Positions 1 to 64,000 of a DNA stretch of 64,000 bases are shown here, one piece after another. The translations under genes were made by a program, and so were the position numbers. The stretch is from an uncultured Gammaproteobacteria bacterium (GTDB taxonomy: Bacteria; Patescibacteriota; Microgenomatia; UBA8517): the NCBI GenBank assembly GCA_964524515.1, contig CAZGEA010000001.1, forward strand, positions 233,522-297,521, written 5' to 3'. A model generated the notes under the pieces. The model did not search any database, was not told the DNA's origin, and saw only the letters and a list, made by a program, of their open reading frames with translations. Positions within the stretch are counted from its first letter, which is position 1. Each line of letters opens with the position of its first letter.

Positions 1-654
1 ATCACCCTTTGCATACCTATAAAATTTTTTAAACATTGAAAATAAATTATTTGGAACTTCCCAATAAACAATTGCTTTTGGATTTCGAACTATTTTTGCA
101 TTTATTTCTACTAATCCGTAATTAAATAAGGTATCCTCTCCAGCATCTGGTAAATTCTCATTAAAACCACCAATTTTTTTCCAAATATTTTTCCGAAATG
201 CAATCGATCTACATGATGGCAAAAAAATATCTTTATTATATTTTCTTTGAGTTACACCTAAAAAAGGAATTGCTGCTTTTGAAATTAAATTTCTACTTGT
301 CATTTGGTAAAACCCAGCAACACAATCAGTTTCCATATTATTAAACGGTTTAAGTATTTCCCCAAGCCAATTTTTATGAAGTATTACTCCAGCATCAGTC
401 ATTACTATAATAGTATGTTTTGCTTTTTTAATTCCAAAATTCCGTCCACTAGCAATATTCCCAATCTTTTTATATATTCTTATTTTTTTGTATTTACTAG
501 AAAACTTTAATAAAATTTTGTAAGTATTATCCCTTGATCCCCCATCAACAATAACAATCTCGCCACGAGGTGTGATTTGCTTAACCAAATCCTCAACCAA
601 TCTGGAAATACTTTTCTCTTCATTAAATACTGTAATTACAATTGAGTAGTTCAT
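1..654 (-). CDS. Glycosyltransferase family 2 (GT-A fold), 5' end only; the gene runs off the window edge, so it is absent from the ORF track
   Basis: Hand translation of the reverse complement is open to position 1: MNYSIVITVFNEEKSISRLVEDLVKQITPRGEIVIVDGGSRDNTYKILL...DAGEDTLFNYG. It has the GT2 N-terminal signature (IVITxxNEE ... VDGGSxDxT) and a DAGED (DxD-like) motif. The start ATG overlaps the stop of the upstream GT2 as ATGA (651-654). Confidence 0.75.
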   Translation of the reverse strand, partial: MNYSIVITVFNEEKSISRLVEDLVKQITPRGEIVIVDGGSRDNTYKILLKFSSKYKKIRIYKKIGNIASGRNFGIKKAKHTIIVMTDAGVILHKNWLGEILKPFNNMETDCVAGFYQMTSRNLISKAAIPFLGVTQRKYNKDIFLPSCRSIAFRKNIWKKIGGFNENLPDAGEDTLFNYGLVEINAKIVRNPKAIVYWEVPNNLFSMFKKFYRYAKGD

Positions 655-1526
655 CTAATTAAAATTAGAACCAAAACAATAGAAAACAACAAAATTAATA
701 AAATAATCTTTTTTGAAACATTCAATACTAACTCAACCAAAATTGAATTCATTAAACCATAGTGCTTTCTAAAATAATATCTTCTACTATTCTCAAAAAT
801 TGTCTTAATTTTTTTTATTTTTGGAGTTGTTGCTTTCCAAATATGAATTATTTTAATTTTTGGATAAATTACTATTTCATAGCCTAAGTCTTTTACTCTT
901 TTACACAAATCCACTTCCTCAAAATATAAAAAGAATTTTTCATCAAAACCATTTAATTTTAAAAACAATTGTCTTGAAATCAAAAATACTGATCCTGCTA
1001 CTAAATCAACACTCACCGGTGTATCAAATTCAGAATTCGTATTCCAATAGTTAGTAACAATACTTCTAAAAAACACAAGTTTACTTAAAAATGATAGTAC
1101 AATAATTGATCTAATTGGATTTAATTCTTTAATCCCGATTTGCATATACTTAACTCTATGTCTATTAAGCAACATTGGAGCAACAATTCCAATCGATGTA
1201 TCGTTGTTAAGATAATATAACAATTGTCTAATAACATTACTAATTAAAATACAGTCTGGATTTAAAATAAAAATATATCTACCAACTGAATAAGAAAAAC
1301 CAATATTAACTCCTTTTCCATAACCATAATTTTCATAATTATTTACAATTCTCAAGCTCTTAATCTTTAAATCTCCAATAGACAAAGGGTCTTCAGCATT
1401 ATTAACAACAACAACTTCATAATCAATTCTAGAAGTATATTTTTCAATTGATCTTAAACATTCAAACAAAATATTAATATTTTTGTAATGAACAATAATG
1501 ATTGAAACTAGTGGTTTTTTATTCAT
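651..1526 (-). CDS. Glycosyltransferase family 2 with a C-terminal hydrophobic helix (DPM1/GtrB-like architecture possible)
   Basis: N-terminus SIIIVHYKNINILFECLRSI...EVVVVNNAEDP is a GT2 signature. The C-terminal segment KKIILLILLFSIVLVLILI is a predicted TM helix. Confidence 0.85.
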   Translation of the reverse strand: MNKKPLVSIIIVHYKNINILFECLRSIEKYTSRIDYEVVVVNNAEDPLSIGDLKIKSLRIVNNYENYGYGKGVNIGFSYSVGRYIFILNPDCILISNVIRQLLYYLNNDTSIGIVAPMLLNRHRVKYMQIGIKELNPIRSIIVLSFLSKLVFFRSIVTNYWNTNSEFDTPVSVDLVAGSVFLISRQLFLKLNGFDEKFFLYFEEVDLCKRVKDLGYEIVIYPKIKIIHIWKATTPKIKKIKTIFENSRRYYFRKHYGLMNSILVELVLNVSKKIILLILLFSIVLVLILIR

Positions 1527-1579
1527 AAATATCTACAAGCACATTGACAAATTTTTTAAAAAGAATAATAATTTTCTAA

Positions 1580-3463
1580 ATGAAAAGGATATATGCTTTT
1601 GCATTAATTTTTACTTTTCTACTTCTGACCTTAATAATTCCACTAAAAAGTACTTACGCTGATACTATCACTTTTTCTGACAATTTTGACGACAACAATG
1701 CAGATGGATGGGAAGTTTTCTCTAACAATTGTTTATTTAACGGGCAACCGGCAATTTGGAGAGTTGAATCGGGCTCATATGGCACACAAGTAAACAGTGG
1801 TTTTTGTACTACTTTTTCGGGTCCATCTAATCTTTCAATTCCGACTGGTCAACCATACACACTCGAAACTGATATTAAAATGCCAATTTCAATAAATATG
1901 GACAGGAACATTATTTTTAAATTTAAAGACACATCAAATTGGTATGGATTACACTTTATAGGAAATAATGTTTATTTTGAAAAAGTTGCGAATGGCTCAG
2001 AATATATTCTACCCAATCGAGTTTTTAGTTATAACTTCCAAACAAACATAAATTACAAAATCAAAATAGAAGTACTTTCAAATTCATACAATATATTCAT
2101 AAATAACATTTTACAAAAAAACGTAGTAGAAGACGGGTCACCAACATTTGAAAACAGTCGTTTTGCACTTGGTGACGGCGCCGGAGCAATATCTAGTTCT
2201 GAAGTTTGGTTCGACAACGTTAACTTAACATTAATAGGAGTTACCCCAACTTCCACCCCACTTCCGACCTCCACACCATTACCAACTCCTAGCCCATCAC
2301 CTTCTCCAATACCCACATCAACTCCGTACACATTAAATGTTCCAGATTTCAAACAAAATGACCCAATTTGGGGAAACAAATCATATGATCACATTGCACC
2401 CACAACAATTGGGCAAGTAGGATGCACTTTATCAACTGCTGCAATGATAATGAGATATCACAATCACGATGTAAATCCAGATTCTCTAAATCAAATGCTA
2501 ATTGATTTCAAAGATGCAAAAAGTAAATTGGTAGGTTTCACAAAAGAAGGATATGTGGTATGGCCCGCTATATCAGCTCTCACAAAATCAACACTAGCTG
2601 TTAATCCAAATTTACCTAAAAAACATCTAGAATGGGTCAGGGTTAATAATCCAAGCATTCAAGCCATCAAAAATCAATTAGATTTAAACCAACCAATGAG
2701 CATAAGAGTTCCTGGGCATTCAGTTGTAGGTAAAGGATACTCTGAAAATAACATATTAATTAACGATCCATGGTCCAGTCCATTAACAAATTTAACTGAT
2801 CTTCAAAATTCACGAGGACTTATGCAAAAAATAGAAACATTTAAAGAAACTGATTCTGATCTTTCATATATCTTTCTCAAGACAGATGTTAACAATGACC
2901 TAAAAGTTTTTGATCAAAATAATAATGAAATAGACGGGTTTACTTATATTGAAGAGCCAAATTTGGCAGACAATGGCATTCAACCAAACATCAATATTCC
3001 CTCAGTAAAAATATTTGCTTACCCTCAACCACAAAATGGAGAATATAAAATAAAAATTAATAGCAATAATTCAATTTACAACATTGATTCATATCTTTTT
3101 GAAAAAGACGGCACACCAACTGTTTATAATCTAGCAGGATTTTCATCAAATGATGAAAATGACATTATTGACATAAATATAAACAACACAAATTCACTTG
3201 ATGAACAAATTACATTAGACTCAATACTCGCTGATCTAAAATTAGCCTACGACCAAGGATTAATTAAAAACAAAACTATATATCTTACATTAAAAGCTGA
3301 ACTAAACGCTGCAAAATATTTACAGTTAAACAATAAAACTATTTTATACAAATCAGCTCTAAAATTAATTCTTACAGAAATCAAAAAATGGACACCAAAA
3401 TACCTAAATTCAAATGCTTCAGTAATATTCCAGGATTCACTAAAGAAGTTAATTAATAACTAA
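1580..3463 (+). CDS. Secreted multidomain protein: signal peptide, ConA-like/DUF1080-like lectin domain, Pro/Thr/Ser linker, C39-like (papain-fold) cysteine peptidase domain, then a beta-rich C-terminal region
   Basis: N-terminal hydrophobic signal MKRIYAFALIFTFLLLTLIIPLKSTYA. The segment DNFDDNNADGWEVF...WRVESG resembles laminin-G/DUF1080-type domains. The linker is TPTSTPLPTSTPLPTPSPSPSPIPTSTP. QVGCTLSTAAMIMRY (Cys motif) and PGHSVVGKGYSENNILINDPW (His motif followed by NDP) match the Peptidase_C39_2-like fold. Confidence 0.7.
   Translation: MKRIYAFALIFTFLLLTLIIPLKSTYADTITFSDNFDDNNADGWEVFSNNCLFNGQPAIWRVESGSYGTQVNSGFCTTFSGPSNLSIPTGQPYTLETDIKMPISINMDRNIIFKFKDTSNWYGLHFIGNNVYFEKVANGSEYILPNRVFSYNFQTNINYKIKIEVLSNSYNIFINNILQKNVVEDGSPTFENSRFALGDGAGAISSSEVWFDNVNLTLIGVTPTSTPLPTSTPLPTPSPSPSPIPTSTPYTLNVPDFKQNDPIWGNKSYDHIAPTTIGQVGCTLSTAAMIMRYHNHDVNPDSLNQMLIDFKDAKSKLVGFTKEGYVVWPAISALTKSTLAVNPNLPKKHLEWVRVNNPSIQAIKNQLDLNQPMSIRVPGHSVVGKGYSENNILINDPWSSPLTNLTDLQNSRGLMQKIETFKETDSDLSYIFLKTDVNNDLKVFDQNNNEIDGFTYIEEPNLADNGIQPNINIPSVKIFAYPQPQNGEYKIKINSNNSIYNIDSYLFEKDGTPTVYNLAGFSSNDENDIIDININNTNSLDEQITLDSILADLKLAYDQGLIKNKTIYLTLKAELNAAKYLQLNNKTILYKSALKLILTEIKKWTPKYLNSNASVIFQDSLKKLINN
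2244..2326 (+). repeat. Low-complexity Pro/Thr/Ser-coding repeat (interdomain linker) inside the secreted protein
   Basis: Reiterated ACYYCMACYCC-like units encode (TPxS/TPLP)n. The antisense ORF 2053-2379 (GVG/EVG repeats) is its mirror image. Confidence 0.5.
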
Positions 3464-3465
3464 AG

Positions 3466-3657
3466 TTATACTCTACTTGAAGATCCAGGAGAAAGAATCT
3501 CTTTAATCATAGTTTTTATAAATCCAAACAATAATTTAAAAAGATACTCAATTCCATGAATAATTAACCTTCCAGCTTTTACGATCTGAAGTTCAGTTTT
3601 AACAGACATACTTTTACTATCTGTCATTTGAGAATATTGTGGTTTACCAGCGTCCAT
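3466..3657 (-). CDS. Small hypothetical ORF (63 aa) between the secreted-protein gene and the tRNA; may be non-coding
   Basis: ORF only, no recognisable motifs. It sits in a non-coding-looking gap. Confidence 0.2.
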   Translation of the reverse strand: MDAGKPQYSQMTDSKSMSVKTELQIVKAGRLIIHGIEYLFKLLFGFIKTMIKEILSPGSSSRV

Positions 3658-3683
3658 TGTAACTACATTATACTATACTTTTG

Positions 3684-3757
3684 TGGACTCGAGAGGGCTC
3701 GAACCTCTGACCTCACGAATGTGAATCGTGCGCTCTAACCAACTGAGCTACGAGTCC
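3684..3757 (-). tRNA. tRNA-Val (anticodon CAC), 74 nt, CCA not encoded
   Basis: The reverse complement folds as a cloverleaf: acceptor GGACTCG/CGAGTCC, D-arm GCTC-AGTTGGTTA-GAGC, anticodon stem CACGA/TCGTG with loop TTCACAT (anticodon CAC), variable AGGTC, and T-arm AGAGG-TTCGAGC-CCTCT. The discriminator A is followed by CAA, not CCA. Confidence 0.85.
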
Positions 3758-3842
3758 AATATGCAATTTTACCATGCCTGAAAATAATAGTTTTAACTTA
3801 AGGGGTTTCACCCATACTAAAAACCAAGTATAATAATTTTTA

Positions 3843-4400
3843 ATGTTTCAAAATAAACTAGGCTCATTTATCGTGGATACTCTTCAAGTAATTGTATTTG
3901 CTGTATCAATATTTTTATTTATCTATCTTCTAGTCATGCAACCACACAAAATCAAAGGATCTTCCATGGAACCAGACTTTCACAATGGTGAATTTTTACT
4001 AACAGACAAGTTAACTTATCGGTTCTCAGAACCAAAAAGAGGAGATGTTGTAATATTTAAAGCTCCACCAGATGACAGAGATGAATTTATAAAAAGAATA
4101 ATTGCAATCCCAGGAGACACAGTTCTAGTTCAAAACGGAAAAGTATCAGTTAATGGCAAATTAATTGATGAACCATATTTAAGCGATAACACATTCACAT
4201 CAGGCGGATCAATTGCAGTTGAGGGAACCCAACTCACAATTCCACAAGGAAAATATTTCATGATGGGTGACAATAGACCTCACTCTTTTGATTCAAGAAA
4301 TTTCGGCCCAATAGGTAAAGAAAAAATTACAGGTAGAGCTTGGATAATTTACTGGCCACCACAAAATTTTGGAGTAATTAAAGCTTTCAGTTCAATCTAA
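3843..4400 (+). CDS. lepB: Signal peptidase I (S26 family)
   Basis: N-terminal TM helix. Catalytic Ser box GSSMEP, Lys box FIKRIIAIPGD, and box E MMGDNRPHSFDSRNFG. Confidence 0.9.
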   Translation: MFQNKLGSFIVDTLQVIVFAVSIFLFIYLLVMQPHKIKGSSMEPDFHNGEFLLTDKLTYRFSEPKRGDVVIFKAPPDDRDEFIKRIIAIPGDTVLVQNGKVSVNGKLIDEPYLSDNTFTSGGSIAVEGTQLTIPQGKYFMMGDNRPHSFDSRNFGPIGKEKITGRAWIIYWPPQNFGVIKAFSSI

Positions 4401-4406
4401 GCAAGT

Positions 4407-4481
4407 GATTTACATCGCAGATGAAGTCAGGCCAATGACTTACATCACAAATGAAGTCACGCCAGTGACTTATAAATTTTT
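4407..4481. repeat. Two and a half tandem copies of a 30-bp unit, each with an internal inverted repeat (ATGAAGTCA ... TGACTTACAT). The second hairpin is followed by T6, a candidate intrinsic terminator for lepB that overlaps the parB 3' end.
   Basis: Units GATTTACATCGCAGATGAAGTCAGGCCAAT (4407-4436) and GACTTACATCACAAATGAAGTCACGCCAGT (4437-4466) match at 25 of 30 positions. Hairpin stems are at 4421-4445 and 4451-4473, and the TTTTTT run is at 4476-4481. Confidence 0.6.
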
Positions 4482-5290
4482 TGAAGTCTTTCCTCAGTCT
4501 CTTCTAAACTTCCTTTAAACTCAAAAGTAACCTTTGTTGATCTTCTTGTTCTAATTAAATTAACTTGTGTAGTTTTATCATCCTCAGCTTTTTGCAATGC
4601 TTTGGTTAATTCTACCTTCATTTTATCCAATTCCTCATTAACTACTCTCATATCACTTACACGAGCAGATGGCTTTGGGCCTTGATCAGATTGAGCCTTC
4701 ATTCGTCTTGCCAATTCCTCAGCCATACGAACAGATCCAGATTTTTTCAAAATTATTTTGTAAGCATCAACCATCAATTGAAGATCATCAATTGCAGCCA
4801 AAGCACGAGCGTGTCCTTCAGTGATAAGCCCAGACAAAAGTCCATCTTTCAATGCATCAGGAAGTGACAAAAGTCTCATAGAATTTGATACATATGCTAC
4901 AGATTTTCCAATTCGCACAGCTATCTCACTTGTAGTTAATCCAAACTCATTCATTAATCTCTCAAATCCTTTTGCTCTATCTAAAGCGTTCAAATCAACT
5001 CTTTGCACATTCTCAACCAAAGCCATTTCAAGCATTCCTTTAGGGGAAGTTTCTCGAACAACAACTGGCACATGAGTCAATCCTGCAAGCTTTGATGCTC
5101 TCCATCTTCGCTCTCCTGCAATTATCTGAAATCCTGCTGGAGTTTTTGCTGCAACCAAAGGCTCCAAAATTCCATGTTCTTTAAGTGAATCAACTAAATC
5201 AACTAAACTTTCTGGGGTAATAACTCCACGAGGTTGAAGTGGGTTAGGTTGCAATTCTTCAATTGCTAAATAAATAATTTCCTCGGCCAT
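4457..5290 (-). CDS. ParB/Spo0J-family (ParB N-terminal nuclease-like domain plus HTH) protein with a non-canonical charged, coiled-coil-like C-terminus; no parA partner in the window
   Basis: LQPNPLQPRG and IIAGERRWRASKLAGL are ParB box motifs, followed by an HTH region (TTSEIAVRIGKSVAYVSNSMRLL). The C-terminus KMKVELTKALQKAEDDK is unlike the typical ParB dimerisation domain. Confidence 0.8.
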   Translation of the reverse strand: MAEEIIYLAIEELQPNPLQPRGVITPESLVDLVDSLKEHGILEPLVAAKTPAGFQIIAGERRWRASKLAGLTHVPVVVRETSPKGMLEMALVENVQRVDLNALDRAKGFERLMNEFGLTTSEIAVRIGKSVAYVSNSMRLLSLPDALKDGLLSGLITEGHARALAAIDDLQLMVDAYKIILKKSGSVRMAEELARRMKAQSDQGPKPSARVSDMRVVNEELDKMKVELTKALQKAEDDKTTQVNLIRTRRSTKVTFEFKGSLEETEERLQKIYKSLA

Positions 5291-5308
5291 AAACTTGTAA
5301 CTAATCTT

Positions 5309-5557
5309 TTATGCTACTACTGACAAAACTTTCCTGCCCAATCTATTTGCAAAATGGACAATTCCAGGTTTAACTGCATATAAAGTGTGATCTCGTCCAA
5401 CTCGTACATTTTTTCCAGCTTTAATCAAAGTCCCTCTTTGTCTAATTAATACAAAAGACTCAGAAACTCTCTGTCCTGATGCAACTTTAACCCCAAGTCG
5501 CTTTCCTTCTGGGCTTACATGTTGTTTTGTTTTACCTGCTGCTTTATGTGTTGACAT
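5309..5557 (-). CDS. rpmA: 50S ribosomal protein bL27
   Basis: KRLGVKVASGQRV...LIRQRGT...GKNVRVGRDHTLYA...GIVHF matches the bL27 signature. Confidence 0.9.
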   Translation of the reverse strand: MSTHKAAGKTKQHVSPEGKRLGVKVASGQRVSESFVLIRQRGTLIKAGKNVRVGRDHTLYAVKPGIVHFANRLGRKVLSVVA

Positions 5558-5638
5558 AGTATTATATTTTTAGTCTAAAATAAGTTTTCACAATTGTCAA
5601 TGAATTACTTCTATGCGATTTGATATTATCTGATCTAT

Positions 5639-5953
5639 TTATGCAATTGAAGTAACAGTGAGTCTTGTGTACTTAGCTCTAAATCCTTTATGTTTTCTAA
5701 ACCTAGATTTAGCCTTAAAAGTTCGAATATGAATTTTTTCACCTTTCTCTTCATTTTTTATCTCAAAACTAACTTCATGTTTATCTAAAGTTGGTTTTCC
5801 AATTTCAATAGTCTCTCCATCCACCAATAAAAGTGGCTTAACTTTAATCGTTTTTCCATCAGTTGAGATCAAATCAACCAATAAATCTTGGCCTTCTTCA
5901 ACTTTGTACTGATGTCCTTGTAATTTAACAACTGCGTATTTCATGCCTAACAT
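5639..5953 (-). CDS. rplU: 50S ribosomal protein bL21
   Basis: MKYAVVKLQGHQYKVEEGQ is an N-terminus typical of bL21. Size is about 100 aa and it lies immediately upstream of rpmA, the conserved rplU-rpmA arrangement. Confidence 0.85.
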   Translation of the reverse strand: MLGMKYAVVKLQGHQYKVEEGQDLLVDLISTDGKTIKVKPLLLVDGETIEIGKPTLDKHEVSFEIKNEEKGEKIHIRTFKAKSRFRKHKGFRAKYTRLTVTSIA

Positions 5954-5963
5954 TATACATCTT

Positions 5964-6980
5964 TTAGCTCATAATTCCAAGCAGTATTCCCAAACTAATC
6001 ATCGTGGCTAAAAGTGAAGATCCACCTATCGAAATTAAAGGCAAAGTGAGGCCAGTAATTGGCAAAAACCCCAAATTCATACCAACATGAACAAAAGTCT
6101 GAAATATCAAAGAAAATATAATTCCCGATACAAAAACTCTCTCCTCACTCTTTATTCTAGTATCAAAAATCTTAATAATAATTAGATACAAAAGAAAAAG
6201 TAAAACCAAAACAATTATTGCTCCAAAAAAACCAAGTTCTTCAGAAATGGATGCATATGCAAAATCAGTATGCCTTTCTGGCAAAAATGCCAGTTGTGTC
6301 TGCACTCCACGGCCCAAACCTCTCCCCCAAAACCCTCCAGATCCAACAGAAATTACTGACTGAACACTATTGTAATGTGCACTTTCATTTCCACTATTAA
6401 ATAATGATTGTATTCTATCTTTTTGATAAGGATGTAAAAAGAAAAATAAAAATGGAGCCATAACAATAAATAAAACCGATGAAATTAAAATATATTTTTT
6501 ATTAACTGGAGATGAAATAAGCATTCCAATAAATCCACTCGCTGTCACAACTGCAACTCCTAATGAAGGCTGTGCAACTATCAATAGAAAAGCTATTCCA
6601 AACAAAAAAATTGATCCAATATATTTTTTCAAATTCATTTTGTTTTTCATATAAACTGCAAAAAAAACAAATAAAAATGGACGTATTAATTCACTTGGCT
6701 GAAATGCAAGATTTCCAATTGGAATCCATCTGATAACTCCACGTGATGCCTGTCCAATAATCAAAGTAATCAATAAAAGTACAATTGAAACAACATAAAA
6801 ATGTTTCCAAAAAATAGTAAGAATCGAAAAATCAATTCTAGAAAACAAAAAATAAAAAAACAGAGAAATTAGTATATAAATTAAATATGAGGGAAAAACA
6901 AATGGTGCAATCGATCTCATTACAACCAAAGAAAAAACAATTGTAATAATTATTAAGGCAGTAAAAACATATCTTCTCAT
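5964..6980 (-). CDS. SEDS-family peptidoglycan glycosyltransferase (RodA/FtsW family). This is the second copy outside the dcw cluster, so RodA-like by position.
   Basis: Polytopic. LAFLPERHTDFAYASISEELGFFG is the SEDS signature (LPExHTDFIF). Confidence 0.8.
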   Translation of the reverse strand: MRRYVFTALIIITIVFSLVVMRSIAPFVFPSYLIYILISLFFYFLFSRIDFSILTIFWKHFYVVSIVLLLITLIIGQASRGVIRWIPIGNLAFQPSELIRPFLFVFFAVYMKNKMNLKKYIGSIFLFGIAFLLIVAQPSLGVAVVTASGFIGMLISSPVNKKYILISSVLFIVMAPFLFFFLHPYQKDRIQSLFNSGNESAHYNSVQSVISVGSGGFWGRGLGRGVQTQLAFLPERHTDFAYASISEELGFFGAIIVLVLLFLLYLIIIKIFDTRIKSEERVFVSGIIFSLIFQTFVHVGMNLGFLPITGLTLPLISIGGSSLLATMISLGILLGIMS

Positions 6981-6986
6981 TAAAAA

Positions 6987-9827
6987 TTATAGAAGCTCTA
7001 CTTCAAACGAACCGTCTTTTAATTCTTTGGTATATGTCTTTTTCTTGATCCATTCAATTAATTCTTGGTTTTTTGGGTACCAATCATTAGTTACTATTAT
7101 TTCCTGATCAAGTCTTGCATTAAGTTCTTTTCTTTTTTGTTGAATTGACCGAATTAACTCACGAACTTTTGCCTCCTCCTCAAGCTCAGGAGTAATTTTA
7201 GTATCTAATATTAAATTAAGATCACCTTTACCAGTTTTAAATTCAATCACTTTTATGTTTACCTCATCTAAAATTAAACTATTATATTTTTCCAAATCAT
7301 AAACAGCATTTTCTATAATCAATTTCTGAAGTGGCTGTTTAATTGCTATATTTGCATCTTTTCGCAAAAAATGAGCTTTCTCTACAATCATTCGCACTTC
7401 AATCATTTGTTCTAATTTTTCCCTTTGATCATTAGCCATATCAACAACTTCTGGCCAATCAGCCAAATGCACTGATTCTTGCTTAGTTAAATTCTTATAA
7501 ATTTCATCAGAAACAAATGGAGCAAATGGAGCAATTAATTTACACACTGTCACTAATACTTTATATGTGGATGCAAAAAAATCATCATCTGTTCTTCCCC
7601 TGGATCTTCGAATATACCACTGTGAAAAATCATTTGTAACGAAAGTTTCGATCTCATGAGTTGCATTATATAAATCATATCTATCAAGTGATTCTGTTGT
7701 TTTATTAACTAACTCCTGCAATTTATTAATGATCCACTCATCTAAAGAATTATTACTTAAATTTTCTTTTTTATCAGGAGTCCAATTATTTAAATTTGAA
7801 TAAGTAACAAAATAATTATAAGTATTCCATAAGATCAATAAAAATCTCTTTGTAACATCTTTAACCAAATTTTCAGAAAAACGAAAACTGGGTCCAGGTG
7901 CAATTACACTATACATATACCATCTAGTTGCATCTGCTCCAACACTATTCATAATCTGCCAAGGATCAATAACATTACCCTTAGACTTACTCATTTTATT
8001 TCCTTTTTCATCAAGTAAATGTCCCAAACAAATAACATTTTTATAGGATGGCCCTTTATCAAGCAAAGCTGAAACTGCTAATAATGTATAAAACCAACCT
8101 CTAGTTTGATCAATCGCCTCACTAATATAATCTGCTGGAAAATTTTTTGATAATTCCTCTTTATTTTCAAATGGATAATGTAATTGCGCGTAAGGCATCG
8201 CACCTGAATCAAACCAACAATCAAGAACAAAATTAACCCTATGCATATGAGAACTACATTTTTTACATTTAAACTTAATCTCATCAATAAATGGTCTGTG
8301 TAAATCCAATTTTGATAAATCTTTTTGAGCCAATTCTGATAATTCTTTTACGCTTCCCACCAAAACTGTATCTCCACACTCTTCACATCTCCAAATAGGT
8401 AGTGGAGTTCCCCAATATCGACTACGAGACAACGCCCAATCTCGATTATTTTTAAGCCATTCTCCCATTCGTCCTTCTTTAATATGTTCGGGAATCCAAT
8501 TAACTGAGTTATTATTTTTTATCAAATCATCTTTTACTTCAGTTGTTCTTAAATACCATGAAACCATCGCATAATACAAAAGTGGAGTTGAGCATCTCCA
8601 ACAAAATGGATATGTATGTTTAATTGTTTCAGCTTTAAATAAATTTCCATTTTTATCTAATGTCTCAATTATTTCCTTTTCAAGAGTACGATTTTTTACA
8701 AATTTTCCAGCCCAAGGTGTCACTTCAGCAACAAATTCACCTTTTTCATTAACACTATGTTTCATTGGTAAATCATGCTTTTTTCCTAGCTTAAAATCAT
8801 CCTCTCCATACATAACTGCGGTGTGAACTATTCCAGTTCCCTCATCCATTGAGACAAAATCAGCAGAAATTACAAAATGGGACTTTTGATCATATGACAT
8901 AAAATTAAACAGGGGATGATATTCAATATTAATTAAATCTGCTCCTTTAAATTTTTCAACAATCTCACCATTAATTTCTAATTCTTTTGCTCGTTTTTCA
9001 GATAAAATCAATTTTCCATTTTCAGTTAAAATTTTTACGTATTTTTCACTCTCTGAAATGGCTAATGCAACATTTCCAGGTAAAGTCCAAGGAGTAGTTG
9101 TCCAAGCTAAAAAGTATGTTCCAGGTTCATTTTTGAGTTCAAATTTAACAAATACAGAAGGATCTTCCACATCATCTTTATAACCCAATGCTAATTCATG
9201 AGAAGACAAAGAAGTTCCACATCGAGGACAATATGGTACAACTTTATAGTCTTCATATAATCTTCCTTTATCCCAAATCTGCTTTAATATCCACCATTCA
9301 GATTCTATATAATCGTTATCCATAGTCTCATATGGATTTTCCAAATCCACCCAATATCCAATTCTTCTGGTCAATTTTGTCCATTCATCAACATATTCAT
9401 AAACACTCTTTCGACATAATGCATTAAATTCCTCTATTCCATACTCCTCAATCTGTGGCTTTCCGGAAATGCCTAATTGTTTTTCAACTTGAAGTTCAAC
9501 TGGTAACCCATGACAATCCCAACCAGCCTTACGAGGTACACTATAGCCCTGCATTGTTTTATATCTTGGAATAATATCTTTAAACGATCTTGCCTCAACA
9601 TGATGAATTCCAGGTTTACCATTTGCTGTTGGAGGGCCTTCATAAAAATTAAAATGCTTTTTACTATTTTTATTCTTGTCTAGGGATTTCTCAAAAATTT
9701 TATTCTCATTCCAATATTTCAAAACTTCTTCTTCCATTTGAGGAAAATTAACTCTTGGATCAACTGGATCAAAATGTGGTTTCTTGGATTGCATATTGCT
9801 ATTGTACCTCAGAAGAGAAAAAGACAA
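6987..9827 (-). CDS. ileS: Isoleucyl-tRNA synthetase
   Basis: Class I aaRS motifs PPTANGKPGIHH (HIGH region) and KMSKSKGN. CP1 editing region and C-terminal Zn-binding CxxC pairs (CPRCG, CWRC, CEECG, CKKC). Length 946 aa. Confidence 0.95.
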   Translation of the reverse strand: MSFSLLRYNSNMQSKKPHFDPVDPRVNFPQMEEEVLKYWNENKIFEKSLDKNKNSKKHFNFYEGPPTANGKPGIHHVEARSFKDIIPRYKTMQGYSVPRKAGWDCHGLPVELQVEKQLGISGKPQIEEYGIEEFNALCRKSVYEYVDEWTKLTRRIGYWVDLENPYETMDNDYIESEWWILKQIWDKGRLYEDYKVVPYCPRCGTSLSSHELALGYKDDVEDPSVFVKFELKNEPGTYFLAWTTTPWTLPGNVALAISESEKYVKILTENGKLILSEKRAKELEINGEIVEKFKGADLINIEYHPLFNFMSYDQKSHFVISADFVSMDEGTGIVHTAVMYGEDDFKLGKKHDLPMKHSVNEKGEFVAEVTPWAGKFVKNRTLEKEIIETLDKNGNLFKAETIKHTYPFCWRCSTPLLYYAMVSWYLRTTEVKDDLIKNNNSVNWIPEHIKEGRMGEWLKNNRDWALSRSRYWGTPLPIWRCEECGDTVLVGSVKELSELAQKDLSKLDLHRPFIDEIKFKCKKCSSHMHRVNFVLDCWFDSGAMPYAQLHYPFENKEELSKNFPADYISEAIDQTRGWFYTLLAVSALLDKGPSYKNVICLGHLLDEKGNKMSKSKGNVIDPWQIMNSVGADATRWYMYSVIAPGPSFRFSENLVKDVTKRFLLILWNTYNYFVTYSNLNNWTPDKKENLSNNSLDEWIINKLQELVNKTTESLDRYDLYNATHEIETFVTNDFSQWYIRRSRGRTDDDFFASTYKVLVTVCKLIAPFAPFVSDEIYKNLTKQESVHLADWPEVVDMANDQREKLEQMIEVRMIVEKAHFLRKDANIAIKQPLQKLIIENAVYDLEKYNSLILDEVNIKVIEFKTGKGDLNLILDTKITPELEEEAKVRELIRSIQQKRKELNARLDQEIIVTNDWYPKNQELIEWIKKKTYTKELKDGSFEVELL

Positions 9828-9893
9828 AAGTTTAACAAAATAAAACCCTCGGGATTTTGATCAAAATCAATAATCCAAAGGGTTTAAACTAAA

Positions 9894-10256
9894 TTATGGT
9901 TTCAAATAGTCAGCCGAGATGGCAAGTATCGGTCTATATTTCTTGATAAAATCCAACCAATCGTTAGTAGGATCTTTGTTGATAACAACAATTCCAACTC
10001 GGTAACTGCCATCTGCTTGTGGTATTCGCTCAATACCTAACAAATATACTACTTGTTTCATTCTTGAAACGCGTTTGTTAATTTCAGTAAACCATCTATT
10101 ACTAGGTTCCTTATAATTAATATAATCGCGCTCACCAAATGTTTCAACAAAACGATATTTATTATTTAGATAGTTACGAAGGAACACCTTTACACCAACG
10201 TAGCCAATTTTACGTTGTCCACGCAAGACATCACGAAGTATGATGATAAACTCCAT
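9894..10256 (-). CDS. Hypothetical protein (120 aa) between ftsZ and ileS
   Basis: Clean ORF in a 430-bp slot, same strand as its neighbours. No recognisable motif. Confidence 0.5.
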   Translation of the reverse strand: MEFIIILRDVLRGQRKIGYVGVKVFLRNYLNNKYRFVETFGERDYINYKEPSNRWFTEINKRVSRMKQVVYLLGIERIPQADGSYRVGIVVINKDPTNDWLDFIKKYRPILAISADYLKP

Positions 10257-10332
10257 TTTCGACTGCCTTTCTTTTCGATGAGAGTGCGAATTAAATTGAA
10301 GAATTATATCACTATAGGATCAAAAAGACAAC

Positions 10333-11553
10333 TTAATGTACCTTTCGGAGAAATGCGGGGATCTCAAATTCCTCACCAAATTCATCATCTTTATCTTTTT
10401 TCTGTTGAGGTGACTGTTGTGGCTTTAAATTCTGTTCTTCTCTCTCATCACGTCTTGACTCAACAGGATAAAGCGTTTCTTCCTTTTTCCTTTTTGGAGA
10501 CTCACCTACCAAACCTGCAATCGGATTATTTTGTGGTTGATGTTGAGTAACTACTACTGGTGCACTTTGTTGCCTTAAGTCAGCAATTCTCATAACAGTA
10601 TCATCAAATCCAGTAGCTATTGCAGTAATTCTTACCTGATCTGACAAATCATCCTTAACAACAGCTCCAAAAATTATATTAGCTTCAGGATCCGCAGCAG
10701 CTGAAATAATTCTTGCAGCCTCATCTACTTCATACATTGTCATATCAGGTCCACCAGCAATATTAAACAATACCCCCCGTGCTCCCTCCATTGATAATTC
10801 CAAAAGTGGTGATGCAATTGCAGCACGAGCAGCCATTTGAGCTCTGTTTTCACCAACACCCTGACCAATACCCAAAAGCGCAGTTCCAGCATTACTCATA
10901 ATAGTTTTTACGTCAGCAAAATCAACGTTAATAAGTCCTGGAGTAGTAATAATATCTGCAATTCCAGATACAGCCTGGCCCAATACACCATCTGCAACTT
11001 TAAATGCCTCAAGAAGAGTCATCTTGCGATCAACCACATCAAGTAATCTTTGGTTTGGAATAACAATTAATGTATCCACTTCTTTTCTCAATTTCTCAAT
11101 TCCTGCTTCAGCCACTGTCATGCGTCTTGTTCCCTCGAAAGCAAAAGGTTTAGTCACAACTGCAACAGTCAATGCTCCAGCTTCTTTTGCAATTCTAGCA
11201 ATAACAGGTGCCGCACCAGTTCCAGTTCCGCCTCCCATTCCAGCTGTAATAAACACCATATCAACATCAATTAATATATCTTTAATCTTTTCTTGTGATT
11301 CTTCAGCAGCTTGTGCACCAATTTCAGGATTTCCACCAACTCCCAATCCTTTTGTTAATTTTTCACCAATCTGAAGTTTAGTTGTTGTATTACTATTTAA
11401 TAAAACTTGTGCATCAGTGTTAACTGTTACAAAATCAACACCTAATACCAATCCACTATCAACCATTGAAGACACAGCATTTCCACCACCACCACCGGCC
11501 CCTATTACTTTTATTTTTGCGATTCTTGCTGAATCTGGTTTAACTAATGCCAT
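10333..11553 (-). CDS. ftsZ: Cell division GTPase FtsZ
   Basis: Tubulin signature [14 protein letters not shown]-terminal [14 protein letters not shown], and a disordered charged C-terminal tail. Confidence 0.95.
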
Positions 11554-11696
11554 TTTTTATTTTTTAATTGATTTACTATAACGACCTTATTAATTATTTA
11601 AACGGATCTTATCTTGTTAATTGTTTAAACGGGATCATATCCTGTTATTTGTTTATACTATATAAAAATATTTATACAAGTAGGCAGTACTCAAAA

Positions 11697-12983
11697 TTAC
11701 GGCAGAAGGTTTCGCAGTGTATCCACTATCTTATCAAAAAAACTGCCAGATGGAAGCTTCACTTTTTTACTAATACTATTTAAATTCTGTTTACTTTGCT
11801 GATTAGTTGGTGATTCATATTTAGCCCCATATAAAATAAGTCCTACTGCTGTTGAATATTCAGGATTTAAAATATCATCAACCAAACCAGAAACTCCTTG
11901 TGGTATTCCCAATCGAACAGGTAAATATAATGTTTTCTTAGCACACTCAATGGCCCCTGCAGTTAATGCTCCCCCACCTGTCACAACAGCTCCAGATGGA
12001 ACCCTATTCAAAAGCCCAGCCTTTTCCAAATCAAGTCGTACAATTGAAAATATTTCATTTAGTCGTGGCTTTATTATTCCTTCAGTTACTGTTCGAACTG
12101 ATAATTTCTTTTCTTCAATTCCATCCTCATCAGAAATAGAAAGTGATTCAATTTTATTAATATCTCGTTCTTTCTTTAATAAATCAGTTAAATTCAATTT
12201 TATTTTTTCTGCTTGTTCCAAAGAAACACGAAGTCCTATTGCCAAATCATTTGTTACATTGCGCGCGCCAACAGGAATTGCACTTGAATATGCCAATGCT
12301 CCATCAACATACGCCGCAACTGAAGTAATACCTGCACCAATATCAATCAATACACATCCCAATTCCTTTTCAGTTTCAGTTAATGTGGAAAATGAAGCAG
12401 CAACTCCCGAAAAAACAATTTCTCGAGGAACAACACCAACTTCAGAAACAGTTTTACGCAAATTCTTAAGAGCTGCAGTCGAAGCAGTGACCAAATGAGT
12501 GTCAACTTCAAGCCTTACTCCACTCATTCCCACTGGATCACGTACATCAGCCTCACCATCAACAATAAATTGTCTAGGAATAACATGAATGATCTCGCGC
12601 GATGCAGGTAATGAAATTGCCTTTGCTGCATCAATTACGCGATTAACATCAGAATCACGAACCTCACCACTTGGATCTGAAATTGCAACCACTCCAGTTG
12701 AATTCTGAGATGAAATATGCGCTCCACCTAATGAAATATACGCATCAGTTAAATTGTATCCCGCCATTCGCTCAGCAGCTTCAACTGAAGCTGTAACAAC
12801 TTCGGTAGTATCTTCAATATCAACAATCTGTCCTTTTTTAACTCCTTTCGATGGAGTTGTAGAAACACCTATAATATTAACGCTACTTTCAAATGTAACC
12901 TCATCTGTAACAAGTTGTGCAAGTAAGGTAGTAACCTTAGAAGATCCTATATCTATTCCTGCAATTATTGTATGTTTTTTCAT
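11697..12983 (-). CDS. ftsA: Cell division protein FtsA (actin-like ATPase)
   Basis: IAGIDIGSSKV phosphate-1 motif and the DIGAGIT motif. Immediately upstream of ftsZ. Confidence 0.9.
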   Translation of the reverse strand: MKKHTIIAGIDIGSSKVTTLLAQLVTDEVTFESSVNIIGVSTTPSKGVKKGQIVDIEDTTEVVTASVEAAERMAGYNLTDAYISLGGAHISSQNSTGVVAISDPSGEVRDSDVNRVIDAAKAISLPASREIIHVIPRQFIVDGEADVRDPVGMSGVRLEVDTHLVTASTAALKNLRKTVSEVGVVPREIVFSGVAASFSTLTETEKELGCVLIDIGAGITSVAAYVDGALAYSSAIPVGARNVTNDLAIGLRVSLEQAEKIKLNLTDLLKKERDINKIESLSISDEDGIEEKKLSVRTVTEGIIKPRLNEIFSIVRLDLEKAGLLNRVPSGAVVTGGGALTAGAIECAKKTLYLPVRLGIPQGVSGLVDDILNPEYSTAVGLILYGAKYESPTNQQSKQNLNSISKKVKLPSGSFFDKIVDTLRNLLP

Positions 12984-12990
12984 CTTTTAA

Positions 12991-13707
12991 TCATCTTAAC
13001 ACGGGTTGAGCCCAGCGTAAATCTATTTCTTTAATTTTAGACAATTCCGGCTCACCTTTTATTTTTGTCAAAATCAATCTCACTTCACCAACATAATATT
13101 CCAAATCATCCCCAAATGGAAAAATAATTTTAACATTATTTTTTGTAACTAACTGCATGAAATCGCGATAAATTTCATAATCTCCTTCAATAAATGATTG
13201 GTCCATTAATTTTTTAAGCAAAACTAAATTCAAATATTTCTTATCCAATTTATATCCTATTTCAAAATTTAAATCACCATTTATCTTCAAACAATTATTT
13301 TGGCTTATTTCAGTCTTCCAAAGAATTAACCCAACATCATCTATACCAAAATATTTATTATTTACTTTATAACATCCAATTTCCTTTTTTGCTGTTATAA
13401 ATACAGCCAATTTATTTGGAGGAATAAATTGAAAATAATACCCGTTAGAAAAATAAATACTAGAAAATATTCTATTTAATTTTGGTTTTACTTCAAAAAA
13501 AGAGCTTTTTTCAATTTTTTTAAGTTCACTCTCTAAAAAACTGGGGCAGAGTTCATTATTTAGTCTACATTCAACTTGGGAAATTATTAATTTACCAGAT
13601 ACAAATTGATATAATGATTTTAAAAAAAATACAATAAGAAAAATTAAAACTAAATAAAACAATACTTTCCAAATTTTAAATTTTCTCTCCCTTTTAACTT
13701 TTCTCAT
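12991..13707 (-). CDS. FtsQ/DivIB-like bitopic division protein (putative)
   Basis: Basic N-terminus plus a single TM helix (VLFYLVLIFLIVFF). C-terminal IDLRWAQPVL resembles the FtsQ end motif. It sits between murG and ftsA, the conserved ftsQ position. Confidence 0.55.
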   Translation of the reverse strand: MRKVKRERKFKIWKVLFYLVLIFLIVFFLKSLYQFVSGKLIISQVECRLNNELCPSFLESELKKIEKSSFFEVKPKLNRIFSSIYFSNGYYFQFIPPNKLAVFITAKKEIGCYKVNNKYFGIDDVGLILWKTEISQNNCLKINGDLNFEIGYKLDKKYLNLVLLKKLMDQSFIEGDYEIYRDFMQLVTKNNVKIIFPFGDDLEYYVGEVRLILTKIKGEPELSKIKEIDLRWAQPVLR

Positions 13708-13715
13708 TAGGGAAT

Positions 13716-14822
13716 TTATTTAGCAATATATTCAAAAATTAAATCCACTATTTTTTGACTTGCGTTCTTGTCAAATTCAAATTCATTTTTATAATTTTTA
13801 ACAATACTATTCCAATTTTCATTTACAAAAATTATTTTATTTAATAAATTTTCAGGAGTTAAATCATCCTCTTTTAAAACCTGAGCCAAACCACTTTTCT
13901 CAAGAGATTTTGCATTTTTTGTCTGTTCATCATACCTTGTCCATGGTATTGGAATCAAAATAGACGGTATACCCAAATATCCAATTTCACACACTGTGTT
14001 TGCTCCGCTTCTACCAATTACGATATCTATTTTTTCATATATTTCACCTAAATCATCAGGATCAATCGTTTCATATACTTCATAATTTTGTAAATTTTTA
14101 GAATAGTTATCAAATTCATTAAAATCAAAAACACCAGTTTGGTGAATTATTTTATAATTAAGTTTTATTAATTTATCAATTATTGGCTTGATTGCAATAT
14201 TAATTTTATGAGCACCTCTCGATCCTCCTGTTATATAAGCAACAGGTTTTATGTGTTTTTTTACTTTTTTAGATAATTCTAAAATTTTTGGAAGAATTGG
14301 ATTACCAACTAATACAACTTTATCTTCCTTAAAATAAAGCTTACTATCCTCTCTAGCAATTGTTATTTTATCTGCAAAAAAAGATGATAATTTATTAGCT
14401 AAACCTACCGCAACAGTTTGCTCATGCAAAATACATGGAATTTGCAATATCCATGATGCAAAAACAACAGGTAACCCAACATATCCACCGAAAGATAATA
14501 CAACATCAGGTTTAATTTTTATTAACAAATAAAGCGCGTGAATAAATCCAAAAGGAATTCTCAAAAAAGAAAAAAATGCTGCTATAGAAAGTCTCCTTGA
14601 AAGTTTTCCAGAATACAAACTATGCATTAACACATTTTTTCTAGGGAAAATAATTTGCTCAAGTGTTTTTATTTTTTTTCCTTCAATTGAAGTTTTAGCT
14701 CCGATAAAATGTATTTCAATATCTTTATGTTCTTTTTGAATTTCGTCAATAACACAATATGCTGTTGTTGCAGCATGGCCACCAGTTAATAATATTTTAC
14801 TTTTTTTAATTTTCTCTTGCAT
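13716..14822 (-). CDS. murG: Undecaprenyl-PP-MurNAc-pentapeptide:UDP-GlcNAc GlcNAc transferase MurG (GT28)
   Basis: ILLTGGHAATTA N-terminal loop, ITGGSRGAHKIN (GGSQGA-like), and GRSGANTVCEIGYLGIPSILIPIP. Confidence 0.85.
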   Translation of the reverse strand: MQEKIKKSKILLTGGHAATTAYCVIDEIQKEHKDIEIHFIGAKTSIEGKKIKTLEQIIFPRKNVLMHSLYSGKLSRRLSIAAFFSFLRIPFGFIHALYLLIKIKPDVVLSFGGYVGLPVVFASWILQIPCILHEQTVAVGLANKLSSFFADKITIAREDSKLYFKEDKVVLVGNPILPKILELSKKVKKHIKPVAYITGGSRGAHKINIAIKPIIDKLIKLNYKIIHQTGVFDFNEFDNYSKNLQNYEVYETIDPDDLGEIYEKIDIVIGRSGANTVCEIGYLGIPSILIPIPWTRYDEQTKNAKSLEKSGLAQVLKEDDLTPENLLNKIIFVNENWNSIVKNYKNEFEFDKNASQKIVDLIFEYIAK

Positions 14823-15906
14823 TTCTTGAAATTCCTAAGATTATACCAAGTGCCAAAAATAAACTCATTAAACTTGTTTTTCCATATGACAAAAATGGAA
14901 GAGGAACACCAGTTAATGGAACCAAAGCAATCATTGAACCAATATTTAAAATAACTTGTGAACCAATCCACACTGCTATTGCACTACTAACAACCTTTGA
15001 AAAAACGTCATTACTTCGTTTAGAAATTCGAAACATTCTATATACAAAATATGCATAGATTAACAAAATTGAAACAGAACCTACAAATCCAATTTCTTCA
15101 GATATTATTGGAAAAATTGAATCAGTTGAAGCCTCAGGTAAAAATAAAAATTTCTGCTTAGATTGACCAAAACCTACACCAAAAACTCCACCTTGTGATA
15201 CTGCAAAAAGTGCTTGCTGTAAATGATAAGAAGAATTAAGTGGATGTTGCATAACATTTAAAAAATCAACAATTCGCTGTCTCCTGTATGAAGAAAACAT
15301 TGCAACCATCATAACAATTAAAACTACTCCAAATAAATATTTCATTAACACTTTAATTTCGATTCCAGACATAAATATAATAGATATTCCAATAGATCCA
15401 ATTAAAAGTGCAGTTCCCAAATCAGGCTGTGCCATAATTAAAAAACAAACCAAACCAAGTGGTACAAAAAAACCGATAACAGATCTTTTCAAATGCGCCA
15501 AATTGGCAAGATACAAAATTATAGAAATTTTAACTAATTCAGAAGGTTGAAAGCTCAATGGCCCTAAACTAAGCCATCTTCTGGCTCCCAAAAGTTTATT
15601 TCCAAAACCAGGTATAAGAACTAAAAACAGTAAAAATAAACTAAATGAAAATATATAAAATGAATTCTTTCTCCAAAAATCTGTTTTTAATTTTGATATA
15701 AAAATCATAAAACAAAAACCAATAAATGACCAAAGCAAATGAAATTTGGTATAAAACAATGGATCATTAAAATGGGTTGTCGCAGATGGAGTGGAGACGT
15801 CAGCTACAAAAATTACCCCCATTACAGTAAGCAAAAAAATCAACAAAAAAAGCACTTTATCAACTGGATTTCTCTTTTCGTTATTTATCTGTTTCCTGTG
15901 TCTCAC
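14806..15906 (-). CDS. ftsW: SEDS-family lipid II flippase / PG polymerase FtsW
   Basis: Polytopic. FLPEASTDSIFPIISEEIGFVGS is the SEDS signature. Located between mraY and murG. Confidence 0.85.
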   Translation of the reverse strand: MRHRKQINNEKRNPVDKVLFLLIFLLTVMGVIFVADVSTPSATTHFNDPLFYTKFHLLWSFIGFCFMIFISKLKTDFWRKNSFYIFSFSLFLLFLVLIPGFGNKLLGARRWLSLGPLSFQPSELVKISIILYLANLAHLKRSVIGFFVPLGLVCFLIMAQPDLGTALLIGSIGISIIFMSGIEIKVLMKYLFGVVLIVMMVAMFSSYRRQRIVDFLNVMQHPLNSSYHLQQALFAVSQGGVFGVGFGQSKQKFLFLPEASTDSIFPIISEEIGFVGSVSILLIYAYFVYRMFRISKRSNDVFSKVVSSAIAVWIGSQVILNIGSMIALVPLTGVPLPFLSYGKTSLMSLFLALGIILGISRNAREN

Positions 15907-15915
15907 ATTAATTAT

Positions 15916-16977
15916 TTAAATAAGTGCCAACCACAAACCAAAAATTGCAAGTACGATTCCAGCAATCCAAGCTCTCATTACAATTTTAGGTTCCTCCCAA
16001 CCAATTGCTAAAAAAGTATGATGAATTGGTGCAAGTGGAAATATTTTTCGTTTAAAAAATTTAATTCCAATTATTTGAATTGCAGATGATGCAGCTTCAA
16101 TTACAAATATTCCACCTACGACAAAAAGTGTCGGAACATTACCAACCAATAAACCAACAACAGCAATAGTAGATCCAAAAGCAAGTGATCCAGTGTCACC
16201 CAAAAATATTCTAGCTGGCCAAATATTAAAATATAAAAATGACAAAAGACTGCCAATCCATAATGCGACAAACAAAAACACAGGTGTATCCAAATTAGTT
16301 GCAGCAATAACAATATAAGCAATCAAATAAATAACTAATAATCCTGAAGCCAAACCATCCAATCCATCAGTAAAATTAAAAGCATTTGCAAAAAATACAA
16401 TTACAAAAGCTGCAAATGGAATAAATAACAACCCCATATGAAATGTTAATTTAATAATCGGAACATAAATATAACTAATTCCAAGTTTGTTATAAAGCAA
16501 AAATCCAATAATAAAACCAAGAATCCACTGAATAATAAATTTTTGATTTCTTGTTAACCCAAACGCAGAACTACCTGGTCCTTGAACTTTACCAAAAATC
16601 TTAACAAAATCATCGAGCACTCCAAGTAATCCAAAAGAAAGAAATGAGAAAAATATTATAAATAATTCATTTCCAAGATTAAATGAACTTTCAACAACAA
16701 CACCAACCTTGTAAAGAAGTGGAAATATAATTAAAAAAAGAATAGAAACAATAGACAATATCAAAATTCCTCCCCCTATTGGGGTGCCTGCCTTTTTATC
16801 ATGAAGCTTATCAAAAAGTGATTTGTTTCGAGTCACACCTTCACGCCTACGAGTAAAATTAATTTTGTACAAAAGGTCAATAAAAGGTACAACAAAAATA
16901 CTTGTAATAAAGAAAGAAAAAATAATAATTCCCAAGGCCAAAGGCAAAACAGAAGGTATATGCATATATTGCTCCAC
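15916..16977 (-). CDS. mraY: Phospho-N-acetylmuramoyl-pentapeptide transferase MraY
   Basis: NAFNFTDGLDGLASG (the MraY NAxNxTDGLDGLA motif) and HHTFLAIGWEE. Ten TM topology. Confidence 0.9.
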   Translation of the reverse strand: MEQYMHIPSVLPLALGIIIFSFFITSIFVVPFIDLLYKINFTRRREGVTRNKSLFDKLHDKKAGTPIGGGILILSIVSILFLIIFPLLYKVGVVVESSFNLGNELFIIFFSFLSFGLLGVLDDFVKIFGKVQGPGSSAFGLTRNQKFIIQWILGFIIGFLLYNKLGISYIYVPIIKLTFHMGLLFIPFAAFVIVFFANAFNFTDGLDGLASGLLVIYLIAYIVIAATNLDTPVFLFVALWIGSLLSFLYFNIWPARIFLGDTGSLAFGSTIAVVGLLVGNVPTLFVVGGIFVIEAASSAIQIIGIKFFKRKIFPLAPIHHTFLAIGWEEPKIVMRAWIAGIVLAIFGLWLALI

Positions 16978-17003
16978 TATTATACGTTATAATTGGTATA
17001 CAA

Positions 17004-17741
17004 ATGCAAACATTAATTGCAAACTCATTGATAAACTACGAATTATTTGGTGAGAAAAACAAAGAATCAATCATAATACTTCATGGGTGGCTAAGAAACC
17101 TTATCGAATGGAGACCAATAGCTATTAAATTATCTAATAAATACAAGGTCTATATTCTCGATTTACCTGGATTCGGTAATTCACCTCTTCCTGAACAGGA
17201 TAATATTGAAATGGAATGGTATGGTCAAATAGTTGAAAAATTCATTAAATCAGAAAACATTAAAAATCCAATTGGAATTGGCCATTCATTTGGTGGGAGA
17301 ACACTATTAGTGACAGCATCCAAAATAAAATTTAAAAAAATATTTCTTGTCGATACTCCAGGAGTAACAGACCGAGACACTTTAACTAATATCAAAATAA
17401 TTATTGGCAAAATAGTAAAATATTTTCTATTTCCATTCCCAAAATATATTGTAGAAAAAATTAGACTAAAATTTTCACCAAGTTATAAAAACCTATCAAA
17501 ACCGTTAATTGAAATATTAAAAAAAATTGTAAAACAAAACTTAACAGAATATGCAGAAAAAATCGATTGTGAATCTATATTAATTTGGGGAGAAAACGAT
17601 AAAGATGTACCTTTACCAGATGCTTTTAAACTAAAAAATTTAATTAAAAATTCGACTTTACGAGTCATTTGGGGTGCAGGCCATTCACCACATATTGAAA
17701 AAACAAATAAATTTATTAACACAATCAACGAATATCTATGA
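17004..17741 (+). CDS. Alpha/beta-fold hydrolase
   Basis: HGWLRNLIEW...LPGFGNS and the nucleophile elbow GIGHSFGG, with C-terminal GAGHSPHIE (catalytic His region). Confidence 0.75.
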   Translation: MQTLIANSLINYELFGEKNKESIIILHGWLRNLIEWRPIAIKLSNKYKVYILDLPGFGNSPLPEQDNIEMEWYGQIVEKFIKSENIKNPIGIGHSFGGRTLLVTASKIKFKKIFLVDTPGVTDRDTLTNIKIIIGKIVKYFLFPFPKYIVEKIRLKFSPSYKNLSKPLIEILKKIVKQNLTEYAEKIDCESILIWGENDKDVPLPDAFKLKNLIKNSTLRVIWGAGHSPHIEKTNKFINTINEYL

Positions 17742-19126
17742 TAGATAATATTTTCCCATTAAAACTTCACTTAACAATTCTTCAACTAGAAGAATACAAA
17801 TCTTGGAGATTTATTAGCTGGATAATCAAAAATCCATCAATGCGTTTTGTAGAAACAAAAAAACCACTAAAAATAACTCAAAAAATAAAAATGATAATAG
17901 TTGCTGGATTTATTTGGTTGGTACTTTTTTCTTTTATTTCTTATTTATTATTTTCAAATTTTTTTGTGTCTTTAATTATTAGTTTATTATTAGCCACCCA
18001 ACCATGGATATTCATCATCCTTGGTCTATTCACAATTTTGCCATATGAATACTTTAATAAAATAAAAACTGTCAAAGAAACAAATTCAAAAATAAATAGT
18101 ATAAAAAATCTTAAAGTAATTGGAATATCAGGTAGTTACGGAAAAACTTCCACAAAAGAACTTTTATATCAATTAATTAAAGATGAATTCAAAACTTTAA
18201 GAACACCTGATAGCTACAACACAATATTCGGCATCGCAAAAGTTGTTAAATATGAATTAGATAAAACATATCAAGTATTTATATGCGAACTAGGTGAATA
18301 CAAAATTGGCGAAGTTAAATATTTAAGCAATATGGTAAATCCAAAGTATGGATTAATTACTGGAATTACTAAGCAGCATTTTGAAAGATTTAAATCAATT
18401 GATTCAATCACCAAAACTGTTTTTGAATTAGCGGATTTTATTGCAGATAAAACAAAAATTGCATTAAACATTTCATCTAGAGAAATTAAAAATGAATCAA
18501 AAAATTATCCCGATTCAATAAAATACGGAAATGACAATAGTAATGTATATATCAATAATGTAAATTTTGGAAAAGAATCAACTAATTTAAACTTAATAAT
18601 TAATAAAAAATTATATAAAGTAAAAACCAATCTATTTGGATTCTCAGCTATAAATAATTTATGTGGAGCAATTGCAGGTGCTCTAATTTTAGAAATTGAT
18701 GTTAAAAAAATTATTGATAAAATTCCTAATTTAAAACCATTTGATCATAGATATGAACGTGCTCAACAGGGTAAAACTACAATAGTAGATAACACTTATT
18801 CAAGCAATATTGTGGGTTTCAATGAAACTATTAAAACTGCATCAACAATAAAAGGAACAAAAGTATTAATTACTCCAGGAATTGTTGAATTGGGATCTGC
18901 AGAATTTGATGCACATCAAGAAATTGGAAAAAATTTAAATGGTGCTTTTGATAAAATAATTTTGGTCGGAGAAAATAATAGAACTAGAGCTTTAAAAAGT
19001 ACTATTACAGACAAAAATGTCTTAATAATTAATGATACAAGAAAAGAATATCAAGAAATATTAAATAATTTAATTGGAAAATATGATTGGATATTTCTAG
19101 AAAACGATGTCACACAAAATTATTAA
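17738..19126 (+). CDS. Mur ligase family protein, MurF-like, with the canonical N-terminal domain replaced by a roughly 110-aa region containing 2-3 predicted TM helices
   Basis: ATP P-loop VIGISGSYGKTSTKE, a Mur ligase middle domain, and a C-terminal DNTYSSNI (MurF DDSYNANP-like) plus LITPGIVELGSAEFDAHQEIG. N-terminal hydrophobic stretches MIIVAGFIWLVLFSFISYLLF and FFVSLIISLLLATQPWIFIILGLFTIL. Confidence 0.7.
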   Translation: MIDNIFPLKLHLTILQLEEYKSWRFISWIIKNPSMRFVETKKPLKITQKIKMIIVAGFIWLVLFSFISYLLFSNFFVSLIISLLLATQPWIFIILGLFTILPYEYFNKIKTVKETNSKINSIKNLKVIGISGSYGKTSTKELLYQLIKDEFKTLRTPDSYNTIFGIAKVVKYELDKTYQVFICELGEYKIGEVKYLSNMVNPKYGLITGITKQHFERFKSIDSITKTVFELADFIADKTKIALNISSREIKNESKNYPDSIKYGNDNSNVYINNVNFGKESTNLNLIINKKLYKVKTNLFGFSAINNLCGAIAGALILEIDVKKIIDKIPNLKPFDHRYERAQQGKTTIVDNTYSSNIVGFNETIKTASTIKGTKVLITPGIVELGSAEFDAHQEIGKNLNGAFDKIILVGENNRTRALKSTITDKNVLIINDTRKEYQEILNNLIGKYDWIFLENDVTQNY

Positions 19127-20310
19127 GCCTTAGCACCTTTTGAACCACCTGAAGCAAATCCACTTAATGCATTATTTGAAAAAGTAGTTGTCAATTTTTG
19201 TTTTGCTTTATGTTTTACAATTGCATAATCAATCAATTTATCAAGAAGTTTTGTAAAACTAACTCCCGACTCCTTCCAAAGATAAAATGATAAAGATCCA
19301 GGCATTGGATTTATTTCATTAAAATAAACTTTCTTCTCATCGTTACTCATTAAATAATCGATTCTACAAATTCCAGAACCACCAATTTCTCTGAAAAAAT
19401 CTTTAGAATATTTTTCGACTCTCTCAATTACATCTTTTTTAACTTTTGCAGGAACTATTCTTTTAAGTGATGCCATACCTTTTGACTTACCAGATTCACC
19501 AATATATTTATCTTCAAATGACAGCACACTACTCGATTTTATTGGTTCTTCACAAACTGAACATTCATAATTTCCAGGAACTCCAATCACTGAAATATTA
19601 ATTTCTCGAGCATTTTCAAGTGATTCTTCAATAATTGCTTTACTGTCGTAATAAAAACAAACATTTAGAGCATTTATTAATTCTTTTTCATTTGTAACGT
19701 GAGTTACACCAATCGAAGAGCCCAAATTAACTGGCTTTACAAAAACAGGAAAATTTAACTTTGTTTTTATTTTTTTAATTACAGATTTTGTATCATCTTC
19801 CCATTCATATTTATCAACCCAACAATCTTTCATTACAGGCACATCAACAGATCTTGCAATAGTTTTACTAAGAACCTTATCCATGGAAATGGCAGAGGAT
19901 CGCACATCACAACCCACATACGGAATATTCATTAATTCAAAAAGTCCCTGAACTGATCCATCTTCTCCATGTCTGCCATGAAAAACAGGAAACAAAATAT
20001 CAATTGGATCTTTAATCATTGATTTAAAAACTGTAAATGCTCCAGGTTTTTCAATAGTATAAGGAGATGTTGGATCAGGCATTAGTGAAGATTTTTTCAT
20101 TGATTCAATCTTTTCGATATCACGAAAAGTTTTAGGATCAAAAAAACTATTGTCGCCGACAATCCATTCACCTTTTTTAGTTATATAAATAGGCAAAACA
20201 TTATACTTTTCCTTATTCAGTGCATTAAGCACTTGAATTCCAGAAATTATAGATATTTCATGCTCAGTCGATCTCCCCCCAAACAATACTGCAATGTTTA
20301 ATTTATTCAT
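19123..20310 (-). CDS. ddl: D-alanine--D-alanine ligase (ATP-grasp)
   Basis: IAVLFGGRSTEHEISIISG is the N-terminal Ddl signature. ATP-grasp motifs ICRIDYL and YFNEINPMPG are present. Confidence 0.9.
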   Translation of the reverse strand: MNKLNIAVLFGGRSTEHEISIISGIQVLNALNKEKYNVLPIYITKKGEWIVGDNSFFDPKTFRDIEKIESMKKSSLMPDPTSPYTIEKPGAFTVFKSMIKDPIDILFPVFHGRHGEDGSVQGLFELMNIPYVGCDVRSSAISMDKVLSKTIARSVDVPVMKDCWVDKYEWEDDTKSVIKKIKTKLNFPVFVKPVNLGSSIGVTHVTNEKELINALNVCFYYDSKAIIEESLENAREINISVIGVPGNYECSVCEEPIKSSSVLSFEDKYIGESGKSKGMASLKRIVPAKVKKDVIERVEKYSKDFFREIGGSGICRIDYLMSNDEKKVYFNEINPMPGSLSFYLWKESGVSFTKLLDKLIDYAIVKHKAKQKLTTTFSNNALSGFASGGSKGAKA

Positions 20311-20342
20311 TTTAATTACTAATTATATTTTACCATGACTCT

Positions 20343-21359
20343 TTATTTTTTTACCCAAGGTAGTTTGCCATCATTTCGAGATTTAACATAGTCAATAAAT
20401 TCAAAATACCTTTTTGGATTAATAAACATGCTTCCATTTCCTGTTCCCAATTCCCAATCCTTACCTTGAAAATCACTTCCCCCCAACACCAACTTACCAC
20501 GTTCTCTGCAAACTTTTAAAACATTAATTGGAATATCTAATTTACTCCCACTATTACCCAAAGCACCCCCATGCCAGGCCATAATACCATCAATTTCACC
20601 TGACATTAAACTTTTCCAGACATCAATATCGAATGCACCTTCAGGTGAATAAAGAACAACACCACCCGCTTGATGAACTTGATCAACTACTTCCGAAAAA
20701 TGCTTTTGAACAGGTAAATATCCAGGTCTATTTACTGCAAAAAACAAATTGTACAAAAATTTTGCATCAATTCTCTGAGGGCTATTGTAATATTCATTTT
20801 CTCTACATGTATCAATTGTTTTATTCCAAATTTCATAATTAGATGCTTTTAATTCTTGAACAATCTTTTTGTTTACATCATCAGACGATTTTGAAATTAT
20901 TTCACAAAATTTAATAGCTTTTTCGCTCGTCTCTCCATTTAAAAGACTTTTCATTATATTTAGTTCTTCGTTACCTAAATTTAAAAATGAAAAACCATTA
21001 TTTTCTAAAAAACTTTTTTGCTCTAATGCAATTTCCTTATTTTGAATACTTGAACCCTTAACTGAAAAAAGTGGAATATCATCAGGATCAAATCCCAAGC
21101 AAATCAAATCAGCTCGTTTTCTTTCGTTACCTAAAAAAGTCGTGTACTCAGCTCCTGGCACAATTGCAACACCAATTTTATTTCCATATTCAATAAAATC
21201 ATGCATGTAAGGGGAAACATCTGATTTAGCCAAAAGACCAATAGCAACTACTCCTTTATTCTTTGCCATATCAATTAAAGAATATGTTGATTGTGCATCA
21301 TCCAATATATCGTAATGCACATGCATATCTACTCTTTGTTTTGGCGCATTCTCATTCAT
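20343..21359 (-). CDS. PHP-domain metal-dependent phosphoesterase (putative)
   Basis: RVDMHVHYDI (PHP motif I, HxH) and VPGAEYTT (G-x-E motif). Confidence 0.5.
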   Translation of the reverse strand: MNENAPKQRVDMHVHYDILDDAQSTYSLIDMAKNKGVVAIGLLAKSDVSPYMHDFIEYGNKIGVAIVPGAEYTTFLGNERKRADLICLGFDPDDIPLFSVKGSSIQNKEIALEQKSFLENNGFSFLNLGNEELNIMKSLLNGETSEKAIKFCEIISKSSDDVNKKIVQELKASNYEIWNKTIDTCRENEYYNSPQRIDAKFLYNLFFAVNRPGYLPVQKHFSEVVDQVHQAGGVVLYSPEGAFDIDVWKSLMSGEIDGIMAWHGGALGNSGSKLDIPINVLKVCRERGKLVLGGSDFQGKDWELGTGNGSMFINPKRYFEFIDYVKSRNDGKLPWVKK

Positions 21360-22096
21360 CTTATTTTATTCTTTGCATTTTCATATTCTTCTGGTGTATT
21401 AATACTCTTCCATTCATTTGTATCTTCCAAAAGATAACTTCTAATTAATTCATTATATTTACGTGAAAGATAAATCAAACCTGATGGAAGTGGATATTCA
21501 TTTGAATTGGGATTTATTGGAAACTCGCCATTATATCTTTTGATCCACTCACTATTCAAACAAAACGCCCCACAAAGAATAAATCGTTGATCATTAATAT
21601 TTTCTAAATTTTCTTTTGTAATAATATCTTCAACAATTCCGTCACCACTAATTCTTAAACCCCCAAGCTGATTAGAAGCTGTTGTACGAGAAACAAGCAT
21701 TGTAATCTTTGAATTTTGCAAATAATGATAATTTACAAAATTTGAAAGAGTATTTAATGAATAAAAACTAGAATCATCGGCAAAAAGCAATAAAAAATCG
21801 CTCTCATTAATAAATTGAGAATCCAAAGCTACATGTAAAGCATGGCCTGTTCCTAGCAATTCTTTTTGAATTACAAATCTAACTTGAGGAAAATCTCTTT
21901 TTACAACATCCATTACTAAATCCGCCTTAAAACCAACAACCACAACCACAGTTCCCAAATTATCTAATTTATACAAATTTTTCAAAGATTTAATAATTAT
22001 TGGAGTACCATCTATTTCAAGTAAAGCTTTAGGAATATCTCCCCCCATCCTTGTTCCTCGTCCAGCAGCCAAAATTATTGCAGCAATTTTTCTCAT
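21356..22096 (-). CDS. Stand-alone sugar-1-phosphate nucleotidyltransferase resembling the GlmU N-terminal (uridylyltransferase) domain, with no LbH acetyltransferase domain
   Basis: AAIILAAGRGTRMGGDIPKALLEIDG (NTP_transferase G-loop) and LGTGHALHVA (the GlmU LGTGHA motif). 246 aa. Confidence 0.7.
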   Translation of the reverse strand: MRKIAAIILAAGRGTRMGGDIPKALLEIDGTPIIIKSLKNLYKLDNLGTVVVVVGFKADLVMDVVKRDFPQVRFVIQKELLGTGHALHVALDSQFINESDFLLLFADDSSFYSLNTLSNFVNYHYLQNSKITMLVSRTTASNQLGGLRISGDGIVEDIITKENLENINDQRFILCGAFCLNSEWIKRYNGEFPINPNSNEYPLPSGLIYLSRKYNELIRSYLLEDTNEWKSINTPEEYENAKNKIR

Positions 22097-22127
22097 TTAA
22101 GTTTATATTTTACCATTGGAATACAAA

Positions 22128-23834
22128 TCAATTCTCTGGCCTTATCCCCATATAAGGAAAAACTTCTCTTGAAATATTAAACCATAATGGTGCAGCGGTT
22201 TCTGATCCCCACTGAGAGGTTTGAGGTTCACGCAGTATTACTAACATCACAAATTTCGGATCATTGGCTGGAGCAAATCCCACAAAAGATGCAATTGTTT
22301 TTGTAGGATCATAATGTCCAGCTACCGGAATCTGAGCAGTTCCAGTTTTTCCAGCAATCAAAAATCCCTTTGGCACGGCCCATTTCGCCTCACCACTTTT
22401 AACAGCTGCCATCATCATTTCAGTGACTTGTTTTGTAGTCGAACTCGACAATATTTGTTTTTTATCTAAATTTTCAATATTTACCTTTCCGGAATCAGTT
22501 TGAATTTCATTAACAACATGTGGCTTAATCAAATATCCACCATTTGCAATTGATGCCATGGCACGTATCATTTGAATTGGAGTGACAGCAATTCCCTGTC
22601 CAAAAGTTGCAGTTGCCAAATCAACTATATTCCACTCATTTGGTTTTCTAAATGGTGGCACTGCCTCTCCCTGCAAATCAACACTTGTTGCAGTTCCAAA
22701 TCCATACTTCCCAAAATAATTAATCAAATTATCTTTACCTAATTTATTCCCCACAAATACCATCCCAACGTTATCTGAATGAACCAAAACATCAGTCATT
22801 GTTGAATTTGGATAATACTCTTTATTCCACGTTTCAATAAAATATTTATCAATTTTGTATGACCCAAAACAAATATCACATTGTGTCTGGGGTGAAATTA
22901 CATTTGTATCAATTCCAGCAGCCATTATAAGCGGTTTCATGATTGATCCTGGCTCAAATGAATCAGAGATAGCAGGATTTTTAAACTCTTCGTTACTGTA
23001 TTTATAATATTCACGAGGATCATATGTAGGGCTTGAAGCCATTGCAAGTATTTCACCTGTTATTGGATTCATAGCAATCACGGTTCCCGATTTTGCACCA
23101 TATTTTGCAATTCCTTCTTGTAACTTTTTTTCAATAATTTGTTGAAATCTTTTATCAATTGAAGTTAAAAGTGTTACACCTGGACGTGCGAGTACATTCT
23201 TTCGAGTTCCAGAAAACAAAGGTGCCCCAAGTGCATTTGATTGTCTAGCAACGATTCCTGAATTTCCTGTTAATTCAATATTATAATATCCCTCAAGTCC
23301 AAAATATCCCATATCATAGCCCTTATCACTTTTTCCAACAAAACCCAAGACTTGTGCTGAACTTGATGCTTCAGGATAATATCTATCCTGAATTGGTTCA
23401 AAAATAACTCCGGGGATATTCAATTTTTCAATTTCTTGTTTTTTATCTCTATTTATTTTTTGTTTTATGGCAATCCAAGTAGATTTTGTTGAATCAATTA
23501 CTTTTGTTATCCTATCGCTTTCAATCTTTATTCCAGCTGAATCAGTAGATACTAAAATTGGAGCCATTCGAGCAGAAAATTCATATGTATTCATATCAAA
23601 AACATTTTTATCAACAATTAATTTATATGCATCAACTGTAATTGATAATGGTGATCCATCTCGTGCTAAAATTTCACCTCTTGGAGCATCTATTGTAGTT
23701 TCAGTTTGATATTGCTCACGAGCATATGAAGATAACCTCTCAGATGCAATTAATTGCCAATAAAAAAGACGCAAGACTAGAAGTCCAAAAAAACTAAGTA
23801 TTCCTATCCAGAGTATTGTTATTCTCCTATCCAC
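22128..23834 (-). CDS. ftsI: Class B penicillin-binding protein (FtsI-type transpeptidase)
   Basis: N-terminal TM anchor. Transpeptidase motifs SIMK (SxxK), SDN (SxN) and KTGTA (KTG). In the dcw position downstream of ftsL. Confidence 0.9.
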   Translation of the reverse strand: MDRRITILWIGILSFFGLLVLRLFYWQLIASERLSSYAREQYQTETTIDAPRGEILARDGSPLSITVDAYKLIVDKNVFDMNTYEFSARMAPILVSTDSAGIKIESDRITKVIDSTKSTWIAIKQKINRDKKQEIEKLNIPGVIFEPIQDRYYPEASSSAQVLGFVGKSDKGYDMGYFGLEGYYNIELTGNSGIVARQSNALGAPLFSGTRKNVLARPGVTLLTSIDKRFQQIIEKKLQEGIAKYGAKSGTVIAMNPITGEILAMASSPTYDPREYYKYSNEEFKNPAISDSFEPGSIMKPLIMAAGIDTNVISPQTQCDICFGSYKIDKYFIETWNKEYYPNSTMTDVLVHSDNVGMVFVGNKLGKDNLINYFGKYGFGTATSVDLQGEAVPPFRKPNEWNIVDLATATFGQGIAVTPIQMIRAMASIANGGYLIKPHVVNEIQTDSGKVNIENLDKKQILSSSTTKQVTEMMMAAVKSGEAKWAVPKGFLIAGKTGTAQIPVAGHYDPTKTIASFVGFAPANDPKFVMLVILREPQTSQWGSETAAPLWFNISREVFPYMGIRPEN

Positions 23835-24094
23835 GCAAGTGTAGAAACAGACTTAATATATATAATATTTGTTGGGTTTTTCATTAATTTTGCCAAATCA
23901 GAATTAGTTAGTTCTGATAAAGATGAATATTTAAGTAAATTTGATTCAACTAATTTGTTTTCTTTAGATAATTTCGCCAATTCCTGATAAGAATTTGTTA
24001 GTCCTCCACCCATAGATCCTGATGCAATCGATGTTACAACATTTACTACGATTAAAACACCAAATAATATAATTATTAAAAACTTTTTATTCAT
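23819..24094 (-). CDS. FtsL-like small bitopic division protein (putative)
   Basis: 91 aa with an N-terminal TM helix and a coiled-coil-like tail. It lies between rsmH and ftsI, the conserved ftsL position. Confidence 0.5.
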   Translation of the reverse strand: MNKKFLIIILFGVLIVVNVVTSIASGSMGGGLTNSYQELAKLSKENKLVESNLLKYSSLSELTNSDLAKLMKNPTNIIYIKSVSTLAWIGE

Positions 24095-24960
24095 TTTTTC
24101 TCAATCACTCTAAACTTTGCACTTCTCGATCTCGGATTTTTTGTAATTTCATCATCTTTTGGCACAATAATGTCATCAATCAATATTCCTTCACCACTTT
24201 TTACAAACTCAACAAATTTATGTTTCACCACCTGATCTTCAAGTGAATGAAAACTAATTATTCCCAATCTTCCAGTACTTTTTAAAACTGAAAATGCATT
24301 TGGAATGTATTCTTTCAAAGAATCGATCTCAATATTAACAGCAATCCTAAGTGCCAAAAAAGGTAACGTTGCTTCATTTAAATGTCCATGTCTACCCATA
24401 ACTTTGCGAACTACCTCTAAAAAATCTCCAACTGTCTCAAATTTTTTAACAATTCTTTTGGAAACCACCTCACGAGCCAAATGTGTAACTGCCAAACCAC
24501 CCATGACATCACCAAACATTCGTCTCAATTGATCCTCACGCAGTGCATTTAACAAATCACTAGCTGTTACAGATTGACTTCCTACATCGAGTCTCATGTC
24601 TAAAGTCTGTGATTCATCTTTAAAACTAAAACCTCGCTTAGATGAATCAAGGTGCACGCTACTTATTCCTAAATCAGCCAAAATTGCATCAGCGTCACTA
24701 AAATCATTATCTTTTGCAATTTTATCTATATTTCTAAAATTCCCATGAACAATAGTTAACTCATTACCTATATATTTTTTGAGTCTTTCAGATGCCAGAT
24801 CAATCATCGATTGATCTGCTTCAATAGATAATACTTTAGCTCCATTTTCTAGAAAGAAAAGTGTGTGTCCGCCATAACCTAATGTTGAATCAATTACTTT
24901 AAAATCCTTTTTAACGTTCAAATAATGCAAAGCCTCGTCTTTTAGTACTGGTTCATGCAT
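24091..24960 (-). CDS. rsmH: 16S rRNA (cytosine1402-N4)-methyltransferase RsmH/MraW
   Basis: MHEPVLKDEALHYL...IDSTLGYGGHT (RsmH N-terminal signature) and a SAM-binding fold. Confidence 0.9.
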   Translation of the reverse strand: MHEPVLKDEALHYLNVKKDFKVIDSTLGYGGHTLFFLENGAKVLSIEADQSMIDLASERLKKYIGNELTIVHGNFRNIDKIAKDNDFSDADAILADLGISSVHLDSSKRGFSFKDESQTLDMRLDVGSQSVTASDLLNALREDQLRRMFGDVMGGLAVTHLAREVVSKRIVKKFETVGDFLEVVRKVMGRHGHLNEATLPFLALRIAVNIEIDSLKEYIPNAFSVLKSTGRLGIISFHSLEDQVVKHKFVEFVKSGEGILIDDIIVPKDDEITKNPRSRSAKFRVIEKK

Positions 24961-25396
24961 TATATTTTTTACTTTCAGTCAATTTTTCCATAATCTCTGA
25001 CGAATTTTTCGAAATTTCACGGTCTTTTGCTATCCATTTATCTTGATCCCAAACTTCAACACGATCACCTAATCCTAAAAAAACAATATTATTAGAAAGC
25101 TTTGCATATTCAACCAAAAGATGAGGAAAAACTACTCTTCCTTGCTCATCTGTAGTAAGTTCATACGCAGATGCTAATAAAAATCGGTCAGTATCACGAA
25201 TTGATGCAGTAATCATTGCATCTTTTCCTTTGATCTTATCCAAAATACTTTCCCAACTACTAGCTGACGTGATAACTAAACAATCTTCATACCACTTAGC
25301 TATAATCATTTTCTTTCCTAAAAAAGTTCTAAATGCTGCAGGAATTGCGCTTCGATGCTTTAAACTTAATATTGCATTATAAGTTCCAATTAGCAT
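24953..25396 (-). CDS. mraZ: Transcriptional regulator MraZ. The start is moved to the ATG at 25396; the track ORF begins at a GTG at 25408 inside the likely SD region.
   Basis: MLIGTYNAILSLKHRSAIPAAFR, a second repeat with DEQGRVVFP (the duplicated MraZ fold), AGGAG 8-12 nt upstream of the ATG, and position at the head of the dcw cluster. Confidence 0.8.
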   Translation of the reverse strand: MLIGTYNAILSLKHRSAIPAAFRTFLGKKMIIAKWYEDCLVITSASSWESILDKIKGKDAMITASIRDTDRFLLASAYELTTDEQGRVVFPHLLVEYAKLSNNIVFLGLGDRVEVWDQDKWIAKDREISKNSSEIMEKLTESKKYNA

Positions 25397-25490
25397 TTTA
25401 TTCACCACTCCTCACCACCATAATCCATTTTGAAGAGTTTTCACAGTTATGTCAAGAGGAATTTATGCACAAAAATGCATATTTCACAAA

Positions 25491-26225
25491 TTAATTTGAG
25501 ATTATAAATACTTGAGGAGAAACTGAAACTGAAGAATCCAAACTTACCCAGTTACCACCAGAATAATAATATGCATTGGCTGAATCAACAGTCCCTTTAA
25601 GATCAGATTCAACTGTAAAAACTCCATAGGGACCATAAGTTATTTGTTTATCAAATGCATTTAATGTACCAAAAGTATTCATTACAACAAAATAGCCTTT
25701 TGGTTGTTTGGAAAATGTAAATTTAAACATTGAATCAGATGAAACACCTTCTTTAGTTTTTGAAAGGAGTACAAAATCATTAGCTTTTCTACCCAACAAT
25801 TTTCCTTGTGCATCTCGAATCGTTAACGTAAAAACTCCATTATTAACTCCTTCATCATATCTAAATTTTCCAGATGATTCAGAACCTAATAAAAGTTCAC
25901 GTTCAATCATTGTTTGACCATTCAACTTAACAGATCCAGGCACCCCTTGAGTTCTTCCGTCTTTAACTTTATAAACCAATTCATAATCAACTGAATTAGC
26001 ATTGGCAATCTTAATATTTTCAATCTTCATCTTCAAAAAATGGCCATCATTAGTTGGAGTAAGGGAAACAAATGGCATTTGATCCTGTGGTATCTCAACA
26101 ACAACATCTTCATCATCACTACTATCCGGCTTAACTGAATCAGATTTATTTAAATTTTTAAATAGAGTCAAAAGTAAAACTAATGCTGCAATTATTACTA
26201 CAAAAATAACAATTAATTTCTTCAT
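25491..26225 (-). CDS. Secreted/membrane-anchored hypothetical protein
   Basis: N-terminal signal/TM helix (LIVIFVVIIAALVLLLTLF) and a beta-rich Ser/Gly/Thr composition. No recognisable motifs. Confidence 0.6.
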   Translation of the reverse strand: MKKLIVIFVVIIAALVLLLTLFKNLNKSDSVKPDSSDDEDVVVEIPQDQMPFVSLTPTNDGHFLKMKIENIKIANANSVDYELVYKVKDGRTQGVPGSVKLNGQTMIERELLLGSESSGKFRYDEGVNNGVFTLTIRDAQGKLLGRKANDFVLLSKTKEGVSSDSMFKFTFSKQPKGYFVVMNTFGTLNAFDKQITYGPYGVFTVESDLKGTVDSANAYYYSGGNWVSLDSSVSVSPQVFIISN

Positions 26226-26257
26226 TTATCTATTTTGACTAAAATATGACCTATTTG

Positions 26258-27400
26258 TCAAATTTCACTATCAGATGGAAGCGAAAAAACTTTAATATCT
26301 CCTAAAGAATTACCAATTGCACCTTGCAACTCACCATAAATTCTTGAGGCATTAAGCATCATTCTCTTAATTTGAATATCACGCTTTTTCCATATTCTCT
26401 CCATCGATCTACGTTCAGTTTCTAAATCCTCCTGCATATTTTTAATCCCTTCTGCAAATGATTCAAATCTATGCCTAAAAGTTTCACTCTGTAAATATTC
26501 ATACAAAAAATCAAGTTTTTCATCTTTACTCAATGCTGTCTGTTTTGCAGCAGCCAATTTAATAACTTCGCGTCTAAGTATTAATGCAAGTGGAATAGCA
26601 AAATTAAACGCACAAACAATTACTCCATCAATTATTGTAAAACTCTCAATCTCACGAGGTAAATGCTTACTCACGATTATTGCCATATTTGCACTACTAT
26701 TTCTTGCATCCTCACGCAATTTTGCAATCCACGATGGTGACCACTTTGCATCCTTACTTTCCCATAAAATAACACCAGCTAATCTTCCACTTTGACCTTT
26801 TACATTTTGGATAATATCAGCTCCTTGAACTCCTTTTTTAACTTCCTTAATTTCATCAATAGGAAAATTTTCTCGAAGAGATTGCTCCAAATTAAGCTCC
26901 AAAACTTCTCCCTGCATTTGCTGAGATCTTTGAGTTAATTTATAGTTTGCATCTTCGAGTGACTTCTTTGTATCGTCCAATTGTTTTCGTAAAAATCCAA
27001 CTTCGGTTTGAGCTTTTTCCTGAATCAATTTCGACATTTTCTCTTTTTCAACTTCCAATTCATTTTCCAATCTTTTTTGAAGTTCAATTTCTTTTTGTGA
27101 ATCAGATTCTCTCAAATCTCGCATTTCCTTCATCAATGTCAAAATTTGATTTTGAAGTTTATCGTTTTTATCTTTCAGTTCAACGTTCTCATTTTCTCTG
27201 TTTTTTTTATCAGTCTCTATTTCTGAAAGTAACTTCAAACTAGCCTCTTTTTTTGCATTATTAATAGCTTCACTTAATTCACTTTCATGTTTCTTTTGAA
27301 AAGATTCAGTAAGCTTATCTTGAATTTCATGCGTTAATGCATCAGTAATTTTAATCCTCTCACCACAATTTAAACATTTTACATAAATCTCTTCATTCAT
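26258..27400 (-). CDS. DUF2130-like protein: N-terminal Zn-ribbon-like CxxC, long coiled coil, conserved C-terminal domain
   Basis: VKCLNCGERIKITD, then roughly 150 aa of heptad-rich K/E/L sequence, and a C-terminal GVQGADIIQNV...GVILWESKDAKWSPSWIAKLRED domain recalled as typical of DUF2130. Confidence 0.5.
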   Translation of the reverse strand: MNEEIYVKCLNCGERIKITDALTHEIQDKLTESFQKKHESELSEAINNAKKEASLKLLSEIETDKKNRENENVELKDKNDKLQNQILTLMKEMRDLRESDSQKEIELQKRLENELEVEKEKMSKLIQEKAQTEVGFLRKQLDDTKKSLEDANYKLTQRSQQMQGEVLELNLEQSLRENFPIDEIKEVKKGVQGADIIQNVKGQSGRLAGVILWESKDAKWSPSWIAKLREDARNSSANMAIIVSKHLPREIESFTIIDGVIVCAFNFAIPLALILRREVIKLAAAKQTALSKDEKLDFLYEYLQSETFRHRFESFAEGIKNMQEDLETERRSMERIWKKRDIQIKRMMLNASRIYGELQGAIGNSLGDIKVFSLPSDSEI

Positions 27401-27412
27401 AAATTTAATTTT

Positions 27413-27958
27413 TTATTGTAGCATCCTTCTTCCAATTTTAATTGAAGTTACTTTCTTTTCAGTAATTGTCTGCAAAAACAAATCAGGATCATCCATCTCT
27501 TTATCAATATCCCAGTAACCCAATTCAACCAATACATTTTTTGTAAAATTATTTCGAAGCGATTTTAAATTTACACTCTTCTTCAAATTAGAAAAATAAT
27601 CTTGTAGCATTAAAAACAAATGTGAATGCTCTGCTCTATCTTGCAATAATTTATCAATGACCTCAGCAGCAAAAAATGCACAAGTACTTTTTTTTAAATC
27701 TTTTTTAACATTTGAAAACGAGTCAATAAGTTCTGTTTCAATTAATATATCAAGACCTCTATTTTCAATTGCACTAAATTTTATATAATTAAAAAGCTCA
27801 ATAGCATGACGTTTTTTACTTGTTGGTTTTCTCACACCTTTTGCAATAAAAGTTATTTTACCAAAATCTTTACTAAAAATAGTTACTATTCGATCTGCCT
27901 CAGCATAATCAAAACGTTTTAATATAATCCCCTCTGAAGAATAACTTTTAAATCTCAC
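27413..27958 (-). CDS. recO: DNA repair protein RecO (compact version, 181 aa)
   Basis: N-terminal OB-fold signature EGIILKRFDYAEADRIVTIFSKDFGKITFIAKGVRK. Confidence 0.7.
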   Translation of the reverse strand: MRFKSYSSEGIILKRFDYAEADRIVTIFSKDFGKITFIAKGVRKPTSKKRHAIELFNYIKFSAIENRGLDILIETELIDSFSNVKKDLKKSTCAFFAAEVIDKLLQDRAEHSHLFLMLQDYFSNLKKSVNLKSLRNNFTKNVLVELGYWDIDKEMDDPDLFLQTITEKKVTSIKIGRRMLQ

Positions 27959-30021
27959 AATTGCATTTTTATTTCGTGATCAGTTTTAAGAACAAACTCC
28001 TGTTTTTGTTTATTCACTTTAACTGAATAGATTGGAGCATCAACACCTGGTTGTTTCTGAATTAATAACTTATATTCCTTATTTTTAATTTCAAGAGGAG
28101 TTACATAAATTAATTTAAGTTTTACAACTCCTTCAGGTCGCAATCTATACAATCCAGAAAATACAGTTTTACCAAACTCATCATATAAATCATTTTTCTT
28201 TTCCAATCCTTCAAAAGATTCCAATGTTGATCCTTGAGGGACATATACTCTAATCCATGATGGTAAAACTGAATTAAGCCATCCATCAGACTTTTGTGTA
28301 TTTTTATATGTTATATCAAGCGTAGTCTTTAGTTTGCCATCAGCTGTAATCTCAGTTTGCTTGTTAACCTCTTCAGTTACATATAAATTAGATTTTCTTC
28401 CACCTAAATTTGCATTGTTTATATGAAGATAGTCTCCATCGTAATCTTCAATTCTTCCTGCAATTTTAAATCCTTCAGATGCTTTTTGTGTCTCTTCATC
28501 CAAAGAATAAAAAAGGATATGCTTTTGAAAAACAGAATCAATTCCAGCTTGAAAAAGTGCAGGTAATTTTTCTTTTGGTTGACCAAGAGCATTGCTCAAT
28601 ACTGAATTCATCAAAGGCCCAACGATCTCTTTTCTATTTTTACCGTAATTTTTAGGAGCAAAAATTATTTTAGTTGGATCATTTTGATCCCAAACTACAG
28701 CACCCTCAACATCAGCAAAATTTTCAAGTTCATAAATAACCTGTGGACAATTACATCTTGGATCATTTTCAGTACTAAAATTACCAAATCCTGAAACTCC
28801 AATTTTTCCAATAACATTCAAAATATTCACAACAACTTGCGTATCAACTGCAATTATTCCATCGAAATCACCAATCCCAGTTTTCTTAGCTTCTCTAACA
28901 AAAAGATCCATACTTTCTTTAAAATCAGGTGACCAATTCATATCACGAATTCGTAAATTCTTAGAAATTAAGTAAGGTCCTTTAATATAGTCAACAATTG
29001 CTTCAGGTGCAGGGACAGACGGAGTGTATTTATCGTCCAATGAATAAATATCACTAGAAGATACAGGCTGTGGTTTTCCTTTATCTAACTTCATTATTGA
29101 ATAAGCAGTCAAAAAACCACCAGTTGGTCTTAATTCCTTATCATTTTGAAACAACACTAAGTATGTTCTAGGTGATTCCATTCCCAAAAGATAAGGCATT
29201 TTTTGTAAAAGTGGTTTTCCATCGGTTATGAACAAATCGATCTCACCCAAAAGAGTCTTCGCTAAAACTATATTCTCCCTAATTGGTGTTCCTCTAAATG
29301 ATTCTGGATATCTTGAAGGATTTATTGTCTCAACTTGAGATTTAATCGCAGAAACCTTAACTGATAAGTCATCAAGCCTTGGCAATACCTGGCTCATTGT
29401 TGCCAATAAAAACTCAACTCTATCATTTGCTGTTTGAACACCACCACCGTTATCTGCTTTTCCACCTTTTAATCCAATTATGTCAGCGTATGGCTCAACT
29501 GTTTCAATAACAATTTTTGAAGCTTCAATTCCCTCTTTCGCAGAAGCAAGTAACGCTGATCCGTCTCTAAAATAATAACCAGCAACAGGAACCATTTTCA
29601 TCCATGACATTCGCTGATATGTTTTATCAAGTGCGGCAATTTTTCCATCCATCTCATTTACAAAATCCTTTATTTTTACAATATCCTGGCTTTTAACTAT
29701 CTCTTTTGCTCTTGGCAAATCAGCTTTCAACACCATTGCCTGTTTATAAAAAGCATATGCTGGCATACCAACAAAAACACCAACCAATAAAATCAACAAA
29801 ACAAATACAGACGAAACACCAATAATAATTTTTTTAGCTTTTGGAGAAATATTTAATCTTCTTCTCACTTTTGGAGTCTGAATAAAACTTGTTTGTTGGT
29901 TTTCCATCATTATTTTATTTTCATGATTAAAATCACGATTCAAATCAATCTGTTGAATTTCAGGCGGCTCGACAATCGACCTAGGCTTGATTTGTGGTAT
30001 TTCAGGCAGTCTGTCATCCAT
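27955..30021 (-). CDS. Large membrane-anchored extracytoplasmic protein, DUF4012-like (putative)
   Basis: Single TM helix (IIIGVSSVFVLLILLVGVFVGM) after a charged N-terminus. The motif RTYLVLFQNDKELRPTGGFLTAY is recalled as the DUF4012 core; this family assignment is from memory and not verified. A CNCP motif is present. Confidence 0.45.
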   Translation of the reverse strand: MDDRLPEIPQIKPRSIVEPPEIQQIDLNRDFNHENKIMMENQQTSFIQTPKVRRRLNISPKAKKIIIGVSSVFVLLILLVGVFVGMPAYAFYKQAMVLKADLPRAKEIVKSQDIVKIKDFVNEMDGKIAALDKTYQRMSWMKMVPVAGYYFRDGSALLASAKEGIEASKIVIETVEPYADIIGLKGGKADNGGGVQTANDRVEFLLATMSQVLPRLDDLSVKVSAIKSQVETINPSRYPESFRGTPIRENIVLAKTLLGEIDLFITDGKPLLQKMPYLLGMESPRTYLVLFQNDKELRPTGGFLTAYSIMKLDKGKPQPVSSSDIYSLDDKYTPSVPAPEAIVDYIKGPYLISKNLRIRDMNWSPDFKESMDLFVREAKKTGIGDFDGIIAVDTQVVVNILNVIGKIGVSGFGNFSTENDPRCNCPQVIYELENFADVEGAVVWDQNDPTKIIFAPKNYGKNRKEIVGPLMNSVLSNALGQPKEKLPALFQAGIDSVFQKHILFYSLDEETQKASEGFKIAGRIEDYDGDYLHINNANLGGRKSNLYVTEEVNKQTEITADGKLKTTLDITYKNTQKSDGWLNSVLPSWIRVYVPQGSTLESFEGLEKKNDLYDEFGKTVFSGLYRLRPEGVVKLKLIYVTPLEIKNKEYKLLIQKQPGVDAPIYSVKVNKQKQEFVLKTDHEIKMQL

Positions 30022-30037
30022 GTCTTTGTATTATATA

Positions 30038-30676
30038 CTACTGGGCACCTTTTCCAGAAATCATAGCCCAAGGAGTCTTTAGTAAAATTAATATATCCAA
30101 AATTATTGATTTTCGTCTTGCATAATAAGCATCCATTTCAATTCGCTTATCAAAATTAACCTCACTTCTGCCAGATACTTGCCAAAAACCAGTTATACCA
30201 GGCTTAACAGTCAACATTTCTTCAACCAATTTTTTTGTAAGTGGATAAATATTTTGCTGTTTTTCAAGTTCTTCAGGATAATATGGACGTGGACCCACAA
30301 TACTCATTTCACCTTTTAAAACATTAAAAAACTGTGGCATCTCATCAATTGAATGCTTACGTATAAACTTCCCGATTGGTGTCACTCTCGGATCGTTTTT
30401 AATCTTATAATTACCAGAAGTCTGTTGTTCTTTATATGCTTTCTTAAATTTCGGATCTTTTCGAAGCAACTCGTAAGCATTAGGAATCATCGAACGAAAC
30501 TTATATGGATAAAATGGATTACCGAATTTACCAACTCTCTTTGGAATATCAGCAAAAACAGGCCCAGGCGAAGTCAATTTTATCCCAATCGCAGTCACAA
30601 TCATTACAGGAGAAAACATAATAATCAAAAACAAAGAGCCGAAAATATCAATTATTCTTTTAAGGAAGTAATACAT
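30038..30676 (-). CDS. Small initiating phosphoglycosyltransferase (Bac_transf family, PglC/WcaJ-C-terminal-like): polyprenyl-phosphate sugar-1-phosphate transferase
   Basis: Hallmark DEMPQFFNVLKGEMSIVGPRP plus an N-terminal re-entrant helix and FRSM. Confidence 0.85.
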   Translation of the reverse strand: MYYFLKRIIDIFGSLFLIIMFSPVMIVTAIGIKLTSPGPVFADIPKRVGKFGNPFYPYKFRSMIPNAYELLRKDPKFKKAYKEQQTSGNYKIKNDPRVTPIGKFIRKHSIDEMPQFFNVLKGEMSIVGPRPYYPEELEKQQNIYPLTKKLVEEMLTVKPGITGFWQVSGRSEVNFDKRIEMDAYYARRKSIILDILILLKTPWAMISGKGAQ

Positions 30677-30681
30677 ATTCT

Positions 30682-31764
30682 TTATTCTACAAACTCCGGA
30701 TGCTCTTTCTCCAATATTGAAAAAATTTCCTTTACTTTATCCGTCATATTCATATCAGCAACAAGCAATCCATCATCAGTATCAATTATTACCTTACCAG
30801 AAACACCAATAGTTACAACAGGCCTATTTGTTTTACTAATTATCAAATTCCCTTCACTTGAAATTTGAGTAAAATATTTTCCATCAAAAATATTCTCATT
30901 TTTTTCCTTTGACAGAGCATTATAAAAAAGCTGCCAGGTACCAGCATCTTTCCATTTCATAGAAACTGGCAAAACAGCCCGCTTATCCGCATCAAGTTTT
31001 TCAAAAATTCCAAATTCAATTGAATCTTTCCTTAGTTTTGAATACTCCTCACCCAAAACTCTTTCAAAATCATCCGTTCCGTAAAAACTTACTATCTTTT
31101 CAAAAGATTTATACATCTCAGGCTCAAGATCTTTATAAAAAGAAAGTAAAGTATCTGATCTCCAAGCACGATAACCAGTGTTAAGTAGCCAATCTCCCTC
31201 AGCAAACATCACATCAGCAATTTCTTTTGCTGGTTTTTCGACATGCTTAACAATTTTAAATATATCAAAATCACCATATTTTTCGATAAAATCACCCCTT
31301 TTTACCCACCCGTGATGAATTGAAGCAAATTCAGGCACTTGGTCAACAGAAACTATTAATGAGGTTTTTTCAGCAAAATCACTAGCTACCTTTACAGCTT
31401 TCAAAAAAATTTCTTCATCATCAATAATATGATCAGACCAAGAAGCAACAATTGTTTCATTTCCATATTTTTTATGAACAATAGAAGTTGCAAGACCAAT
31501 TGAGGCTAGTGTATCTTTTCTATCTGGTTCAGAAATTATATTATCAATTGGCAAATCGGGAGCTTGTTTTTTAACAAAATCTACATATCTTGATTCAGTA
31601 GAAACTAAAATATCAGTAATAGGAAAGGCTTTCTTAAATCTCTCAATTGTAATTTGAAAAAATGATTTATCCTTTATTAACGGATAAAATTGTTTTGGAT
31701 TACTCTTTCGACTCGCAGGCCACATTCGAGTTCCATATCCTCCACAAAAAATAATTATTTTCAT
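30682..31764 (-). CDS. Sugar-1-phosphate nucleotidyltransferase, mannose-1-phosphate guanylyltransferase (ManC)-like
   Basis: IIFCGGYGTRMWPASRKSNPKQF matches the ManC GGxGTRLWPLSRxxxPKQF N-terminus. Confidence 0.75.
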   Translation of the reverse strand: MKIIIFCGGYGTRMWPASRKSNPKQFYPLIKDKSFFQITIERFKKAFPITDILVSTESRYVDFVKKQAPDLPIDNIISEPDRKDTLASIGLATSIVHKKYGNETIVASWSDHIIDDEEIFLKAVKVASDFAEKTSLIVSVDQVPEFASIHHGWVKRGDFIEKYGDFDIFKIVKHVEKPAKEIADVMFAEGDWLLNTGYRAWRSDTLLSFYKDLEPEMYKSFEKIVSFYGTDDFERVLGEEYSKLRKDSIEFGIFEKLDADKRAVLPVSMKWKDAGTWQLFYNALSKEKNENIFDGKYFTQISSEGNLIISKTNRPVVTIGVSGKVIIDTDDGLLVADMNMTDKVKEIFSILEKEHPEFVE

Positions 31765-31775
31765 TTTATTACTAA

Positions 31776-32909
31776 TTATAATATCAAAGATTCAATCTTT
31801 TGACTAAATTTTTTCAAAAACTGCCCTTCTTCAAACCTTTTTGCATTCAAAATAAGCTCACTAAAATCAAATTTTTGATGATCTGCCCTTTCAATTGCAT
31901 CAATCAATGATTCAGAATTTTGTTTATAAAATAAAATACCAGTCTTATGATTTATTACAGTTTCACTATTACCCCCGAATCCATACGCAATAACGGGGCA
32001 CCCAGAAGCCTGGGCTTCCAATGAGACCAAACCAAAATCCTCTTTTTGAGGGCAAATTATTGCCTTTGCATTTAAATATAATTTTTTAAGAATTACATCA
32101 CTAACTTTCCCCATAAAAACAATATTATCAAAAGCCATTTTTTTAAGTTTGTATTCTTCAGGACCAACACCAACAATAATTAATTTCTTTTTAAATTTAT
32201 TAAATGAACTAACTACTAAATCAATTCTTTTATAAGAAACAAGACGAGAGACAACTAAATAGTAATCATCTTTTATAAATTTAGGTGTCTTAACAAAAAA
32301 TGAAGAATTAATAGGTGGATAAATAATATCTGAATTTCTTTTATAATATTTTTTAATCCTTTTTTTAACTTCTTTTGAAATACTAACAATCTGATCTGGC
32401 CGAGAAGATGAGGACAAATCCCATTTTTTTAAATAATCAACAACTGGTGATAACATTTTTTTTGTATATTTATTTTTAAAATATTCATCATACCCTGACC
32501 ATAAATATCGAGGAGGAGTAAGAATATAACTTAAATGTTTCACATTATTATTTGTAATAACTCCTTTTGCAAACTCTGAAGTAACTGACAAAACAAGATC
32601 AAAATTAGAAAAATCAAAACTTTCAAAAACCATGGGCATTAAGTATGGAATCAACCGATGTCTTTTTCTCAAAAATTCAATATTGTTCAAATTACTAAAT
32701 TTTTTATTTTTAAATTCTTTTACCCATGAAGCATCTCTTTCAAAATAAACTGAAGAATATAAATAACAATTTGGAAACAATTTCAACAGTGACAATAAAA
32801 CTCTTTCAGCACCACCCCAACTATTTGCCTTATCATAAACAATTGCAACTTTTAAATCTTCAAAACTTGCTCGTAAACCTCTGTAATTTTTTGTGACATT
32901 TTTTTCCAT
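31776..32909 (-). CDS. Glycosyltransferase family 4 (GT-B)
   Basis: KVAIVYD...GGAERV N-terminus and EDFGLVSLEAQASGCPVIAYGFGG (EX7E region). The annotated 5' end overlaps the upstream GT4 by 58 nt. Confidence 0.8.
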   Translation of the reverse strand: MEKNVTKNYRGLRASFEDLKVAIVYDKANSWGGAERVLLSLLKLFPNCYLYSSVYFERDASWVKEFKNKKFSNLNNIEFLRKRHRLIPYLMPMVFESFDFSNFDLVLSVTSEFAKGVITNNNVKHLSYILTPPRYLWSGYDEYFKNKYTKKMLSPVVDYLKKWDLSSSSRPDQIVSISKEVKKRIKKYYKRNSDIIYPPINSSFFVKTPKFIKDDYYLVVSRLVSYKRIDLVVSSFNKFKKKLIIVGVGPEEYKLKKMAFDNIVFMGKVSDVILKKLYLNAKAIICPQKEDFGLVSLEAQASGCPVIAYGFGGNSETVINHKTGILFYKQNSESLIDAIERADHQKFDFSELILNAKRFEEGQFLKKFSQKIESLIL

Positions 32910-33982
32910 GAATATCTCTTTACGAAATTAATTGATTTTAAAATTATTTCCTTTCGCTTCTTTAGATCTAAGGTATACACATCTCTCATTGATTCCGCAA
33001 TAGAGGTAAAATCATATGGATTAAAATAAAATGGATTATCTTTATAAATTTCTTTAAAAACTGAAATGTCTGATGCCAAACAAATAGTTCCAGCTCTCAT
33101 CGCATCAATTCCAGGAAGCCCAAATCCTTCAGAAAATGATGGGAAAACAAATCCAACAGAATATTTATATAGTGAATAAAGATCACGATCAGGAACAAAA
33201 CCTAACAAACGTACATACTCCATTTGCTCAACTGGGATACTTTTTGAAAGTCTTTCTATAAAAACATTTCTAGCAGATACAATTACAAATAATGATTCTA
33301 GTCCATATTGTTTATTCAACACATAGTTTGCCTCAATTGCACGATCTAAATTCTTATATGGATATGCATTTCCAGTGTAAATGAAATAAGGCCTATCAAT
33401 ATTGTAAGTTTTCAAAACTGACTCGCCAGTTGGTACCATAGGTGGATCTTCAACACCTTCATATATTGCAGTTATTTTATTTTTCTGCAAATTATAATAC
33501 TTAGAAACTTCTTCCATAACTGCAACACTTGGAACAATAACTTTTTTTGCAGACAAAACAGCATGTCGAAACACTCTATGATAACCAAGTCTTTTTGTTT
33601 TAAATAAAACTGAAGGTAGTGTGGAACTCTTAACAGTCTTTTGATTATGCATTAACAAATCATGAATCGTAACAATATAATTTCCATTAAAATTAATTGG
33701 CACATTAAAATGTAAAAAATGAACAAGATCAGGATTTATTTTTTTAATTTGTCTTGCTAAAAATAAATGTTCACTAATACTATAATGTTTAATATCACAA
33801 AGTACTTTATGAACACCATTTGGCACTCTTAAACTTTCAAAATATTTCTTACGAAGTAACAAATAAAATTCAAATTCTGATTTATTTTTTACAATCTCAT
33901 CAACAAGGCGACAAGTATATCTTCCCAATCCCGTATTTTCAAGTCCATAAAATCTTGCATCAATTACAATCTTTTTCATCAA
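32852..33982 (-). CDS. Glycosyltransferase family 4 (GT-B)
   Basis: EGFGLPGIDAMRAGTICLASDISVFKE. Confidence 0.8.
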   Translation of the reverse strand: MMKKIVIDARFYGLENTGLGRYTCRLVDEIVKNKSEFEFYLLLRKKYFESLRVPNGVHKVLCDIKHYSISEHLFLARQIKKINPDLVHFLHFNVPINFNGNYIVTIHDLLMHNQKTVKSSTLPSVLFKTKRLGYHRVFRHAVLSAKKVIVPSVAVMEEVSKYYNLQKNKITAIYEGVEDPPMVPTGESVLKTYNIDRPYFIYTGNAYPYKNLDRAIEANYVLNKQYGLESLFVIVSARNVFIERLSKSIPVEQMEYVRLLGFVPDRDLYSLYKYSVGFVFPSFSEGFGLPGIDAMRAGTICLASDISVFKEIYKDNPFYFNPYDFTSIAESMRDVYTLDLKKRKEIILKSINFVKRYSWKKMSQKITEVYEQVLKI

Positions 33983-34878
33983 AAATATAATTTAATAATT
34001 CTAAAATAAGTCATTATTTCTATAGCAAATAAAACCATAAAATTAATATAAAATGGATACTGATTCCACAACCTTTTTCTATAAAAAATCTTCATCGAAT
34101 TCATTCCAGATATTATGTATTTACGTCTATCAGAAATTTTTCTTTTAATCCCAGTTTCTTTTTTTCCTTTAGATACACCTTTAATATGAACTATAGAAAC
34201 TTCAGGGAAATATATTATTTTAAATTTTGCATTTTTAATCTTCCAACACAAATCAATATCTTCACCATCTAAAAAATAATCTTCATCAAACCAATTAATT
34301 TTATCTAGTACTTTCTTTGATGTATAACAAAAAGCACCTTCAAGACTATCGATCTCATGGGTTTCATCTTCACTGATGTATCCATACCAATATTTTGAAA
34401 ATAATTTTGAATGAGGGAAAAGTCTATCAATTTTAGAAAAATGAGTTAACGAAACCCATGGTGTTGGAAAAGATCTACGTGCATCCAAATCCAAACTTCC
34501 ATCAAGTTTAACAAGTTTACAAGTAATTGCACCAATACTATTAATACTTAAAAATTTATCTCTAACTCTAGATAAAACATTTTTAGAAATTATTGTGTCA
34601 GGATTCAAAAACAACACGTGTTCACCATTTACAAATTTCCGAGATGAATTATTTCCCTTAGCAAAGCCCAAATTTAAATTATTTTCAACGATAATAATTT
34701 TATATTTTGTTTTTATTTCTTTTAGTTTTTCTAAAGAATTATCAGTTGAAAAATTATCAACAACAATTACTTCAAACTTAATTTCACCAACTGAATCATT
34801 TAAACTTTTCAAACAATCTATTAAAACATCACAAGAATTATAGTTTAAAATAACAATTGATAATTCTATCTTTTGCAT
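33979..34878 (-). CDS. Glycosyltransferase family 2
   Basis: LSIVILNYNSCDVLIDCLKSL...VIVVDNFSTDNS. Confidence 0.8.
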   Translation of the reverse strand: MQKIELSIVILNYNSCDVLIDCLKSLNDSVGEIKFEVIVVDNFSTDNSLEKLKEIKTKYKIIIVENNLNLGFAKGNNSSRKFVNGEHVLFLNPDTIISKNVLSRVRDKFLSINSIGAITCKLVKLDGSLDLDARRSFPTPWVSLTHFSKIDRLFPHSKLFSKYWYGYISEDETHEIDSLEGAFCYTSKKVLDKINWFDEDYFLDGEDIDLCWKIKNAKFKIIYFPEVSIVHIKGVSKGKKETGIKRKISDRRKYIISGMNSMKIFYRKRLWNQYPFYINFMVLFAIEIMTYFRIIKLYF

Positions 34879-34879
34879 T

Positions 34880-36070
34880 TTATTTTATTACTTGGTTATA
34901 TATTTCATCGTGAATTTTAACAATTGTTTTCCAATCATACTTATCCTTCACAAAATTTTGTCCATTCAAACCAATCTCTTTTGAATATTTAGGTCTATTT
35001 AAAATATCAATTGTTGCTTTTGCTAATCCTTCAGCAGTATCGGATACTACAACATGTTTTCCATCTTCAACATGTAACCCCGCAACACCAATCGAAGTTG
35101 ATACAACAGGCAAACCAGCGGCCAACGCCTCTAATACTTTCAAACGTGTTCCACCAGGCCCAAAAATTGGTACAACCATAACCATAGACTTTTGATATGC
35201 TTTTCTAGTTTCTTTCATATTCTCACTAAACTCAATTGATTCATCACTATTTGATAACTGTTTTATGTCAGACGGAATACTTCTACCAACAATCCAAAGT
35301 TTTGCATTTTTATATTCGCTTATTATTTTTGGCCAAACCTCTTTAATTAAATAATTCACTGCTTCAACATTTTGTAACCATTTAAAATTCCCAACATACA
35401 AAACCCTTGGTGTTTCATATTTTGAATATTTCTTCTCTGAATAAAATGCCGAATCAATTCCATTTGGAATAATTTCTACTTTTATTCCTTTTATTTCCTT
35501 TTGCATTATTTTTCGATCATCGTCAGAAACTGCAACCAGTTTATGTGCTTTCTTCCAAAAATGTTTTTCCCAATATCTAAGCTTATATACATCAATCATA
35601 AAAATTGGTCTTAAAAACCAAGGTACTTGTGTATCAACATGGTGTTTATAAACTAAATATTCAATAGTTTGCTCAACTAAAATTGTAGGAATATTTGTAT
35701 CAGGTAAATGTGGCATAACATAAAATGTCTCAGCATGAATTAAATCATATTTTTCCTTTTTAAGTTCATCCCTTATTGCCAATCTTTCCAAATATGACCA
35801 ATTCCTAATAACTAAAAGTGGATAATAAGAGAATGCAGTCAAAAGTATATTTCGCAATGTCCATGGGGATCTAGGTCTTCTAAAAACCAACACTTTCTTG
35901 CAATACTTTTCTAAATCAGGAATAAAACGACGCTCACTCTCATCTTTTATCAAAGAAAATAACGTAATTTCATGATTTTTTGATAAATATCTAATAATGT
36001 TATACCATCGAGTTTGCCCACCAGACATATAAGTGTTTGGCAAAAATGGAACTAACATCAATATCTTCAT
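34880..36070 (-). CDS. Glycosyltransferase family 4
   Basis: GPGGTRLKVLEALAAGLPVVSTSIGVAGL, with GT-B Rossmann halves. Confidence 0.8.
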   Translation of the reverse strand: MKILMLVPFLPNTYMSGGQTRWYNIIRYLSKNHEITLFSLIKDESERRFIPDLEKYCKKVLVFRRPRSPWTLRNILLTAFSYYPLLVIRNWSYLERLAIRDELKKEKYDLIHAETFYVMPHLPDTNIPTILVEQTIEYLVYKHHVDTQVPWFLRPIFMIDVYKLRYWEKHFWKKAHKLVAVSDDDRKIMQKEIKGIKVEIIPNGIDSAFYSEKKYSKYETPRVLYVGNFKWLQNVEAVNYLIKEVWPKIISEYKNAKLWIVGRSIPSDIKQLSNSDESIEFSENMKETRKAYQKSMVMVVPIFGPGGTRLKVLEALAAGLPVVSTSIGVAGLHVEDGKHVVVSDTAEGLAKATIDILNRPKYSKEIGLNGQNFVKDKYDWKTIVKIHDEIYNQVIK

Positions 36071-37533
36071 TTTTTATTATTTGTTTTTATTTCTTTTGAA
36101 AGATCGAGAATAAAGAATTGTGGATCACTATAAACCATCTCGAATCGCTTTTTAAAATTCACAGAGTCTGTGTCATTCATCGCTGTTGATATAAAATATC
36201 TTCCACCCAATGCAATTATTTCATCAATTGATCTATCAACAGCAGGCCATCCAAATCTTTTAGTGTAATAAAGCAATACTGTATTTCCATTATCTGGAGC
36301 CACAACTTTTGCATCTTTTGGTGCAATGCTATCTAAAATTTGACCAGCTCTGATAAATTCTGAATGATTAATTTTGTAATATTCTTTTACTTGAAAAAAA
36401 GAAATTCCAAACATTAAAAAAGTACAAAAAGATAACAAGAAAAAAGAACCAATTCTTTGTCTAAGTTTCTTATAATTTAGCATTTCAGAAGCACCAATCC
36501 CCAAAGTTAGCGCAACAGCTGGAATTGCAATTGTTTGATAATAATCATGTCTCACATTTGCAGTTGCGATAATGCTTACATACAAAAACATTCCAATTAA
36601 GAAAAAATGATGAACAAATCCATACTTGTCTCGCTTTAATAATCCAAAACCAAAAGGTATCATTCCCCATATTCCAAGAATCAAAATACCCAGTCTTTCT
36701 CCAAATATCCATCTCCAAAAAGATGGTCTAAATCTAATTCCATCTCCATTAAACATCCAAGAAAATGCAGGAATTCCAACAACTTTATCAAAAATATATA
36801 TTCTCCAAATAAAAAATGGGATCATTGCAATATCAAGTGCAATTAATAATGGAATATTAAAAATTGTACCAATTATTCCATATTTTCTAATTGCCAAATA
36901 AACTGGAACTACCCCGTAAAATGCAACAAACGGTTTAACTAATATTCCCAATGCAAAAGCAATTGCTGCAGTAAACAAAAAGATTTTCGATTCGCTACTT
37001 ATATATTTCATAAACAAATAAACACCTAAAATTGCGAACATTGTGGCCATTGGCTCAGGTAAAATTACTCGCGAAAAAAAGATGTTAAAAGGCATAAATG
37101 CAAAATAAAAAGCAGACACCAATCCTGCCATTGAACCAACTAACTTTTTGCCAATTAAAAATAACAAATATGTTGTGATAACTGAAGCAACAATTGAAGT
37201 TAATCTGCCACTAACTTCAAGTGAAACAAATGGAAGTGCTTTTGCAAATATGTAATGAAAAAAATTAAACACAGGAAACTCAACCAATCTCAACCCTTCG
37301 CCATTATAATAACCAGTCTGAATACTTGATACGTCATAATATTGTGGATTTAATAAATTCAAACCTCGATCCATAAAAATTCTTGTAACAGATGCTGTAT
37401 CAACCTGTCTCCAAGAATGCCAATCAGCAACTGGCTGCGATATTTTATAAAGTCTAACTCCAAAACAAGCAACTATTATTAATAATATGGCAACAGTTTC
37501 AAATAATTTGTAAAATCTAACTGATATCTTCAT
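36067..37533 (-). CDS. GT-C-fold membrane glycosyltransferase, ArnT/PMT (GT83/GT39)-like
   Basis: Polytopic (at least 10 hydrophobic segments). First-loop motif ADWHSWRQVDTASV (the sWRQxDT motif seen in ArnT/PMT_2 family). C-terminal soluble domain of about 110 aa. Confidence 0.65.
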   Translation of the reverse strand: MKISVRFYKLFETVAILLIIVACFGVRLYKISQPVADWHSWRQVDTASVTRIFMDRGLNLLNPQYYDVSSIQTGYYNGEGLRLVEFPVFNFFHYIFAKALPFVSLEVSGRLTSIVASVITTYLLFLIGKKLVGSMAGLVSAFYFAFMPFNIFFSRVILPEPMATMFAILGVYLFMKYISSESKIFLFTAAIAFALGILVKPFVAFYGVVPVYLAIRKYGIIGTIFNIPLLIALDIAMIPFFIWRIYIFDKVVGIPAFSWMFNGDGIRFRPSFWRWIFGERLGILILGIWGMIPFGFGLLKRDKYGFVHHFFLIGMFLYVSIIATANVRHDYYQTIAIPAVALTLGIGASEMLNYKKLRQRIGSFFLLSFCTFLMFGISFFQVKEYYKINHSEFIRAGQILDSIAPKDAKVVAPDNGNTVLLYYTKRFGWPAVDRSIDEIIALGGRYFISTAMNDTDSVNFKKRFEMVYSDPQFFILDLSKEIKTNNKK

Positions 37534-38968
37534 TTATTTTCTTTCTAAACGCAATCGATACACAAAAACCACTAATTAGCCAAAAGATTGTCGCGAATTT
37601 TGAAGCTTCAAATATATCAATAAAGACAGCAGTTAACAATAGACCTGGTAATGCACATAAATATCCCATTACAAACAACTTCTCAACCGTATTATTTTTT
37701 TCATTTCTAACATATCTTATCAAAACTTTTATAATTACAACCAATATAGTAATAAAACTCAAAAATCCCAATATTCCAACTTCACCCAATAATCTCAAAA
37801 AATCATTATCAGTGGCTAGTGTTATCGATGAATACCCAGTTCCCAATAACGGATTCTTTGTAAAAGCTCTAATTGCCCTTGGCCAACTAGCATTTAATCT
37901 AATATTTGTAGATCTATCCTCAAAAACAGGCACAGCAGTTGGAGCTGGAGTTGTATCAATTAATGTTGCACTTTCAGAAGCTGCATTTACTTCAAAAATA
38001 ATTTTAGGATTATACAAAATTGAATCTTTAATGTGTTGCACTTGTGGGAAAACAACTTCAAAAATTCTAGTATATCTTTCAATTAAATTTGTTGAAAAAC
38101 TTAAAACTAAAAAGCTAAACACCACAAATAAAAACATAATCAAATACTTTCTAAGCCAAAACAAAAGCAAACAAATGCTCAAAATATATGAGACAAATAT
38201 TGTCCGCGATGCTGCAAGTGCCAATAACCACATACCAGAACAAAGAATTAAAATTAATAAAAAATTATTTCTTTTCTGAATTGAAGACAATTCACTTTTT
38301 TCTCTAACAAACAATATTCCAATCAAAATTGAACTTATTAAAAGTATATAAAGCGAAAGATCATAATGCCCCGCAAAAGTCGAAACCAAGTGCGCTCCAG
38401 GCATAAACCGCAGTGCAACTCCAGAAGAATATTCAGCATTTTGAGTAGTTATAACTGGAAATGAAAAATACTTTTGCAAAAACCCAACTGAAAAAGCTAC
38501 AACAAAAGTTAATATAAAAATATTCAAGAAAAACATTAAGTTTTTTTTGTTTCTTAATGCACTATAACCTACAAAAAACAAGATCATATATTCAAATCTT
38601 CTAAATAAATGCAATATTCCAGTTGATGGACTAACACTCTTAGTAATGAGTATCGCAGCAGCTAACGACAAAGCACCAACAAGCCAAAATATTACAAATG
38701 AAAAAGTAATTTTGTCTTCAAAAACTGATCTCAAAGCACCAATAGGTTTTTTAATATCAATTGTTTTAATACTTATTAAAAACCACAAAAAAACACATGC
38801 TAATATAACAAAATCCTCCAAACGAACTGAAACATAAGATCCAGGAACCAAAATAAATGGGAACTTAGGATAAAGAGGAATAAAAACTATCAAAAGTCCA
38901 ACAAGATACTTAAACAAATCTTCCTTTGGATACTTTAAAAAATTAAATACCGATAAATGTTTTCGCAT
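37517..38968 (-). CDS. O-antigen ligase/polymerase family (Wzy_C domain) membrane protein
   Basis: Polytopic. Large loop with RLNASWPRAIRAFTKNPLLGTGYSS...DNDFLRLLGEVGILG (Wzy_C/O-antigen ligase motif R...W...P.lG.G ... h.n.yL). Confidence 0.7.
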   Translation of the reverse strand: MRKHLSVFNFLKYPKEDLFKYLVGLLIVFIPLYPKFPFILVPGSYVSVRLEDFVILACVFLWFLISIKTIDIKKPIGALRSVFEDKITFSFVIFWLVGALSLAAAILITKSVSPSTGILHLFRRFEYMILFFVGYSALRNKKNLMFFLNIFILTFVVAFSVGFLQKYFSFPVITTQNAEYSSGVALRFMPGAHLVSTFAGHYDLSLYILLISSILIGILFVREKSELSSIQKRNNFLLILILCSGMWLLALAASRTIFVSYILSICLLLFWLRKYLIMFLFVVFSFLVLSFSTNLIERYTRIFEVVFPQVQHIKDSILYNPKIIFEVNAASESATLIDTTPAPTAVPVFEDRSTNIRLNASWPRAIRAFTKNPLLGTGYSSITLATDNDFLRLLGEVGILGFLSFITILVVIIKVLIRYVRNEKNNTVEKLFVMGYLCALPGLLLTAVFIDIFEASKFATIFWLISGFCVSIAFRKKINEDIS

Positions 38969-39857
38969 ATGTTTTTGCCAATTCTGGTTTAAGTATAACG
39001 TATAATCCTGCTCTCAAAAGTGATCCTGTTCTCAAAAACAAATTGAGTATTGGATACTGCCATTTATTATAATGTTTTTTAAAAAACAATTTTATATTTT
39101 TAAATTCCCAAACAATAGAAAATCCAGATCCACCACTTGCACCACCTAAATGTATAATATAACTATTAGGATTAACCAAAACTCGATAATTATTCTGTTT
39201 AGCACGGTAACAAAAATCAACTTCCTCTACATACATAAAATAATCTTCATCGAAATAACCAATTTCACCAACCAACTTTCTTTTAAATAAAAAAAATGCA
39301 CCTGTTACCCAATCCAATTCAATAAATTTATTATTTTGATGTGACGAATGAGGTGGATGAAAAAATTTTAAAAACCTATCCAGAAATGGGATATCTTCAA
39401 CAAAAAACATCCAACAAAAAACTCTAAATAAACTAGGAAAATAACCCCCAGTACCTTGATTACTTCCATCAATATTTCTCAACATCGAAGAAACTATTCC
39501 TACATTTTTTTCTTCAATAAAATCAATCATTTCTTGAAAAACATTAGTTTCAATTAAAGTATCAGAATTTAAAAGCAAAATATATTTTCCTTTTGCAATT
39601 CTCATTCCTTGATTGTTTGCTTTAGCAAAACCATAGTTAGACTGATTTTTAATTATTTTTATAATACTTTTATATTTTTGGTAAATTGAGTTACTCTTTT
39701 TAAATTCATCAACTGTTCCATCTTTTGAATTATTATCAACCAATATAATTTCAATATTTAATTTATTTTTAAATTTAATAATTGATTCAATACAGTTTTG
39801 AAGAATCTCTCGAGTATTATAACTTACAATAATTACTGACAATTCAGTTTTATCCAT
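38943..39857 (-). CDS. Glycosyltransferase family 2
   Basis: LSVIIVSYNTREILQNCIESI...IILVDNNSKDGT. Confidence 0.8.
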   Translation of the reverse strand: MDKTELSVIIVSYNTREILQNCIESIIKFKNKLNIEIILVDNNSKDGTVDEFKKSNSIYQKYKSIIKIIKNQSNYGFAKANNQGMRIAKGKYILLLNSDTLIETNVFQEMIDFIEEKNVGIVSSMLRNIDGSNQGTGGYFPSLFRVFCWMFFVEDIPFLDRFLKFFHPPHSSHQNNKFIELDWVTGAFFLFKRKLVGEIGYFDEDYFMYVEEVDFCYRAKQNNYRVLVNPNSYIIHLGGASGGSGFSIVWEFKNIKLFFKKHYNKWQYPILNLFLRTGSLLRAGLYVILKPELAKTYAKTFIGI

Positions 39858-40386
39858 TTCTTCGAAGAATTACTTTCAAAAAATTAAACATTTCCGAAGA
39901 GAAATTTGTAAAAACCAAATAAACAAAAAATATTGTAATTGAACCAAGTATTACTCTGGAATAAGCAGATGTTGGTACATATTTAAGAATTATTTTCTGC
40001 CTATAATGAACTCCTTTATACCAAATTTCATCTTTAGCTAAATTAGGTTCAAATCCATTTATAAAATAACTATCACGAAATGGCATTGTAAGCTCTTCCA
40101 AAAAAGTACTTCTTGTTTGGTCTCGAACTAAAGTTTGTGAATCCTCAGGAGGATAATTTAATCGAAGTGATGGACCACCATATTGTTTCTGATAATAACT
40201 AACAACTTCATCACGTGTTAAATCAGTAAAATATGCTCTCCTAAATGGAGTTTCAATATCAGCTTCTTCAAATGATTGCTGCGAATTATCAGCCGGCATT
40301 GGAAAACCAGATGAAGGTAAACCCAAATAAACCAAAAAAAGAAATGAAAAAACATAAAATAATACTACAAATACTTTTTTCTTCAC
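39850..40386 (-). CDS. Hypothetical membrane protein (N- and C-terminal TM helices)
   Basis: Clean ORF with ATGA-type coupling to its neighbours. No recognisable motif. Confidence 0.45.
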
Positions 40387-40985
40387 TGGAATAATCTTGC
40401 CCTTCCCAAAACATAATTTAAATTTTTATTTTTTCGCTCACCTATTTCTTTTGCAGGCACACCACCAACGATTGAAAAATCCTCAACTGGTTTCGTTACA
40501 ACTGCCCCAGCAGCAACAACTGCCCCTTTACCAATTTTTACCCCCGGCAAGATAATTGCACGAGGTCCAATAAAAACATAATCACCGATCTCCACAATGT
40601 CATTATGTGCCACAAAATCCGATGAATTCAAATCATGTTCTGAATTAAAAATCATTACTGAAGATGCTATATCAACATGGTTCCCAATCTTTATATTTGA
40701 TCGCCCATCCAAAAACACATGATCACCAATCAAAGAATCTCGACCAATCTCAATATTTCGAGGATCATAAAAATTTGCCCACATATGAATTGTTGAACCT
40801 TTTCCAATCCGAACTCCAGCAAATCTATATACAATTTTTCGGATGGTGTGAAGCGGAATATGACCAGTCCATCGAAGCATCATTAATTCAAAATCAAGCC
40901 AATAATTAAAAATTCTATTAATAATTTTTTGAGAAGCTTGCTCATTAGTAAGTTCTCTTCCCATTTTATCTTTAAATATCTTCAT
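40383..40985 (-). CDS. Hexapeptide-repeat (left-handed beta-helix) sugar O-acetyltransferase
   Basis: Tandem [LIV]GxxxxI hexapeptides: [27 protein letters not shown] ... [31 protein letters not shown]. Confidence 0.85.
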
Positions 40986-40992
40986 AAATAAT

Positions 40993-42120
40993 TTAACTTT
41001 CAGTTAATGCATTCATTGTATCAATTGCCGTATTATCCCAAGAAAATTTTCTTGTTTGTTCTAAAAGTCTCTTTACAAGATTATCATATTCCAAATCTTT
41101 CATCTCTAAAACTTTATTCATTCCATCTGCTATTGAATCAACGTTGTGTGGATCAACATAAATTGCAGCAGTACCGCCAACTTCAGGCAAACTTCCAGAT
41201 TTTGAAATAACAACTGGAATCCCTGAAGCCATACTACTTAGTACATCGAGTCCAAAACCTTCCCAAAAAGATGGTAAAAGAAATGCCTTTGCACCTCTAA
41301 TTAATGCTACTTTATCTTTTTCATCAACATAACCTGTAAAAATAACCTTATCTTCTAAACCTAATTTTTTAACTTCTGCAAATATATCTTCATATAGCCA
41401 ACCTTTTTTTCCGCCAATTACTAATTTAATCTTTTCATCGGTTTTCAACACTTTTTGGTATGCTTTAACTATACCCATAACATTTTTCGATGGTTTTAAA
41501 GTTCCCAAAAATAAAAAATATTCATTTAAACCTATAGAAAACTTTCTTTTTACTCGTCGCACATCAGAATGAGTAATAATTTGATTAAATTTTTCTCGAT
41601 CGTATGATAAATATGTAACAATAATTTTATTTTTTACTAATGGATAATGTCGTACAATATCTTTAGCAGTACTTTGTGAGATAGCAAATATTTTTTTAGA
41701 AATAAACATCGACCAAGCACTCCAATACTTCAACTGCCAAAAATCATATTTTCTAAATTGCTCCGATGAATTGAGGTATCCTAAGTCCATAATAGAACAA
41801 AAAGCTTTTACTCTCATTAGTGGTGGTAGATAATGACTAGGAGTAAAAAAAACATCTAATTTTGGTGAATCAAATAATAACTTAGGCATTAACTTTGTAA
41901 TAACCCACAGTTTGTTACCTTTTAAAATTTTATATTTTATAAAATCACTCTCTTTTGGTAAATCGTTAAGAGGTTTTTCCTTTAAATAAATTATTATCTT
42001 ATGATTCTTATTCCATCTATCCTGTAGTTTCTCAATTGCTAACAATAATTGATGTGCATAAACATTTACTCCAACACGTACTTTTGTATTTGCTTCATTA
42101 CCATCAATTCCTATCAACAT
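40993..42120 (-). CDS. Glycosyltransferase family 4
   Basis: [30 protein letters not shown]. Confidence 0.8.
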
Positions 42121-42129
42121 ATGTCTCTA

Positions 42130-43221
42130 TTATACCAATGATTCATACAATTGAATTGTTTTCCCAGCTGAATCGCTCCATTTAAATTTCATTGATCTAT
42201 TTTTACCACTTTTAATATAAAAATCCCTTTTACTTAGTACTTTCTCGATCCCATCAACTAATGATTCAAGTGACTTTGGATCAATTAAAACTGCAGAATC
42301 ACCTGCAACCTCAGGAAGACTAGATGTGTTTGAACAAACAACTGGAACACCACAATTCATAGCTTCAAGAATAGGCAAACCAAATCCTTCATAAAGAGAT
42401 GGATAAACCATAGCACTAGCTCCAGAATACAAAGCTGGAATTTCATCTTTATTTACATGACCAGTAAAAATCACATTATCCAATTCACCATTAACTTGAT
42501 AATGATTCTGACCACCAATAATTACGAGCTTATATTTTTTCTTAAATCTAGAAAACGCCTTAAGAAGCAAATTTGTATTCTTTCGTCCACCAACTCCAAT
42601 TGTTACTAAATAATCCCCACTTATTTCATACTTCTTCAAAACCAAATCAATTTTATTTTTATCAATTTTGCCATAATTAGCTGATACAGCCTCAGGAATA
42701 ACTACTATTCTTTTCTCATCAATTCCATATTCAATTGCATCATTCTTTGTTGATATTGATGGAACTATAATTTTATCTGACTCTTTTCGTACCAATTCAA
42801 GTCTTCTTTTATGAACTTCAACAATTTTAGGATTTGTCTCACTTTCAAAAAGAATTGGAGCAAAATCGTGCACTGTTGTAACTTTTATTCCATTAAATCT
42901 AGGCTCAGTCCAATCTGATGTATGAAATAAATCAAGATCACCAACTATCAAATTTATTGGCATAAAATGAATTTTATTCCAAATAATATCTGCAATACTT
43001 GGAGAAAATGGTGTAACCAACATCCTGGTGTTATTATTTTTTACCAAATTGTAAAAACGATTAAAATCTTCACGTCTTCTTAATGTTCCACAAAAAAATG
43101 TATATAAATTTTTTTTATCAATTTCTAAAATACTTTTAACAAGATTTTCAGTATAAACTGACACTCCTGTTTCATAAATCAATTGCGATATATCGATACC
43201 AATCTTCATTTTATTTCTCAT
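42130..43221 (-). CDS. Glycosyltransferase family 4
   Basis: EGFGLPILEAMNCGVPVVCSNTSSLPEVAG. Confidence 0.8.
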   Translation of the reverse strand: MRNKMKIGIDISQLIYETGVSVYTENLVKSILEIDKKNLYTFFCGTLRRREDFNRFYNLVKNNNTRMLVTPFSPSIADIIWNKIHFMPINLIVGDLDLFHTSDWTEPRFNGIKVTTVHDFAPILFESETNPKIVEVHKRRLELVRKESDKIIVPSISTKNDAIEYGIDEKRIVVIPEAVSANYGKIDKNKIDLVLKKYEISGDYLVTIGVGGRKNTNLLLKAFSRFKKKYKLVIIGGQNHYQVNGELDNVIFTGHVNKDEIPALYSGASAMVYPSLYEGFGLPILEAMNCGVPVVCSNTSSLPEVAGDSAVLIDPKSLESLVDGIEKVLSKRDFYIKSGKNRSMKFKWSDSAGKTIQLYESLV

Positions 43222-44527
43222 ATCTCCACACTAATATACCATTAAAATTAATATCACCAGTTTTTCGATATCCAACTGATTCAATTTTTAATCTAGTACT
43301 ATCACTAGGGTCACTCACTTCTTGGACATACCTCAATAAAAAAATCTTATTTGTTTTCATTTCAAAATTTATATTCCCAGAATAATAATTATCTTTTTTG
43401 GCATAAAATTTATATGCCTCCATTTGGCTATTTGACGGGAACACAACAATCGAATCCTTATTTTCACTATTTAATTCAACAAATGATACTAAACCTCTCC
43501 AATCTTCCCTTTGAAAATTATGATTAAACAAATACACACTTGATGTTGTGATGTTAATTGACAACAAAACAAAAACAATCAGCATGTTTATCTTTTTAGA
43601 AAAATTAAAAACCCCAATTGAAACTAACAAATAAAATGCAGGTAATAAAAATAAAAATCTAAAATAATTAAGAACAGGTATTTTAAATGAAATTAAAATA
43701 GCAATCAAAAACGGAAAAAATAACCACAAAAAAACTACCTTTATTTTTTTAAATAAATAAAATGATTTATATATTAAATAAAAAAATAATAAAGTAACGA
43801 TCAAAGAAACAAAACCATATATTATTTTATTATCAAAGCTCACCCTTCCTAAAATAAACTTAACTGGCAATAAAAATATCTCTTTAAATGATAATTCCCC
43901 TAAAAGTTTTGACCAAGCAGGTGAGTTAGAAATTGAACTAAATCCAGAAAACAATTGTATAAAAAACACATTTGACCAAAATACAAAAAATAATAGTGTT
44001 GGTAAAAACGAATACATTATTCTTTTAATATTATTTCTATCCAAATATGAATCAACAATAAAAATAGGAAATATTAAAGTAGCTAAATAATCAGTCATCG
44101 CAACTAAAAGTAAACACAAAGAAAATAATAACCATTTTTTACAAAGATACGAATAAATCAAAAAACAAACCAAAAAAGTTACCATTGAATACATCCTCGC
44201 TTCCTGTGAGTAATAAATATGAAGTCCAGATGTGGCAATCAATAAACTTGCAAACAAACCAATCTTTTTGTTTACAATTTTCTCGCCGATCTTATAAATT
44301 AAAAAGATTGTACCCAATCCAAACAATATTGATAAACCTCTTCCGGGAATCAGTCGAAACAATAGATAATATAACGGAGGGTGAAAATCTCCAACTATAA
44401 ATTTATTAAAAAAATCTGAAATACTAATGCTAACTGTTGAAAAAGTAGTTGCCTCGTCAAGCCATAGTGATTGATTTATCGATATTATTCTTAACAAAAA
44501 ACCAAAAAATATTATTAAACTAATCAT
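43211..44527 (-). CDS. GT-C-fold membrane glycosyltransferase, PMT_2/ArnT-like
   Basis: Polytopic. First extracytoplasmic loop SLWLDEATTF (the DE motif typical of GT39/GT83-like enzymes). Confidence 0.6.
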   Translation of the reverse strand: MISLIIFFGFLLRIISINQSLWLDEATTFSTVSISISDFFNKFIVGDFHPPLYYLLFRLIPGRGLSILFGLGTIFLIYKIGEKIVNKKIGLFASLLIATSGLHIYYSQEARMYSMVTFLVCFLIYSYLCKKWLLFSLCLLLVAMTDYLATLIFPIFIVDSYLDRNNIKRIMYSFLPTLLFFVFWSNVFFIQLFSGFSSISNSPAWSKLLGELSFKEIFLLPVKFILGRVSFDNKIIYGFVSLIVTLLFFYLIYKSFYLFKKIKVVFLWLFFPFLIAILISFKIPVLNYFRFLFLLPAFYLLVSIGVFNFSKKINMLIVFVLLSINITTSSVYLFNHNFQREDWRGLVSFVELNSENKDSIVVFPSNSQMEAYKFYAKKDNYYSGNINFEMKTNKIFLLRYVQEVSDPSDSTRLKIESVGYRKTGDINFNGILVWRYEK

Positions 44528-45357
44528 TTTCCACTTTTACCAAAAAGAGTCATCTCAGTAATTCCCATAAAAATTCCAAAATCATAAATAATTTTGAAAA
44601 TTAGAAAATAAAAATTACTATGTTTTATCGATTTATAAATTCCAATAATTAAAGAAATTACAAAACTAGAAACAAAAAGTGTATAAAGTTGTCCAATAAA
44701 ACCAAATTTATAATCTCTTTTAGCAATCCATTTTGATTGTTTATAAATTTCAGATAATTTTTCTGGATTTTTATGATAATAAACAGCATCCTGAGCCAAA
44801 GTTGCTTCATAATCTAATTTTTCAGATAAACTCCAATCATCAGTATAGCCACCTTTTGAAAAACCATTTACTTTTTCAAATTCTCTTTTAAGAATTGCTC
44901 TAAATACTTTTTGAGTATCAGGGTAGTCAACAGAGATTCTTCTCTTTATTGGCAAATTACTATTAATATTCCAACATTTAGACCACACATTATTCCAATT
45001 TAAAACATACTCATCCTTACTAAATGTTCCCTTTGATTCATTTTTAATAATCGGCTTAATCAATTTTTCAACAAATTTTTTATCAAAAACCATATCTGAA
45101 TCAACAAAAATTAAAATATCACCTTTAGATTTTTGAGCTCCATAGTTTCTTGCAGCAGCCGGGCCCATGTGTTTCTGTTTTAAAATTATTAAGTTATTAA
45201 AATTTAAGTTAGAAACAAAATTTAATGTATTATCAGCTGAACCATCATCTACAACAATTAACTCTAAATCTTTATATGTTTGATTTTTAATTGAGTTAAG
45301 ACAATCAACGATGTGCTGTTCTTCGTTATATGTCGGAATAATTATTGATACTTTCAT
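44524..45357 (-). CDS. GT2 polyprenyl-phosphate sugar synthase-like (DPM1/GtrB/ArnC architecture: GT-A domain plus two C-terminal TM helices)
   Basis: VSIIIPTYNEEQHIVDCLNSI...LIVVDDGSADNT and a C-terminal FGFIGQLYTLFVSSFVISLIIGIYK...FYFLIFKIIYDFGIFMGI. ATGA-coupled to the downstream GT-C gene. Confidence 0.7.
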   Translation of the reverse strand: MKVSIIIPTYNEEQHIVDCLNSIKNQTYKDLELIVVDDGSADNTLNFVSNLNFNNLIILKQKHMGPAAARNYGAQKSKGDILIFVDSDMVFDKKFVEKLIKPIIKNESKGTFSKDEYVLNWNNVWSKCWNINSNLPIKRRISVDYPDTQKVFRAILKREFEKVNGFSKGGYTDDWSLSEKLDYEATLAQDAVYYHKNPEKLSEIYKQSKWIAKRDYKFGFIGQLYTLFVSSFVISLIIGIYKSIKHSNFYFLIFKIIYDFGIFMGITEMTLFGKSGK

Positions 45358-46370
45358 TTAATGATCTTATCAAATTGATCAATGTATTTTTGTGCAATTT
45401 TGCTCCATCCAAAATTACTTGACTGATTAAATGGTTTTCTTCCCCACTTAGTATTTAAAGCTTTTTTAATTAAATTTGAATACTCAATTAAGTTATTCGG
45501 ATCAACAAAATATCCAGCATCACCCACAATTTGTTTTCTAATTGGATCATCTGAACAAACAATTGGTAAATTTGAAGCCATAGCTTCAAGCATCACAATA
45601 CCAAATGACTCATAAAATTGAGTTGAATATGTAAATAAATCACACGATCTATATATTATCGGCATATCTTCATATTTTGATTCAATTATTCTAAATCGTC
45701 CTGGCATCATTCTATTTGCTTGTTCTTCCAATTTACTTTTAAGACTTCCTTTTCCTACAATCAAAAGTGAAACACTATCCAATTTTGAAACAGCATTAAT
45801 AACCAAATCAAATCTCTTAATATCTTCAAGCGCCCCACAAGACAAAACAATTGGATGTTTTAATCCAAAATCTCGCTTTTGACCATTCGGATTAAATTTC
45901 ACAGAATCAACACCATTTGGAATTGTTACAACTTTTACAAATGGCGCAAAATTACGAGCCCAATTACTTTGAAATTCAGTCAAACCAATAAATAAATCAG
46001 GAAAACATAGTAAATTAAATTTATCATCCCTTCCCAATCCAGATTGCCCAGGAATAACTAATTTAGTTTTCTTTCCAAATGTCCATATTTTCGAAAATAA
46101 ACTTTGAAATCCACCATTTGTGGCAAATAAAACATCAGTATCCATTGAAACATTCATCAAAGCCTTAACGGCAAACAAATTCTGATCATTAATTGTAATT
46201 GTTTTATAAAATGAGTTAGTTAGCTTTTCACCAGTTTGATAAACAGTAACATTGTGACCAAGTTGAACAAACTTATTTGAAAGTTCATGCACATATGTCT
46301 CAACTCCTCGATACACAGAACCACTATGCTTACTCAAAAAAACAATATTTAATTTTTTATTCTTTTCCAT
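45354..46370 (-). CDS. Glycosyltransferase family 4
   Basis: ESFGIVMLEAMASNLPIVCSDD. Confidence 0.8.
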   Translation of the reverse strand: MEKNKKLNIVFLSKHSGSVYRGVETYVHELSNKFVQLGHNVTVYQTGEKLTNSFYKTITINDQNLFAVKALMNVSMDTDVLFATNGGFQSLFSKIWTFGKKTKLVIPGQSGLGRDDKFNLLCFPDLFIGLTEFQSNWARNFAPFVKVVTIPNGVDSVKFNPNGQKRDFGLKHPIVLSCGALEDIKRFDLVINAVSKLDSVSLLIVGKGSLKSKLEEQANRMMPGRFRIIESKYEDMPIIYRSCDLFTYSTQFYESFGIVMLEAMASNLPIVCSDDPIRKQIVGDAGYFVDPNNLIEYSNLIKKALNTKWGRKPFNQSSNFGWSKIAQKYIDQFDKIIK

Positions 46371-47713
46371 ATTTCTAAATTAAGATTATCAATTCTATTA
46401 ACTTCATAAAAAGAATTAAGATAAGCACTAAATAACACCGATCTATAACCATCAATATCATAATAACTTTTATTTGTATCGTTTGTTTTAATTATATACT
46501 CCGGGTTTTTATCACTATTCCATTTGTTAAGTGTATTCATTGATTCGTTTTGTATTTCAAAATACCAAGGATAATTATCCAACCATGGTGTTGGCGGCAA
46601 TAAATTTGCACTAAAATATAAACCAGAATGCAAACCTAATAAATAAACATTATCGCTTTTTAAAATTACTTCATTCAAAGTATTTGATATCTTTAAATCA
46701 CTATTTTCAAAAAATCTAATCGAATTGCTAAATTTAAAACTTGGTTTAATAATAAAATAGCCCATCAAAATAATTAAAATCAAAATTAATATTTGCTTAC
46801 CAGCGGTAAATTTATTTAAAACTATTCTCCATAACAATACTGATATAATTAAATTGCTAGATAAATGAATTGGTGTATATCTAGGAAACATCAAAAATAA
46901 AGACAATAAAGAAAATATAACTAATGACAGACTAATTTTATTTCTTAAATTTCTTTTCAAAACAATCAAAAATATTGGAAAGTTTACAATAAACATAAAA
47001 ATCATTTCCCTCTTTGAATTTAATAAATATAAATACCCAGGAATTTCTCTCCAAAAATATAATGGGTAATAAATTGCCCATCTATAAAAATCACCAACAG
47101 TATTTGAAGTTACAAGATATAAAATAAAAATGGTAACAGGAACAACAAAACCTAAAATATAATTAAGTAAAATTTTTAAGTTTCTTTCATATATTAAAAC
47201 TAATAACAAACTAGGTGGAAAAAAAATTATTGAGGTTTGTTTTGTTAAAAAACATAAGCCTAAAAATAAACCAGCTAAAAAAAATCGACTTCTAATATAA
47301 TAAAATATAAAAATTATTAAATACAAAGATAAAATTGAATCAGGCCAAAAAGAATTTGGTACAAACTCAAACATCAATATTACTAAAAATAATCCATACA
47401 ATATTACCTTTAAGTCTTTTTTTAAATTGATAACTTCAAATACTTTTATAAAAACTAATAAAGTAATTAATTTATAAAAAATAAAAAATAATTTCAAAAA
47501 AAATGGATTAACAAATCCAATCTTAAAAAATAAAATTTGTGGCAAAATAGAAAGTGGCGTATAAACAAACACCAAATCTTTATATAAAACAAGTCCATTA
47601 TTTACAAAATAGGGAAAACTAAGCATCTCAGGCCACAATGTAAATGAAAATGACATCAGAAAAATTATCTGCAAAATGAATAATATAATTAAACCAAAAT
47701 TATACTGTTTCAT
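46349..47713 (-). CDS. Polytopic membrane protein with a C-terminal soluble domain (possible GT-C/polymerase-like)
   Basis: About 10 hydrophobic segments in the first 330 aa, then a hydrophilic tail of about 120 aa. No recognisable motif. Confidence 0.45.
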   Translation of the reverse strand: MKQYNFGLIILFILQIIFLMSFSFTLWPEMLSFPYFVNNGLVLYKDLVFVYTPLSILPQILFFKIGFVNPFFLKLFFIFYKLITLLVFIKVFEVINLKKDLKVILYGLFLVILMFEFVPNSFWPDSILSLYLIIFIFYYIRSRFFLAGLFLGLCFLTKQTSIIFFPPSLLLVLIYERNLKILLNYILGFVVPVTIFILYLVTSNTVGDFYRWAIYYPLYFWREIPGYLYLLNSKREMIFMFIVNFPIFLIVLKRNLRNKISLSLVIFSLLSLFLMFPRYTPIHLSSNLIISVLLWRIVLNKFTAGKQILILILIILMGYFIIKPSFKFSNSIRFFENSDLKISNTLNEVILKSDNVYLLGLHSGLYFSANLLPPTPWLDNYPWYFEIQNESMNTLNKWNSDKNPEYIIKTNDTNKSYYDIDGYRSVLFSAYLNSFYEVNRIDNLNLEIWKRIKN

Positions 47714-48531
47714 TTTTTATATGAAATCACACTTATACTATCTCCTTTATTTAATATTGTAGCCAAAATATCATATGGAATATTTAATATAGTATTTAAA
47801 AGCCTCCTTTGCATATTAAACAAACTAATTTTAAATTCTAAAATAACACTATTATATTCAAAAATACCAGATCTAGACTTTGCCGTTAACACTTCAAAAT
47901 TATTTCTTTCAAGCAGTATCCTCAATGGAGTTTCAGAAAATTGATAAACATGCTCAAATGGCAATAAATATGGCCACCTTGATTTTGCTATATTAGACTT
48001 CAAACTATTAAAATTTGGAACATCAATATACAATATTCCACCTTTCTTTAAATACTTATATGCCAAACTAATAAACAAGTTTGGGTCTTCAATATGCTCA
48101 AGTGTATGATTCATAACAATAAGATCAAAATAGTTACTCTTAAAATTAACTTTCTCAAAAATATTTTTATTAACCATATGCCCTTTTTTAATCGCTAATT
48201 CAGAATTCTTAGAAGGCTCAACTCCATATGTATCCCAGCCGTGTTTTTTAAAAATATCTAAAAACAAACCATTTGTGCAACCAATATCCAAAACTTTTCC
48301 TTCTTTAGTGACATATTTTTCAATCAATTTATATCGTTTAAGAAAAATATTTTCAAAAATTTTTTGACTTAAATTATATTGATCATCACGATGATAATTT
48401 TCATAATTTTCAGTTTTCTTTGAATCAATATAAACCACGCTACAATTCATACATTGAATAGCACGCCAATTTAATCCAAAAAAAATACCCCTAACATTTT
48501 TTGATTTACAGATATTGCATATAAATTTCAT
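47710..48531 (-). CDS. Class I SAM-dependent methyltransferase with an N-terminal Zn-ribbon
   Basis: CNICKS...CMNCS is a CxxC...CxxC pattern. Motif I VLDIGCTNGLF, acidic post-I residue YGVEPS, and motif IV VMNHTLEHI. Confidence 0.8.
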   Translation of the reverse strand: MKFICNICKSKNVRGIFFGLNWRAIQCMNCSVVYIDSKKTENYENYHRDDQYNLSQKIFENIFLKRYKLIEKYVTKEGKVLDIGCTNGLFLDIFKKHGWDTYGVEPSKNSELAIKKGHMVNKNIFEKVNFKSNYFDLIVMNHTLEHIEDPNLFISLAYKYLKKGGILYIDVPNFNSLKSNIAKSRWPYLLPFEHVYQFSETPLRILLERNNFEVLTAKSRSGIFEYNSVILEFKISLFNMQRRLLNTILNIPYDILATILNKGDSISVISYKK

Positions 48532-48532
48532 A

Positions 48533-49399
48533 TTAATAACCCTCGTTAATCTTCATATATCTACGTTTAAATTTTCTCAAAGGTGTCTCAATCAATGACA
48601 CCAAATAAAATAAACTATTCATCTTTTTCCATACATTAGAAACTATTTTCAACTTAGGAATAAAAAAGACTTCTGGGTAAAAAAAATCTTTTGCAAACTC
48701 TATACCCAATTCATGTTTTAATTTTCTAGATCTTTTATAAACTTCAAAATCACGAGATGACACATCTGATCTTTGTAAATGTGTTGCATGCAAATACGGT
48801 GCGTCAATAAAAACTATTTTTTTCTGAGACCGATCTTGAATCATTTTCTCGTTAATATCTGTCCAACCCCAAGTTCCATGTGGTTTAGACGAATGAATCC
48901 CAGGTATTCTCAAATTAAAAGCTCGCAAATTGTAATGACCAGTACGGCCTGCAAGATGATAATGTCCAGCCTTAGCCTCTTGATAATGATACATATCCCC
49001 TACAAGATTTATTGAAGGAACGACTATCGATTCTATTTTATTGTTTTTTAATTTAATTTGTGAAACAACCTTATTAATAGAGTCATTCCACCATATTTCA
49101 TCACCATCAACCACTATTACCCAATTTAATCCATCATTACCTTTAACTTCTTGCAAATCTAAATCTAACATTTGCTGTCTATATCTTTGCTCATCAAAAA
49201 AACCATCCGTATCAAATTTTTTATAAAAAATCTTATTTTTAAACTTATTAATATTTAATATTTCATCAATTACCAATCTTGTTTTATCTTTACTTCCCAT
49301 ATCCCAAATTCTTACTTTATCAACGCTGTTAATAACAGACATTACCGAATACCAAATAAATCTTCCTTCATTTTTTACCAGAATATGTACTGTTATCAT
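48533..49399 (-). CDS. GT-A-fold glycosyltransferase-like protein (GT2-like, divergent)
   Basis: HILVKNEGRFIWYSVMSV...VDKVRIWDMGSKDKT resembles the GT2 N-terminal pattern. A DGDE (DxD-like) motif is present. Confidence 0.45.
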   Translation of the reverse strand: MITVHILVKNEGRFIWYSVMSVINSVDKVRIWDMGSKDKTRLVIDEILNINKFKNKIFYKKFDTDGFFDEQRYRQQMLDLDLQEVKGNDGLNWVIVVDGDEIWWNDSINKVVSQIKLKNNKIESIVVPSINLVGDMYHYQEAKAGHYHLAGRTGHYNLRAFNLRIPGIHSSKPHGTWGWTDINEKMIQDRSQKKIVFIDAPYLHATHLQRSDVSSRDFEVYKRSRKLKHELGIEFAKDFFYPEVFFIPKLKIVSNVWKKMNSLFYLVSLIETPLRKFKRRYMKINEGY

Positions 49400-50670
49400 T
49401 TTATTTCTTTAAATTTAAAATACACCCATAAAAATGGAATAATAAAGTTCGATAAATTTCCAATCAGCACAATTATTGATGCACCAATATAACCATACAT
49501 GGGAATAAAAACATAACCACTAACTAAAGTTATAAACAAATTAATCGAAGTAGTCACAAAAAATAATTTAGGATATGAAAAATAATACAAAACTGCAGAA
49601 TGAACTGGAATTGATATTAGAAAAATTACCTGAGCAAACAACAAAATCATAAATGGTGTGAAACTCTCTTTATAATTTAATCCATAATAATTATTTATTA
49701 AATAATATCCTATCACCCCGCCAAAAATAAAACCAAGCAAAGAAAGAAAAACAACAAATAATTGTAATTTTTTTAAATATTTAATCGCAGTTCTGTTGTC
49801 ATTAAATTTAGTTAATTTTGGAGCCACAACTGCCGCAATCGCTACAACAATTTGTGGAATAACAGATGTTAAATTAACAGCGACAGAATATACTCCTAAA
49901 TCACTTAATGACAAAAATCTACCAGAAAGCAATGTGTCTAATCTTGAACCAACCGCAGATATAACAGTAAATACGATAACCCATTTATTAAACTTTATAA
50001 ACTCGTAAGCAATTTTATTTTCATTCTTAACATTTAAAAAATTAGGCAAAAATGTAAATGAAACTAAAAAACCCAATAGTGGAATTGAAATATAAATAAG
50101 CAAAGCACTTGAAATTGATAAATATCCAAAAATATACAAAAATACAACAACAATCAACCTAACAAAATTCATTGAAACATTTAACGTTCCCCACACCCAA
50201 AACTTTTGAAGTGCCTGCAAACTACTAGTCGAAAATATAAATAAAGTTAAAGTTAAAACTCCAAACAATGCAATACGAAATGGATTAATCAATTCACTTT
50301 TAAAAAACAAAGAATTTGACAAAAAAGGAACAAAAAACCAAATGATAACTATAATGGTTAAAGATGTTACTAATAAAATTTTTAATCCATATTTTAAAAA
50401 CATTAATGCTTTTTCTTTATCATTATCAATATGCCTACCTACAAAATTAACTATACCTGTATCAATTCCCAATTTTGAAACATCGGATATCAAACTAATT
50501 GCTGTAACTGAAATAAAAAATATTCCAAAATTATTTGTACCTAAAAATCTTGCCATTAATATATAAAATATAATTCCCAAAATCCCGTTTAATATAGTTG
50601 AAGTACTGACTAAAAAAGTTTGGTTTAACGTCCTACTTTTTATTATTTCTTTTATCACTCTCAATCTCAT
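49396..50670 (-). CDS. Wzx-like oligosaccharide flippase (MOP/PST family)
   Basis: About 12-14 TM segments over 424 aa. N-terminus TLNQTFLVSTSTILNGILGIIFYILMARFLG is typical of polysaccharide biosynthesis (PST) proteins. Confidence 0.7.
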   Translation of the reverse strand: MRLRVIKEIIKSRTLNQTFLVSTSTILNGILGIIFYILMARFLGTNNFGIFFISVTAISLISDVSKLGIDTGIVNFVGRHIDNDKEKALMFLKYGLKILLVTSLTIIVIIWFFVPFLSNSLFFKSELINPFRIALFGVLTLTLFIFSTSSLQALQKFWVWGTLNVSMNFVRLIVVVFLYIFGYLSISSALLIYISIPLLGFLVSFTFLPNFLNVKNENKIAYEFIKFNKWVIVFTVISAVGSRLDTLLSGRFLSLSDLGVYSVAVNLTSVIPQIVVAIAAVVAPKLTKFNDNRTAIKYLKKLQLFVVFLSLLGFIFGGVIGYYLINNYYGLNYKESFTPFMILLFAQVIFLISIPVHSAVLYYFSYPKLFFVTTSINLFITLVSGYVFIPMYGYIGASIIVLIGNLSNFIIPFLWVYFKFKEIK

Positions 50671-53242
50671 ACATCATAAGTATAACAACAATTAAAACTA
50701 ATATTGATACGAAAGTAATCACCAAACCAATCCTAAAATAATCCTGGCCTAAATATTCAATTGAAATCTGTTTCCAATTTGGCTTTACATAAAATAAATT
50801 TAAAAAAGAAAATAATGGATAACTATTACCAACCAATTGATCATTATTTTTCAAATTCCACAACTTATCATAAGTATCTTTTAATAAAACCCAATTAACA
50901 TTAGAATTATCACTTACAAAATGTCTCCATGGTCTATCAGATTTATAATCTAAATTATAATTATTTGCAGGCAATACTTTTATTTTGTCCTTATCTAAAT
51001 CTGAAATTCTATAAGTTTTAAACTTACTAACATATTTTTTTGAAGTCTCAACAGCCTGATTATAATTCTTTTCTGGAGCTATAAAAATAGTATTCAAAAC
51101 TGAAAAGTCAGAATCATTTTCAATTTCCAATTCTTTAATATTCTCATCAATTTTTATTTTAGTAATAGTCCAATTAAATTGTTTTATATCATTTTTATTT
51201 GTTGATAAGAATTTATCACCAAACTTAATTTTGAGAGGATTACCATTAGAAAATGTTCTAAATCCAATGTAATAATCACCAACTATATATTTATTCGTAA
51301 TGTTAATAATAATTTTTTCACCTTGTTTTGATGAATAAAATATATTCTTGTTATAAACCATATTTCTTAAATCAAAACCACGAATTAAAAGTTCATATTT
51401 CCATTTTAAATAGTTAGCATTATCTCCTATTGCCCAACTATTTTTCACAATTTTATTAGTATCAATAAAATCCTTTTGTAAAAGTGATGAAACTAAATCA
51501 TTATCATCTGCATTATTAAATATTACTTCAACAGTATCAGCTGAAATTTCGTCTGGATCAAATGGTTTAAAAATTCCGTCTTCAAAAAATAATTGAGGAA
51601 ATTGATTTGGTAAATTTATTTGATAAGGTTCGCCAATTACCAAAAATACTTTATCAAAACCTACAATTCTTTTTTCAGGAAAATCAATTTTATAAATATT
51701 AATATTATCAATACTTTTTGAAGCCATTCCAAGAGAAACAAACCTTGCATTCATTTTTACTTGGTCAATCTTATCGTTTATATCCAATGGGATATTTTTG
51801 ACTACACCTGAAAAAATTACATTATTTATTCCCAAAAATCTAAACCAATCTAAAAAATCAAAATTATACATGAAATTAAAGGCATCTCCTCCCTTATTCA
51901 TCAACTTAAATATCGGCAAATTGATCAAATCTCGACCACTAATTCCTTGATTATTTTCAGTTTGATATGTAAATGGGTGAAAATATGGCATCCACAAAGC
52001 TCTTGAAAAATTTTCTTGATTTAAATACTGATAAACATTTTTCAAATTATTACCACGACTTATCATTAGTGTGCCATTTAAAGTATTACTAAAAACTGGA
52101 AAAACTAAAAAACTAAAAAATAAAATAAATGTATAAAAAATATAAGGTTTTATTTTTACAAATCTAATAGAAATTAGATTATAAGTATAAGAAACTAAAA
52201 GAGATGTTGTCATTGCAGTAATCACAAAAAATTTACTTGAATCTCTAAAAATGAAACCAAAAAATATTTTGGAAGTTAAAAAAATATTCACAAACCCAAA
52301 TGGCTCAGTTTCACCTTTCAATAAAAACACTGATGCTAGAAAAATTAATCCCAGCGATATCAATTTTCTTGATGGTTTCAAAAAAACACCCAATATGATA
52401 AACACAAAAACAAATGCAAACAAAAAACTCGGATATGTTATTAACCCATATTGGTTTAACGGCCAATGTGGTTGATAAAACGTTAATCCATTCAATAAAG
52501 AAAAAAATCTACTATTTAATTGAACCGGCAAAAAACTCTCATACATTCCACTAATTGCTGGATATAAAAAATAAGAAAATAACGGAATCAAAATAATAGT
52601 TGAAAATAACGCTTTAAATGCAATCTTTCTCTTCCAAAGAGAATAAAAAAGAAAACTAAAAAACAAGACCAAAAAGGCAATTCTGAAATCAGCGATTGAA
52701 CAAAGGAAAATTACCAAAAGAAACTTGATAAATTTTTGCTTAGTAAAATATATTTGAAAATTAATAAATGTCAAAAATACGAAGGGTGCCAACCCATACG
52801 CTAAATAAACTCCAACTTGCCCACCATCAACCAATAAAATTGAATATGTGTTAATAGTATAAATAAATGTACAAAGTATAGATGATAAAAAATTTAACTT
52901 AAATCTTTTTGCTAATAAATATGATCCAATAATGGAAAAAAACAAACCCGGAAAATAAAAAAGTAATCGAACTATTAAATCATTGTCTAATTTTAAAAAA
53001 AGTCCCAATATCGAATATACAAACATTATTGGCGATATCCAAAATAAGGATTGTGGTCCACCAAAATTATTTGCTCTTGAAACCCAGCTTGATGGTTCAC
53101 CAAAATTATCTATAAAAGCATTTTCATAAAAATACGGGGCATCACCCCAAACAAGTGGTGAATTTAAAAAAAACGACCTATACGCTAAAAATAAAATTAA
53201 AAAAACTGGCAATATAAATATTATTTTTTTAATTTTTAACAT
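50633..53242 (-). CDS. Giant (869 aa) membrane protein: N-terminal polytopic domain (about 14 helices) plus a C-terminal extracytoplasmic domain of about 450 aa; GT-C-like (YfhO/AftD-like architecture, putative)
   Basis: First-loop acidic motif VWGDAPYFYE after TM1, a dense run of hydrophobic helices to about residue 400, then a beta-rich hydrophilic region. Confidence 0.45.
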   Translation of the reverse strand: MLKIKKIIFILPVFLILFLAYRSFFLNSPLVWGDAPYFYENAFIDNFGEPSSWVSRANNFGGPQSLFWISPIMFVYSILGLFLKLDNDLIVRLLFYFPGLFFSIIGSYLLAKRFKLNFLSSILCTFIYTINTYSILLVDGGQVGVYLAYGLAPFVFLTFINFQIYFTKQKFIKFLLVIFLCSIADFRIAFLVLFFSFLFYSLWKRKIAFKALFSTIILIPLFSYFLYPAISGMYESFLPVQLNSRFFSLLNGLTFYQPHWPLNQYGLITYPSFLFAFVFVFIILGVFLKPSRKLISLGLIFLASVFLLKGETEPFGFVNIFLTSKIFFGFIFRDSSKFFVITAMTTSLLVSYTYNLISIRFVKIKPYIFYTFILFFSFLVFPVFSNTLNGTLMISRGNNLKNVYQYLNQENFSRALWMPYFHPFTYQTENNQGISGRDLINLPIFKLMNKGGDAFNFMYNFDFLDWFRFLGINNVIFSGVVKNIPLDINDKIDQVKMNARFVSLGMASKSIDNINIYKIDFPEKRIVGFDKVFLVIGEPYQINLPNQFPQLFFEDGIFKPFDPDEISADTVEVIFNNADDNDLVSSLLQKDFIDTNKIVKNSWAIGDNANYLKWKYELLIRGFDLRNMVYNKNIFYSSKQGEKIIINITNKYIVGDYYIGFRTFSNGNPLKIKFGDKFLSTNKNDIKQFNWTITKIKIDENIKELEIENDSDFSVLNTIFIAPEKNYNQAVETSKKYVSKFKTYRISDLDKDKIKVLPANNYNLDYKSDRPWRHFVSDNSNVNWVLLKDTYDKLWNLKNNDQLVGNSYPLFSFLNLFYVKPNWKQISIEYLGQDYFRIGLVITFVSILVLIVVILMMYEIESDKRNNKK

Positions 53243-53408
53243 ACAAATATAATAACCAAAACAATGTGAAGAAAAATAAATAATTTGAGATTCTTATTGA
53301 AAAACCATACTTATTAAAAAATAACACTATGATAAGAAAAAAATTTATTAAAATAATTAATAAATATCCCAGTTTACGAATCATATAAGGTGAAGTATAA
53401 CAGACTAT

Positions 53409-55283
53409 ATGAAAAACTATATTTACTTTATTTTAGTCACAACTTTATTTTTAATACCTATTCTAGTTAATACAAAAATATTTACTAAAAGAGATAATGA
53501 TTACCAAAATTTTTTTAAGCCCATCTATATTTATTCTAAAAATTCAATAACTAATGACCATATTTTTCCACTTTGGAATAGAATGTATTTTGCAGGTACA
53601 CCACTTTATCCTGATCCACAATCGCAAATTACATATATTTTTAATATTATTTTACTTTTTATTCCAATTGATTTAGGCGTAATAATATTAATCTACATTC
53701 ACATACTCTGCTCTGGAATCCTTGCACACAAATTTTCTAAAAACATTCTAAATTTTGATAATAAAACTTCATTATTCTTTGCAACTGGCTACATGTTTTC
53801 TTACAAAGTTGCTACTTATATTGAAGCTGGACATATCGGTTTAATATATTCCTGGACTTGGATACCACTATATTTATTAGCACTATTTAAATTAATAAAA
53901 AACGATAAACAGAAATACTGGGTACTAATTCTCTGTTTTAGTTCATATGCAATTTTAGTTAATCATATAATTATTTGGTCATATTTATTAATTCTCTCAC
54001 TTACTTTACTATTAGTACCAATTATTCGCCAAAACTTAACGAGAAAAATAGTATTAATATTTGCATTTGCTTTATCAATTTCAATAAATAGCTTTATATT
54101 AATTCCACAATATTTGTGGTCAAAAGAAACATCTAGGAAAACATTAATTACCAACCCAGATCTTTACCCCAAATGGACAAACAAAATAGAAACTATATCA
54201 AACATGATTACACCTTTAAAATTTAGCATCGAAAAAATTCAAAAAAATGATAATGAAAAAATAGTGTCAGCCGGAACTATAATCAGTTTATTTGCAATTC
54301 TTGGTTTGACTAAATTAAACAAAGCAAAAAAAATATTAACAATATTAATAATTACTCTAATATTCTTGATTTATTCTAAATTTCTAATAAACGACTTTAT
54401 TAAATTAACTAGAGTTACAACTAGACTTTCTTTTATACCGACAATACTAACTTTAATTTTATCTTCTGTTTGGATAAACAAAATCAAAAATATTAAAACT
54501 AAACTTATTTTAATATTATTTATAATAATCGAATTCACATCATTCTTTTGGCTATATATAAACAAAAAACCAAACAATACAAAATACATATCAGACAATA
54601 TCCCAAATAAAATAAACTCAAGAGTATATTGCACAACTAGATGCATATCTCAAGAAATGGCCTCAGAACATAAAATATACTTAATTGATGGTTATGGCAC
54701 GCTTCCACAATACAATTTTTACAAAAATGCATGGGGCCTAACTGGGGGCTACTGGAATTACTATACATTATCAATTCCACCATTTGGGCAAATACTTTAT
54801 GAACAAAAGAAACCAGATATCGAACTTTTAGGCGAATACTCAACAAAATATATCTTAAGTCCGTACAAAATAGAAGACAATAATTTAATTAACATCAAAA
54901 CTTTCGAAAATATTTACATTTATGAAAATAAACTTTTTAAAGAAAAAATTACAAGTAATTCACCATTTGCTTATAAAATAAAAGAGAACGCTAACGAAAC
55001 AAATATTAATTTTGAAAAAAAATTCACTGGTCATCTAAAATTCTCAGAAGTTTATTCACCCGGATGGATTGCGATCACAGAATCACAAATTATTAATAGT
55101 GAAGAAACACCAAGTGGAATTCAATCGTTTCACGTAACAATACCAACATCAAAAATAAAACTTACATACATACCGCCAGGTATCAAAACAGGACTACTCA
55201 CATCTATATTCACTTTAATAATTACTTATTTTTTCTCTTATCACCAAGTACTATTTCATAAATCAAAATCAAAAGTCCAATAA
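53409..55283 (+). CDS. Large (624 aa) polytopic membrane protein, GT-C-like (putative); the only plus-strand gene in the glycan locus
   Basis: TM1 then KRDNDY loop, multiple helices to about residue 400, C-terminal soluble domain, and a final TM-like helix. Confidence 0.45.
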   Translation: MKNYIYFILVTTLFLIPILVNTKIFTKRDNDYQNFFKPIYIYSKNSITNDHIFPLWNRMYFAGTPLYPDPQSQITYIFNIILLFIPIDLGVIILIYIHILCSGILAHKFSKNILNFDNKTSLFFATGYMFSYKVATYIEAGHIGLIYSWTWIPLYLLALFKLIKNDKQKYWVLILCFSSYAILVNHIIIWSYLLILSLTLLLVPIIRQNLTRKIVLIFAFALSISINSFILIPQYLWSKETSRKTLITNPDLYPKWTNKIETISNMITPLKFSIEKIQKNDNEKIVSAGTIISLFAILGLTKLNKAKKILTILIITLIFLIYSKFLINDFIKLTRVTTRLSFIPTILTLILSSVWINKIKNIKTKLILILFIIIEFTSFFWLYINKKPNNTKYISDNIPNKINSRVYCTTRCISQEMASEHKIYLIDGYGTLPQYNFYKNAWGLTGGYWNYYTLSIPPFGQILYEQKKPDIELLGEYSTKYILSPYKIEDNNLINIKTFENIYIYENKLFKEKITSNSPFAYKIKENANETNINFEKKFTGHLKFSEVYSPGWIAITESQIINSEETPSGIQSFHVTIPTSKIKLTYIPPGIKTGLLTSIFTLIITYFFSYHQVLFHKSKSKVQ

Positions 55284-55605
55284 AAAATGATTGAAAAGCA
55301 TACACTGCAGTTCTTTCAGCCCAAACATTTATTTCAAAAAAACGCATAATAGCTGTAAATAACCAAAATACTAAAGTTATTACGAACAATGCCCTACTCC
55401 TCGCACCTAATAAAAACACAGACAAAACTATTGAAAAAAAAGTAATAAAATTTACAGTAATAGGAAAAAATGGATGAAAATATCCTGCTGATCTCAAAAC
55501 GAACAATAAAATAAGAATAATATTAAAAATTGTTAGTTGAAACTGATGTAAAACAGTCCAAGTGTTCGCTTTATTTATAATATTCTTTAAAAAAAGAAAT
55601 TTCAT
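55222..55605 (-). CDS. Small 4-TM membrane protein, GtrA-like (putative lipid-linked sugar translocase family)
   Basis: 127 aa with four hydrophobic segments. ATGA-coupled (55602-55605) to the upstream giant membrane-protein gene. Size and topology fit the GtrA family; no specific motif was verified. Confidence 0.4.
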   Translation of the reverse strand: MKFLFLKNIINKANTWTVLHQFQLTIFNIILILLFVLRSAGYFHPFFPITVNFITFFSIVLSVFLLGARSRALFVITLVFWLFTAIMRFFEINVWAERTAVYAFQSFFIGLLILIYEIVLGDKRKNK

Positions 55606-58600
55606 TTTTGTATTACCATTTTTCTCTTTAACAGATAAACACTAGTAAATAGCACTGCAGTAACTAATGATACAACTCCACCAAGAACTATCAAATTTTG
55701 CCTTTTATAATATAACCTAAATTTATAGTTACTTTTCGCACTATCAACATACCAAACATTAGCATATAAATTTCCAGTAAAGTGTGTTTCATTAATTTCT
55801 TTATCATCTCCCACAAAAACCATTTCCCAAAGTGGAGAGTAATTTTCAGAAAATACAATCAAATGTGGAGCTTTTACATTGTAGACTTCACCTTCATATT
55901 CGACCGGTGATGTTTTTGTAAATTTAATATCTGGAAGCAATAATTCCGGCTTATTTATTACTTGCTCAAGATATAAATCATTTGAAAAAACTCTATAAAA
56001 ACGAAGGTTCTTATATAACACTTTTGTTCCAAGTGCATCTTTTGTTAGTGGTGCCAACAATTCAATTTTAACATTTGAAACAGTTTGAACAGGCTCATAA
56101 TAAAAGCTAAAAGCTCCCCATTCAGGATAGTTTGGCATTCTCTCAACTTGAGCCTTAACTAAATTTTTTGTATTTCCTTGATTTATCAATATTGCAGCGT
56201 TGTTACCATAAATTTGTTTATAGTCAACAGAAACAAAATAATTAGACATATAGTCAAAACTGCCTATACTGTATTTTGCAGACACATCCTTTTTTGATTT
56301 ATTCATTATTGATAAATAATCACCATCCAAATCCCTCAAATTATTAAATTGACCTTCACCATTTTTAATAAAATTATTATCAACTAAATTATCATTTGTT
56401 ATATTTAATACAATTTCATGATCACCTTTTCCAAAGATTAATGGGGACAATCGAACATAAGTATCATTTAAACTTAAAATTTTAATTTGCGATTGCTTAC
56501 CATCAACAATTAAACTAATTCCTCCATTTAATGGAATACCAAACTTTTCTAAATTATATCTTTCAATAATTGGTGAGTATTCGCCACTCGTATTAACAGT
56601 AAATTTATAAATAACTTTACTCAAATCACGCACTGAAAGTCTATCTACTAAATTTGATTGATTATTTCTAAAATTAGTAAAATCCTCATTCTGTGAATTC
56701 TTTGCAACAATTATAGATTTTGTTTGTATACCTTTTACTTGATTGATAACACTATCATTTTGATTTGCCAAAACAAAATTCTCACTATTAAGGGGAATTG
56801 TTTTAATTGCTTTATCGTAAGGATATGCAAAACTAATTAACTGACTCACTTGCAATTTCAAAGTATCCATATTACCTTCAGGGTACTCATATATATTCCA
56901 TGATCCAAAACTTTTTGATTTCTTTTTAACAATTTGCTCAGGTAATACTGGAGAGAGACTTTCTTGATCACCTTTTTCTAATATCTGTGAAACATTTAGT
57001 TTTTTCAAAACATTATCTGCCCTATACAATTCACCTCTCTTAACACTTGAATAAAACATTTTTACAAGCTGTGAAATTGGCGATTCTGGTGCAGTAATTG
57101 GTAAAAACAAAGTTTCACGATCAACAACTAATGCCAAAACTGATTCAATTGCATTGTAACCCCACGAAAATCTTTCAATCTCATTATCTGGATAATTTAT
57201 TATTCTTCCATTTTTATTCTGGTCAATATACTTTGCTGCATCAAATAAATAACTAGGAAAATGAATATAAAAATTATCATGCATCGAAGCTCTAAATATT
57301 TTCCCCTGAACAAGTGGGTAATTATAAACTAAATTTCCAAAAATTATTATGAACCCAAAAAAAGATAATAAATACAAATATATTTTGGGATATTTATTCT
57401 CTTTAAAATTACTATTAAATGAATAAAACAAAAGTGAAATTAAACCTGCAACAGAAATAATCAAAAGTGGTGTAAAAATATACCAAGGACTTCTAAACAA
57501 ACTAAAAAATGGCAGATGCTGACTCAAAAAATGAAATATATACCCCGTAGGTAAATGTGTTCCGACACCCAAAAATACACCAATTAACATCATCAATCCA
57601 AATCCAATATATAAGTAATTTTTTTCCTTTTTCCAAAAAATTAATGCTATAAAACTAAGACTTGGAAGTAAAAAACTAAATATCAAAAAAGGTAATTTAA
57701 AAAAATAATTAACTGCATATGGGATATATAAGGGCTGATTAGTTGTCGAATCAAGTGAATACCAATCCCAAGCCCCTTGTTGCCTCCAAATATTTAATAT
57801 ACTAGTATTTTCCGATAAACTATCGATCCAATTTGTATACCCAATCTTATCAATACTTCCTGATGGTGCAATTGTTCCAAATATAAAACTAAATGTTGGA
57901 AAAATCCAAATTGCATTAATTAATAAAATTGGCACAGCTAAAGTTAAAAAATTTAAAAATGAAAATTTCAAAAAATCAAAAGTCCTTACACTTAGAACTA
58001 CACCAAACATATATATAGCAATAACTGCAAAAAAACACATAAAATATGCAGGATTAATTCCAGAACCAGATAGAATAATTCCAACAATCATTGAAAAAAA
58101 CAAAGCTTTTGGTCGACTTATACTTTTTTTATTCATATATATAATTAACACCAGTCCAAAAGGTATTGCTGAAATTAACGACAAATTAGAAACTTTTACA
58201 TTCTCCCAAGTGTTAAATACATAAACATTAAAAACATATATCGAAACAAAGATTAATTGTGATATTTTATATTTTTCAAATATCACTTTTGATAGTGAAT
58301 ACGAAGCAAAAACGATTAAACTAAACCAAAACAGTAAACTAAATAATTCAACTAATTGAAGTGAAAAGCCAAGTTTATATGGTAAATATTGAACAAAATG
58401 AAAAAACAAACCTGCAGTTGAAGATGAAAAATCACCACCAGCATTTCCAATTGGATTCCATGTAAAAAATCTCCTCAAAAACCATATTTCAGGATTCAAT
58501 GGAAAATTCGTATCTGATCCGTTTATTAATGCGTCTCCTCGCCCTTTAAACCAAACAATTGGAGTCAGAGAAAATAGAATGAGAATAATGTTTAACCAAT

Positions 58601-58634
58601 TACTTGAAACAAAACGATTAATCCTTTGCTTCAT
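55602..58634 (-). CDS. Giant (1010 aa) membrane protein: N-terminal polytopic GT-C-like domain (about 450 aa) plus a C-terminal extracytoplasmic region of about 550 aa and a terminal TM anchor
   Basis: TM1 then the GRGDALINGSDTNFPLNPE loop and many helices. The C-terminal hydrophilic beta-rich region ends with a hydrophobic helix VVSLVTAVLFTSVYLL. Confidence 0.45.
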   Translation of the reverse strand: MKQRINRFVSSNWLNIILILFSLTPIVWFKGRGDALINGSDTNFPLNPEIWFLRRFFTWNPIGNAGGDFSSSTAGLFFHFVQYLPYKLGFSLQLVELFSLLFWFSLIVFASYSLSKVIFEKYKISQLIFVSIYVFNVYVFNTWENVKVSNLSLISAIPFGLVLIIYMNKKSISRPKALFFSMIVGIILSGSGINPAYFMCFFAVIAIYMFGVVLSVRTFDFLKFSFLNFLTLAVPILLINAIWIFPTFSFIFGTIAPSGSIDKIGYTNWIDSLSENTSILNIWRQQGAWDWYSLDSTTNQPLYIPYAVNYFFKLPFLIFSFLLPSLSFIALIFWKKEKNYLYIGFGLMMLIGVFLGVGTHLPTGYIFHFLSQHLPFFSLFRSPWYIFTPLLIISVAGLISLLFYSFNSNFKENKYPKIYLYLLSFFGFIIIFGNLVYNYPLVQGKIFRASMHDNFYIHFPSYLFDAAKYIDQNKNGRIINYPDNEIERFSWGYNAIESVLALVVDRETLFLPITAPESPISQLVKMFYSSVKRGELYRADNVLKKLNVSQILEKGDQESLSPVLPEQIVKKKSKSFGSWNIYEYPEGNMDTLKLQVSQLISFAYPYDKAIKTIPLNSENFVLANQNDSVINQVKGIQTKSIIVAKNSQNEDFTNFRNNQSNLVDRLSVRDLSKVIYKFTVNTSGEYSPIIERYNLEKFGIPLNGGISLIVDGKQSQIKILSLNDTYVRLSPLIFGKGDHEIVLNITNDNLVDNNFIKNGEGQFNNLRDLDGDYLSIMNKSKKDVSAKYSIGSFDYMSNYFVSVDYKQIYGNNAAILINQGNTKNLVKAQVERMPNYPEWGAFSFYYEPVQTVSNVKIELLAPLTKDALGTKVLYKNLRFYRVFSNDLYLEQVINKPELLLPDIKFTKTSPVEYEGEVYNVKAPHLIVFSENYSPLWEMVFVGDDKEINETHFTGNLYANVWYVDSAKSNYKFRLYYKRQNLIVLGGVVSLVTAVLFTSVYLLKRKMVIQK

Positions 58635-60684
58635 ATATATTTAACTCATTTATAACCCATGAAGCAAAATTATGAGTTCCAATTTGTTCAATTCTTAAAT
58701 ATCTATATTTTTCAGGTTTCATGTATATATTTATAATGCCACTTGTATCAGGTTGTATTGCTTTTGAATAATAAACTTCTTTCCAATTAATTTTATCATT
58801 CGATAAACTAATTCTATAGCCAACTTTATCCTGATTGGAATTATTATAGGAGTCAATTTGAATATGAGCAATCGCCATTTTATCTTTAAAATCAATATCA
58901 AGATATTGATAATTTGAATATGGAAGCTGTGAATCCCAAAATGTCTCTCTTTTTGCGTCACTTAAAAACTTTATGTTTACCTTATTTAATGTTGAAGTCA
59001 CGATATAATTCTTTATCTTCCTCTCATTTGATAAATACCCCTTCAATCTACCCCTTATTTCACTAGTTGTATCAAATACTTCATTAAGCTGACTATCATA
59101 TCGAAAAGAATAAATAAAATTCATATCAATATTTTTATTCTTCACCATTTTTGCCAAATCATCAAAAACTCTATAGTATCCAAAACTTTTACCATCAATC
59201 TCCTTATAATCTTGGCTTTCAATATCCCATAAATAGTAATTATCAAAAAATTTACCGGAAAGATTTAATCTTGATTGATTATAAACCATAAATGTATGTC
59301 CAAAGCCTGACTGAAAAGGTAATATTTTATCCTTTTCAGCCAAACCATAATATGATTTATCACTTTCACTATACAAAATAAAATCATTTTGGTTATCAGG
59401 AATAATCAAAGAAGCTTTTCTCAAAATTTCAATTCGCTTTTTAGCATCACTATTTAACATATTAAAATAATTCTGAGTTAAAAATAAATTAAATACAAAA
59501 AATAATATTAAAAAAATATTCAATACTTTTCCCTTACTAAAAATTATTGGCAATATCATCGCCATCCCAATATTCAAAAAATATAAGTTACGTGAATCAA
59601 AATATACACTAAATCCATAAACCCCTGGTGATAACGAATATATAAAACTATTTAAAACAATAAAAACCAATCCGATCATTAGTATTAACTTATTATTCTT
59701 ATCGCTTGTCTCACAATATCTCGTTTTAAAAATTAAATAAAATATAAAATTTATAACAATAACAAGAGATACTGATATAACATTTTCTGAATATCTATCA
59801 AAACTTGTAGTTCCAATTCCTCCAGTTATTTTATTAGGAATTAAAGAGGTAATTTTGTTTGAAAAATAAATTAAACCATTTGAACTTAATATTAATTGAG
59901 GTACCACCTTAAACGGCGAAGTAAGCATATTAAGTATTAATGTTTGCGTACTTTGGGTTTGAGTTACAATTTGCTTATCATTTGTAGCTTGGTGAGGTAA
60001 AAATAAAGCAAAAACTCTAAATATACTGTAAATTAAAAATGATATAAAAATAAATTTAAAAACATATATTTTATATTGCTTCTTATTTGAGAAAAAAAGA
60101 TAAAATAAATAAACAATAAACATTCCAATTGATATTTCTTTAAAAAGAAGAGAAGCAAAAAGAAAAAAAACAGAAACTAATAAATCCTTTTTATTTTCAG
60201 AAGAAAATGATTTTATAAAAAAAATGAATGAGAAAATTGCAAAAATTACTGCTCCATGTGTGTTTAAATCTGTAACAACCCAAGTTGTAGCTTGAATACC
60301 CGATGCAGAAATACCAAAAATAAATGCAACTATCAATGAATATTTTTCACTATTAGATAGCTCACGCGCCAATAAATAAACTAAGCAAGTAATAATTATA
60401 TGAAAGATAATACTCACAAGTGCCCAAGGGAAATAGTTAACTTTAAATATTCCAAATAAAAAATCAAAAACCAAATCACGTAGTGGAGTGTAATGTCCAA
60501 TCTTTGGGTAAAAAAAATTAGCAATTCTATTTATAAAAGGTAGCGACTGATTCAAATAACCAGATCCAAAGGCCTGCCATTCATCTTGTTGATAGAACCC
60601 CTTAAAAAGGGGCAGATAACATACAACAATTACAAATAAAATTAATAAAATAAACTTATTTTTTTTAAAAAATTGCCACCTCAT
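58618..60684 (-). CDS. Giant (688 aa) GT-C-like membrane protein with a C-terminal discoidin-like (F5/8 type C) carbohydrate-binding domain
   Basis: TM1 then the FYQQDEWQAFG (DE) loop and about 11 helices. The C-terminus YQYLDIDFKDKMAIAHIQID...YRISLSNDKINWKEVYY...YRYLRIEQIGTHNFASWVINELNIYEA matches the discoidin pattern (W..V, S.DG.nW, R...~ E..vy). Confidence 0.5.
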   Translation of the reverse strand: MRWQFFKKNKFILLILFVIVVCYLPLFKGFYQQDEWQAFGSGYLNQSLPFINRIANFFYPKIGHYTPLRDLVFDFLFGIFKVNYFPWALVSIIFHIIITCLVYLLARELSNSEKYSLIVAFIFGISASGIQATTWVVTDLNTHGAVIFAIFSFIFFIKSFSSENKKDLLVSVFFLFASLLFKEISIGMFIVYLFYLFFSNKKQYKIYVFKFIFISFLIYSIFRVFALFLPHQATNDKQIVTQTQSTQTLILNMLTSPFKVVPQLILSSNGLIYFSNKITSLIPNKITGGIGTTSFDRYSENVISVSLVIVINFIFYLIFKTRYCETSDKNNKLILMIGLVFIVLNSFIYSLSPGVYGFSVYFDSRNLYFLNIGMAMILPIIFSKGKVLNIFLILFFVFNLFLTQNYFNMLNSDAKKRIEILRKASLIIPDNQNDFILYSESDKSYYGLAEKDKILPFQSGFGHTFMVYNQSRLNLSGKFFDNYYLWDIESQDYKEIDGKSFGYYRVFDDLAKMVKNKNIDMNFIYSFRYDSQLNEVFDTTSEIRGRLKGYLSNERKIKNYIVTSTLNKVNIKFLSDAKRETFWDSQLPYSNYQYLDIDFKDKMAIAHIQIDSYNNSNQDKVGYRISLSNDKINWKEVYYSKAIQPDTSGIINIYMKPEKYRYLRIEQIGTHNFASWVINELNIYEAKD

Positions 60685-61673
60685 TTAATAAAATTCGCCA
60701 AAAATTTTCTCCCCCCTTGAGATGTCAAAAATACATACATTATTACATTCGTTGTTATCCACACTACAATCGGTTCATACAATCCCAGTATTGTTCTGTG
60801 TTTAATCGATCTGAATATTCCATAAAACAAAGGTCCAATAATTGTCTCAGAATACAGTACCCACAATGCCAATTTAAAAATCGATTTTTTGTCTGATGTA
60901 TCTATCCATGTCCAATATCTTTTTTCATTTTTCACAAAAAAAGTTTTCTTAAGATTTCTAACTCTTTTATCAATCATAGTTTTAATGTCTGGAACAGTCA
61001 GATGATGCAAACCAGCGGATTTAACATACGCATATTTATCAAAACCTTTATTTAAAAGTATTACTAAATTATCAAGTTCATAAAACCTTTTTCTTTTTGA
61101 AATCTCATCAATCGACAGTATTTGTTTAGTTCTAAAAACACACAAACCCATTGATAAAATATTATTTTTATTAAATATCATCAAATCGTATCCATTTCTT
61201 TTTTCCGTTATTAATGACTCTACACTTGGAGTTAAATAAACAAACAAAGGGTCTCTTTGTATAGGATCAAGAGTTAAATATTTATTAAGCAATGGGTCAC
61301 TTTTATAAGAAACAAAACCTGTAGTAGAAGCTATGAGTGTTTTATCATTTTCAAGAGGTTCCACCATCTTCTTAATCCAGTATGAAGTAGGTAAATCTAT
61401 ATCTGCATCAAGGTATGTATAATATTTTCCACTTGCTCTCTTTAAAGAAATCATCTTTGCTGTTAGATAATCATTTTCTTTGTTCTTAATTATCTTTACA
61501 AATTTATATTTCCTGGCAATTTCAATTGTCCCATCAATACATCCATTATCCACAACAAAAACTTCGATTTTGCCACTATATTTTTGCTTTTTAATTGAGT
61601 CAAGACAATTCGCAATATTTTTTTCTTCGTTATATACAGGAATAGAAATAGTAATAGAAGGCATTCTTTTCAT
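60681..61673 (-). CDS. GT2 polyprenyl-phosphate sugar synthase-like (GtrB/DPM1-like: GT-A domain plus C-terminal TM helices). The start is trimmed to the MKRM methionine, which removes a 68-nt overlap.
   Basis: ITISIPVYNEEKNIANCLDSI...VFVVDNGCIDGT, and a C-terminal LALWVLYSETIIGPLFYGIF...IVVWITTNVIMYVFL. Confidence 0.7.
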   Translation of the reverse strand: MKRMPSITISIPVYNEEKNIANCLDSIKKQKYSGKIEVFVVDNGCIDGTIEIARKYKFVKIIKNKENDYLTAKMISLKRASGKYYTYLDADIDLPTSYWIKKMVEPLENDKTLIASTTGFVSYKSDPLLNKYLTLDPIQRDPLFVYLTPSVESLITEKRNGYDLMIFNKNNILSMGLCVFRTKQILSIDEISKRKRFYELDNLVILLNKGFDKYAYVKSAGLHHLTVPDIKTMIDKRVRNLKKTFFVKNEKRYWTWIDTSDKKSIFKLALWVLYSETIIGPLFYGIFRSIKHRTILGLYEPIVVWITTNVIMYVFLTSQGGRKFLANFIK

Positions 61674-61674
61674 A

Positions 61675-62859
61675 TTATTCAAAATTAAACATAGTTGGAT
61701 AAATCTTTTTATAATAAAACTTATTATTAAGTTCAACTGCATTTAATTGATACTTTTTATAATTTGACATTATTTTTTTAATTGCAGCCACTAATTGAAT
61801 CGAACTATAGTAATCAATTACGATTCCCGCTTTGTGTTTCTTGATCACATTTGAAAACTCAATAATATTTGTTGTAATCACTGGTAAACCAAAATTAATA
61901 TATCTTTTTGGTTTTCCCGGATCAGTATAAAAAGAAACAGTTCCTGGCTCTGGCATATATGGTGCAATTCCAATATGACAATTTTTCAAAATTTTTTCAA
62001 ATTGACTTTCCTCAACATATCCATAAAACTTAACAGACAGTGGGCTATTCTTAGCACGCCTCTTAAAATATAACTCTTCAGGTCCAGAGCCAATTATTTC
62101 AAAACTAATATTTGGAAAGTTTTTATGAATTACTTCCTGATTATCAAAAATTATATCCAAACCTTGGCTTTTTTTAAGTACACCAATAAATCCAATTTTA
62201 ATTTTTTTATCGTGAACTTTCATGTTTGAATTAAAATTCGCTTCACCAGTTGCAATAGGAACAACTTTATAAATTCCCAACCTAGGAATTATATTTTCTC
62301 TTTTTCGAGGTAAAATCATTCTCTTGTGCAAGAAAAATGTATTATCAGAAAAAAGTGTAGCAAATTTATCAAATTGCCAATAAACTCTTCTCATCAAAAC
62401 AACAATTTTTTTCTCGTGATTAAATGGATAATAATCCCAAACCCAAAATAAAGTATTTTTTACAAGTCCGACTTTCTTAAGAAGAATTCCGATTGTCGCT
62501 GGAAAGGCATTAACAGTAAAATAGATATCAATTTTTCCGTATCTAATATAAACACTGGCAAAGGCCCAAAAAATCTGAACGAAAGTTAAAATTGATTTCA
62601 GCGGAAGTAAAAAAAATAAAAGTTTTTGAGAAATACTAAATTCATAAAAAGGAGTCTCTTTTTCCAAAATTCCATCTTTATATATTGCTAATTTATTTAT
62701 TTTCTTTTTGTTTCCTATCTGATAAAAACCAGCCAGAAACAAAAAGACATACTTATTATTCTCACGTAAATAATCCAATATTTTTCCGGAATTATCATAC
62801 GGAAAATAATTTACATAAAATACTTTTTTTACGGAAAAATCACTCTTATCTTTTTTCAT
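61675..62859 (-). CDS. Glycosyltransferase-like protein (GT-B-like C-terminal half, divergent)
   Basis: The C-terminal region IGIAPYMPEPGTVSFYTDPGKPKRYINFGLPVITTNIIEF resembles a GT-B donor-binding half. The N-terminus has no clear match. Confidence 0.45.
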   Translation of the reverse strand: MKKDKSDFSVKKVFYVNYFPYDNSGKILDYLRENNKYVFLFLAGFYQIGNKKKINKLAIYKDGILEKETPFYEFSISQKLLFFLLPLKSILTFVQIFWAFASVYIRYGKIDIYFTVNAFPATIGILLKKVGLVKNTLFWVWDYYPFNHEKKIVVLMRRVYWQFDKFATLFSDNTFFLHKRMILPRKRENIIPRLGIYKVVPIATGEANFNSNMKVHDKKIKIGFIGVLKKSQGLDIIFDNQEVIHKNFPNISFEIIGSGPEELYFKRRAKNSPLSVKFYGYVEESQFEKILKNCHIGIAPYMPEPGTVSFYTDPGKPKRYINFGLPVITTNIIEFSNVIKKHKAGIVIDYYSSIQLVAAIKKIMSNYKKYQLNAVELNNKFYYKKIYPTMFNFE

Positions 62860-63835
62860 TAATTAATTGAGGTAAATATAATTTTACTTGTTCCTCGATC
62901 CAGTTGTAAGTCTCTAATAATCCATCCTCAAGCGAAACTTGAGGTGTCCACCCCAAAACCCGATTTACCATTGTATTGTCAGAATTTCTACCCCTAACAC
63001 CTTGTGGCCCGTCTATGTGTTTTTTCTTAATTTTAATTCCAGCAATACTAGAAACAATATCTGCCAAATCATTTATGCTTACCATTCTGTCCTGCCCAAT
63101 ATTAAGAGGTTTATTGTAATCTGATTCCATAAACAGGTCTATTCCTTTTACACAATCATCAATGTAACAAAAAGATCTTGTTTGATTACCATCTCCCCAA
63201 ATTTCAATCTCTGGATTATTTGTCAATTTTGCAATTGCAACTTTCCTACAAAAGGCTGCAGGAACTTTTTCCCGACCGCCTCTCCATGTTCCCATTGGAC
63301 CAAATATATTGTGAAATCTTGCAACTCTCATCTCGATTCCATAATCATTCTGATAATATGTACACATCAATTCATGAATCAATTTTTCCCATCCATATGA
63401 ATCTTGAGGGGAAGCGGGAAAGGCGTCATCTTCTTTCAAAGGTGAAGGGTTCTCTGTCAATTGTTTAGATTCAGGATACACACATGCAGTTGAAGAATAA
63501 AAATACTTTTTAACACCATTTTCTCTACTGGCTTCAAGGGTATTTGTACTAATCATCATATTGTTATGAAAAATTAAAGAAAAATTATTTGATATAAAAC
63601 CCATTCCACCCATATCTGCTGCCAATGAATACACTTGATCAACTCCTTCAGTTGCCATCAAAGCATTTTCAAAATTACGCAAATCAAGAAGTAAAAATTC
63701 ATTTGAGTGATCTGCTGAAAATTCTGGTTTTTTAATATCAACTCCTCTAACCCAATAACCTTTATCTCTAAGAAATTTTACAAGATGGCTACCAATAAAA
63801 CCTCCTGCCCCAGTAACCAATACTTTCTTTTTCAT
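62846..63835 (-). CDS. NAD-dependent nucleotide-sugar epimerase/dehydratase (extended SDR)
   Basis: VLVTGAGGFIGSHLVKFL (Rossmann TGxxGxxG), the catalytic triad region STACVY ... YGWEK (YxxxK), and RFHNIFGP. Confidence 0.85.
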   Translation of the reverse strand: MKKKVLVTGAGGFIGSHLVKFLRDKGYWVRGVDIKKPEFSADHSNEFLLLDLRNFENALMATEGVDQVYSLAADMGGMGFISNNFSLIFHNNMMISTNTLEASRENGVKKYFYSSTACVYPESKQLTENPSPLKEDDAFPASPQDSYGWEKLIHELMCTYYQNDYGIEMRVARFHNIFGPMGTWRGGREKVPAAFCRKVAIAKLTNNPEIEIWGDGNQTRSFCYIDDCVKGIDLFMESDYNKPLNIGQDRMVSINDLADIVSSIAGIKIKKKHIDGPQGVRGRNSDNTMVNRVLGWTPQVSLEDGLLETYNWIEEQVKLYLPQLINEKR

Positions 63836-64000
63836 AATAGATTATTATCACAGATCCACGATTTCGTAAATTCAAAACCCTTTTTAAAACTAACTCTAGG
63901 CACAAAACCCAGTTCTTTTCTTGCTCTACTAACGTCAAAATAAAAATTAGATGTCATAGCTTTTACCCTTTTTGGATAAATTAGAGGTTTAACGCGAAAC
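63832..64000 (-). CDS. C-terminal end of a second extended-SDR nucleotide-sugar epimerase/dehydratase; the gene continues beyond the window and is absent from the ORF track
   Basis: Hand translation gives ...FRVKPLIYPKRVKAMTSNFYFDVSRARKELGFVPRVSFKKGFEFTKSWICDNNLL*. It has the typical SDR C-terminal D.skA...LG..P motif. The stop TGA overlaps the downstream ATG (ATGA). Confidence 0.55.
   Translation of the reverse strand, partial: FRVKPLIYPKRVKAMTSNFYFDVSRARKELGFVPRVSFKKGFEFTKSWICDNNLL

Follow-up and report, generated by a model that had tools for sequence, protein, structure and literature searches.

A predicted membrane-embedded form of MurF and its EstV-like esterase neighbour in a bacterial cell-wall gene cluster

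The locus and its two plus-strand genes

The window, by which we mean the whole stretch of 64,000 nucleotides that was analysed, contains a dcw cluster that runs from ftsZ to mraZ on the minus strand, apart from two adjacent genes on the plus strand. These encode an alpha/beta hydrolase of 245 aa (17004-17741) and a Mur ligase of 462 aa (17738-19126), and the pair is flanked by mraY (15916-16977) and ddl (19123-20310), both on the minus strand. MraY is an integral membrane protein and the next enzyme of the pathway after MurF. The genes murC, murD and murE are absent from the 64-kb window. The two open reading frames lie within the cluster exactly as the original prediction had described them. 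The genes and their junctions are as follows.

15916..16977, minus strand: mraY, phospho-MurNAc-pentapeptide transferase, divergent neighbour of the pair (Pfam Glycos_transf_4, E = 3.8e-29)
17004..17741, plus strand: EstV-like alpha/beta hydrolase, 245 aa, predicted cytoplasmic serine carboxylesterase (Pfam Abhydrolase_1, E = 2.6e-18)
17738..17741, plus strand: ATGA, in which the hydrolase stop codon and the ligase start codon overlap, read from the sequence
19123..19126, convergent genes: TTAA overlap of the ligase and ddl stop codons, read from the sequence
19123..20310, minus strand: ddl, DdlA-type D-alanine--D-alanine ligase, 395 aa, convergent with the ligase (NF002528, 330 bits, cutoff 262)

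The junctions are tight. The distance of 26 bp between the mraY start and the hydrolase, given in the original prediction, holds for the GTG start of mraY and becomes 38 bp if the true start is the ATG at 16965. At the other end, the 4-nt convergent overlap with ddl that it had described is the TTAA shared by the two stop codons. Between the two plus-strand genes, the ATGA overlap suggests that the hydrolase and the ligase are translationally coupled. A scan for promoters and terminators between 16400 and 19700 gave no signal above chance and detected no terminator between the convergent ligase and ddl genes. A recent inversion or a horizontally acquired island was also considered and rejected, because the base composition equals that of the surroundings and the layout recurs in relatives at only 44-47% identity.

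The hydrolase carries its catalytic Ser within the motif GHSFGG, and an Asp and a His complete the triad. None of these three residues varies among 20 orthologues from six phyla or among 37 database homologues. The best NCBIfam match of the hydrolase is the 'EstV family lipase' model NF058580, whose alignment is nearly full-length (residues 10-224 against positions 15-218 of the 230 in the model) and whose score of 112.7 bits falls short of the cutoff of 300. Five other orthologues score 110-136 bits against the same model, and EstV is the best NCBIfam family in four of the six further orthologues tested. Judged from these scores, the window hydrolase is a distant relative of EstV and not an equivalog. 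The AF2 model (pLDDT 91) has as its nearest solved structures the lipid and short-chain esterases PlaF (6i8w), PhaZ, Lip1 and ABHD6, while the matches from a homology search with the hydrolase bear generic names only.

The neighbouring ddl also passes the model TIGR01205 (279 bits, cutoff 245.65). A Van-type identity was rejected for it, as the VanA, VanB, VanC and VanG models gave 165-244 bits against cutoffs of 495-775.

Catalytic domains and N-terminal module of the ligase

The features of the ligase, all on the plus strand, are listed from its N-terminus to its C-terminus.

17738..17878, plus strand: cytosolic head, residues 1-47, with motifs 1 and 2 and R24/F25/W28 (helices from the AF2 model)
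17879..18061, plus strand: transmembrane hairpin, residues ~48-108, with TM1 at 48-72 and TM2 at 75-~108, kinked at Pro89
18041..18121, plus strand: P-Y-E motif (residues 102-104) where TM2 ends on the cytosolic side, and a rigid helical spacer (AF2 model and spacing)
18122..18160, plus strand: ATP-binding P-loop, GISGSYGKTSTKE, residues 129-141, aligned with GSSGKTS of E. coli MurF
18125..18676, plus strand: Mur ligase central (ATPase) domain, MurF type (Pfam Mur_ligase_M, residues 130-313, E = 4.4e-29)
18746..19123, plus strand: Mur ligase C-terminal domain, MurF type (Pfam Mur_ligase_C, residues 337-453, E = 5.4e-6)

All of the motifs named in the original prediction are present, namely the P-loop and, in the MurF-type C-domain, DNTYSSNI and ELGSAEFDAHQEIG. 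Residues G132, S133, K136 and K140 of the P-loop are invariant in an alignment of 71 sequences. The ELG, QH..RF and K-x-E motifs have counterparts in E. coli MurF when the two proteins are aligned, and the C-domain shows the MurF-type DNTYSSN and TPGIVELG...H. The C-terminal end has the family-specific LENDV-x-x-NY where the canonical MurF has KGSR, and the motif [LF]END[LV] is present in 77 of 82 family members.

The similarity scores point to MurF. The top NCBIfam family for the ligase is murF (TIGR01143, 172.2 bits), and the MurC, MurD and MurE models reach at most 52 bits. By phmmer, the ligase itself scores 61 bits against E. coli MurF, with MurC, MurD and MurE reaching no more than 32 bits; across the family, the values are 61-149 bits for E. 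coli MurF and no more than 58 for any MurE, MurD or MurC, even where these come from the members' own clusters. The top Foldseek matches are all MurF (4qf5, 3zl8 and 4cvm; TM-score ~0.7 over ~360 columns), and MurT-GatD (7q8e) is also among the matches. The 17 NCBIfam matches of the ligase at E ≤ 0.01 comprise only MurC to MurF, their pseudomurein counterparts, Mpl and CfbE, with MurF far ahead; no CapB/PgsB, FPGS/FolC, MurT or cyanophycin-synthetase family is among them, and an identity as CapB, MurT or FPGS was rejected on that basis. For two distant family members, TIGR01143 is again the best model, at 220 and 265 bits, and their FolC, cyanophycin-synthetase or MurT matches are weak and far below murF.

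Of two formal marks of a MurF, the presence of domain 1 and a score above the curated TIGR01143 cutoff, the ligase has neither. Its score of 172.2 bits lies under the cutoff of 288.6, as do those of the two distant members. The TIGR01143 alignment pairs residues 123-426 with model positions 72-376 of 418 and leaves domain 1 uncovered, in agreement with the original prediction that the canonical N-domain is missing. The PDB sequence matches to MurF (3zl8, 4qdi and 1gg4) all begin at residue ~119-125, and the fold alignments start in the same interval. In place of domain 1 there is a region (residues 1-120) for which Pfam gave no significant match, the best being MgtE at 16 bits (cutoff 27.6). 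The original prediction had named beforehand, as a result that would speak against it, a soluble N-terminus alignable to MurF domain 1; the N-terminus was found to be neither.

The first part of this region is the head. Its motif 1, (L/F)Q-x-x-(E/G)-Y, reads LQLEEY in the window and is followed by R24, F25 and W28 and then by motif 2, KKPL-x-x-T-x-K; both motifs are common to the CPR and the non-CPR members. Residues Q16, Y20, W28, K41 and K49 are invariant in the 71 sequences, and the AF2 model places helices at 8-17 and 22-31 (pLDDT 86-95). The hairpin that follows has Kyte-Doolittle maxima of 2.2-2.5 and no Lys or Arg between residues 52 and 105, with ten such residues on its N-terminal side and five on its C-terminal side. 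Basic flanks on both sides of a hairpin fit the positive-inside rule, and the predicted topology of the ligase is N-in, C-in. Two or three hydrophobic helices had been expected here. The hydrophobic region does lie at residues ~48-108, but the AF2 model of the ligase (pLDDT 95, pTM 0.92), with helices at 48-72, 75-86 and 89-120, gives two membrane spans and not three, the second of them having a kink at Pro89.

In the same model, a single unbroken helix (89-120) runs into the strand that leads to the P-loop (126-131). In 77 of the 80 related loci described below, 29-30 residues separate the P-x-E motif, with which the last membrane helix ends, from the P-loop. The N-terminal region is conserved, at ~100% coverage, in the best 120 homologues, which removes chance as a concern. 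A mis-called start or a non-coding N-terminus was ruled out by this conservation, by the ATGA overlap and by the pLDDT of 95. With its invariant cytosolic motifs and its fixed-length helix to the catalytic domain, the N-terminal module is more than a mere tether.

Conservation of the unit across phyla

We compared 80 related loci from CPR, Clostridia, Chloroflexota, Planctomycetota, Bipolaricaulota and Actinomycetota. A hydrolase gene lies on the same strand directly 5' of the membrane ligase in 77 of them, and ddl lies directly 3' in 72. When 1972 neighbouring open reading frames were clustered, three families were found to be conserved across the loci, namely the hydrolase, the membrane MurF and ddl, and no further gene family was conserved near the unit. 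The pair is not an island peculiar to the cluster in the window, as the original prediction had it, but part of a hydrolase, membrane MurF and ddl unit that is conserved across phyla. The EstV-like carboxylesterase accompanies the membrane MurF in every phylum sampled. The hydrolase, which had been left unexplained, can now be described as an obligate partner, EstV-like and apparently translationally coupled to the ligase.

Relatives keep the membrane form. A hydrophobic N-terminal region is present at all 80 loci, with a Kyte-Doolittle window maximum of at least 2.0 except at one locus (L014), and the non-CPR members in the sample have four or five membrane helices. A profile of the module matches at least 586 protein clusters (50% identity). 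Among the 150 matches listed, the module is always N-terminal in a MurF-sized protein or in a truncated fragment. Stand-alone copies of the module were looked for and discarded, the short database matches being truncated MurFs in which the P-loop is still present.

The complete layout of mraY, hydrolase, ligase and ddl recurs at three loci (L003, L004 and L007). Locus L004, from Ca. Microgenomatus (44% identity), has the order ftsI-murA-murB-murE~murC-murD-ddl-[hydrolase, membrane murF]-mraY-ftsW-murG-ftsQ-ftsA-ftsZ, each above its NCBIfam cutoff, and a second murF was not found in this complete cell-wall cluster. In two Clostridia (L077 and L027), the hydrolase, membrane murF, ddl and murE lie upstream of mraY-murD-ftsW, with murE abutting mraY in L077 and two open reading frames without a Pfam match in between in L027. 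No canonical murF was found in the cell-wall clusters of these two. The unit is located outside the dcw cluster in Ruminococcus, Christensenellaceae and others, and its neighbours in Christensenellaceae are housekeeping genes (tsaB and rimI). A Scalindua locus has a second ddl, of the DdlB type, and a VanX-like M15 D-Ala-D-Ala dipeptidase directly upstream of the unit.

Possible role and comparison with known systems

Could the ligase be the organism's own MurF, built into the membrane? Textbooks describe MurC to MurF as soluble enzymes of the cytoplasm, and in the canonical MurF the UDP end of the substrate is bound by the soluble domain 1. We consider it probable that the 462-aa ligase is the housekeeping D-Ala-D-Ala-adding MurF in a membrane-embedded form, because such a ligase is the sole MurF in the complete cell-wall clusters of the Microgenomates relative and the two Clostridia. 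The original prediction had proposed the organism's MurF with a membrane tether. Its MurF part is favoured by the MurF-type HMM match, the fold, the pairwise score and the relatives' clusters, whereas the tether understates what the module seems to be.

For the working of this MurF, we infer catalytic activity on a UDP-linked substrate, channelling of the product to MraY and a complex with the esterase. UDP-MurNAc-tripeptide would be made in the cytosol by MurE, and D-Ala-D-Ala would be provided by Ddl, encoded next door; the membrane MurF would couple the two, and the resulting UDP-MurNAc-pentapeptide would pass to MraY. Domain 1 is replaced by the cytosolic head, with its invariant Gln, Tyr, Trp and Lys, and by the two-helix membrane hairpin. 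As TM2 continues unbroken into the helix before the P-loop, the active site would be kept close to the membrane's inner face, at a distance that does not vary, beside MraY, the user of its product. The esterase may be a physical or functional partner of MurF at the same membrane-proximal site. Other Mur-type ligases that have lost the UDP-binding domain (MurT and CapB), however, have substrates that are not linked to UDP, a precedent that makes a UDP-linked substrate less secure here.

It is conceivable, if unlikely, that the membrane module instead binds the undecaprenyl-pyrophosphate end of a MurNAc-tripeptide in lipid I or lipid II, so that D-Ala-D-Ala would be added after MraY. The UDP-binding domain 1 is wholly absent from the ligase, the model keeps the catalytic domain in a rigid position at the membrane surface, and the module is conserved and often polytopic, with its invariant aromatic and basic residues all predicted on the cytosolic face. 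MurT, whose structure 7q8e is among the fold matches, offers a precedent of a ligase with no N-domain, a lipid II substrate and a partner enzyme, and the partner hydrolase here resembles the lipid esterases PlaF and ABHD6. On the other hand, a full-length canonical MurE in the same clusters points to cytosolic synthesis of UDP-MurNAc-tripeptide, MraY shows nothing unusual in Pfam and would be expected to prefer the pentapeptide, and the cytosolic head could equally form a new UDP pocket. We regard as quite unlikely the wider proposal that in CPR, several Clostridia, Campylobacterota and others the last stem-peptide step takes place at the membrane, with the module binding undecaprenyl-pyrophosphate, D-Ala-D-Ala being added after MraY, and the EstV-like esterase serving as an integral second subunit.

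The unit could also be an accessory cassette that works beside a canonical murF elsewhere in the genome, under special conditions or with another dipeptide or a depsipeptide, as its position outside the dcw cluster in Ruminococcus, Christensenellaceae and others would allow. With murC, murD and murE absent from the 64-kb window, a canonical murF could likewise lie beyond it in this genome. The two types of ddl and the VanX-like dipeptidase directly 5' of the unit in Scalindua suggest that the module may coexist with a canonical set in some lineages. We nevertheless find this explanation improbable, since the complete clusters of L004, L077 and L027 have no second murF, and the unit of Christensenellaceae sits among the housekeeping genes tsaB and rimI. 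The adjacent ddl exceeds the cutoffs for D-Ala-D-Ala ligases and falls far below those for Van ligases. Moreover, the MurF of H. pylori, membrane-bound according to the passage cited below, is called essential in a separate paper. The remaining alternative, akin to the second one in the original prediction and involving a repurposed, membrane-anchored amide ligase of the PgsB/CapB type acting on a polymer other than peptidoglycan, has an N-terminal anchor and a missing Mur N-domain to recommend it and is highly improbable, given the family-model results above, even for the two distant members, the MurF-type motifs of the C-domain, the position between mraY and ddl, and the linkage to ddl across phyla.

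If the ligase is the membrane-embedded MurF that we favour, the membrane link of this enzyme is built into the protein itself, which bears on the long-standing question of a membrane-associated assembly line of MurC to MurF with MraY and MurG. The survey adds that the form is widespread: CPR, gut Clostridia, Chloroflexota, Planctomycetota and others contribute to a set of at least 586 protein clusters (50% identity). It adds, too, that the UDP-binding domain is replaced and not merely supplemented, by a module with its own invariant motifs and with a constant esterase companion. For annotation, it matters that membrane MurFs score below the curated murF threshold and that neither Pfam nor NCBIfam has a model of the module. 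The pathway is essential and a target of antibiotics, and recognition by the module and the role of the esterase are testable points. Cultivable carriers include Ruminococcus flavefaciens and, going by the literature and the shared hydrolase/ddl synteny, H. pylori and C. jejuni. A D-Ala-D-Ala step relocated to the membrane would, if true, alter the textbook order of precursors for much of bacterial diversity.

Several known systems share parts of this arrangement. The poly-gamma-glutamate synthetase PgsB/CapB is a Mur-fold amide ligase with an N-terminal membrane anchor, as the window ligase is predicted to be, but it differs in sequence family, substrate, partners and genomic context. MurT-GatD, the lipid II isoglutamine synthase, acts on a membrane-bound substrate and likewise combines a Mur-type ligase that lacks the UDP-binding N-domain with a co-encoded partner. 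MurT, however, is soluble and has a DUF1727 C-domain and a glutaminase partner, and its model does not match the window ligase, although one family member matches weakly (28 bits). The Family V carboxylesterases and lipases (EstV, PlaF and ABHD6-like), which gave the best profile and fold matches of the hydrolase, share with it the alpha/beta fold, the Ser-Asp-His triad and a lid region; the window hydrolase differs from them in having no membrane anchor of its own.

With the canonical MurF (E. coli b0086; 1gg4, 3zl8, 4qf5 and 4cvk), the ligase has in common the ATPase and C-terminal domains, the P-loop, the E / QH / K-x-E and D-x-x-Y-x-x-N motifs, the genomic link to ddl and mraY, and the presumed reaction (EC 6.3.2.10). 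It differs from it in the membrane module that takes the place of domain 1, in LEND-x-x-x-Y replacing KGSR, in its score below the curated cutoff, and in its obligate esterase neighbour.

The membrane MurF of H. pylori, together with the gene order of C. jejuni, already puts this kind on record, though it is barely characterised; in the literature searched, we found no membrane-bound MurF outside Helicobacter, the sole record being one remark on H. pylori. According to that passage (PMC9448923, citing Blair et al. 2018), the H. pylori MurF is an inner-membrane protein with four N-terminal transmembrane domains. As in the window ligase, transmembrane helices thus precede the MurF catalytic domains, but there are four predicted helices in H. 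pylori and two in the window. The H. pylori gene (HP0740, 1485 bp) is longer than a canonical murF. In C. jejuni, ddl (Cj0798c), an alpha/beta hydrolase (Cj0796c) and murF (Cj0795c) are grouped, so that a hydrolase and ddl adjoin murF as they do in the window, where ddl is convergent and not co-directional as elsewhere. The EstV of H. pylori is presumably HP0739, between ddlA (HP0738) and murF (HP0740). It is a carboxylesterase that prefers C2-C6 esters, and its family is the nearest curated one to the hydrolase of the window.

Layout and distribution of the gene unit

The window is AT-rich (G+C ~28%), and its dcw cluster runs on the minus strand as ftsZ, ftsA, an ftsQ-like gene, murG, ftsW, mraY, ddl, two small genes, ftsI, ftsL, rsmH and mraZ. 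Between mraY and ddl sits a gene pair on the opposite strand, a hydrolase followed by a Mur ligase, as the original prediction had observed; all of the sequence details that it quoted were found in the window.

15916-16977, minus strand: mraY, with an ambiguous start at GTG 16977 (353 aa) or ATG 16965 (349 aa), the ATG being called on identical Logan contigs
17004-17741, plus strand: alpha/beta hydrolase, 245 aa
17738-19126, plus strand: Mur ligase, 462 aa

The hydrolase stop overlaps the ligase start (ATGA), and the ligase stop overlaps the ddl stop (TTAA). The gap between the mraY start and the hydrolase is 26 bp if the GTG is used or 38 bp with the ATG at 16965. Because this intergenic space is so short, the promoters of both divergent transcription units must be within coding sequence.

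A survey of one genome per GTDB species yielded 80 loci, and the hydrophobic N-terminal region of the ligase was present in all 80, which bears out its conservation in relatives, a check raised with the original prediction. The carriers include CPR bacteria (Microgenomates, Parcubacteria, Saccharibacteria, Gracilibacteria and Dojkabacteria), Clostridia (Ruminococcus, including the isolate R. flavefaciens MC2020, Christensenellaceae, Oscillospiraceae, Lachnospiraceae and Tissierellales), Chloroflexia, Scalindua, Bipolaricaulia and one actinomycete. Of the 80 loci, 77 have a hydrolase homologue as the immediate upstream neighbour, in the orientation of the ligase (a contig end truncates one of the other three), and ddl lies immediately downstream of the ligase in 72, convergently in 18 (mostly CPR-type sequences, together with the Chloroflexia locus L034) and co-directionally in 54. 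When all 1972 ORFs around the units were clustered, no conserved family emerged beyond these three. As the unit is kept across loci, the apparent plus-strand island is a conserved unit, which in this window and in the related loci L003, L004 and L007 happens to be placed within the dcw cluster. On contigs that bear the names "uncultured Gammaproteobacteria", "Pseudomonadales", "Acidiphilium" or "Alistipes" (L012-L015, L017, L018, L020-L022, L044, L053, L064 and L071), the membrane-MurF N-termini look CPR-like or are nearly identical to those of Ruminococcus, and, on this sequence likeness, the taxonomic assignment of these MAGs is probably mistaken.

Several other features of the window were recorded. 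For a 338-aa ORF (20343-21359, minus strand) that separates ddl from the next gene, Pfam gave no significant match and NCBIfam gave none; the N-terminus of this ORF contains DMHVHYD, with an H-x-H pattern that recalls metal-dependent hydrolases, and phmmer detected no homologue in the closest same-cluster relatives (L003, L004 and L007). A stand-alone 246-aa nucleotidyltransferase (21356-22096, minus strand), also between ddl and ftsI in the dcw cluster, resembles only the N-terminal (uridyltransferase) half of GlmU, at ~100 bits, far under the cutoffs. A second SEDS protein (5964-6980, minus strand; RodA/FtsW family, 232 bits) is encoded ~3.4 kb from ftsZ and adjoins a 946-aa aminoacyl-tRNA-synthetase-like ORF, for which the ORF listing gives a TTG start. 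A long surface-polysaccharide cluster (27955-53242, minus strand) holds a DUF4012 protein, a Bac_transf priming transferase, an NTP transferase, at least seven glycosyltransferases, PMT-like and Wzy-like membrane proteins and a Polysacc_synt flippase, along with a 438-aa ORF (43211-44527) and a 454-aa ORF (46349-47713), neither with a Pfam match.

MurF catalytic domains and the N-terminal membrane module

Could the ligase be a MurF held at the membrane? Pfam detected the Mur central and C-terminal domains, and the top NCBIfam family was murF at 172 bits, below its cutoff of 288.6. Positions 72-376 of that model align to ligase residues 123-426 and therefore cover all but domain 1. The closest solved relatives by sequence are the MurF proteins of Thermotoga, Acinetobacter, E. 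coli, Streptococcus and Pseudomonas, and every alignment begins at query residue 119-129. Similarly, an AlphaFold2 model built from 71 homologues (pLDDT 95, pTM 0.92) gave MurF throughout its top Foldseek matches (TM-score ~0.7 over ~360 columns). Five family members were compared with the proteins of E. coli and with Mur ligases from related clusters: their scores to MurF were 61-149 bits, and no MurC, MurD or MurE gave more than 58 bits. The P-loop, the Mg-binding Glu, QH..RF, K-x-E, D-x-x-Y-x-x-N and (P)G-x-x-ELG all align with E. coli MurF. The extreme C-terminus, on the other hand, is LEND-x-x-NY where canonical MurF has KGSR, and the END motif is a family signature (77 of 82 members). 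At window positions 19097-19123 and in family members, the ending reads as a near-invariant (L/F)END(L/V)-x-x-(N)Y. CapB, FPGS, MurT and cyanophycin synthetase were also considered as identities and rejected, as no model of these matched the window protein.

The claim that hydrophobic sequence replaces MurF domain 1 held up. Residues ~48-108 are strongly hydrophobic, with no K/R between 52 and 105 and with basic flanks of 10 and 5 K/R, and the whole ligase aligns to the NCBIfam murF model only from residue 123 onwards. AlphaFold2 predicts helices at 48-72, 75-86 and 89-120; these make up two spans, of which the second has a kink at Pro89, and the model thereby places both ends of the module in the cytoplasm. 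Helix 89-120 continues unbroken into the P-loop strand. The last span ends in a conserved P-x-E, which 29-30 residues separate from the P-loop in 77 of 80 relatives. This constant spacing indicates that the catalytic domain is held rigidly at the membrane surface and not on a flexible tether. A cytosolic head of 47 residues precedes the hairpin, and Q16, Y20, W28, K41 and K49 are invariant. Non-CPR members have a longer module, with one additional span ahead of motif 1, (L/F)Q-x-x-(E/G)-Y, and two between it and motif 2, KKPL-x-x-T-x-K; since the number of spans between them is even, both motifs remain cytosolic.

The module had no significant match in Pfam. Its profile matched 586 clusters among 1.84 billion representative proteins, and in the best 150 of these it was always N-terminal, in a 440-530-aa protein or a fragment; the short matches inspected were truncated MurFs that retained the P-loop.

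Proposed working and the predicted esterase partner

The original prediction had first interpreted the ligase as the organism's own, membrane-held MurF, and the MurF-type scores and the lack of a canonical murF in three related clusters support this. The cluster of L004 (Ca. Microgenomatus) comprises ftsI, murA, murB, murE~murC, murD, ddl, the inverted hydrolase and membrane-murF pair, mraY, ftsW, murG, ftsQ, ftsA and ftsZ, each above its curated cutoff, and canonical murF is absent from it. In the Clostridia loci L077 and L027, hydrolase, membrane murF, ddl and murE come first and are followed by mraY, murD and ftsW, with no Mur ligase in the usual murF slot; murE abuts mraY in L077, and two ORFs without Pfam matches intervene in L027. 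In Christensenellaceae, the unit comes after the housekeeping genes tsaB and rimI. As a separate observation, L004 13976-16756 (minus strand) is one uninterrupted 926-aa ORF, with MurE at ~5-466 and then MurC at 470-929, both halves above curated cutoffs, and appears from its sequence to be a MurE-MurC fusion.

We consider it fairly probable that the membrane MurF is the housekeeping MurF. Its catalytic domains would face the cytoplasm, fixed at the membrane surface next to MraY; Ddl would supply the dipeptide and canonical MurE the UDP-MurNAc-tripeptide, and the product would be handed straight to MraY. In place of domain 1, it is probably the cytosolic head that grips the acceptor at its nucleotide-diphosphate end. 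The main rival, a lipid-linked acceptor, has the precedent of MurT; furthermore, the UDP-binding domain is wholly lost, and the polytopic, motif-bearing membrane domain looks more elaborate than an anchor requires. We nevertheless think it unlikely. It is very unlikely that the membrane MurF is a specialised paralogue; what probability this reading keeps comes from the scope of the search for a second Mur ligase, which covered the 64-kb window and found none there, and from Scalindua. In Scalindua, a DdlB-type ligase and an M15 D-Ala-D-Ala dipeptidase precede the unit and a DdlA-type ligase follows it, so that duplicate sets may coexist. The Scalindua locus (L035 5507-14207, plus strand) encodes a response regulator-GAF-HD protein, the DdlB-type ligase, the dipeptidase (VanX/DdpX-like), the hydrolase, the membrane MurF, a 194-aa ORF, the DdlA-type ligase and a 306-aa ORF, neither ORF with a Pfam match; two ddl types and a dipeptidase beside the unit hint at regulated or alternative dipeptide handling.

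The hydrolase, a predicted esterase, is probably a co-translated partner of the membrane MurF. Its catalytic Ser (GHSFGG), Asp and His do not vary among 20 orthologues from six phyla or among 37 homologues from the database, and its model (pLDDT 91) is confident except in the lid region. By profile and fold, the closest solved structures are lipid or short-chain esterases (the membrane phospholipase A1 PlaF, PhaZ, Lip1 and ABHD6). "EstV family lipase" was the top NCBIfam family, over nearly the full length, for the window hydrolase and four of six other orthologues, at 110-136 bits, under the cutoff of 300. As the hydrolase resembles short-chain esterases and strictly accompanies the membrane MurF, it may have an accessory or editing role at the site of that enzyme.

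Relation to Helicobacter and Campylobacter

EstV of H. pylori is presumably HP0739, which we take to lie between ddlA and murF. PMC3741291 (citing Ruiz et al. 2007) describes EstV as a family V carboxylesterase with a preference for C2-C6 esters. The H. pylori murF, HP0740, is 1485 bp long (PMC6501431), and its product is described as essential (PMC9507126). PMC9448923 lists this MurF among inner-membrane proteins and, citing Blair et al. 2018, reports that it has four transmembrane domains at the N-terminus. In C. jejuni, Cj0798c (ddl), Cj0796c (alpha/beta hydrolase) and Cj0795c (murF) are found together, and the authors proposed a possible part for the hydrolase in peptidoglycan synthesis (PMC5530802). 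Because of these reports, membrane-bound MurF is a kind already on record, and from the synteny and the EstV match we infer that the Campylobacterota MurFs are members of this exact family. In the literature searched, the wide distribution of the membrane-bound form, its lack of domain 1, the motifs of the module and the obligatory pairing with the esterase were nowhere described.

The membrane MurF is a widespread but little-noticed form of an essential enzyme, for which cultivable model organisms exist. The window protein is a new member, in a two-span CPR version, of the kind previously noted in H. pylori.

Follow-up and report, generated by a model that had tools for sequence, protein, structure and literature searches.

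A surface-glycan cluster of about 36 kb and some 30 genes was located directly upstream of the cell-division (dcw) genes of an ultra-small CPR/Microgenomates bacterium, with its gene order kept in 79 of 80 metagenomic loci and in most of 25 genomic loci at roughly 45-50% protein identity. Because this order is kept across the lineage, the locus probably makes a core envelope polymer. We regard the chances as about even that it directs synthesis of a conserved wall-associated heteropolysaccharide, begun on undecaprenyl phosphate, flipped, polymerised, and elaborated outside the membrane by GT-C glycosyltransferases fed by membrane-anchored GT2s.

Families were assigned from gene calls and Pfam/NCBIfam HMM scans of the window (the whole 64,000-nucleotide stretch analysed), and almost every item of a preliminary description was recovered at its position; its glycosyltransferase calls were not false positives. 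The array had been drawn from 30038 to 64000, limits that proved too narrow, as a DUF4012 gene at 27955-30021 extends it at one end and the other end lies past 64000. It had also been described as one long, almost fully co-directional array joined by ATGA or short overlaps. Most genes are on the minus strand, as are all those below unless otherwise stated, but the GT-C gene at 53409-55283 sits on the plus strand. It converges on 55222-55605, overlapping it by 62 nt, and is read away from 50633-53242 across a 166-nt gap, so that the minus-strand genes form two or more runs instead of a single one. Overlaps predominate at the 25 same-strand junctions (19, nine of them of exactly 4 nt; the longest, 38-68 nt, may be an artefact of the first-start-codon rule), but the other six are gaps of 1-11 nt.

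The initiating enzyme, a small polyprenyl-phosphate phosphoglycosyl transferase of the PglC/WbaP-C type, is encoded at 30038-30676 (Pfam Bac_transf, 204.8 bits; NCBIfam EPS_sugtrans, 260 bits, and WbaP, 238 bits, both under their equivalog cut-offs). A ManC-like mannose-1-phosphate guanylyltransferase that lacks a PMI domain (30682-31764) matched Pfam NTP_transferase and ManC_GMP_beta-helix, and scored 215 bits against TIGR01479, for which the cut-off is 373. Two extended SDRs had been proposed, but only one is complete (62846-63835; Epimerase, 160 bits), a nucleotide-sugar epimerase/reductase with a top NCBIfam match to GDP-L-fucose synthase (135 bits) far under the cut-off of 500. The other, which overlaps its start by ATGA, is represented by the final 55 codons at the window edge (63835-64000) and is probably a second extended SDR, with weak PDB matches (E 0.02-0.9) that all fall on the C-termini of sugar epimerases/4,6-dehydratases. 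The expected LbH O-acetyltransferase and Zn-ribbon methyltransferase correspond to a hexapeptide (left-handed beta-helix) acetyltransferase at 40383-40985 (Hexapep, 62 bits) and a SAM-dependent methyltransferase at 47710-48531 (Methyltransf_23, 100 bits) with an N-terminal four-Cys motif, CxxC...CxxC.

All seven GT4 enzymes read earlier from the sequence were matched by Pfam: 31776-32909 (Glycos_transf_1, 97 bits), 32852-33982 (Glycos_transf_1, 73 bits; Glyco_transf_4, 42 bits), 34880-36070 (Glyco_trans_1_4, 89 bits; Glyco_transf_4, 60 bits), and 40993-42120, 42130-43221, 45354-46370, and 61675-62859 (Glycos_transf_1, 116, 113, 88, and 66 bits, respectively). The count of six GT2/GT-A enzymes fell to five, four of them strong Glycos_transf_2 matches: 33979-34878 (67 bits; one C-terminal hydrophobic helix, hydropathy peak at residue 277), 38943-39857 (106 bits; soluble, no TM segment), 44524-45357 (117 bits), and 60681-61742 (87 bits). 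The fifth, at 48533-49399, is a soluble GT-A-fold enzyme with an invariant D98-x-D100-E101 that reached only 23 bits against Glycos_transf_2 alone; its family profile matched the GT-A enzymes GmaR (2.5e-11) and SunS (3.5e-8), and its position beside the flippase gene is conserved in relatives. The 44524 and 60681 proteins are candidate polyprenyl-phosphate-sugar synthases, with two C-terminal TM helices (in 4/4 orthologues and 10/13 family members, respectively) and adjoining GT-C genes, the layout of GtrB/CsbB (PMC8035078, PMC11127046). Sequence gave no assignment of the GT2 proteins to that function, as DPMS, GtrB, and ArnC were among the PDB profile matches of 44524 and none of these was on top.

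About eight polytopic proteins with acidic first-loop motifs had been proposed as GT-C candidates. The motifs (WRQVDT, WLDEAT, QQDEWQ, WGDAPYFYE) are all present and the seven large proteins are GT-C enzymes, but the eighth (55222-55605), with 127 aa and 4 TM segments, belongs to no described family. First-loop acidic residues were conserved in six families. Two enzymes pass PMT_2 on their own: 36067-37533 (488 aa, about 9 TM, WRQVDT; PMT_2 46 bits, cut-off 26; PMT 40 bits, cut-off 23), the orthologue of which keeps its position in relatives, and 58618-60684 (27.2 bits, cut-off 26.1), with an invariant D34-E35 pair conserved in 30 sequences and a C-terminal F5/8 type C (discoidin) domain (43.8 bits). 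The divergent PMT_2-type proteins at 43211-44527 (438 aa) and 46349-47713 (454 aa, very divergent) had no Pfam match of their own and were placed through PF13231, carried by nearly all of the 120 listed homologues of the former, named GT39 family, and by 15 of the 26 listed homologues of the latter (27 matches minus the query itself); hhalign linked the two families at 96% probability. Residues D24 and E25 in the first loop of 43211 are invariant across 19 sequences. E29 and D46 are conserved in 46349, the AlphaFold model of which (pLDDT 86.5, pTM 0.87) matched STT3, ALG12, PglB, and ArnT in Foldseek at TM 0.5-0.65.

The remaining three GT-C enzymes were connected by hhalign. An AftD-like protein of 1010 aa (55602-58634) has an invariant D41, C-terminal CBM-like beta-sandwiches, and a C-terminal TM anchor. 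Its 869-aa paralogue at 50633-53242 (99.7% over 742 columns) combines an N-terminal TM bundle, an extracytoplasmic domain, and a C-terminal TM segment with an invariant D34; it had no Pfam match itself, and PTPS_related was matched by 2 of 14 orthologues. The plus-strand protein at 53409-55283 (624 aa, invariant D31 and D69) is GT-C-like, with 97% probability to the 50633 family, a Pfam YfhO C-terminal match of 22.7 bits (under the 28.5 cut-off), and a weak match to PgfM2 (26.6 bits); its opposite orientation was also seen in relatives. Lectin-like domains occur on three of the seven enzymes, and AftD and Emb bind polymer acceptors through CBM-type modules (10.1101/2019.12.22.885152; PMC8035078).

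The anticipated Wzx-like protein is a MOP-superfamily flippase at 49396-50670 (Polysacc_synt, 72 bits; Polysacc_synt_3, 64 bits), and the Wzy_C-motif protein at 37517-38968 scored 41.8 bits (cut-off 31.7), with no sequence match in the PDB. This membrane protein may be a polymerase, a ligase, or an O-oligosaccharyltransferase; ligases and protein O-oligosaccharyltransferases both fall within Wzy_C. The DUF4012 protein (688 aa; 80 bits), which has a single TM segment at its N-terminus and a large portion outside the cytoplasm, is a probable accessory. Of the 80 metagenomic loci, 70 extend to this point, and in every one of them its gene comes directly after that of the initiating transferase; it likewise adjoins the priming transferase gene in the characterised EPS cluster of Bifidobacterium longum (PMC5412050). 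A conserved protein of 178 aa with a TM segment at either end (39850-40386) matched no Pfam or NCBIfam family, and an ORF of the same size holds the same position in two other loci (L027 and L028). In more than 20 loci the 55222 gene comes immediately after the AftD-like one. Its product, a candidate flippase or helper, has the conserved motifs LLRSAGYFxPF and DVWAERTAxY, and none of 22 family members matched Pfam. No GtrA-family flippase was detectable in the Pfam/NCBIfam scans or among the 55222-family members.

From family knowledge and gene layout, the wall-associated polysaccharide could be built as follows. The ManC-like enzyme and the SDRs would supply GDP-mannose and modified nucleotide sugars; the phosphoglycosyl transferase would use undecaprenyl phosphate at the inner membrane face to begin the glycan, the seven GT4s and the soluble GT2/GT-A enzymes would lengthen it, and the methyltransferase and acetyltransferase would decorate it before the MOP flippase carried the unit outward and the Wzy_C protein polymerised or ligated it. 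In parallel, 44524, 60681, and possibly 33979 may charge polyprenyl phosphate with single sugars, and either that MOP flippase or the 55222 protein would flip the loaded lipids. From these presumed donors the seven GT-Cs would attach branches or more chains on the outer side of the membrane, three of them holding the polymer through their lectin-like domains, with DUF4012 acting as a putative extracytoplasmic accessory. Every enzyme class required was present and verified by HMM and profile searches, and the conserved first-loop acidic residues, the GT-C glycan-binding modules, the GtrB/CsbB-like GT2 layout, the conserved gene order, and the placement of DUF4012 beside the priming transferase all argue for this reading. 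It is weakened by the breadth of Wzy_C, the GT2 assignments, the lack of a GtrA-family flippase, and the shorter cluster of one relative; no LCP-type ligase, Wzz/PCP chain-length regulator, or other anchoring enzyme was found within the window, and attachment to peptidoglycan is therefore unsupported. These data uphold the earlier proposal that Wzx/Wzy and GT-C machinery are combined in one large locus, with polysaccharide, protein, and lipid all still candidates as acceptor. The mixture, then called atypical, is so in scale but not in kind, as Wzx-type flippases already act together with GT-C enzymes in Gram-positive wall-polysaccharide systems (PMC8035078).

Protein O-glycosylation, to which we give roughly one chance in five, would have the Wzy_C protein transfer an entire lipid-linked oligosaccharide to S-layer proteins or pilins in one step, in the manner of PglL, with PMT-type GT-Cs O-mannosylating secreted proteins from polyprenyl-phosphate-mannose. 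The ManC-like gene, the PMT and PMT_2 matches of 36067, the many 43211 homologues named mannosyltransferase or GT39, and the place of O-oligosaccharyltransferases within Wzy_C are all consistent with it, as is the resemblance of 53409 to PgfM2, part of a streptococcal adhesin-glycosylation system. GmaR and SunS, the nearest solved proteins to the 48533 family, are protein- or peptide-glycosylating GT2s, and CPR cells have many pili and Gram-positive-like envelopes (PMC6744442). However, the lectin-type modules suggest glycan acceptors, seven GT4s, five GT2s, and seven GT-Cs far exceed the needs of known protein O-glycosylation systems, the locus encodes no candidate target protein, and the Pfam/NCBIfam scans showed no MIR domains in the PMT-like proteins.

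Gene order bears on a somewhat less probable, and in our view unlikely, alternative, in which one Wzx/Wzy polymer system neighbours separate GT2 and GT-C modules whose glycosylation targets are different polymers of the envelope, teichoic-acid-like chains for instance, on the pattern of the dispersed CsbB/YfhO-type pairs of Firmicutes. The separate transcription runs and the opposite-strand gene would fit, as would the repeated GT2 and GT-C neighbours (60681|58618, 44524|43211, 38943|36067), the variable region upstream of 60681 (extra PMT_2, methyltransferase, and GT4 genes among relatives), and the extra PMT_2 and GT2 pairs inserted in one relative. No teichoic-acid synthesis genes were seen within the window, however, and an order kept almost without exception at such identities would be difficult to account for if the parts did not cooperate. 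Among the comparison sequences, all from uncultured organisms, 79 of the 80 metagenomic loci kept strict collinearity from 38943, by way of DUF4012 and RecO, as far as mraZ-rsmH-PBP (dcw), with mean identities per gene of 36-69%. The upper block from 60681 to 44524 was conserved in the genomes of Daviesbacteria, Woesebacteria, and Blackburnbacteria that made up the genomic set; one complete chromosome was collinear across nearly the whole locus, and in one relative the cluster stopped right after the 36067 orthologue. Least probable is a membrane-anchored lipoglycan like mycobacterial lipomannan/lipoarabinomannan, its lipid anchor mannosylated by cytoplasmic GT4s and extended outside by GT-Cs from polyprenyl-phosphate sugars, for which the corresponding classes are all here (GT4, ManC, PMT_2-type GT-Cs, AftD-like GT-Cs with CBMs; 10.1101/2019.12.22.885152) and pathways rich in mannosyltransferases are on record for other CPR genomes (PMC6031116), but the phosphoglycosyl transferase, MOP flippase, and Wzy_C protein imply an undecaprenyl-diphosphate-linked intermediate and not a glycolipid primer, and no decaprenyl-phosphate-arabinose pathway genes lie within the window.

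The genes are thus not scattered in relatives, and the order kept through to dcw argues that the locus is not a variable O-antigen-type island. Relatives in which the locus occurs have 0.81-0.82 Mb chromosomes, in keeping with the reduced genome remarked on earlier. Such genomes are compact and have a strong strand bias, and these two traits could by themselves explain why the cluster adjoins dcw. The enzyme classes are all previously known; the conservation of the locus across the lineage is the new result, and its fixed place directly upstream of mraZ/dcw suggests that the polymer is a core envelope layer made together with peptidoglycan, and not a variable antigen.

Between positions 27,955 and 64,000 the window, which has a G+C content of about 28% and carries almost all of its genes on the minus strand, contained 29 complete ORFs and the tail of a thirtieth. 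Pfam and NCBIfam scans bore out almost the entire component list of the preliminary description, which had read the region from sequence as an array of Wzx/Wzy and GT-C surface-glycan genes. The core of a Wzx/Wzy pathway was present and above cut-offs throughout: a Bac_transf initiating phosphoglycosyl transferase of 212 aa (30038-30676; Pfam, 205 bits), a Polysacc_synt/MOP flippase (49396; 72 bits) and a Wzy-type protein with a Wzy_C match (37517; 41.8 bits). In the same scans we found one ManC-like nucleotidyltransferase, seven GT4 enzymes, one hexapeptide acetyltransferase, one Methyltransf_23 enzyme whose N-terminal part bears a four-Cys motif, one complete extended SDR, and four clear GT2 enzymes with a weak fifth (48533-49399) whose family profile matched the GT-A enzymes GmaR and SunS, giving five GT2/GT-A proteins rather than the six first counted. 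The final 55 codons at the window edge overlapped the SDR start by an ATGA and gave weak matches confined to the C-termini of sugar epimerases and dehydratases. About eight polytopic proteins had been listed as GT-C-type; seven stand as GT-C candidates, and one proved to be a small protein with four transmembrane (TM) segments.

The array is mostly co-directional, as had been described, with one break at the GT-C gene 53409-55283, which lies on the plus strand, convergent with the 4-TM gene (55222-55605) and divergent from the GT-C gene 50633-53242. With start codons set by a first-start rule, the overlaps reported for nearly all junctions were seen at 19 of the 25 same-strand junctions (nine of exactly 4 nt), the other six being gaps of 1-11 nt. 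We rejected the idea that 53409-55283 is an invertible segment, since the inverted repeats were AT-rich and at chance level only and the reversed orientation was also found in relatives (25 genomic loci). A promoter and terminator scan of about 52.9-55.7 kb returned the same counts as shuffled sequence. At 39850-40386 we also observed a protein of a type about 170-178 aa long, with TM segments at both termini and without a family match, which holds a fixed place between the hexapeptide acetyltransferase and the GT2 gene 38943 and occurs at two further loci (L027, 14715-15227; L028, 15483-15992).

Pfam matches, hhalign profile comparisons and fold comparison confirmed the polytopic proteins, named here by their lower start coordinates, as GT-C enzymes of two clades. 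The PMT_2/ArnT-like clade comprised 36067, 58618, 43211 and 46349. The first exceeded both the PMT_2 and PMT cut-offs (PMT 40 bits against 22.7), and the second exceeded that of PMT_2 and also bore an F5/8 type C domain. Neither 43211 nor 46349 matched Pfam itself, but PF13231 and a GT39-family name were found, among the matches listed, on nearly every homologue of 43211 and on 15 of the 26 for 46349, and the two families aligned to each other over 306 columns (hhalign probability 96%). The model of 46349 (pLDDT 86.5, pTM 0.87) matched STT3, ALG12, PglB, ArnT, ALG9 and DPY19. The AftD/YfhO-like clade comprised 55602 (55602-58634), its paralogue 50633 (hhalign 99.7%, 742 columns) and 53409, which is related to 50633 (hhalign 97%). 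A fold search with the 55602 model returned AftD first, followed by STT3B, AftA, ALG12, AglB, Pmt4 and Pmt2. The Wzx and Wzy proteins, taken as negative controls, reached at most 2% against either clade. No polytopic protein or GT2 reached the cut-off of an NCBIfam family, and PDB profile searches with the 55602 and 46349 families returned nothing useful; their link to GT-C structures was made by fold comparison only, with models covering these two of the seven proteins.

The window's 55602 protein had no Pfam match at E <= 0.01, PF11847 (AftD/DUF3367) included; precomputed PF11847 matches were present on about one quarter of its homologues among the matches listed, and some homologues carried the NCBI names DUF3367 or arabinofuranosyltransferase family. 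Membership of 53409 in the YfhO family (PF09586) was rejected, because its match of 22.7 bits fell below the cut-off of 28.5, covered only the C-terminal 100 residues and recurred in only one of 13 orthologues. Orthologues of 50633 and 53409 almost never matched any Pfam model, and by this measure both are effectively unannotated GT-C families. A simple hydropathy scan, rather than a dedicated topology predictor, gave 8-11 TM segments in each of the seven proteins, which fits the N-terminal bundle of about 7-13 helices expected of GT-C enzymes, and TM helices were visible in both models. Acidic residues in the first extracytoplasmic loop were conserved in six of the seven families: D24-E25 (invariant) in 43211, E29/D46 in 46349, D34 in 50633, D31/D69 in 53409, D41 in 55602 and D34-E35 in 58618. 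For 36067, the first-loop motif WRQVDT was seen in the single sequence of the window.

From the family assignments, GT-C folds, lectin-like modules and conserved gene order, all of them observed, we infer a pathway in which the ManC-like enzyme and SDRs would supply nucleotide sugars, undecaprenyl phosphate would be primed with a glycan, and the GT4 and soluble GT2 enzymes would extend it, with methylation and acetylation. The MOP protein, the sole flippase recognised, would then flip the glycan and the Wzy_C protein would polymerise or ligate it, while the seven GT-C enzymes would elaborate it outside the membrane from polyprenyl-phosphate sugars. Candidates for the synthesis of these donors are the GT2 proteins 44524 and 60681, whose families have two conserved C-terminal TM helices and whose genes both adjoin GT-C genes, an arrangement known from donor synthases of the GtrB/CsbB type (PMC8035078, PMC11127046). 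Their sequences neither set the two apart from other GT2 enzymes nor prove this role, and a PDB profile search gave no specific assignment of the GT2s as polyprenyl-phosphate-sugar synthases.

The 4-TM protein 55222 belongs to a family of about 125 residues (127 in the window) with the motifs LLRSAGYFxPF and DVWAERTAxY, and its gene always directly followed that of the AftD-like GT-C (L002-L025). It is of GtrA-like size, but none of the 22 members scanned matched GtrA or any other Pfam or NCBIfam model, so that a GtrA-like identity is a guess; the protein may act as a small flippase or as a helper like GacJ. The Wzy_C protein had no sequence relative in the PDB; it may act as a polymerase, as a ligase or as a protein O-oligosaccharyltransferase. 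We consider the chances about even that the product is a wall polysaccharide. This reading is weakened by the ambiguous role of the Wzy_C protein and by the absence, among the scanned ORFs of the 64-kb window, of an LCP ligase and a chain-length regulator (Wzz/PCP), which could lie elsewhere in the genome.

One rival to a wall polysaccharide is protein O-glycosylation of S-layer proteins or pilins. Protein 36067 passes both the PMT and PMT_2 models of the GT39/PMT enzymes of Actinobacteria and eukaryotes, and Pmt2 and Pmt4 match the GT-C core structurally. Unlike those enzymes, the proteins here are only about 440-490 aa long, with no MIR domains reported for any of them. Lectin-like modules were present on three of the GT-C enzymes and, by analogy with AftD/Emb, would favour a glycan as acceptor.

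A second rival is a lipoglycan resembling LM/LAM. The locus as a whole is similar to mycobacterial arabinogalactan/LAM assembly in the number of GT-C enzymes and in the CBM-bearing AftD-like enzymes. Identity between 55602 and AftD is only about 10-12%, however, and 55602 falls below the PF11847 threshold. AftD, of about 1400 aa, spans the membrane 16 times, carries three CBMs and binds an acyl carrier protein (10.1101/2019.12.22.885152), whereas 55602 has 1010 aa and, in the model, roughly ten N-terminal TM helices, one C-terminal TM helix and beta-sandwich domains. None of the window ORFs scanned belonged to the decaprenyl-phosphate-arabinose (DPA) pathway, and the phosphoglycosyl transferase, MOP flippase and Wzy_C protein set the locus apart from the mycobacterial and corynebacterial AftA-D and EmbA-C assembly. 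Lacking arabinose-donor genes and differing in architecture, the locus is thus not a member of the AftD system.

In its working the locus is comparable to a merger of a Wzx/Wzy-type repeat-unit pathway with Gram-positive multi-component transmembrane glycosylation, for which CsbB/GtcA/YfhO, GtlA/GtlB, GacI/J/K/L and CsdAB-EF of L. lactis served as comparisons (PMC8035078, PMC5836110). In both, a membrane-anchored GT-A gene adjoins a PMT_2- or YfhO-like GT-C gene, a Wzx-type flippase can serve (GacK), a small membrane helper can belong (GacJ) and, as we propose here, the acceptor would be a wall polymer of a cell without an outer membrane. The seven GT-C genes are contiguous in the locus, in contrast to the one to three dispersed pairs of Gram-positive systems, a GtrA-family protein was not detectable, and the donor-synthase role of the GT2 enzymes is that of candidates only. 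The same logic, a lipid-linked monosaccharide donor, a flippase (MATE/MOP or a small transporter) and a CBM-bearing GT-C acting after polymerisation, operates in the Gtr and GT136 pentofuranose systems (PMC11127046), but those add a single side-chain to the variable O-antigen of diderms, whereas here many GT-C enzymes are encoded in a conserved locus that lacks the PRPP-dependent synthase of the GT136 system. The mix of Wzx/Wzy and GT-C machinery had been called atypical; since a Wzx-type flippase is already known together with a GT-C in GacK/GacL and the B. anthracis SCWP (PMC8035078), what sets it apart is its scale and conservation rather than its kind.

Capsule, EPS and O-antigen loci of the Wzx/Wzy type share with this locus the initiating phosphoglycosyl transferase, GT4 and GT2 enzymes, MOP flippase, Wzy_C protein, acetyltransferase, methyltransferase and nucleotide-sugar genes, but the window lacks their chain-length regulator, tyrosine kinase and LCP ligase. 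Such loci are usually strain-variable, whereas in this locus, whose proteins are about 45-50% identical among relatives, gene order is retained and the position upstream of the dcw genes is fixed. As in an EPS cluster of Bifidobacterium longum, a DUF4012 gene follows that of the priming transferase (PMC5412050); DUF4012 is among the envelope families enriched in CPR (Méheust et al. 2019).

Proteins homologous to 55602 (43-52% identity) came from Daviesbacteria, Woesebacteria, Blackburnbacteria and unnamed Patescibacteria, and the two complete chromosomes among these records measured 810,692 and 820,589 bp, so that the locus accounts for at least 4% of a genome of this size. Far from being scattered, the genes kept their order in genomic and metagenomic loci, in scans that favour relatives with exact peptide words in common with the query. 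The order recurring in 25 genomic loci was GT2 (60681), PMT_2 (58618), AftD-like (55602), 4-TM (55222), 53409 reversed, 50633, MOP flippase, GT-A (48533), methyltransferase, 46349, GT4 and GT2 (44524); upstream of 60681, gene content differed between relatives. One complete chromosome was collinear from 50633 down to the GT2 gene 33979 and reached nine GT-C enzymes through an upstream PMT_2 and an extra pair of PMT_2 and GT2 genes, inserted between its orthologues of 53409 and 50633; its extra genes (L006, 1996-6005; L027, 1-1204) encode a 703-aa PMT_2 GT-C, an RmlD-GT2 fusion and methyltransferases. A metagenome scan with the DUF4012 protein gave 80 loci at about 50% identity, 79 of them strictly collinear and one-stranded from 38943 to a PBP gene: 38943, Wzy_C, 36067, GT4, GT2, GT4, GT4, ManC, initiating transferase, DUF4012, RecO, (DUF2130), a 244-aa ORF, MraZ, RsmH and PBP. 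In one relative the cluster stopped after the 36067 orthologue. A third rival, several neighbouring but independent modules, would fit the differing gene content upstream of 60681 but is set against the order kept elsewhere. The locus is thus fixed within the lineage and tied to the genes for division and the cell wall; it is not an antigen island that varies from strain to strain.

That division and cell-wall block is complete at 5964-25408, on the same strand as the locus, with MraZ, RsmH, an FtsL-like protein, PBP, Ddl, MraY, FtsW, MurG, FtsA and FtsZ, followed by IleRS and a further SEDS protein; the plus strand encodes a Mur ligase and an alpha/beta hydrolase at 17004-19126. Inserted between PBP and Ddl were an NTP_transf_3/IspD-like nucleotidyltransferase (21356-22096) and a 338-aa ORF of no family (20343-21359), a pair that recurs in metagenomic loci L031 and L048. 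Only 10 of the 80 relatives, collinear in other respects, carried the DUF2130 gene (26258-27400) between RecO and the 244-aa ORF; the gene hence represents an insertion/deletion polymorphism. Far from the glycan locus were a GT2 with a Glyco_transf_7C region (651-1526), a 627-aa Peptidase_C39_2 protein (1580-3463, plus strand) and a tRNA-Val(CAC) (3683-3757). GC skew was negative in every 2-kb bin of the window (-0.11 to -0.32) and cumulative skew fell monotonically, a pattern consistent with one replichore whose genes run in the direction of replication. Among the genome records with a locus of this Microgenomates type (L002-L026), many bear the title 'uncultured Gammaproteobacteria bacterium' and one is called 'Woesearchaeota archaeon', titles that look like placeholder names or mislabels.

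The array first described is thus real and its interpretation holds: this is a conserved, uncharacterised envelope-glycan locus, made wholly of known enzyme classes and occupying about 4% of a minimal genome. We found no earlier description of it in the literature searched, where Méheust et al. 2019 mention only its DUF4012. More speculatively, and with rather less confidence than we place in a wall polysaccharide as such, the product might be an arabinogalactan-like second wall polymer that defines the Microgenomates lineage. Its synthesis would accompany that of peptidoglycan, and most of its assembly would take place on the outer side of the membrane, carried out by seven to nine GT-C enzymes, the two Pfam-less families (50633 and 53409) among them, with the 4-TM protein 55222 as a new partner; these ultra-small episymbionts would expose the polymer to their hosts as their surface. 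Most polysaccharide metabolism is described as lost in the CPR/Patescibacteria (PMC7137472); in contrast, some 36 kb, at least 4% of a genome of about 0.8 Mb, is given here to one glycan locus whose order is kept across candidate phyla. For heterologous testing, the locus supplies well-conserved and well-modelled divergent GT-C members and an unannotated 4-TM partner. Should the product prove to be a core envelope polymer, it would offer a lectin or antibody handle with which to label or enrich uncultured Microgenomates, would aid in interpreting the unusual envelopes seen by cryo-electron microscopy, and would also raise the question of host attachment.

What the first reader, a model, noticed from the sequence alone, without database searches (positions are those of the whole stretch)
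50633..60684. Four consecutive giant polytopic membrane proteins (869, 624, 1010 and 688 aa), one inverted and one ending in a discoidin-like domain
Seen: each protein has TM1 followed by an acidic loop motif, then 10-14 hydrophobic helices and a large hydrophilic beta-rich C-terminal domain. 58618-60684 ends with a sequence matching the F5/8 type C (discoidin) carbohydrate-binding pattern (S.D..NW ... YLRIEQ...WVINELNIYEA). 55602-58634 has an additional C-terminal TM anchor. Inference: these are paralogous GT-C-like glycosyltransferases or polymerases whose extracytoplasmic domains read or measure the growing glycan, by analogy with AftD/EmbC-type enzymes, although in an apparently non-mycobacterial, low-GC genome. 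Four such proteins in tandem is unusual and poorly described outside Actinobacteria.
Basis: partly seen in the sequence, partly recalled or inferred. Interest (0 to 1): 0.65.

Follow-up and report, generated by a model that had tools for sequence, protein, structure and literature searches.

The report
Conserved GT-C glycosyltransferase cluster in Microgenomates
The four giant membrane proteins are real lipid-sugar-dependent (GT-C) glycosyltransferases, one a structural look-alike of mycobacterial AftD. Together with an overlooked small membrane protein they form a gene block kept in the same order across a whole class of ultrasmall (CPR) bacteria, whose surface sugars are essentially unstudied.

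Summary
All four ORFs sit exactly at the stated coordinates, and D688 ends in an F5/8-type-C (CBM32) domain.

It encodes a 4-TM protein with no known family and lies directly after C1010 in about 60 independent loci.

The array is not a one-off. The order GT2 - D - C - E - B (inverted) - A - Wzx - GT2 - methyltransferase - membrane protein - GT4 (window 45354-61742) recurs in Daviesbacteria, Woesebacteria and Blackburnbacteria genomes.

The most likely function is extracytoplasmic building or branching of a conserved cell-surface glycan from polyprenyl-phosphate sugars, with the beta-sandwich domains holding the acceptor. The sugar, the acceptor and the role of E127 remain inferred.

I found no paper describing this block. 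I rate it a new variant of a known kind, of moderate interest.

The parts
60681..61742 (-). GT2_353: family-2 (GT-A) glycosyltransferase with a hydrophobic N-terminal segment and moderately hydrophobic C-terminal segments. It is the candidate polyprenyl-phosphate-sugar synthase. Its stop overlaps the D688 start (ATGA).
   Evidence: Pfam Glycos_transf_2 E 1.3e-24. Only generic GT2 hits in NCBIfam. Homolog within 10 kb of the C gene in 18 of 27 loci, usually just upstream of D. ATGA junction. Only N-terminal generic similarity to E. coli GtrB.
58618..60684 (-). D688: PMT_2-type GT-C glycosyltransferase with an invariant Q-D-E motif after TM1, a periplasmic alpha/beta domain and a C-terminal CBM32/discoidin domain (about 572-688). 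It overlaps the C1010 start by 17 nt.
   Evidence: Pfam PMT_2 27.2 bits (cut-off 26.1) and F5_F8_type_C E 3.5e-11. AF2 pLDDT 89.7. Foldseek matches to CBM32 modules, AftD and STT3. 1521 representatives at E<=1e-3, in long (about 690 aa) and short (about 550 aa, no discoidin) forms. Directly upstream of C in 25 of 27 loci with room.
55602..58634 (-). C1010: AftD-like GT-C glycosyltransferase. It has 11 N-terminal TM helices, a soluble GT-C alpha/beta domain (about 455-660), CBM-like beta-sandwiches (about 670-976) and one C-terminal TM helix (979-1009).
55222..55605 (-). E127: conserved small 4-TM protein of no known family, translationally coupled to C1010 (ATGA overlap). It is either a dedicated partner of C1010 (possibly the counterpart of AftD TM13-16) or a lipid-sugar flippase.
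   Evidence: ORF. Family alignment with invariant LRSAGYFxP and WAERT motifs. No Pfam hit even at E<=10 and no PDB profile hit. No similarity to E. coli GtrA. Directly downstream of C in 25 genome loci and in 34 of 34 E-seeded metagenome loci that contain upstream sequence.
53409..55283 (+). B624: short YfhO-like GT-C glycosyltransferase on the opposite strand. Its 3' end overlaps the E127 3' end by 62 nt.
   Evidence: Pfam YfhO 22.7 bits, below the cut-off of 28.5, and NCBIfam PgfM2 C-terminus E 1.6e-6. Homologs pass the YfhO cut-off (49.1 bits). hhalign TM domain to the A family 98.6%, to the C family 94.6%. C-terminal module homologous to C (97%) and A (93%). Always inverted relative to C (17 of 17).
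50633..53242 (-). A869: second AftD/YfhO-like GT-C glycosyltransferase with a CBM-like soluble region and a C-terminal TM anchor.
   Evidence: hhalign to the C family 99.8%, E 9.3e-30 over 759 columns. 6 of 33 family members hit Pfam PTPS_related, some above the cut-off. Weak CBM-like PDB profile hit at about 660-733. Downstream of C on the same strand in 19 of 19 loci where it is present.
49396..50670 (-). Wzx-type (MOP family) flippase, overlapping the end of A869 by 38 nt.
   Evidence: Pfam Polysacc_synt E 8e-20. NCBIfam MOP flippase. Follows A in the conserved order.
45354..49399 (-). Rest of the conserved block: weak GT2 (48533-49399), SAM methyltransferase (47710-48531), polytopic membrane protein u454 (46349-47713) and a GT4 (45354-46370).
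   Evidence: Pfam. Same order after Wzx in many loci, with counts. u454 resembles the D-family N-terminus only weakly (hhalign prob 49%).

Best explanation
The region is the core of a conserved extracytoplasmic glycan-assembly cluster of a Microgenomates-type CPR bacterium. Shown: the four large proteins are GT-C-fold membrane glycosyltransferases. Three of them (A869, B624, C1010) are ancient paralogs of an AftD/YfhO-like lineage. They share the catalytic TM domain and a C-terminal beta-domain plus TM anchor, and differ in how many CBM-like beta-sandwiches are inserted. The fourth (D688) is a PMT_2-type enzyme fused to a CBM32/discoidin module. Also shown: GT2_353, D688, C1010 and E127 have overlapping stop and start codons, and the 11-gene order is conserved across the lineage. 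Inferred mechanism: cytoplasmic GT-A enzymes (GT2_353, possibly GT2w_288) load single sugars onto polyprenyl phosphate. The lipid-linked donors and/or a lipid-linked oligosaccharide are flipped by the Wzx-type protein and possibly by E127. On the outer face, the four GT-C enzymes each add a specific residue or linkage to a growing cell-surface polysaccharide. The invariant loop-1 Asp acts in catalysis, and the beta-sandwich/CBM32 domains hold the polymeric acceptor, as in AftD and EmbC. The strict C-E adjacency and codon overlap suggest that E127 is a subunit of C1010.
Against: No biochemical data exist for any member. The window's own A869 and C1010 hit no Pfam or NCBIfam model, and B624 is below the YfhO cut-off. 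GT2_353 is only a generic GT2 and resembles GtrB only in the N-terminal GT2 core. E127 is not a GtrA-family protein by sequence. No arabinofuranose/pentofuranose donor genes (UbiA-type, DprE-type) were found among the 61 window ORFs scanned against Pfam, so the sugar is unknown. The acceptor (polysaccharide or glycoprotein) is inferred only from the CBMs and the context. No structures were predicted for A869, B624 or E127.
Confidence: 0.62

Rival explanations
1. The GT-C enzymes O-glycosylate proteins (S-layer, pilins, Ser/Thr-rich regions of surface proteins) rather than a polysaccharide. This would resemble PMT enzymes, or the streptococcal Pgf system (PgfS GT2, PgfE epimerase, PgfM1/M2 YfhO-like).
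For: D688 is PMT_2-type with the D-E loop-1 motif. The B624 C-terminus matches NCBIfam PgfM2 (E 1.6e-6). GT2_353 weakly matches PgfS, and an epimerase lies two genes upstream. YfhO-type enzymes glycosylate protein IDRs in streptococci (PMC12041528, abstract seen).
Against: A, C and D carry carbohydrate-binding-type beta-sandwiches. The best structural match of C is a glycan-acting enzyme. The block sits with Wzx, a Wzy_C protein and an initiating phosphoglycosyltransferase. CBMs could still recognise a glycan already attached to a protein, so this rival is not excluded.
Confidence: 0.2
2. The enzymes only add optional side-chain decorations (seroconversion-like, Gtr-type) to a polymer made by the Wzx/Wzy pathway elsewhere in the island. 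They would not build a conserved backbone.
For: Classical three-component systems do exactly this (PMC11127046, PMC8035078). The flanking GT4 and GT2 genes differ between genomes. D occurs with or without the discoidin domain (13 long, 12 short).
Against: Decoration modules are typically strain-variable. Here four GT-C genes keep order, orientation and even codon overlaps across Daviesbacteria, Woesebacteria and Blackburnbacteria at 30-50% protein identity. That is more typical of a core envelope function in genomes of about 0.8 Mb (contig sizes).
Confidence: 0.12
3. One or more of the proteins are not transferases that use lipid-monophosphate sugar donors. They could be Wzy-like repeat-unit polymerases or ligases, or non-catalytic scaffolds.
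For: One A-family member is named 'oligosaccharide repeat unit polymerase' by NCBI (P0134). A869 and C1010 hit no curated family themselves.
Against: A is homologous over its full length to the AftD-like C family. The invariant loop-1 Asp and the Arg motif are kept in every family. No NCBIfam polymerase model hits A869. A separate Wzy_C protein exists at 37517-38968.
Confidence: 0.06

Closest known systems
Mycobacterial arabinofuranosyltransferase AftD (PDB 6W98/6WBX; Pfam GT-C_AftD, formerly DUF3367)
   Different: About 10-12% identity. C1010 is about 400 residues shorter. It lacks the C-terminal 4-helix bundle (TM13-16) that binds ACP in AftD; instead a separate 4-TM gene (E127) follows. No DPA (arabinose donor) pathway genes are in the window. 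The AftD paper reports homologs across the Actinobacteria class; this is a CPR lineage. The window protein itself does not hit the Pfam model.
Multi-component transmembrane glycosylation systems of Gram-positive bacteria (CsbB/GtcA/YfhO, GtlA/GtlB, GacI/J/K/L) and Gtr systems of enterobacteria
   Same: A GT-A enzyme, a flippase (small 3-4-TM protein or Wzx type) and a YfhO- or PMT_2-type GT-C act on a wall polymer (PMC8035078, PMC11127046). All part types are present here, and they are adjacent.
   Different: This block has four GT-C enzymes in one conserved block rather than one. The small membrane protein is not GtrA-like by sequence and is tied to a GT-C gene, not to the GT-A gene. The block is conserved at class level rather than being strain-variable.
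YfhO family (Pfam PF09586) and streptococcal PgfM1/PgfM2
   Same: The C-terminal beta-domain plus TM anchor of B624 matches the end of the YfhO model and PgfM2. The same module is homologous in A869 and C1010.
   Different: B624 is shorter (624 aa against a model length of 835) and scores below the Pfam cut-off. Only part of the family passes it.
PMT_2 / GT39-GT83-type GT-C enzymes (Pmt, ArnT, GtlB, GacL) with CBM32
   Same: D688 passes PMT_2, has the D-E loop-1 motif, a GT-C fold, and a discoidin/CBM32 domain that binds sugars in characterised proteins.
   Different: It has no MIR or TPR domain. The CBM32 is optional within the family. The gene is codon-overlapped with an AftD-like partner.

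Membership tests
GT-C fold glycosyltransferase superfamily | Polytopic N-terminal TM domain with a conserved acidic residue in the first extracytoplasmic loop | tested here: met
   Asp after TM1 in all four families: C D41, B D31 and D D34-E35 are invariant, A D34 is in >=90% of sequences. TM predictions.
GT-C fold glycosyltransferase superfamily | Three-dimensional match to solved GT-C enzymes | tested here: met
GT-C fold glycosyltransferase superfamily | Use of a polyprenyl-phosphate-linked sugar donor | not testable with these tools
   Requires biochemistry. There is only contextual support: an adjacent GT2 and a Wzx.
AftD (Pfam GT-C_AftD / DUF3367) | Significant match to the family profile | tested here: inconclusive
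   C1010 itself has no hit at E<=1. 11 of 33 family members hit at E<=0.01, and P0068 and P0080 score 32 bits against a cut-off of 26. PDB sequence-profile searches do not reach AftD.
AftD (Pfam GT-C_AftD / DUF3367) | Architecture TM1-11, soluble GT-C domain, CBM beta-sandwiches, TM12 | tested here: met
   Secondary structure of the model. AftD is the best structural match. CBM16/4/22-like hits. AftD architecture taken from 10.1101/2019.12.22.885152.
AftD (Pfam GT-C_AftD / DUF3367) | C-terminal four-helix membrane bundle (TM13-16) that binds acyl carrier protein | tested here: not met
   C1010 ends about 10 residues after its single C-terminal TM. No C+E fusion among 344 retrieved proteins. 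Whether E127 supplies this module in trans could not be tested.
AftD (Pfam GT-C_AftD / DUF3367) | Arabinofuranosyl transfer from decaprenyl-phospho-arabinose (DPA pathway genes present) | tested here: not met
   No UbiA-type or DprE-type protein among the 61 window ORFs scanned against Pfam. The rest of the genome was not seen.
YfhO (Pfam PF09586) | Score above the family's gathering cut-off | tested here: not met
   B624 scores 22.7 bits against 28.5. Some homologs pass (P0178 49.1, P0188 30.3). B624 is therefore YfhO-like, a borderline member.
PMT_2 (Pfam PF13231) | Score above the gathering cut-off, and the D-E motif in loop 1 | tested here: met
   D688 scores 27.2 against 26.1. Q33-D34-E35 are invariant in the family.
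F5/8 type C (discoidin, CBM32) | Profile match and beta-sandwich fold | tested here: met
   43.8 bits against 28.2. Foldseek to CBM32 modules 4A42, 7D29 and 4ZXE with TM-score on target 0.72-0.79, rmsd 2.5-3.5 A.
Three-component (Gtr/Csb-type) glycosylation system | GtrA-family small flippase | tested here: not met
   E127 family: no Pfam hit at E<=10. hhalign to E. coli GtrA (YfdG) prob 0.15%. A Wzx-type flippase is present instead.
Three-component (Gtr/Csb-type) glycosylation system | GtrB/CsbB-type membrane-anchored GT2 that makes polyprenyl-phosphate-sugar | tested here: inconclusive
   GT2_353 has a GT2 domain and hydrophobic ends. It shows only generic GT2 similarity to GtrB and to many NCBIfam GT2 models.

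The most novel reading that the evidence does not exclude
C1010 plus E127 is a 'split AftD'. The 4-TM protein encoded immediately after C1010's single C-terminal TM helix would be the counterpart of AftD's separate TM13-16 bundle, and it has the same predicted in-in topology. The whole conserved block would then be a CPR analogue of mycobacterial arabinan assembly: a cell-wall polysaccharide polymerised sugar by sugar outside the membrane by four specialised GT-C enzymes. It would be a core envelope feature of Microgenomates, a group for which I found no report of a surface glycan.
Probability: 0.2. Interest if true: 0.7.

Novelty: new variant of a known kind. Interest (0 to 1): 0.5.

Why it matters
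CPR/Patescibacteria are ultrasmall, mostly uncultured bacteria with much-reduced genomes, and cultivated members live attached to host cells. A 2024 review I searched for six envelope-glycan terms (glycosyl, polysaccharide, teichoic, S-layer, glycan, cell envelope) contained only one passing use of 'cell envelope', referring to the host. Genomes of roughly 0.8 Mb that keep a block of about 16 kb with four lipid-sugar-dependent outer-face glycosyltransferases in fixed order are probably making a conserved, complex surface glycan. That glycan is a plausible player in envelope integrity or host attachment. The result also extends AftD-like enzymes outside the Actinobacteria class in which the AftD structure paper reported them. 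It gives a smaller, possibly two-chain, version for structural study. Finally, it defines a new conserved small membrane protein family (E127) tied to these enzymes.

Tried and rejected
1. Direct pairwise BLASTP among the four proteins gave only a weak A-C hit (25% over 140 aa). Family profiles were needed to show that A, B and C are related, and they showed that D is not.

2. Sequence searches of the PDB with the single proteins and with family profiles did not reach any GT-C structure. Only structure comparison did.

3. E127 as a GtrA flippase: rejected at sequence level. E127 as the AftD TM13-16 module: could not be tested, because there was no PDB profile hit, no fusion proteins and no structure jobs left.

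4. GT2_353 as a clear GtrB/CsbB orthologue: not supported, only generic GT2 similarity.

5. An arabinose or pentofuranose donor pathway in the window: no UbiA- or DprE-type hit among the ORFs scanned.

6. The promoter/terminator scan around the inverted gene showed no excess over shuffles in this AT-rich DNA and is uninformative.

7. The afdb50 fold library was unavailable.

8. The source's names for the window's own proteins are empty. Taxonomy therefore rests on named homologs (Daviesbacteria, Woesebacteria, Blackburnbacteria).
Full report
OBSERVATION

Each has a polytopic N-terminal region followed by a hydrophilic C-terminal part.

D688 residues 572-677 match Pfam F5_F8_type_C (E 3.5e-11, above the cut-off), and residues 67-218 match PMT_2 just above its cut-off. 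C1010 has a C-terminal TM helix.

Three points were missed. A869 also has a C-terminal anchor, and B624 has a homologous, weaker one. A 127-aa 4-TM ORF, E127 (55222-55605, -), lies between C1010 and B624.

The DNA has 25-30% GC and almost all genes are on the minus strand.

WHAT THE PROTEINS ARE

A869 and C1010 hit no Pfam or NCBIfam model, and B624 is sub-threshold for YfhO. Family-level evidence settles their identity.

- C1010 has more than 320 homologs of about 1000 aa at 43-52% identity, all from Patescibacteria where they are named. 11 of 33 sampled members hit Pfam GT-C_AftD, and two reach 32 bits against a cut-off of 26.
- A869 has 54 homologs. 6 of 33 hit PTPS_related, a family of membrane proteins.
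- B624 has 19 homologs, several of which pass YfhO.
- D688 has 1521 cluster representatives. They come in a form of about 690 aa with the discoidin domain and a form of about 550 aa without it.

The D688 model (pLDDT 89.7) matches CBM32 modules with its C-terminal domain (TM-score on target up to 0.79) and matches AftD and STT3 over the whole chain.

HOW THE FOUR RELATE TO EACH OTHER

Profile-profile comparison gives the following results.

- The A and C families are homologous over 759 columns (99.8%, E 9e-30).
- The B family matches A (98.6%) and C (94.6%) over the TM domain.
- The last roughly 100 residues are homologous in A, B and C (93-98.6%). This segment is a beta-domain with a SExYxPxW-type motif plus the TM anchor, and it is the part of B624 that matches the end of the YfhO model.
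- D shows nothing to C (prob 3%) and only a 42-column match to B.

The array is therefore three ancient paralogs of one AftD/YfhO-like lineage plus one PMT_2-type enzyme. It is not four paralogs.

Every family keeps an Asp in the loop after TM1: C has GSD41TNFP, A has WGD34APYF, B has RxND31, and D has QQD34E35W. The equivalent AftD residue, D41, is essential (10.1101/2019.12.22.885152). A, B and C also share an acidic residue between TM3 and TM4. All four families have an Arg-containing motif before the last TM helices (alignments). These proteins look like active enzymes.

CONTEXT AND CONSERVATION

The window is chromosomal. It carries ParB, RodA, IleRS, FtsZ/FtsA and a dcw cluster at 4-25 kb.

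From about 28 kb to the end of the window it is one minus-strand glycan island. This contains a DUF4012 protein, an initiating phosphoglycosyltransferase, a sugar nucleotidyltransferase, many GT4 and GT2 enzymes, a further PMT_2 protein, a Wzy_C protein, a Wzx, a methyltransferase and an epimerase.

I compared 27 other distinct loci, taken from GTDB-representative genomes and from contigs that encode homologs. Where named, they come from Daviesbacteria, Woesebacteria and Blackburnbacteria. Together with the window they make 28 loci.

- D lies directly upstream of C in 25 of the 27 loci with enough sequence.
- E lies directly downstream of C in 25 of the 26 loci with room for it.
- B is downstream of C in 17 loci and is always inverted.
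- A is downstream of C in 19 loci and is always co-oriented with C.

The full order is GT2_353, D, C, E, B (inverted), A, Wzx, GT2, methyltransferase, u454, GT4, which is window 61742 down to 45354. It recurs in many loci.

A second, independent sample seeded on E (35 metagenome contigs) found E immediately after C in all 34 loci that contain upstream sequence.

In the window, the stop and start codons of GT2_353/D, D/C and C/E overlap by 4, 17 and 4 nt. Measured between longest ORFs, the 17-nt D/C overlap also appears in several other genomes.

MECHANISM

Shown: GT-C identity, the paralogy pattern, CBM-type domains, conserved catalytic-type residues, tight operon structure and lineage-wide synteny.

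Inferred, from the established logic of GT-A + flippase + GT-C systems (PMC8035078, PMC11127046) and of AftD/Emb enzymes:

- Cytoplasmic GT2 enzymes charge polyprenyl phosphate with sugars.
- Wzx, and perhaps E127, flip the lipid-linked species.
- The four GT-C enzymes each add a defined residue to a surface polysaccharide on the outer face.
- The beta-sandwich and CBM32 domains bind the polymeric acceptor.

The sugar is unknown. No DPA-type (arabinose) pathway gene was found among the window ORFs scanned.

The acceptor could instead be a protein, as in PMT or Pgf systems. B624 resembles PgfM2, and D688 is PMT_2-type. I rate this rival at about 0.2. A purely decorative, strain-variable role is made less likely by the class-level conservation.

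E127

It has no Pfam or PDB relative and no similarity to GtrA. It is obligately linked to C rather than to the GT2 gene.

AftD has TM12 followed by a separate four-helix bundle, TM13-16. C1010 stops right after its TM12 equivalent, and E127 is a 4-TM protein with basic, presumably cytoplasmic, ends. A 'split AftD' is therefore an attractive reading, but it is untested. No fused form was seen among 344 retrieved proteins.

NOVELTY

Some family members already carry automatic labels such as 'DUF3367 domain-containing protein' or 'alpha-(1->3)-arabinofuranosyltransferase family protein', so the individual family links are not new.

The AftD structure paper reported homologs across the Actinobacteria class. 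I found no paper linking these enzymes or this block to CPR bacteria.

The conserved multi-GT-C block, its fixed inverted gene, the coupled D-C-E triad and the new small-protein family make this a new variant of a known kind of system.

I score interest at 0.5. The finding is well supported and opens the question of CPR surface glycans, but the enzymology is what a specialist would expect of GT-C proteins in a glycan locus.

Noticed in passing
window 55222-55283; also L006, L011, L018, L027: The 3' ends of E127 (-) and B624 (+) overlap convergently by 62 nt. A similar 57-91-nt convergent overlap recurs wherever B directly follows E in other genomes. This suggests a constrained junction, with possible antisense or termination coupling.
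   Followed up: partly
window 46349-47713 (-) and 43211-44527 (-): Two polytopic membrane proteins (454 and 438 aa) have no Pfam or NCBIfam family. The 454-aa one belongs to the conserved block (homolog in 9 of 27 loci) and weakly resembles the N-terminus of the D/PMT_2 family (hhalign prob 49%). It may be a further GT-C or a polymerase.
   Followed up: partly
window 36067-38968 (-): A further PMT/PMT_2-type GT-C (488 aa) and a Wzy_C (O-antigen ligase/polymerase-like, 483 aa) protein lie in the same island. With these the window holds at least five GT-C-type genes.
   Followed up: no
window 27955-30676 (-): The glycan island opens with a 688-aa DUF4012 protein and a Bac_transf initiating phosphoglycosyltransferase, directly after recO. 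Neither is conserved within 10 kb of the GT-C block in other genomes.
   Followed up: partly
window 4457-25408: This is a housekeeping region: ParB, ribosomal protein L21, RodA, IleRS, FtsZ, FtsA, MurG, FtsW, MraY, a Mur ligase, Ddl, a PBP transpeptidase, MraW and MraZ. The organism therefore makes peptidoglycan, and the island is chromosomal, next to the dcw cluster.
   Followed up: no
loci L007-L031 (record titles): Many MAG records that carry this Microgenomates-type block are titled 'uncultured Gammaproteobacteria bacterium', and one (L022) 'Candidatus Woesearchaeota archaeon'. These labels look like placeholders or errors, given gene content and the named relatives.
   Followed up: no
L002, L004, L005 (downstream of E); L031: In some genomes a carbamoyltransferase (with a DUF5989 peptide in two of the three), or an extra 485-500-aa PMT_2-like GT-C, is inserted after E. 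L031 has two tandem C-family paralogs. The glycan may be carbamoylated or otherwise varied between lineages.
   Followed up: no
window 1580-3463 (+): A 627-aa protein with a Peptidase_C39_2 domain sits next to tRNA-Val (3683-3757) and a signal peptidase. It is unrelated to the finding.
   Followed up: no
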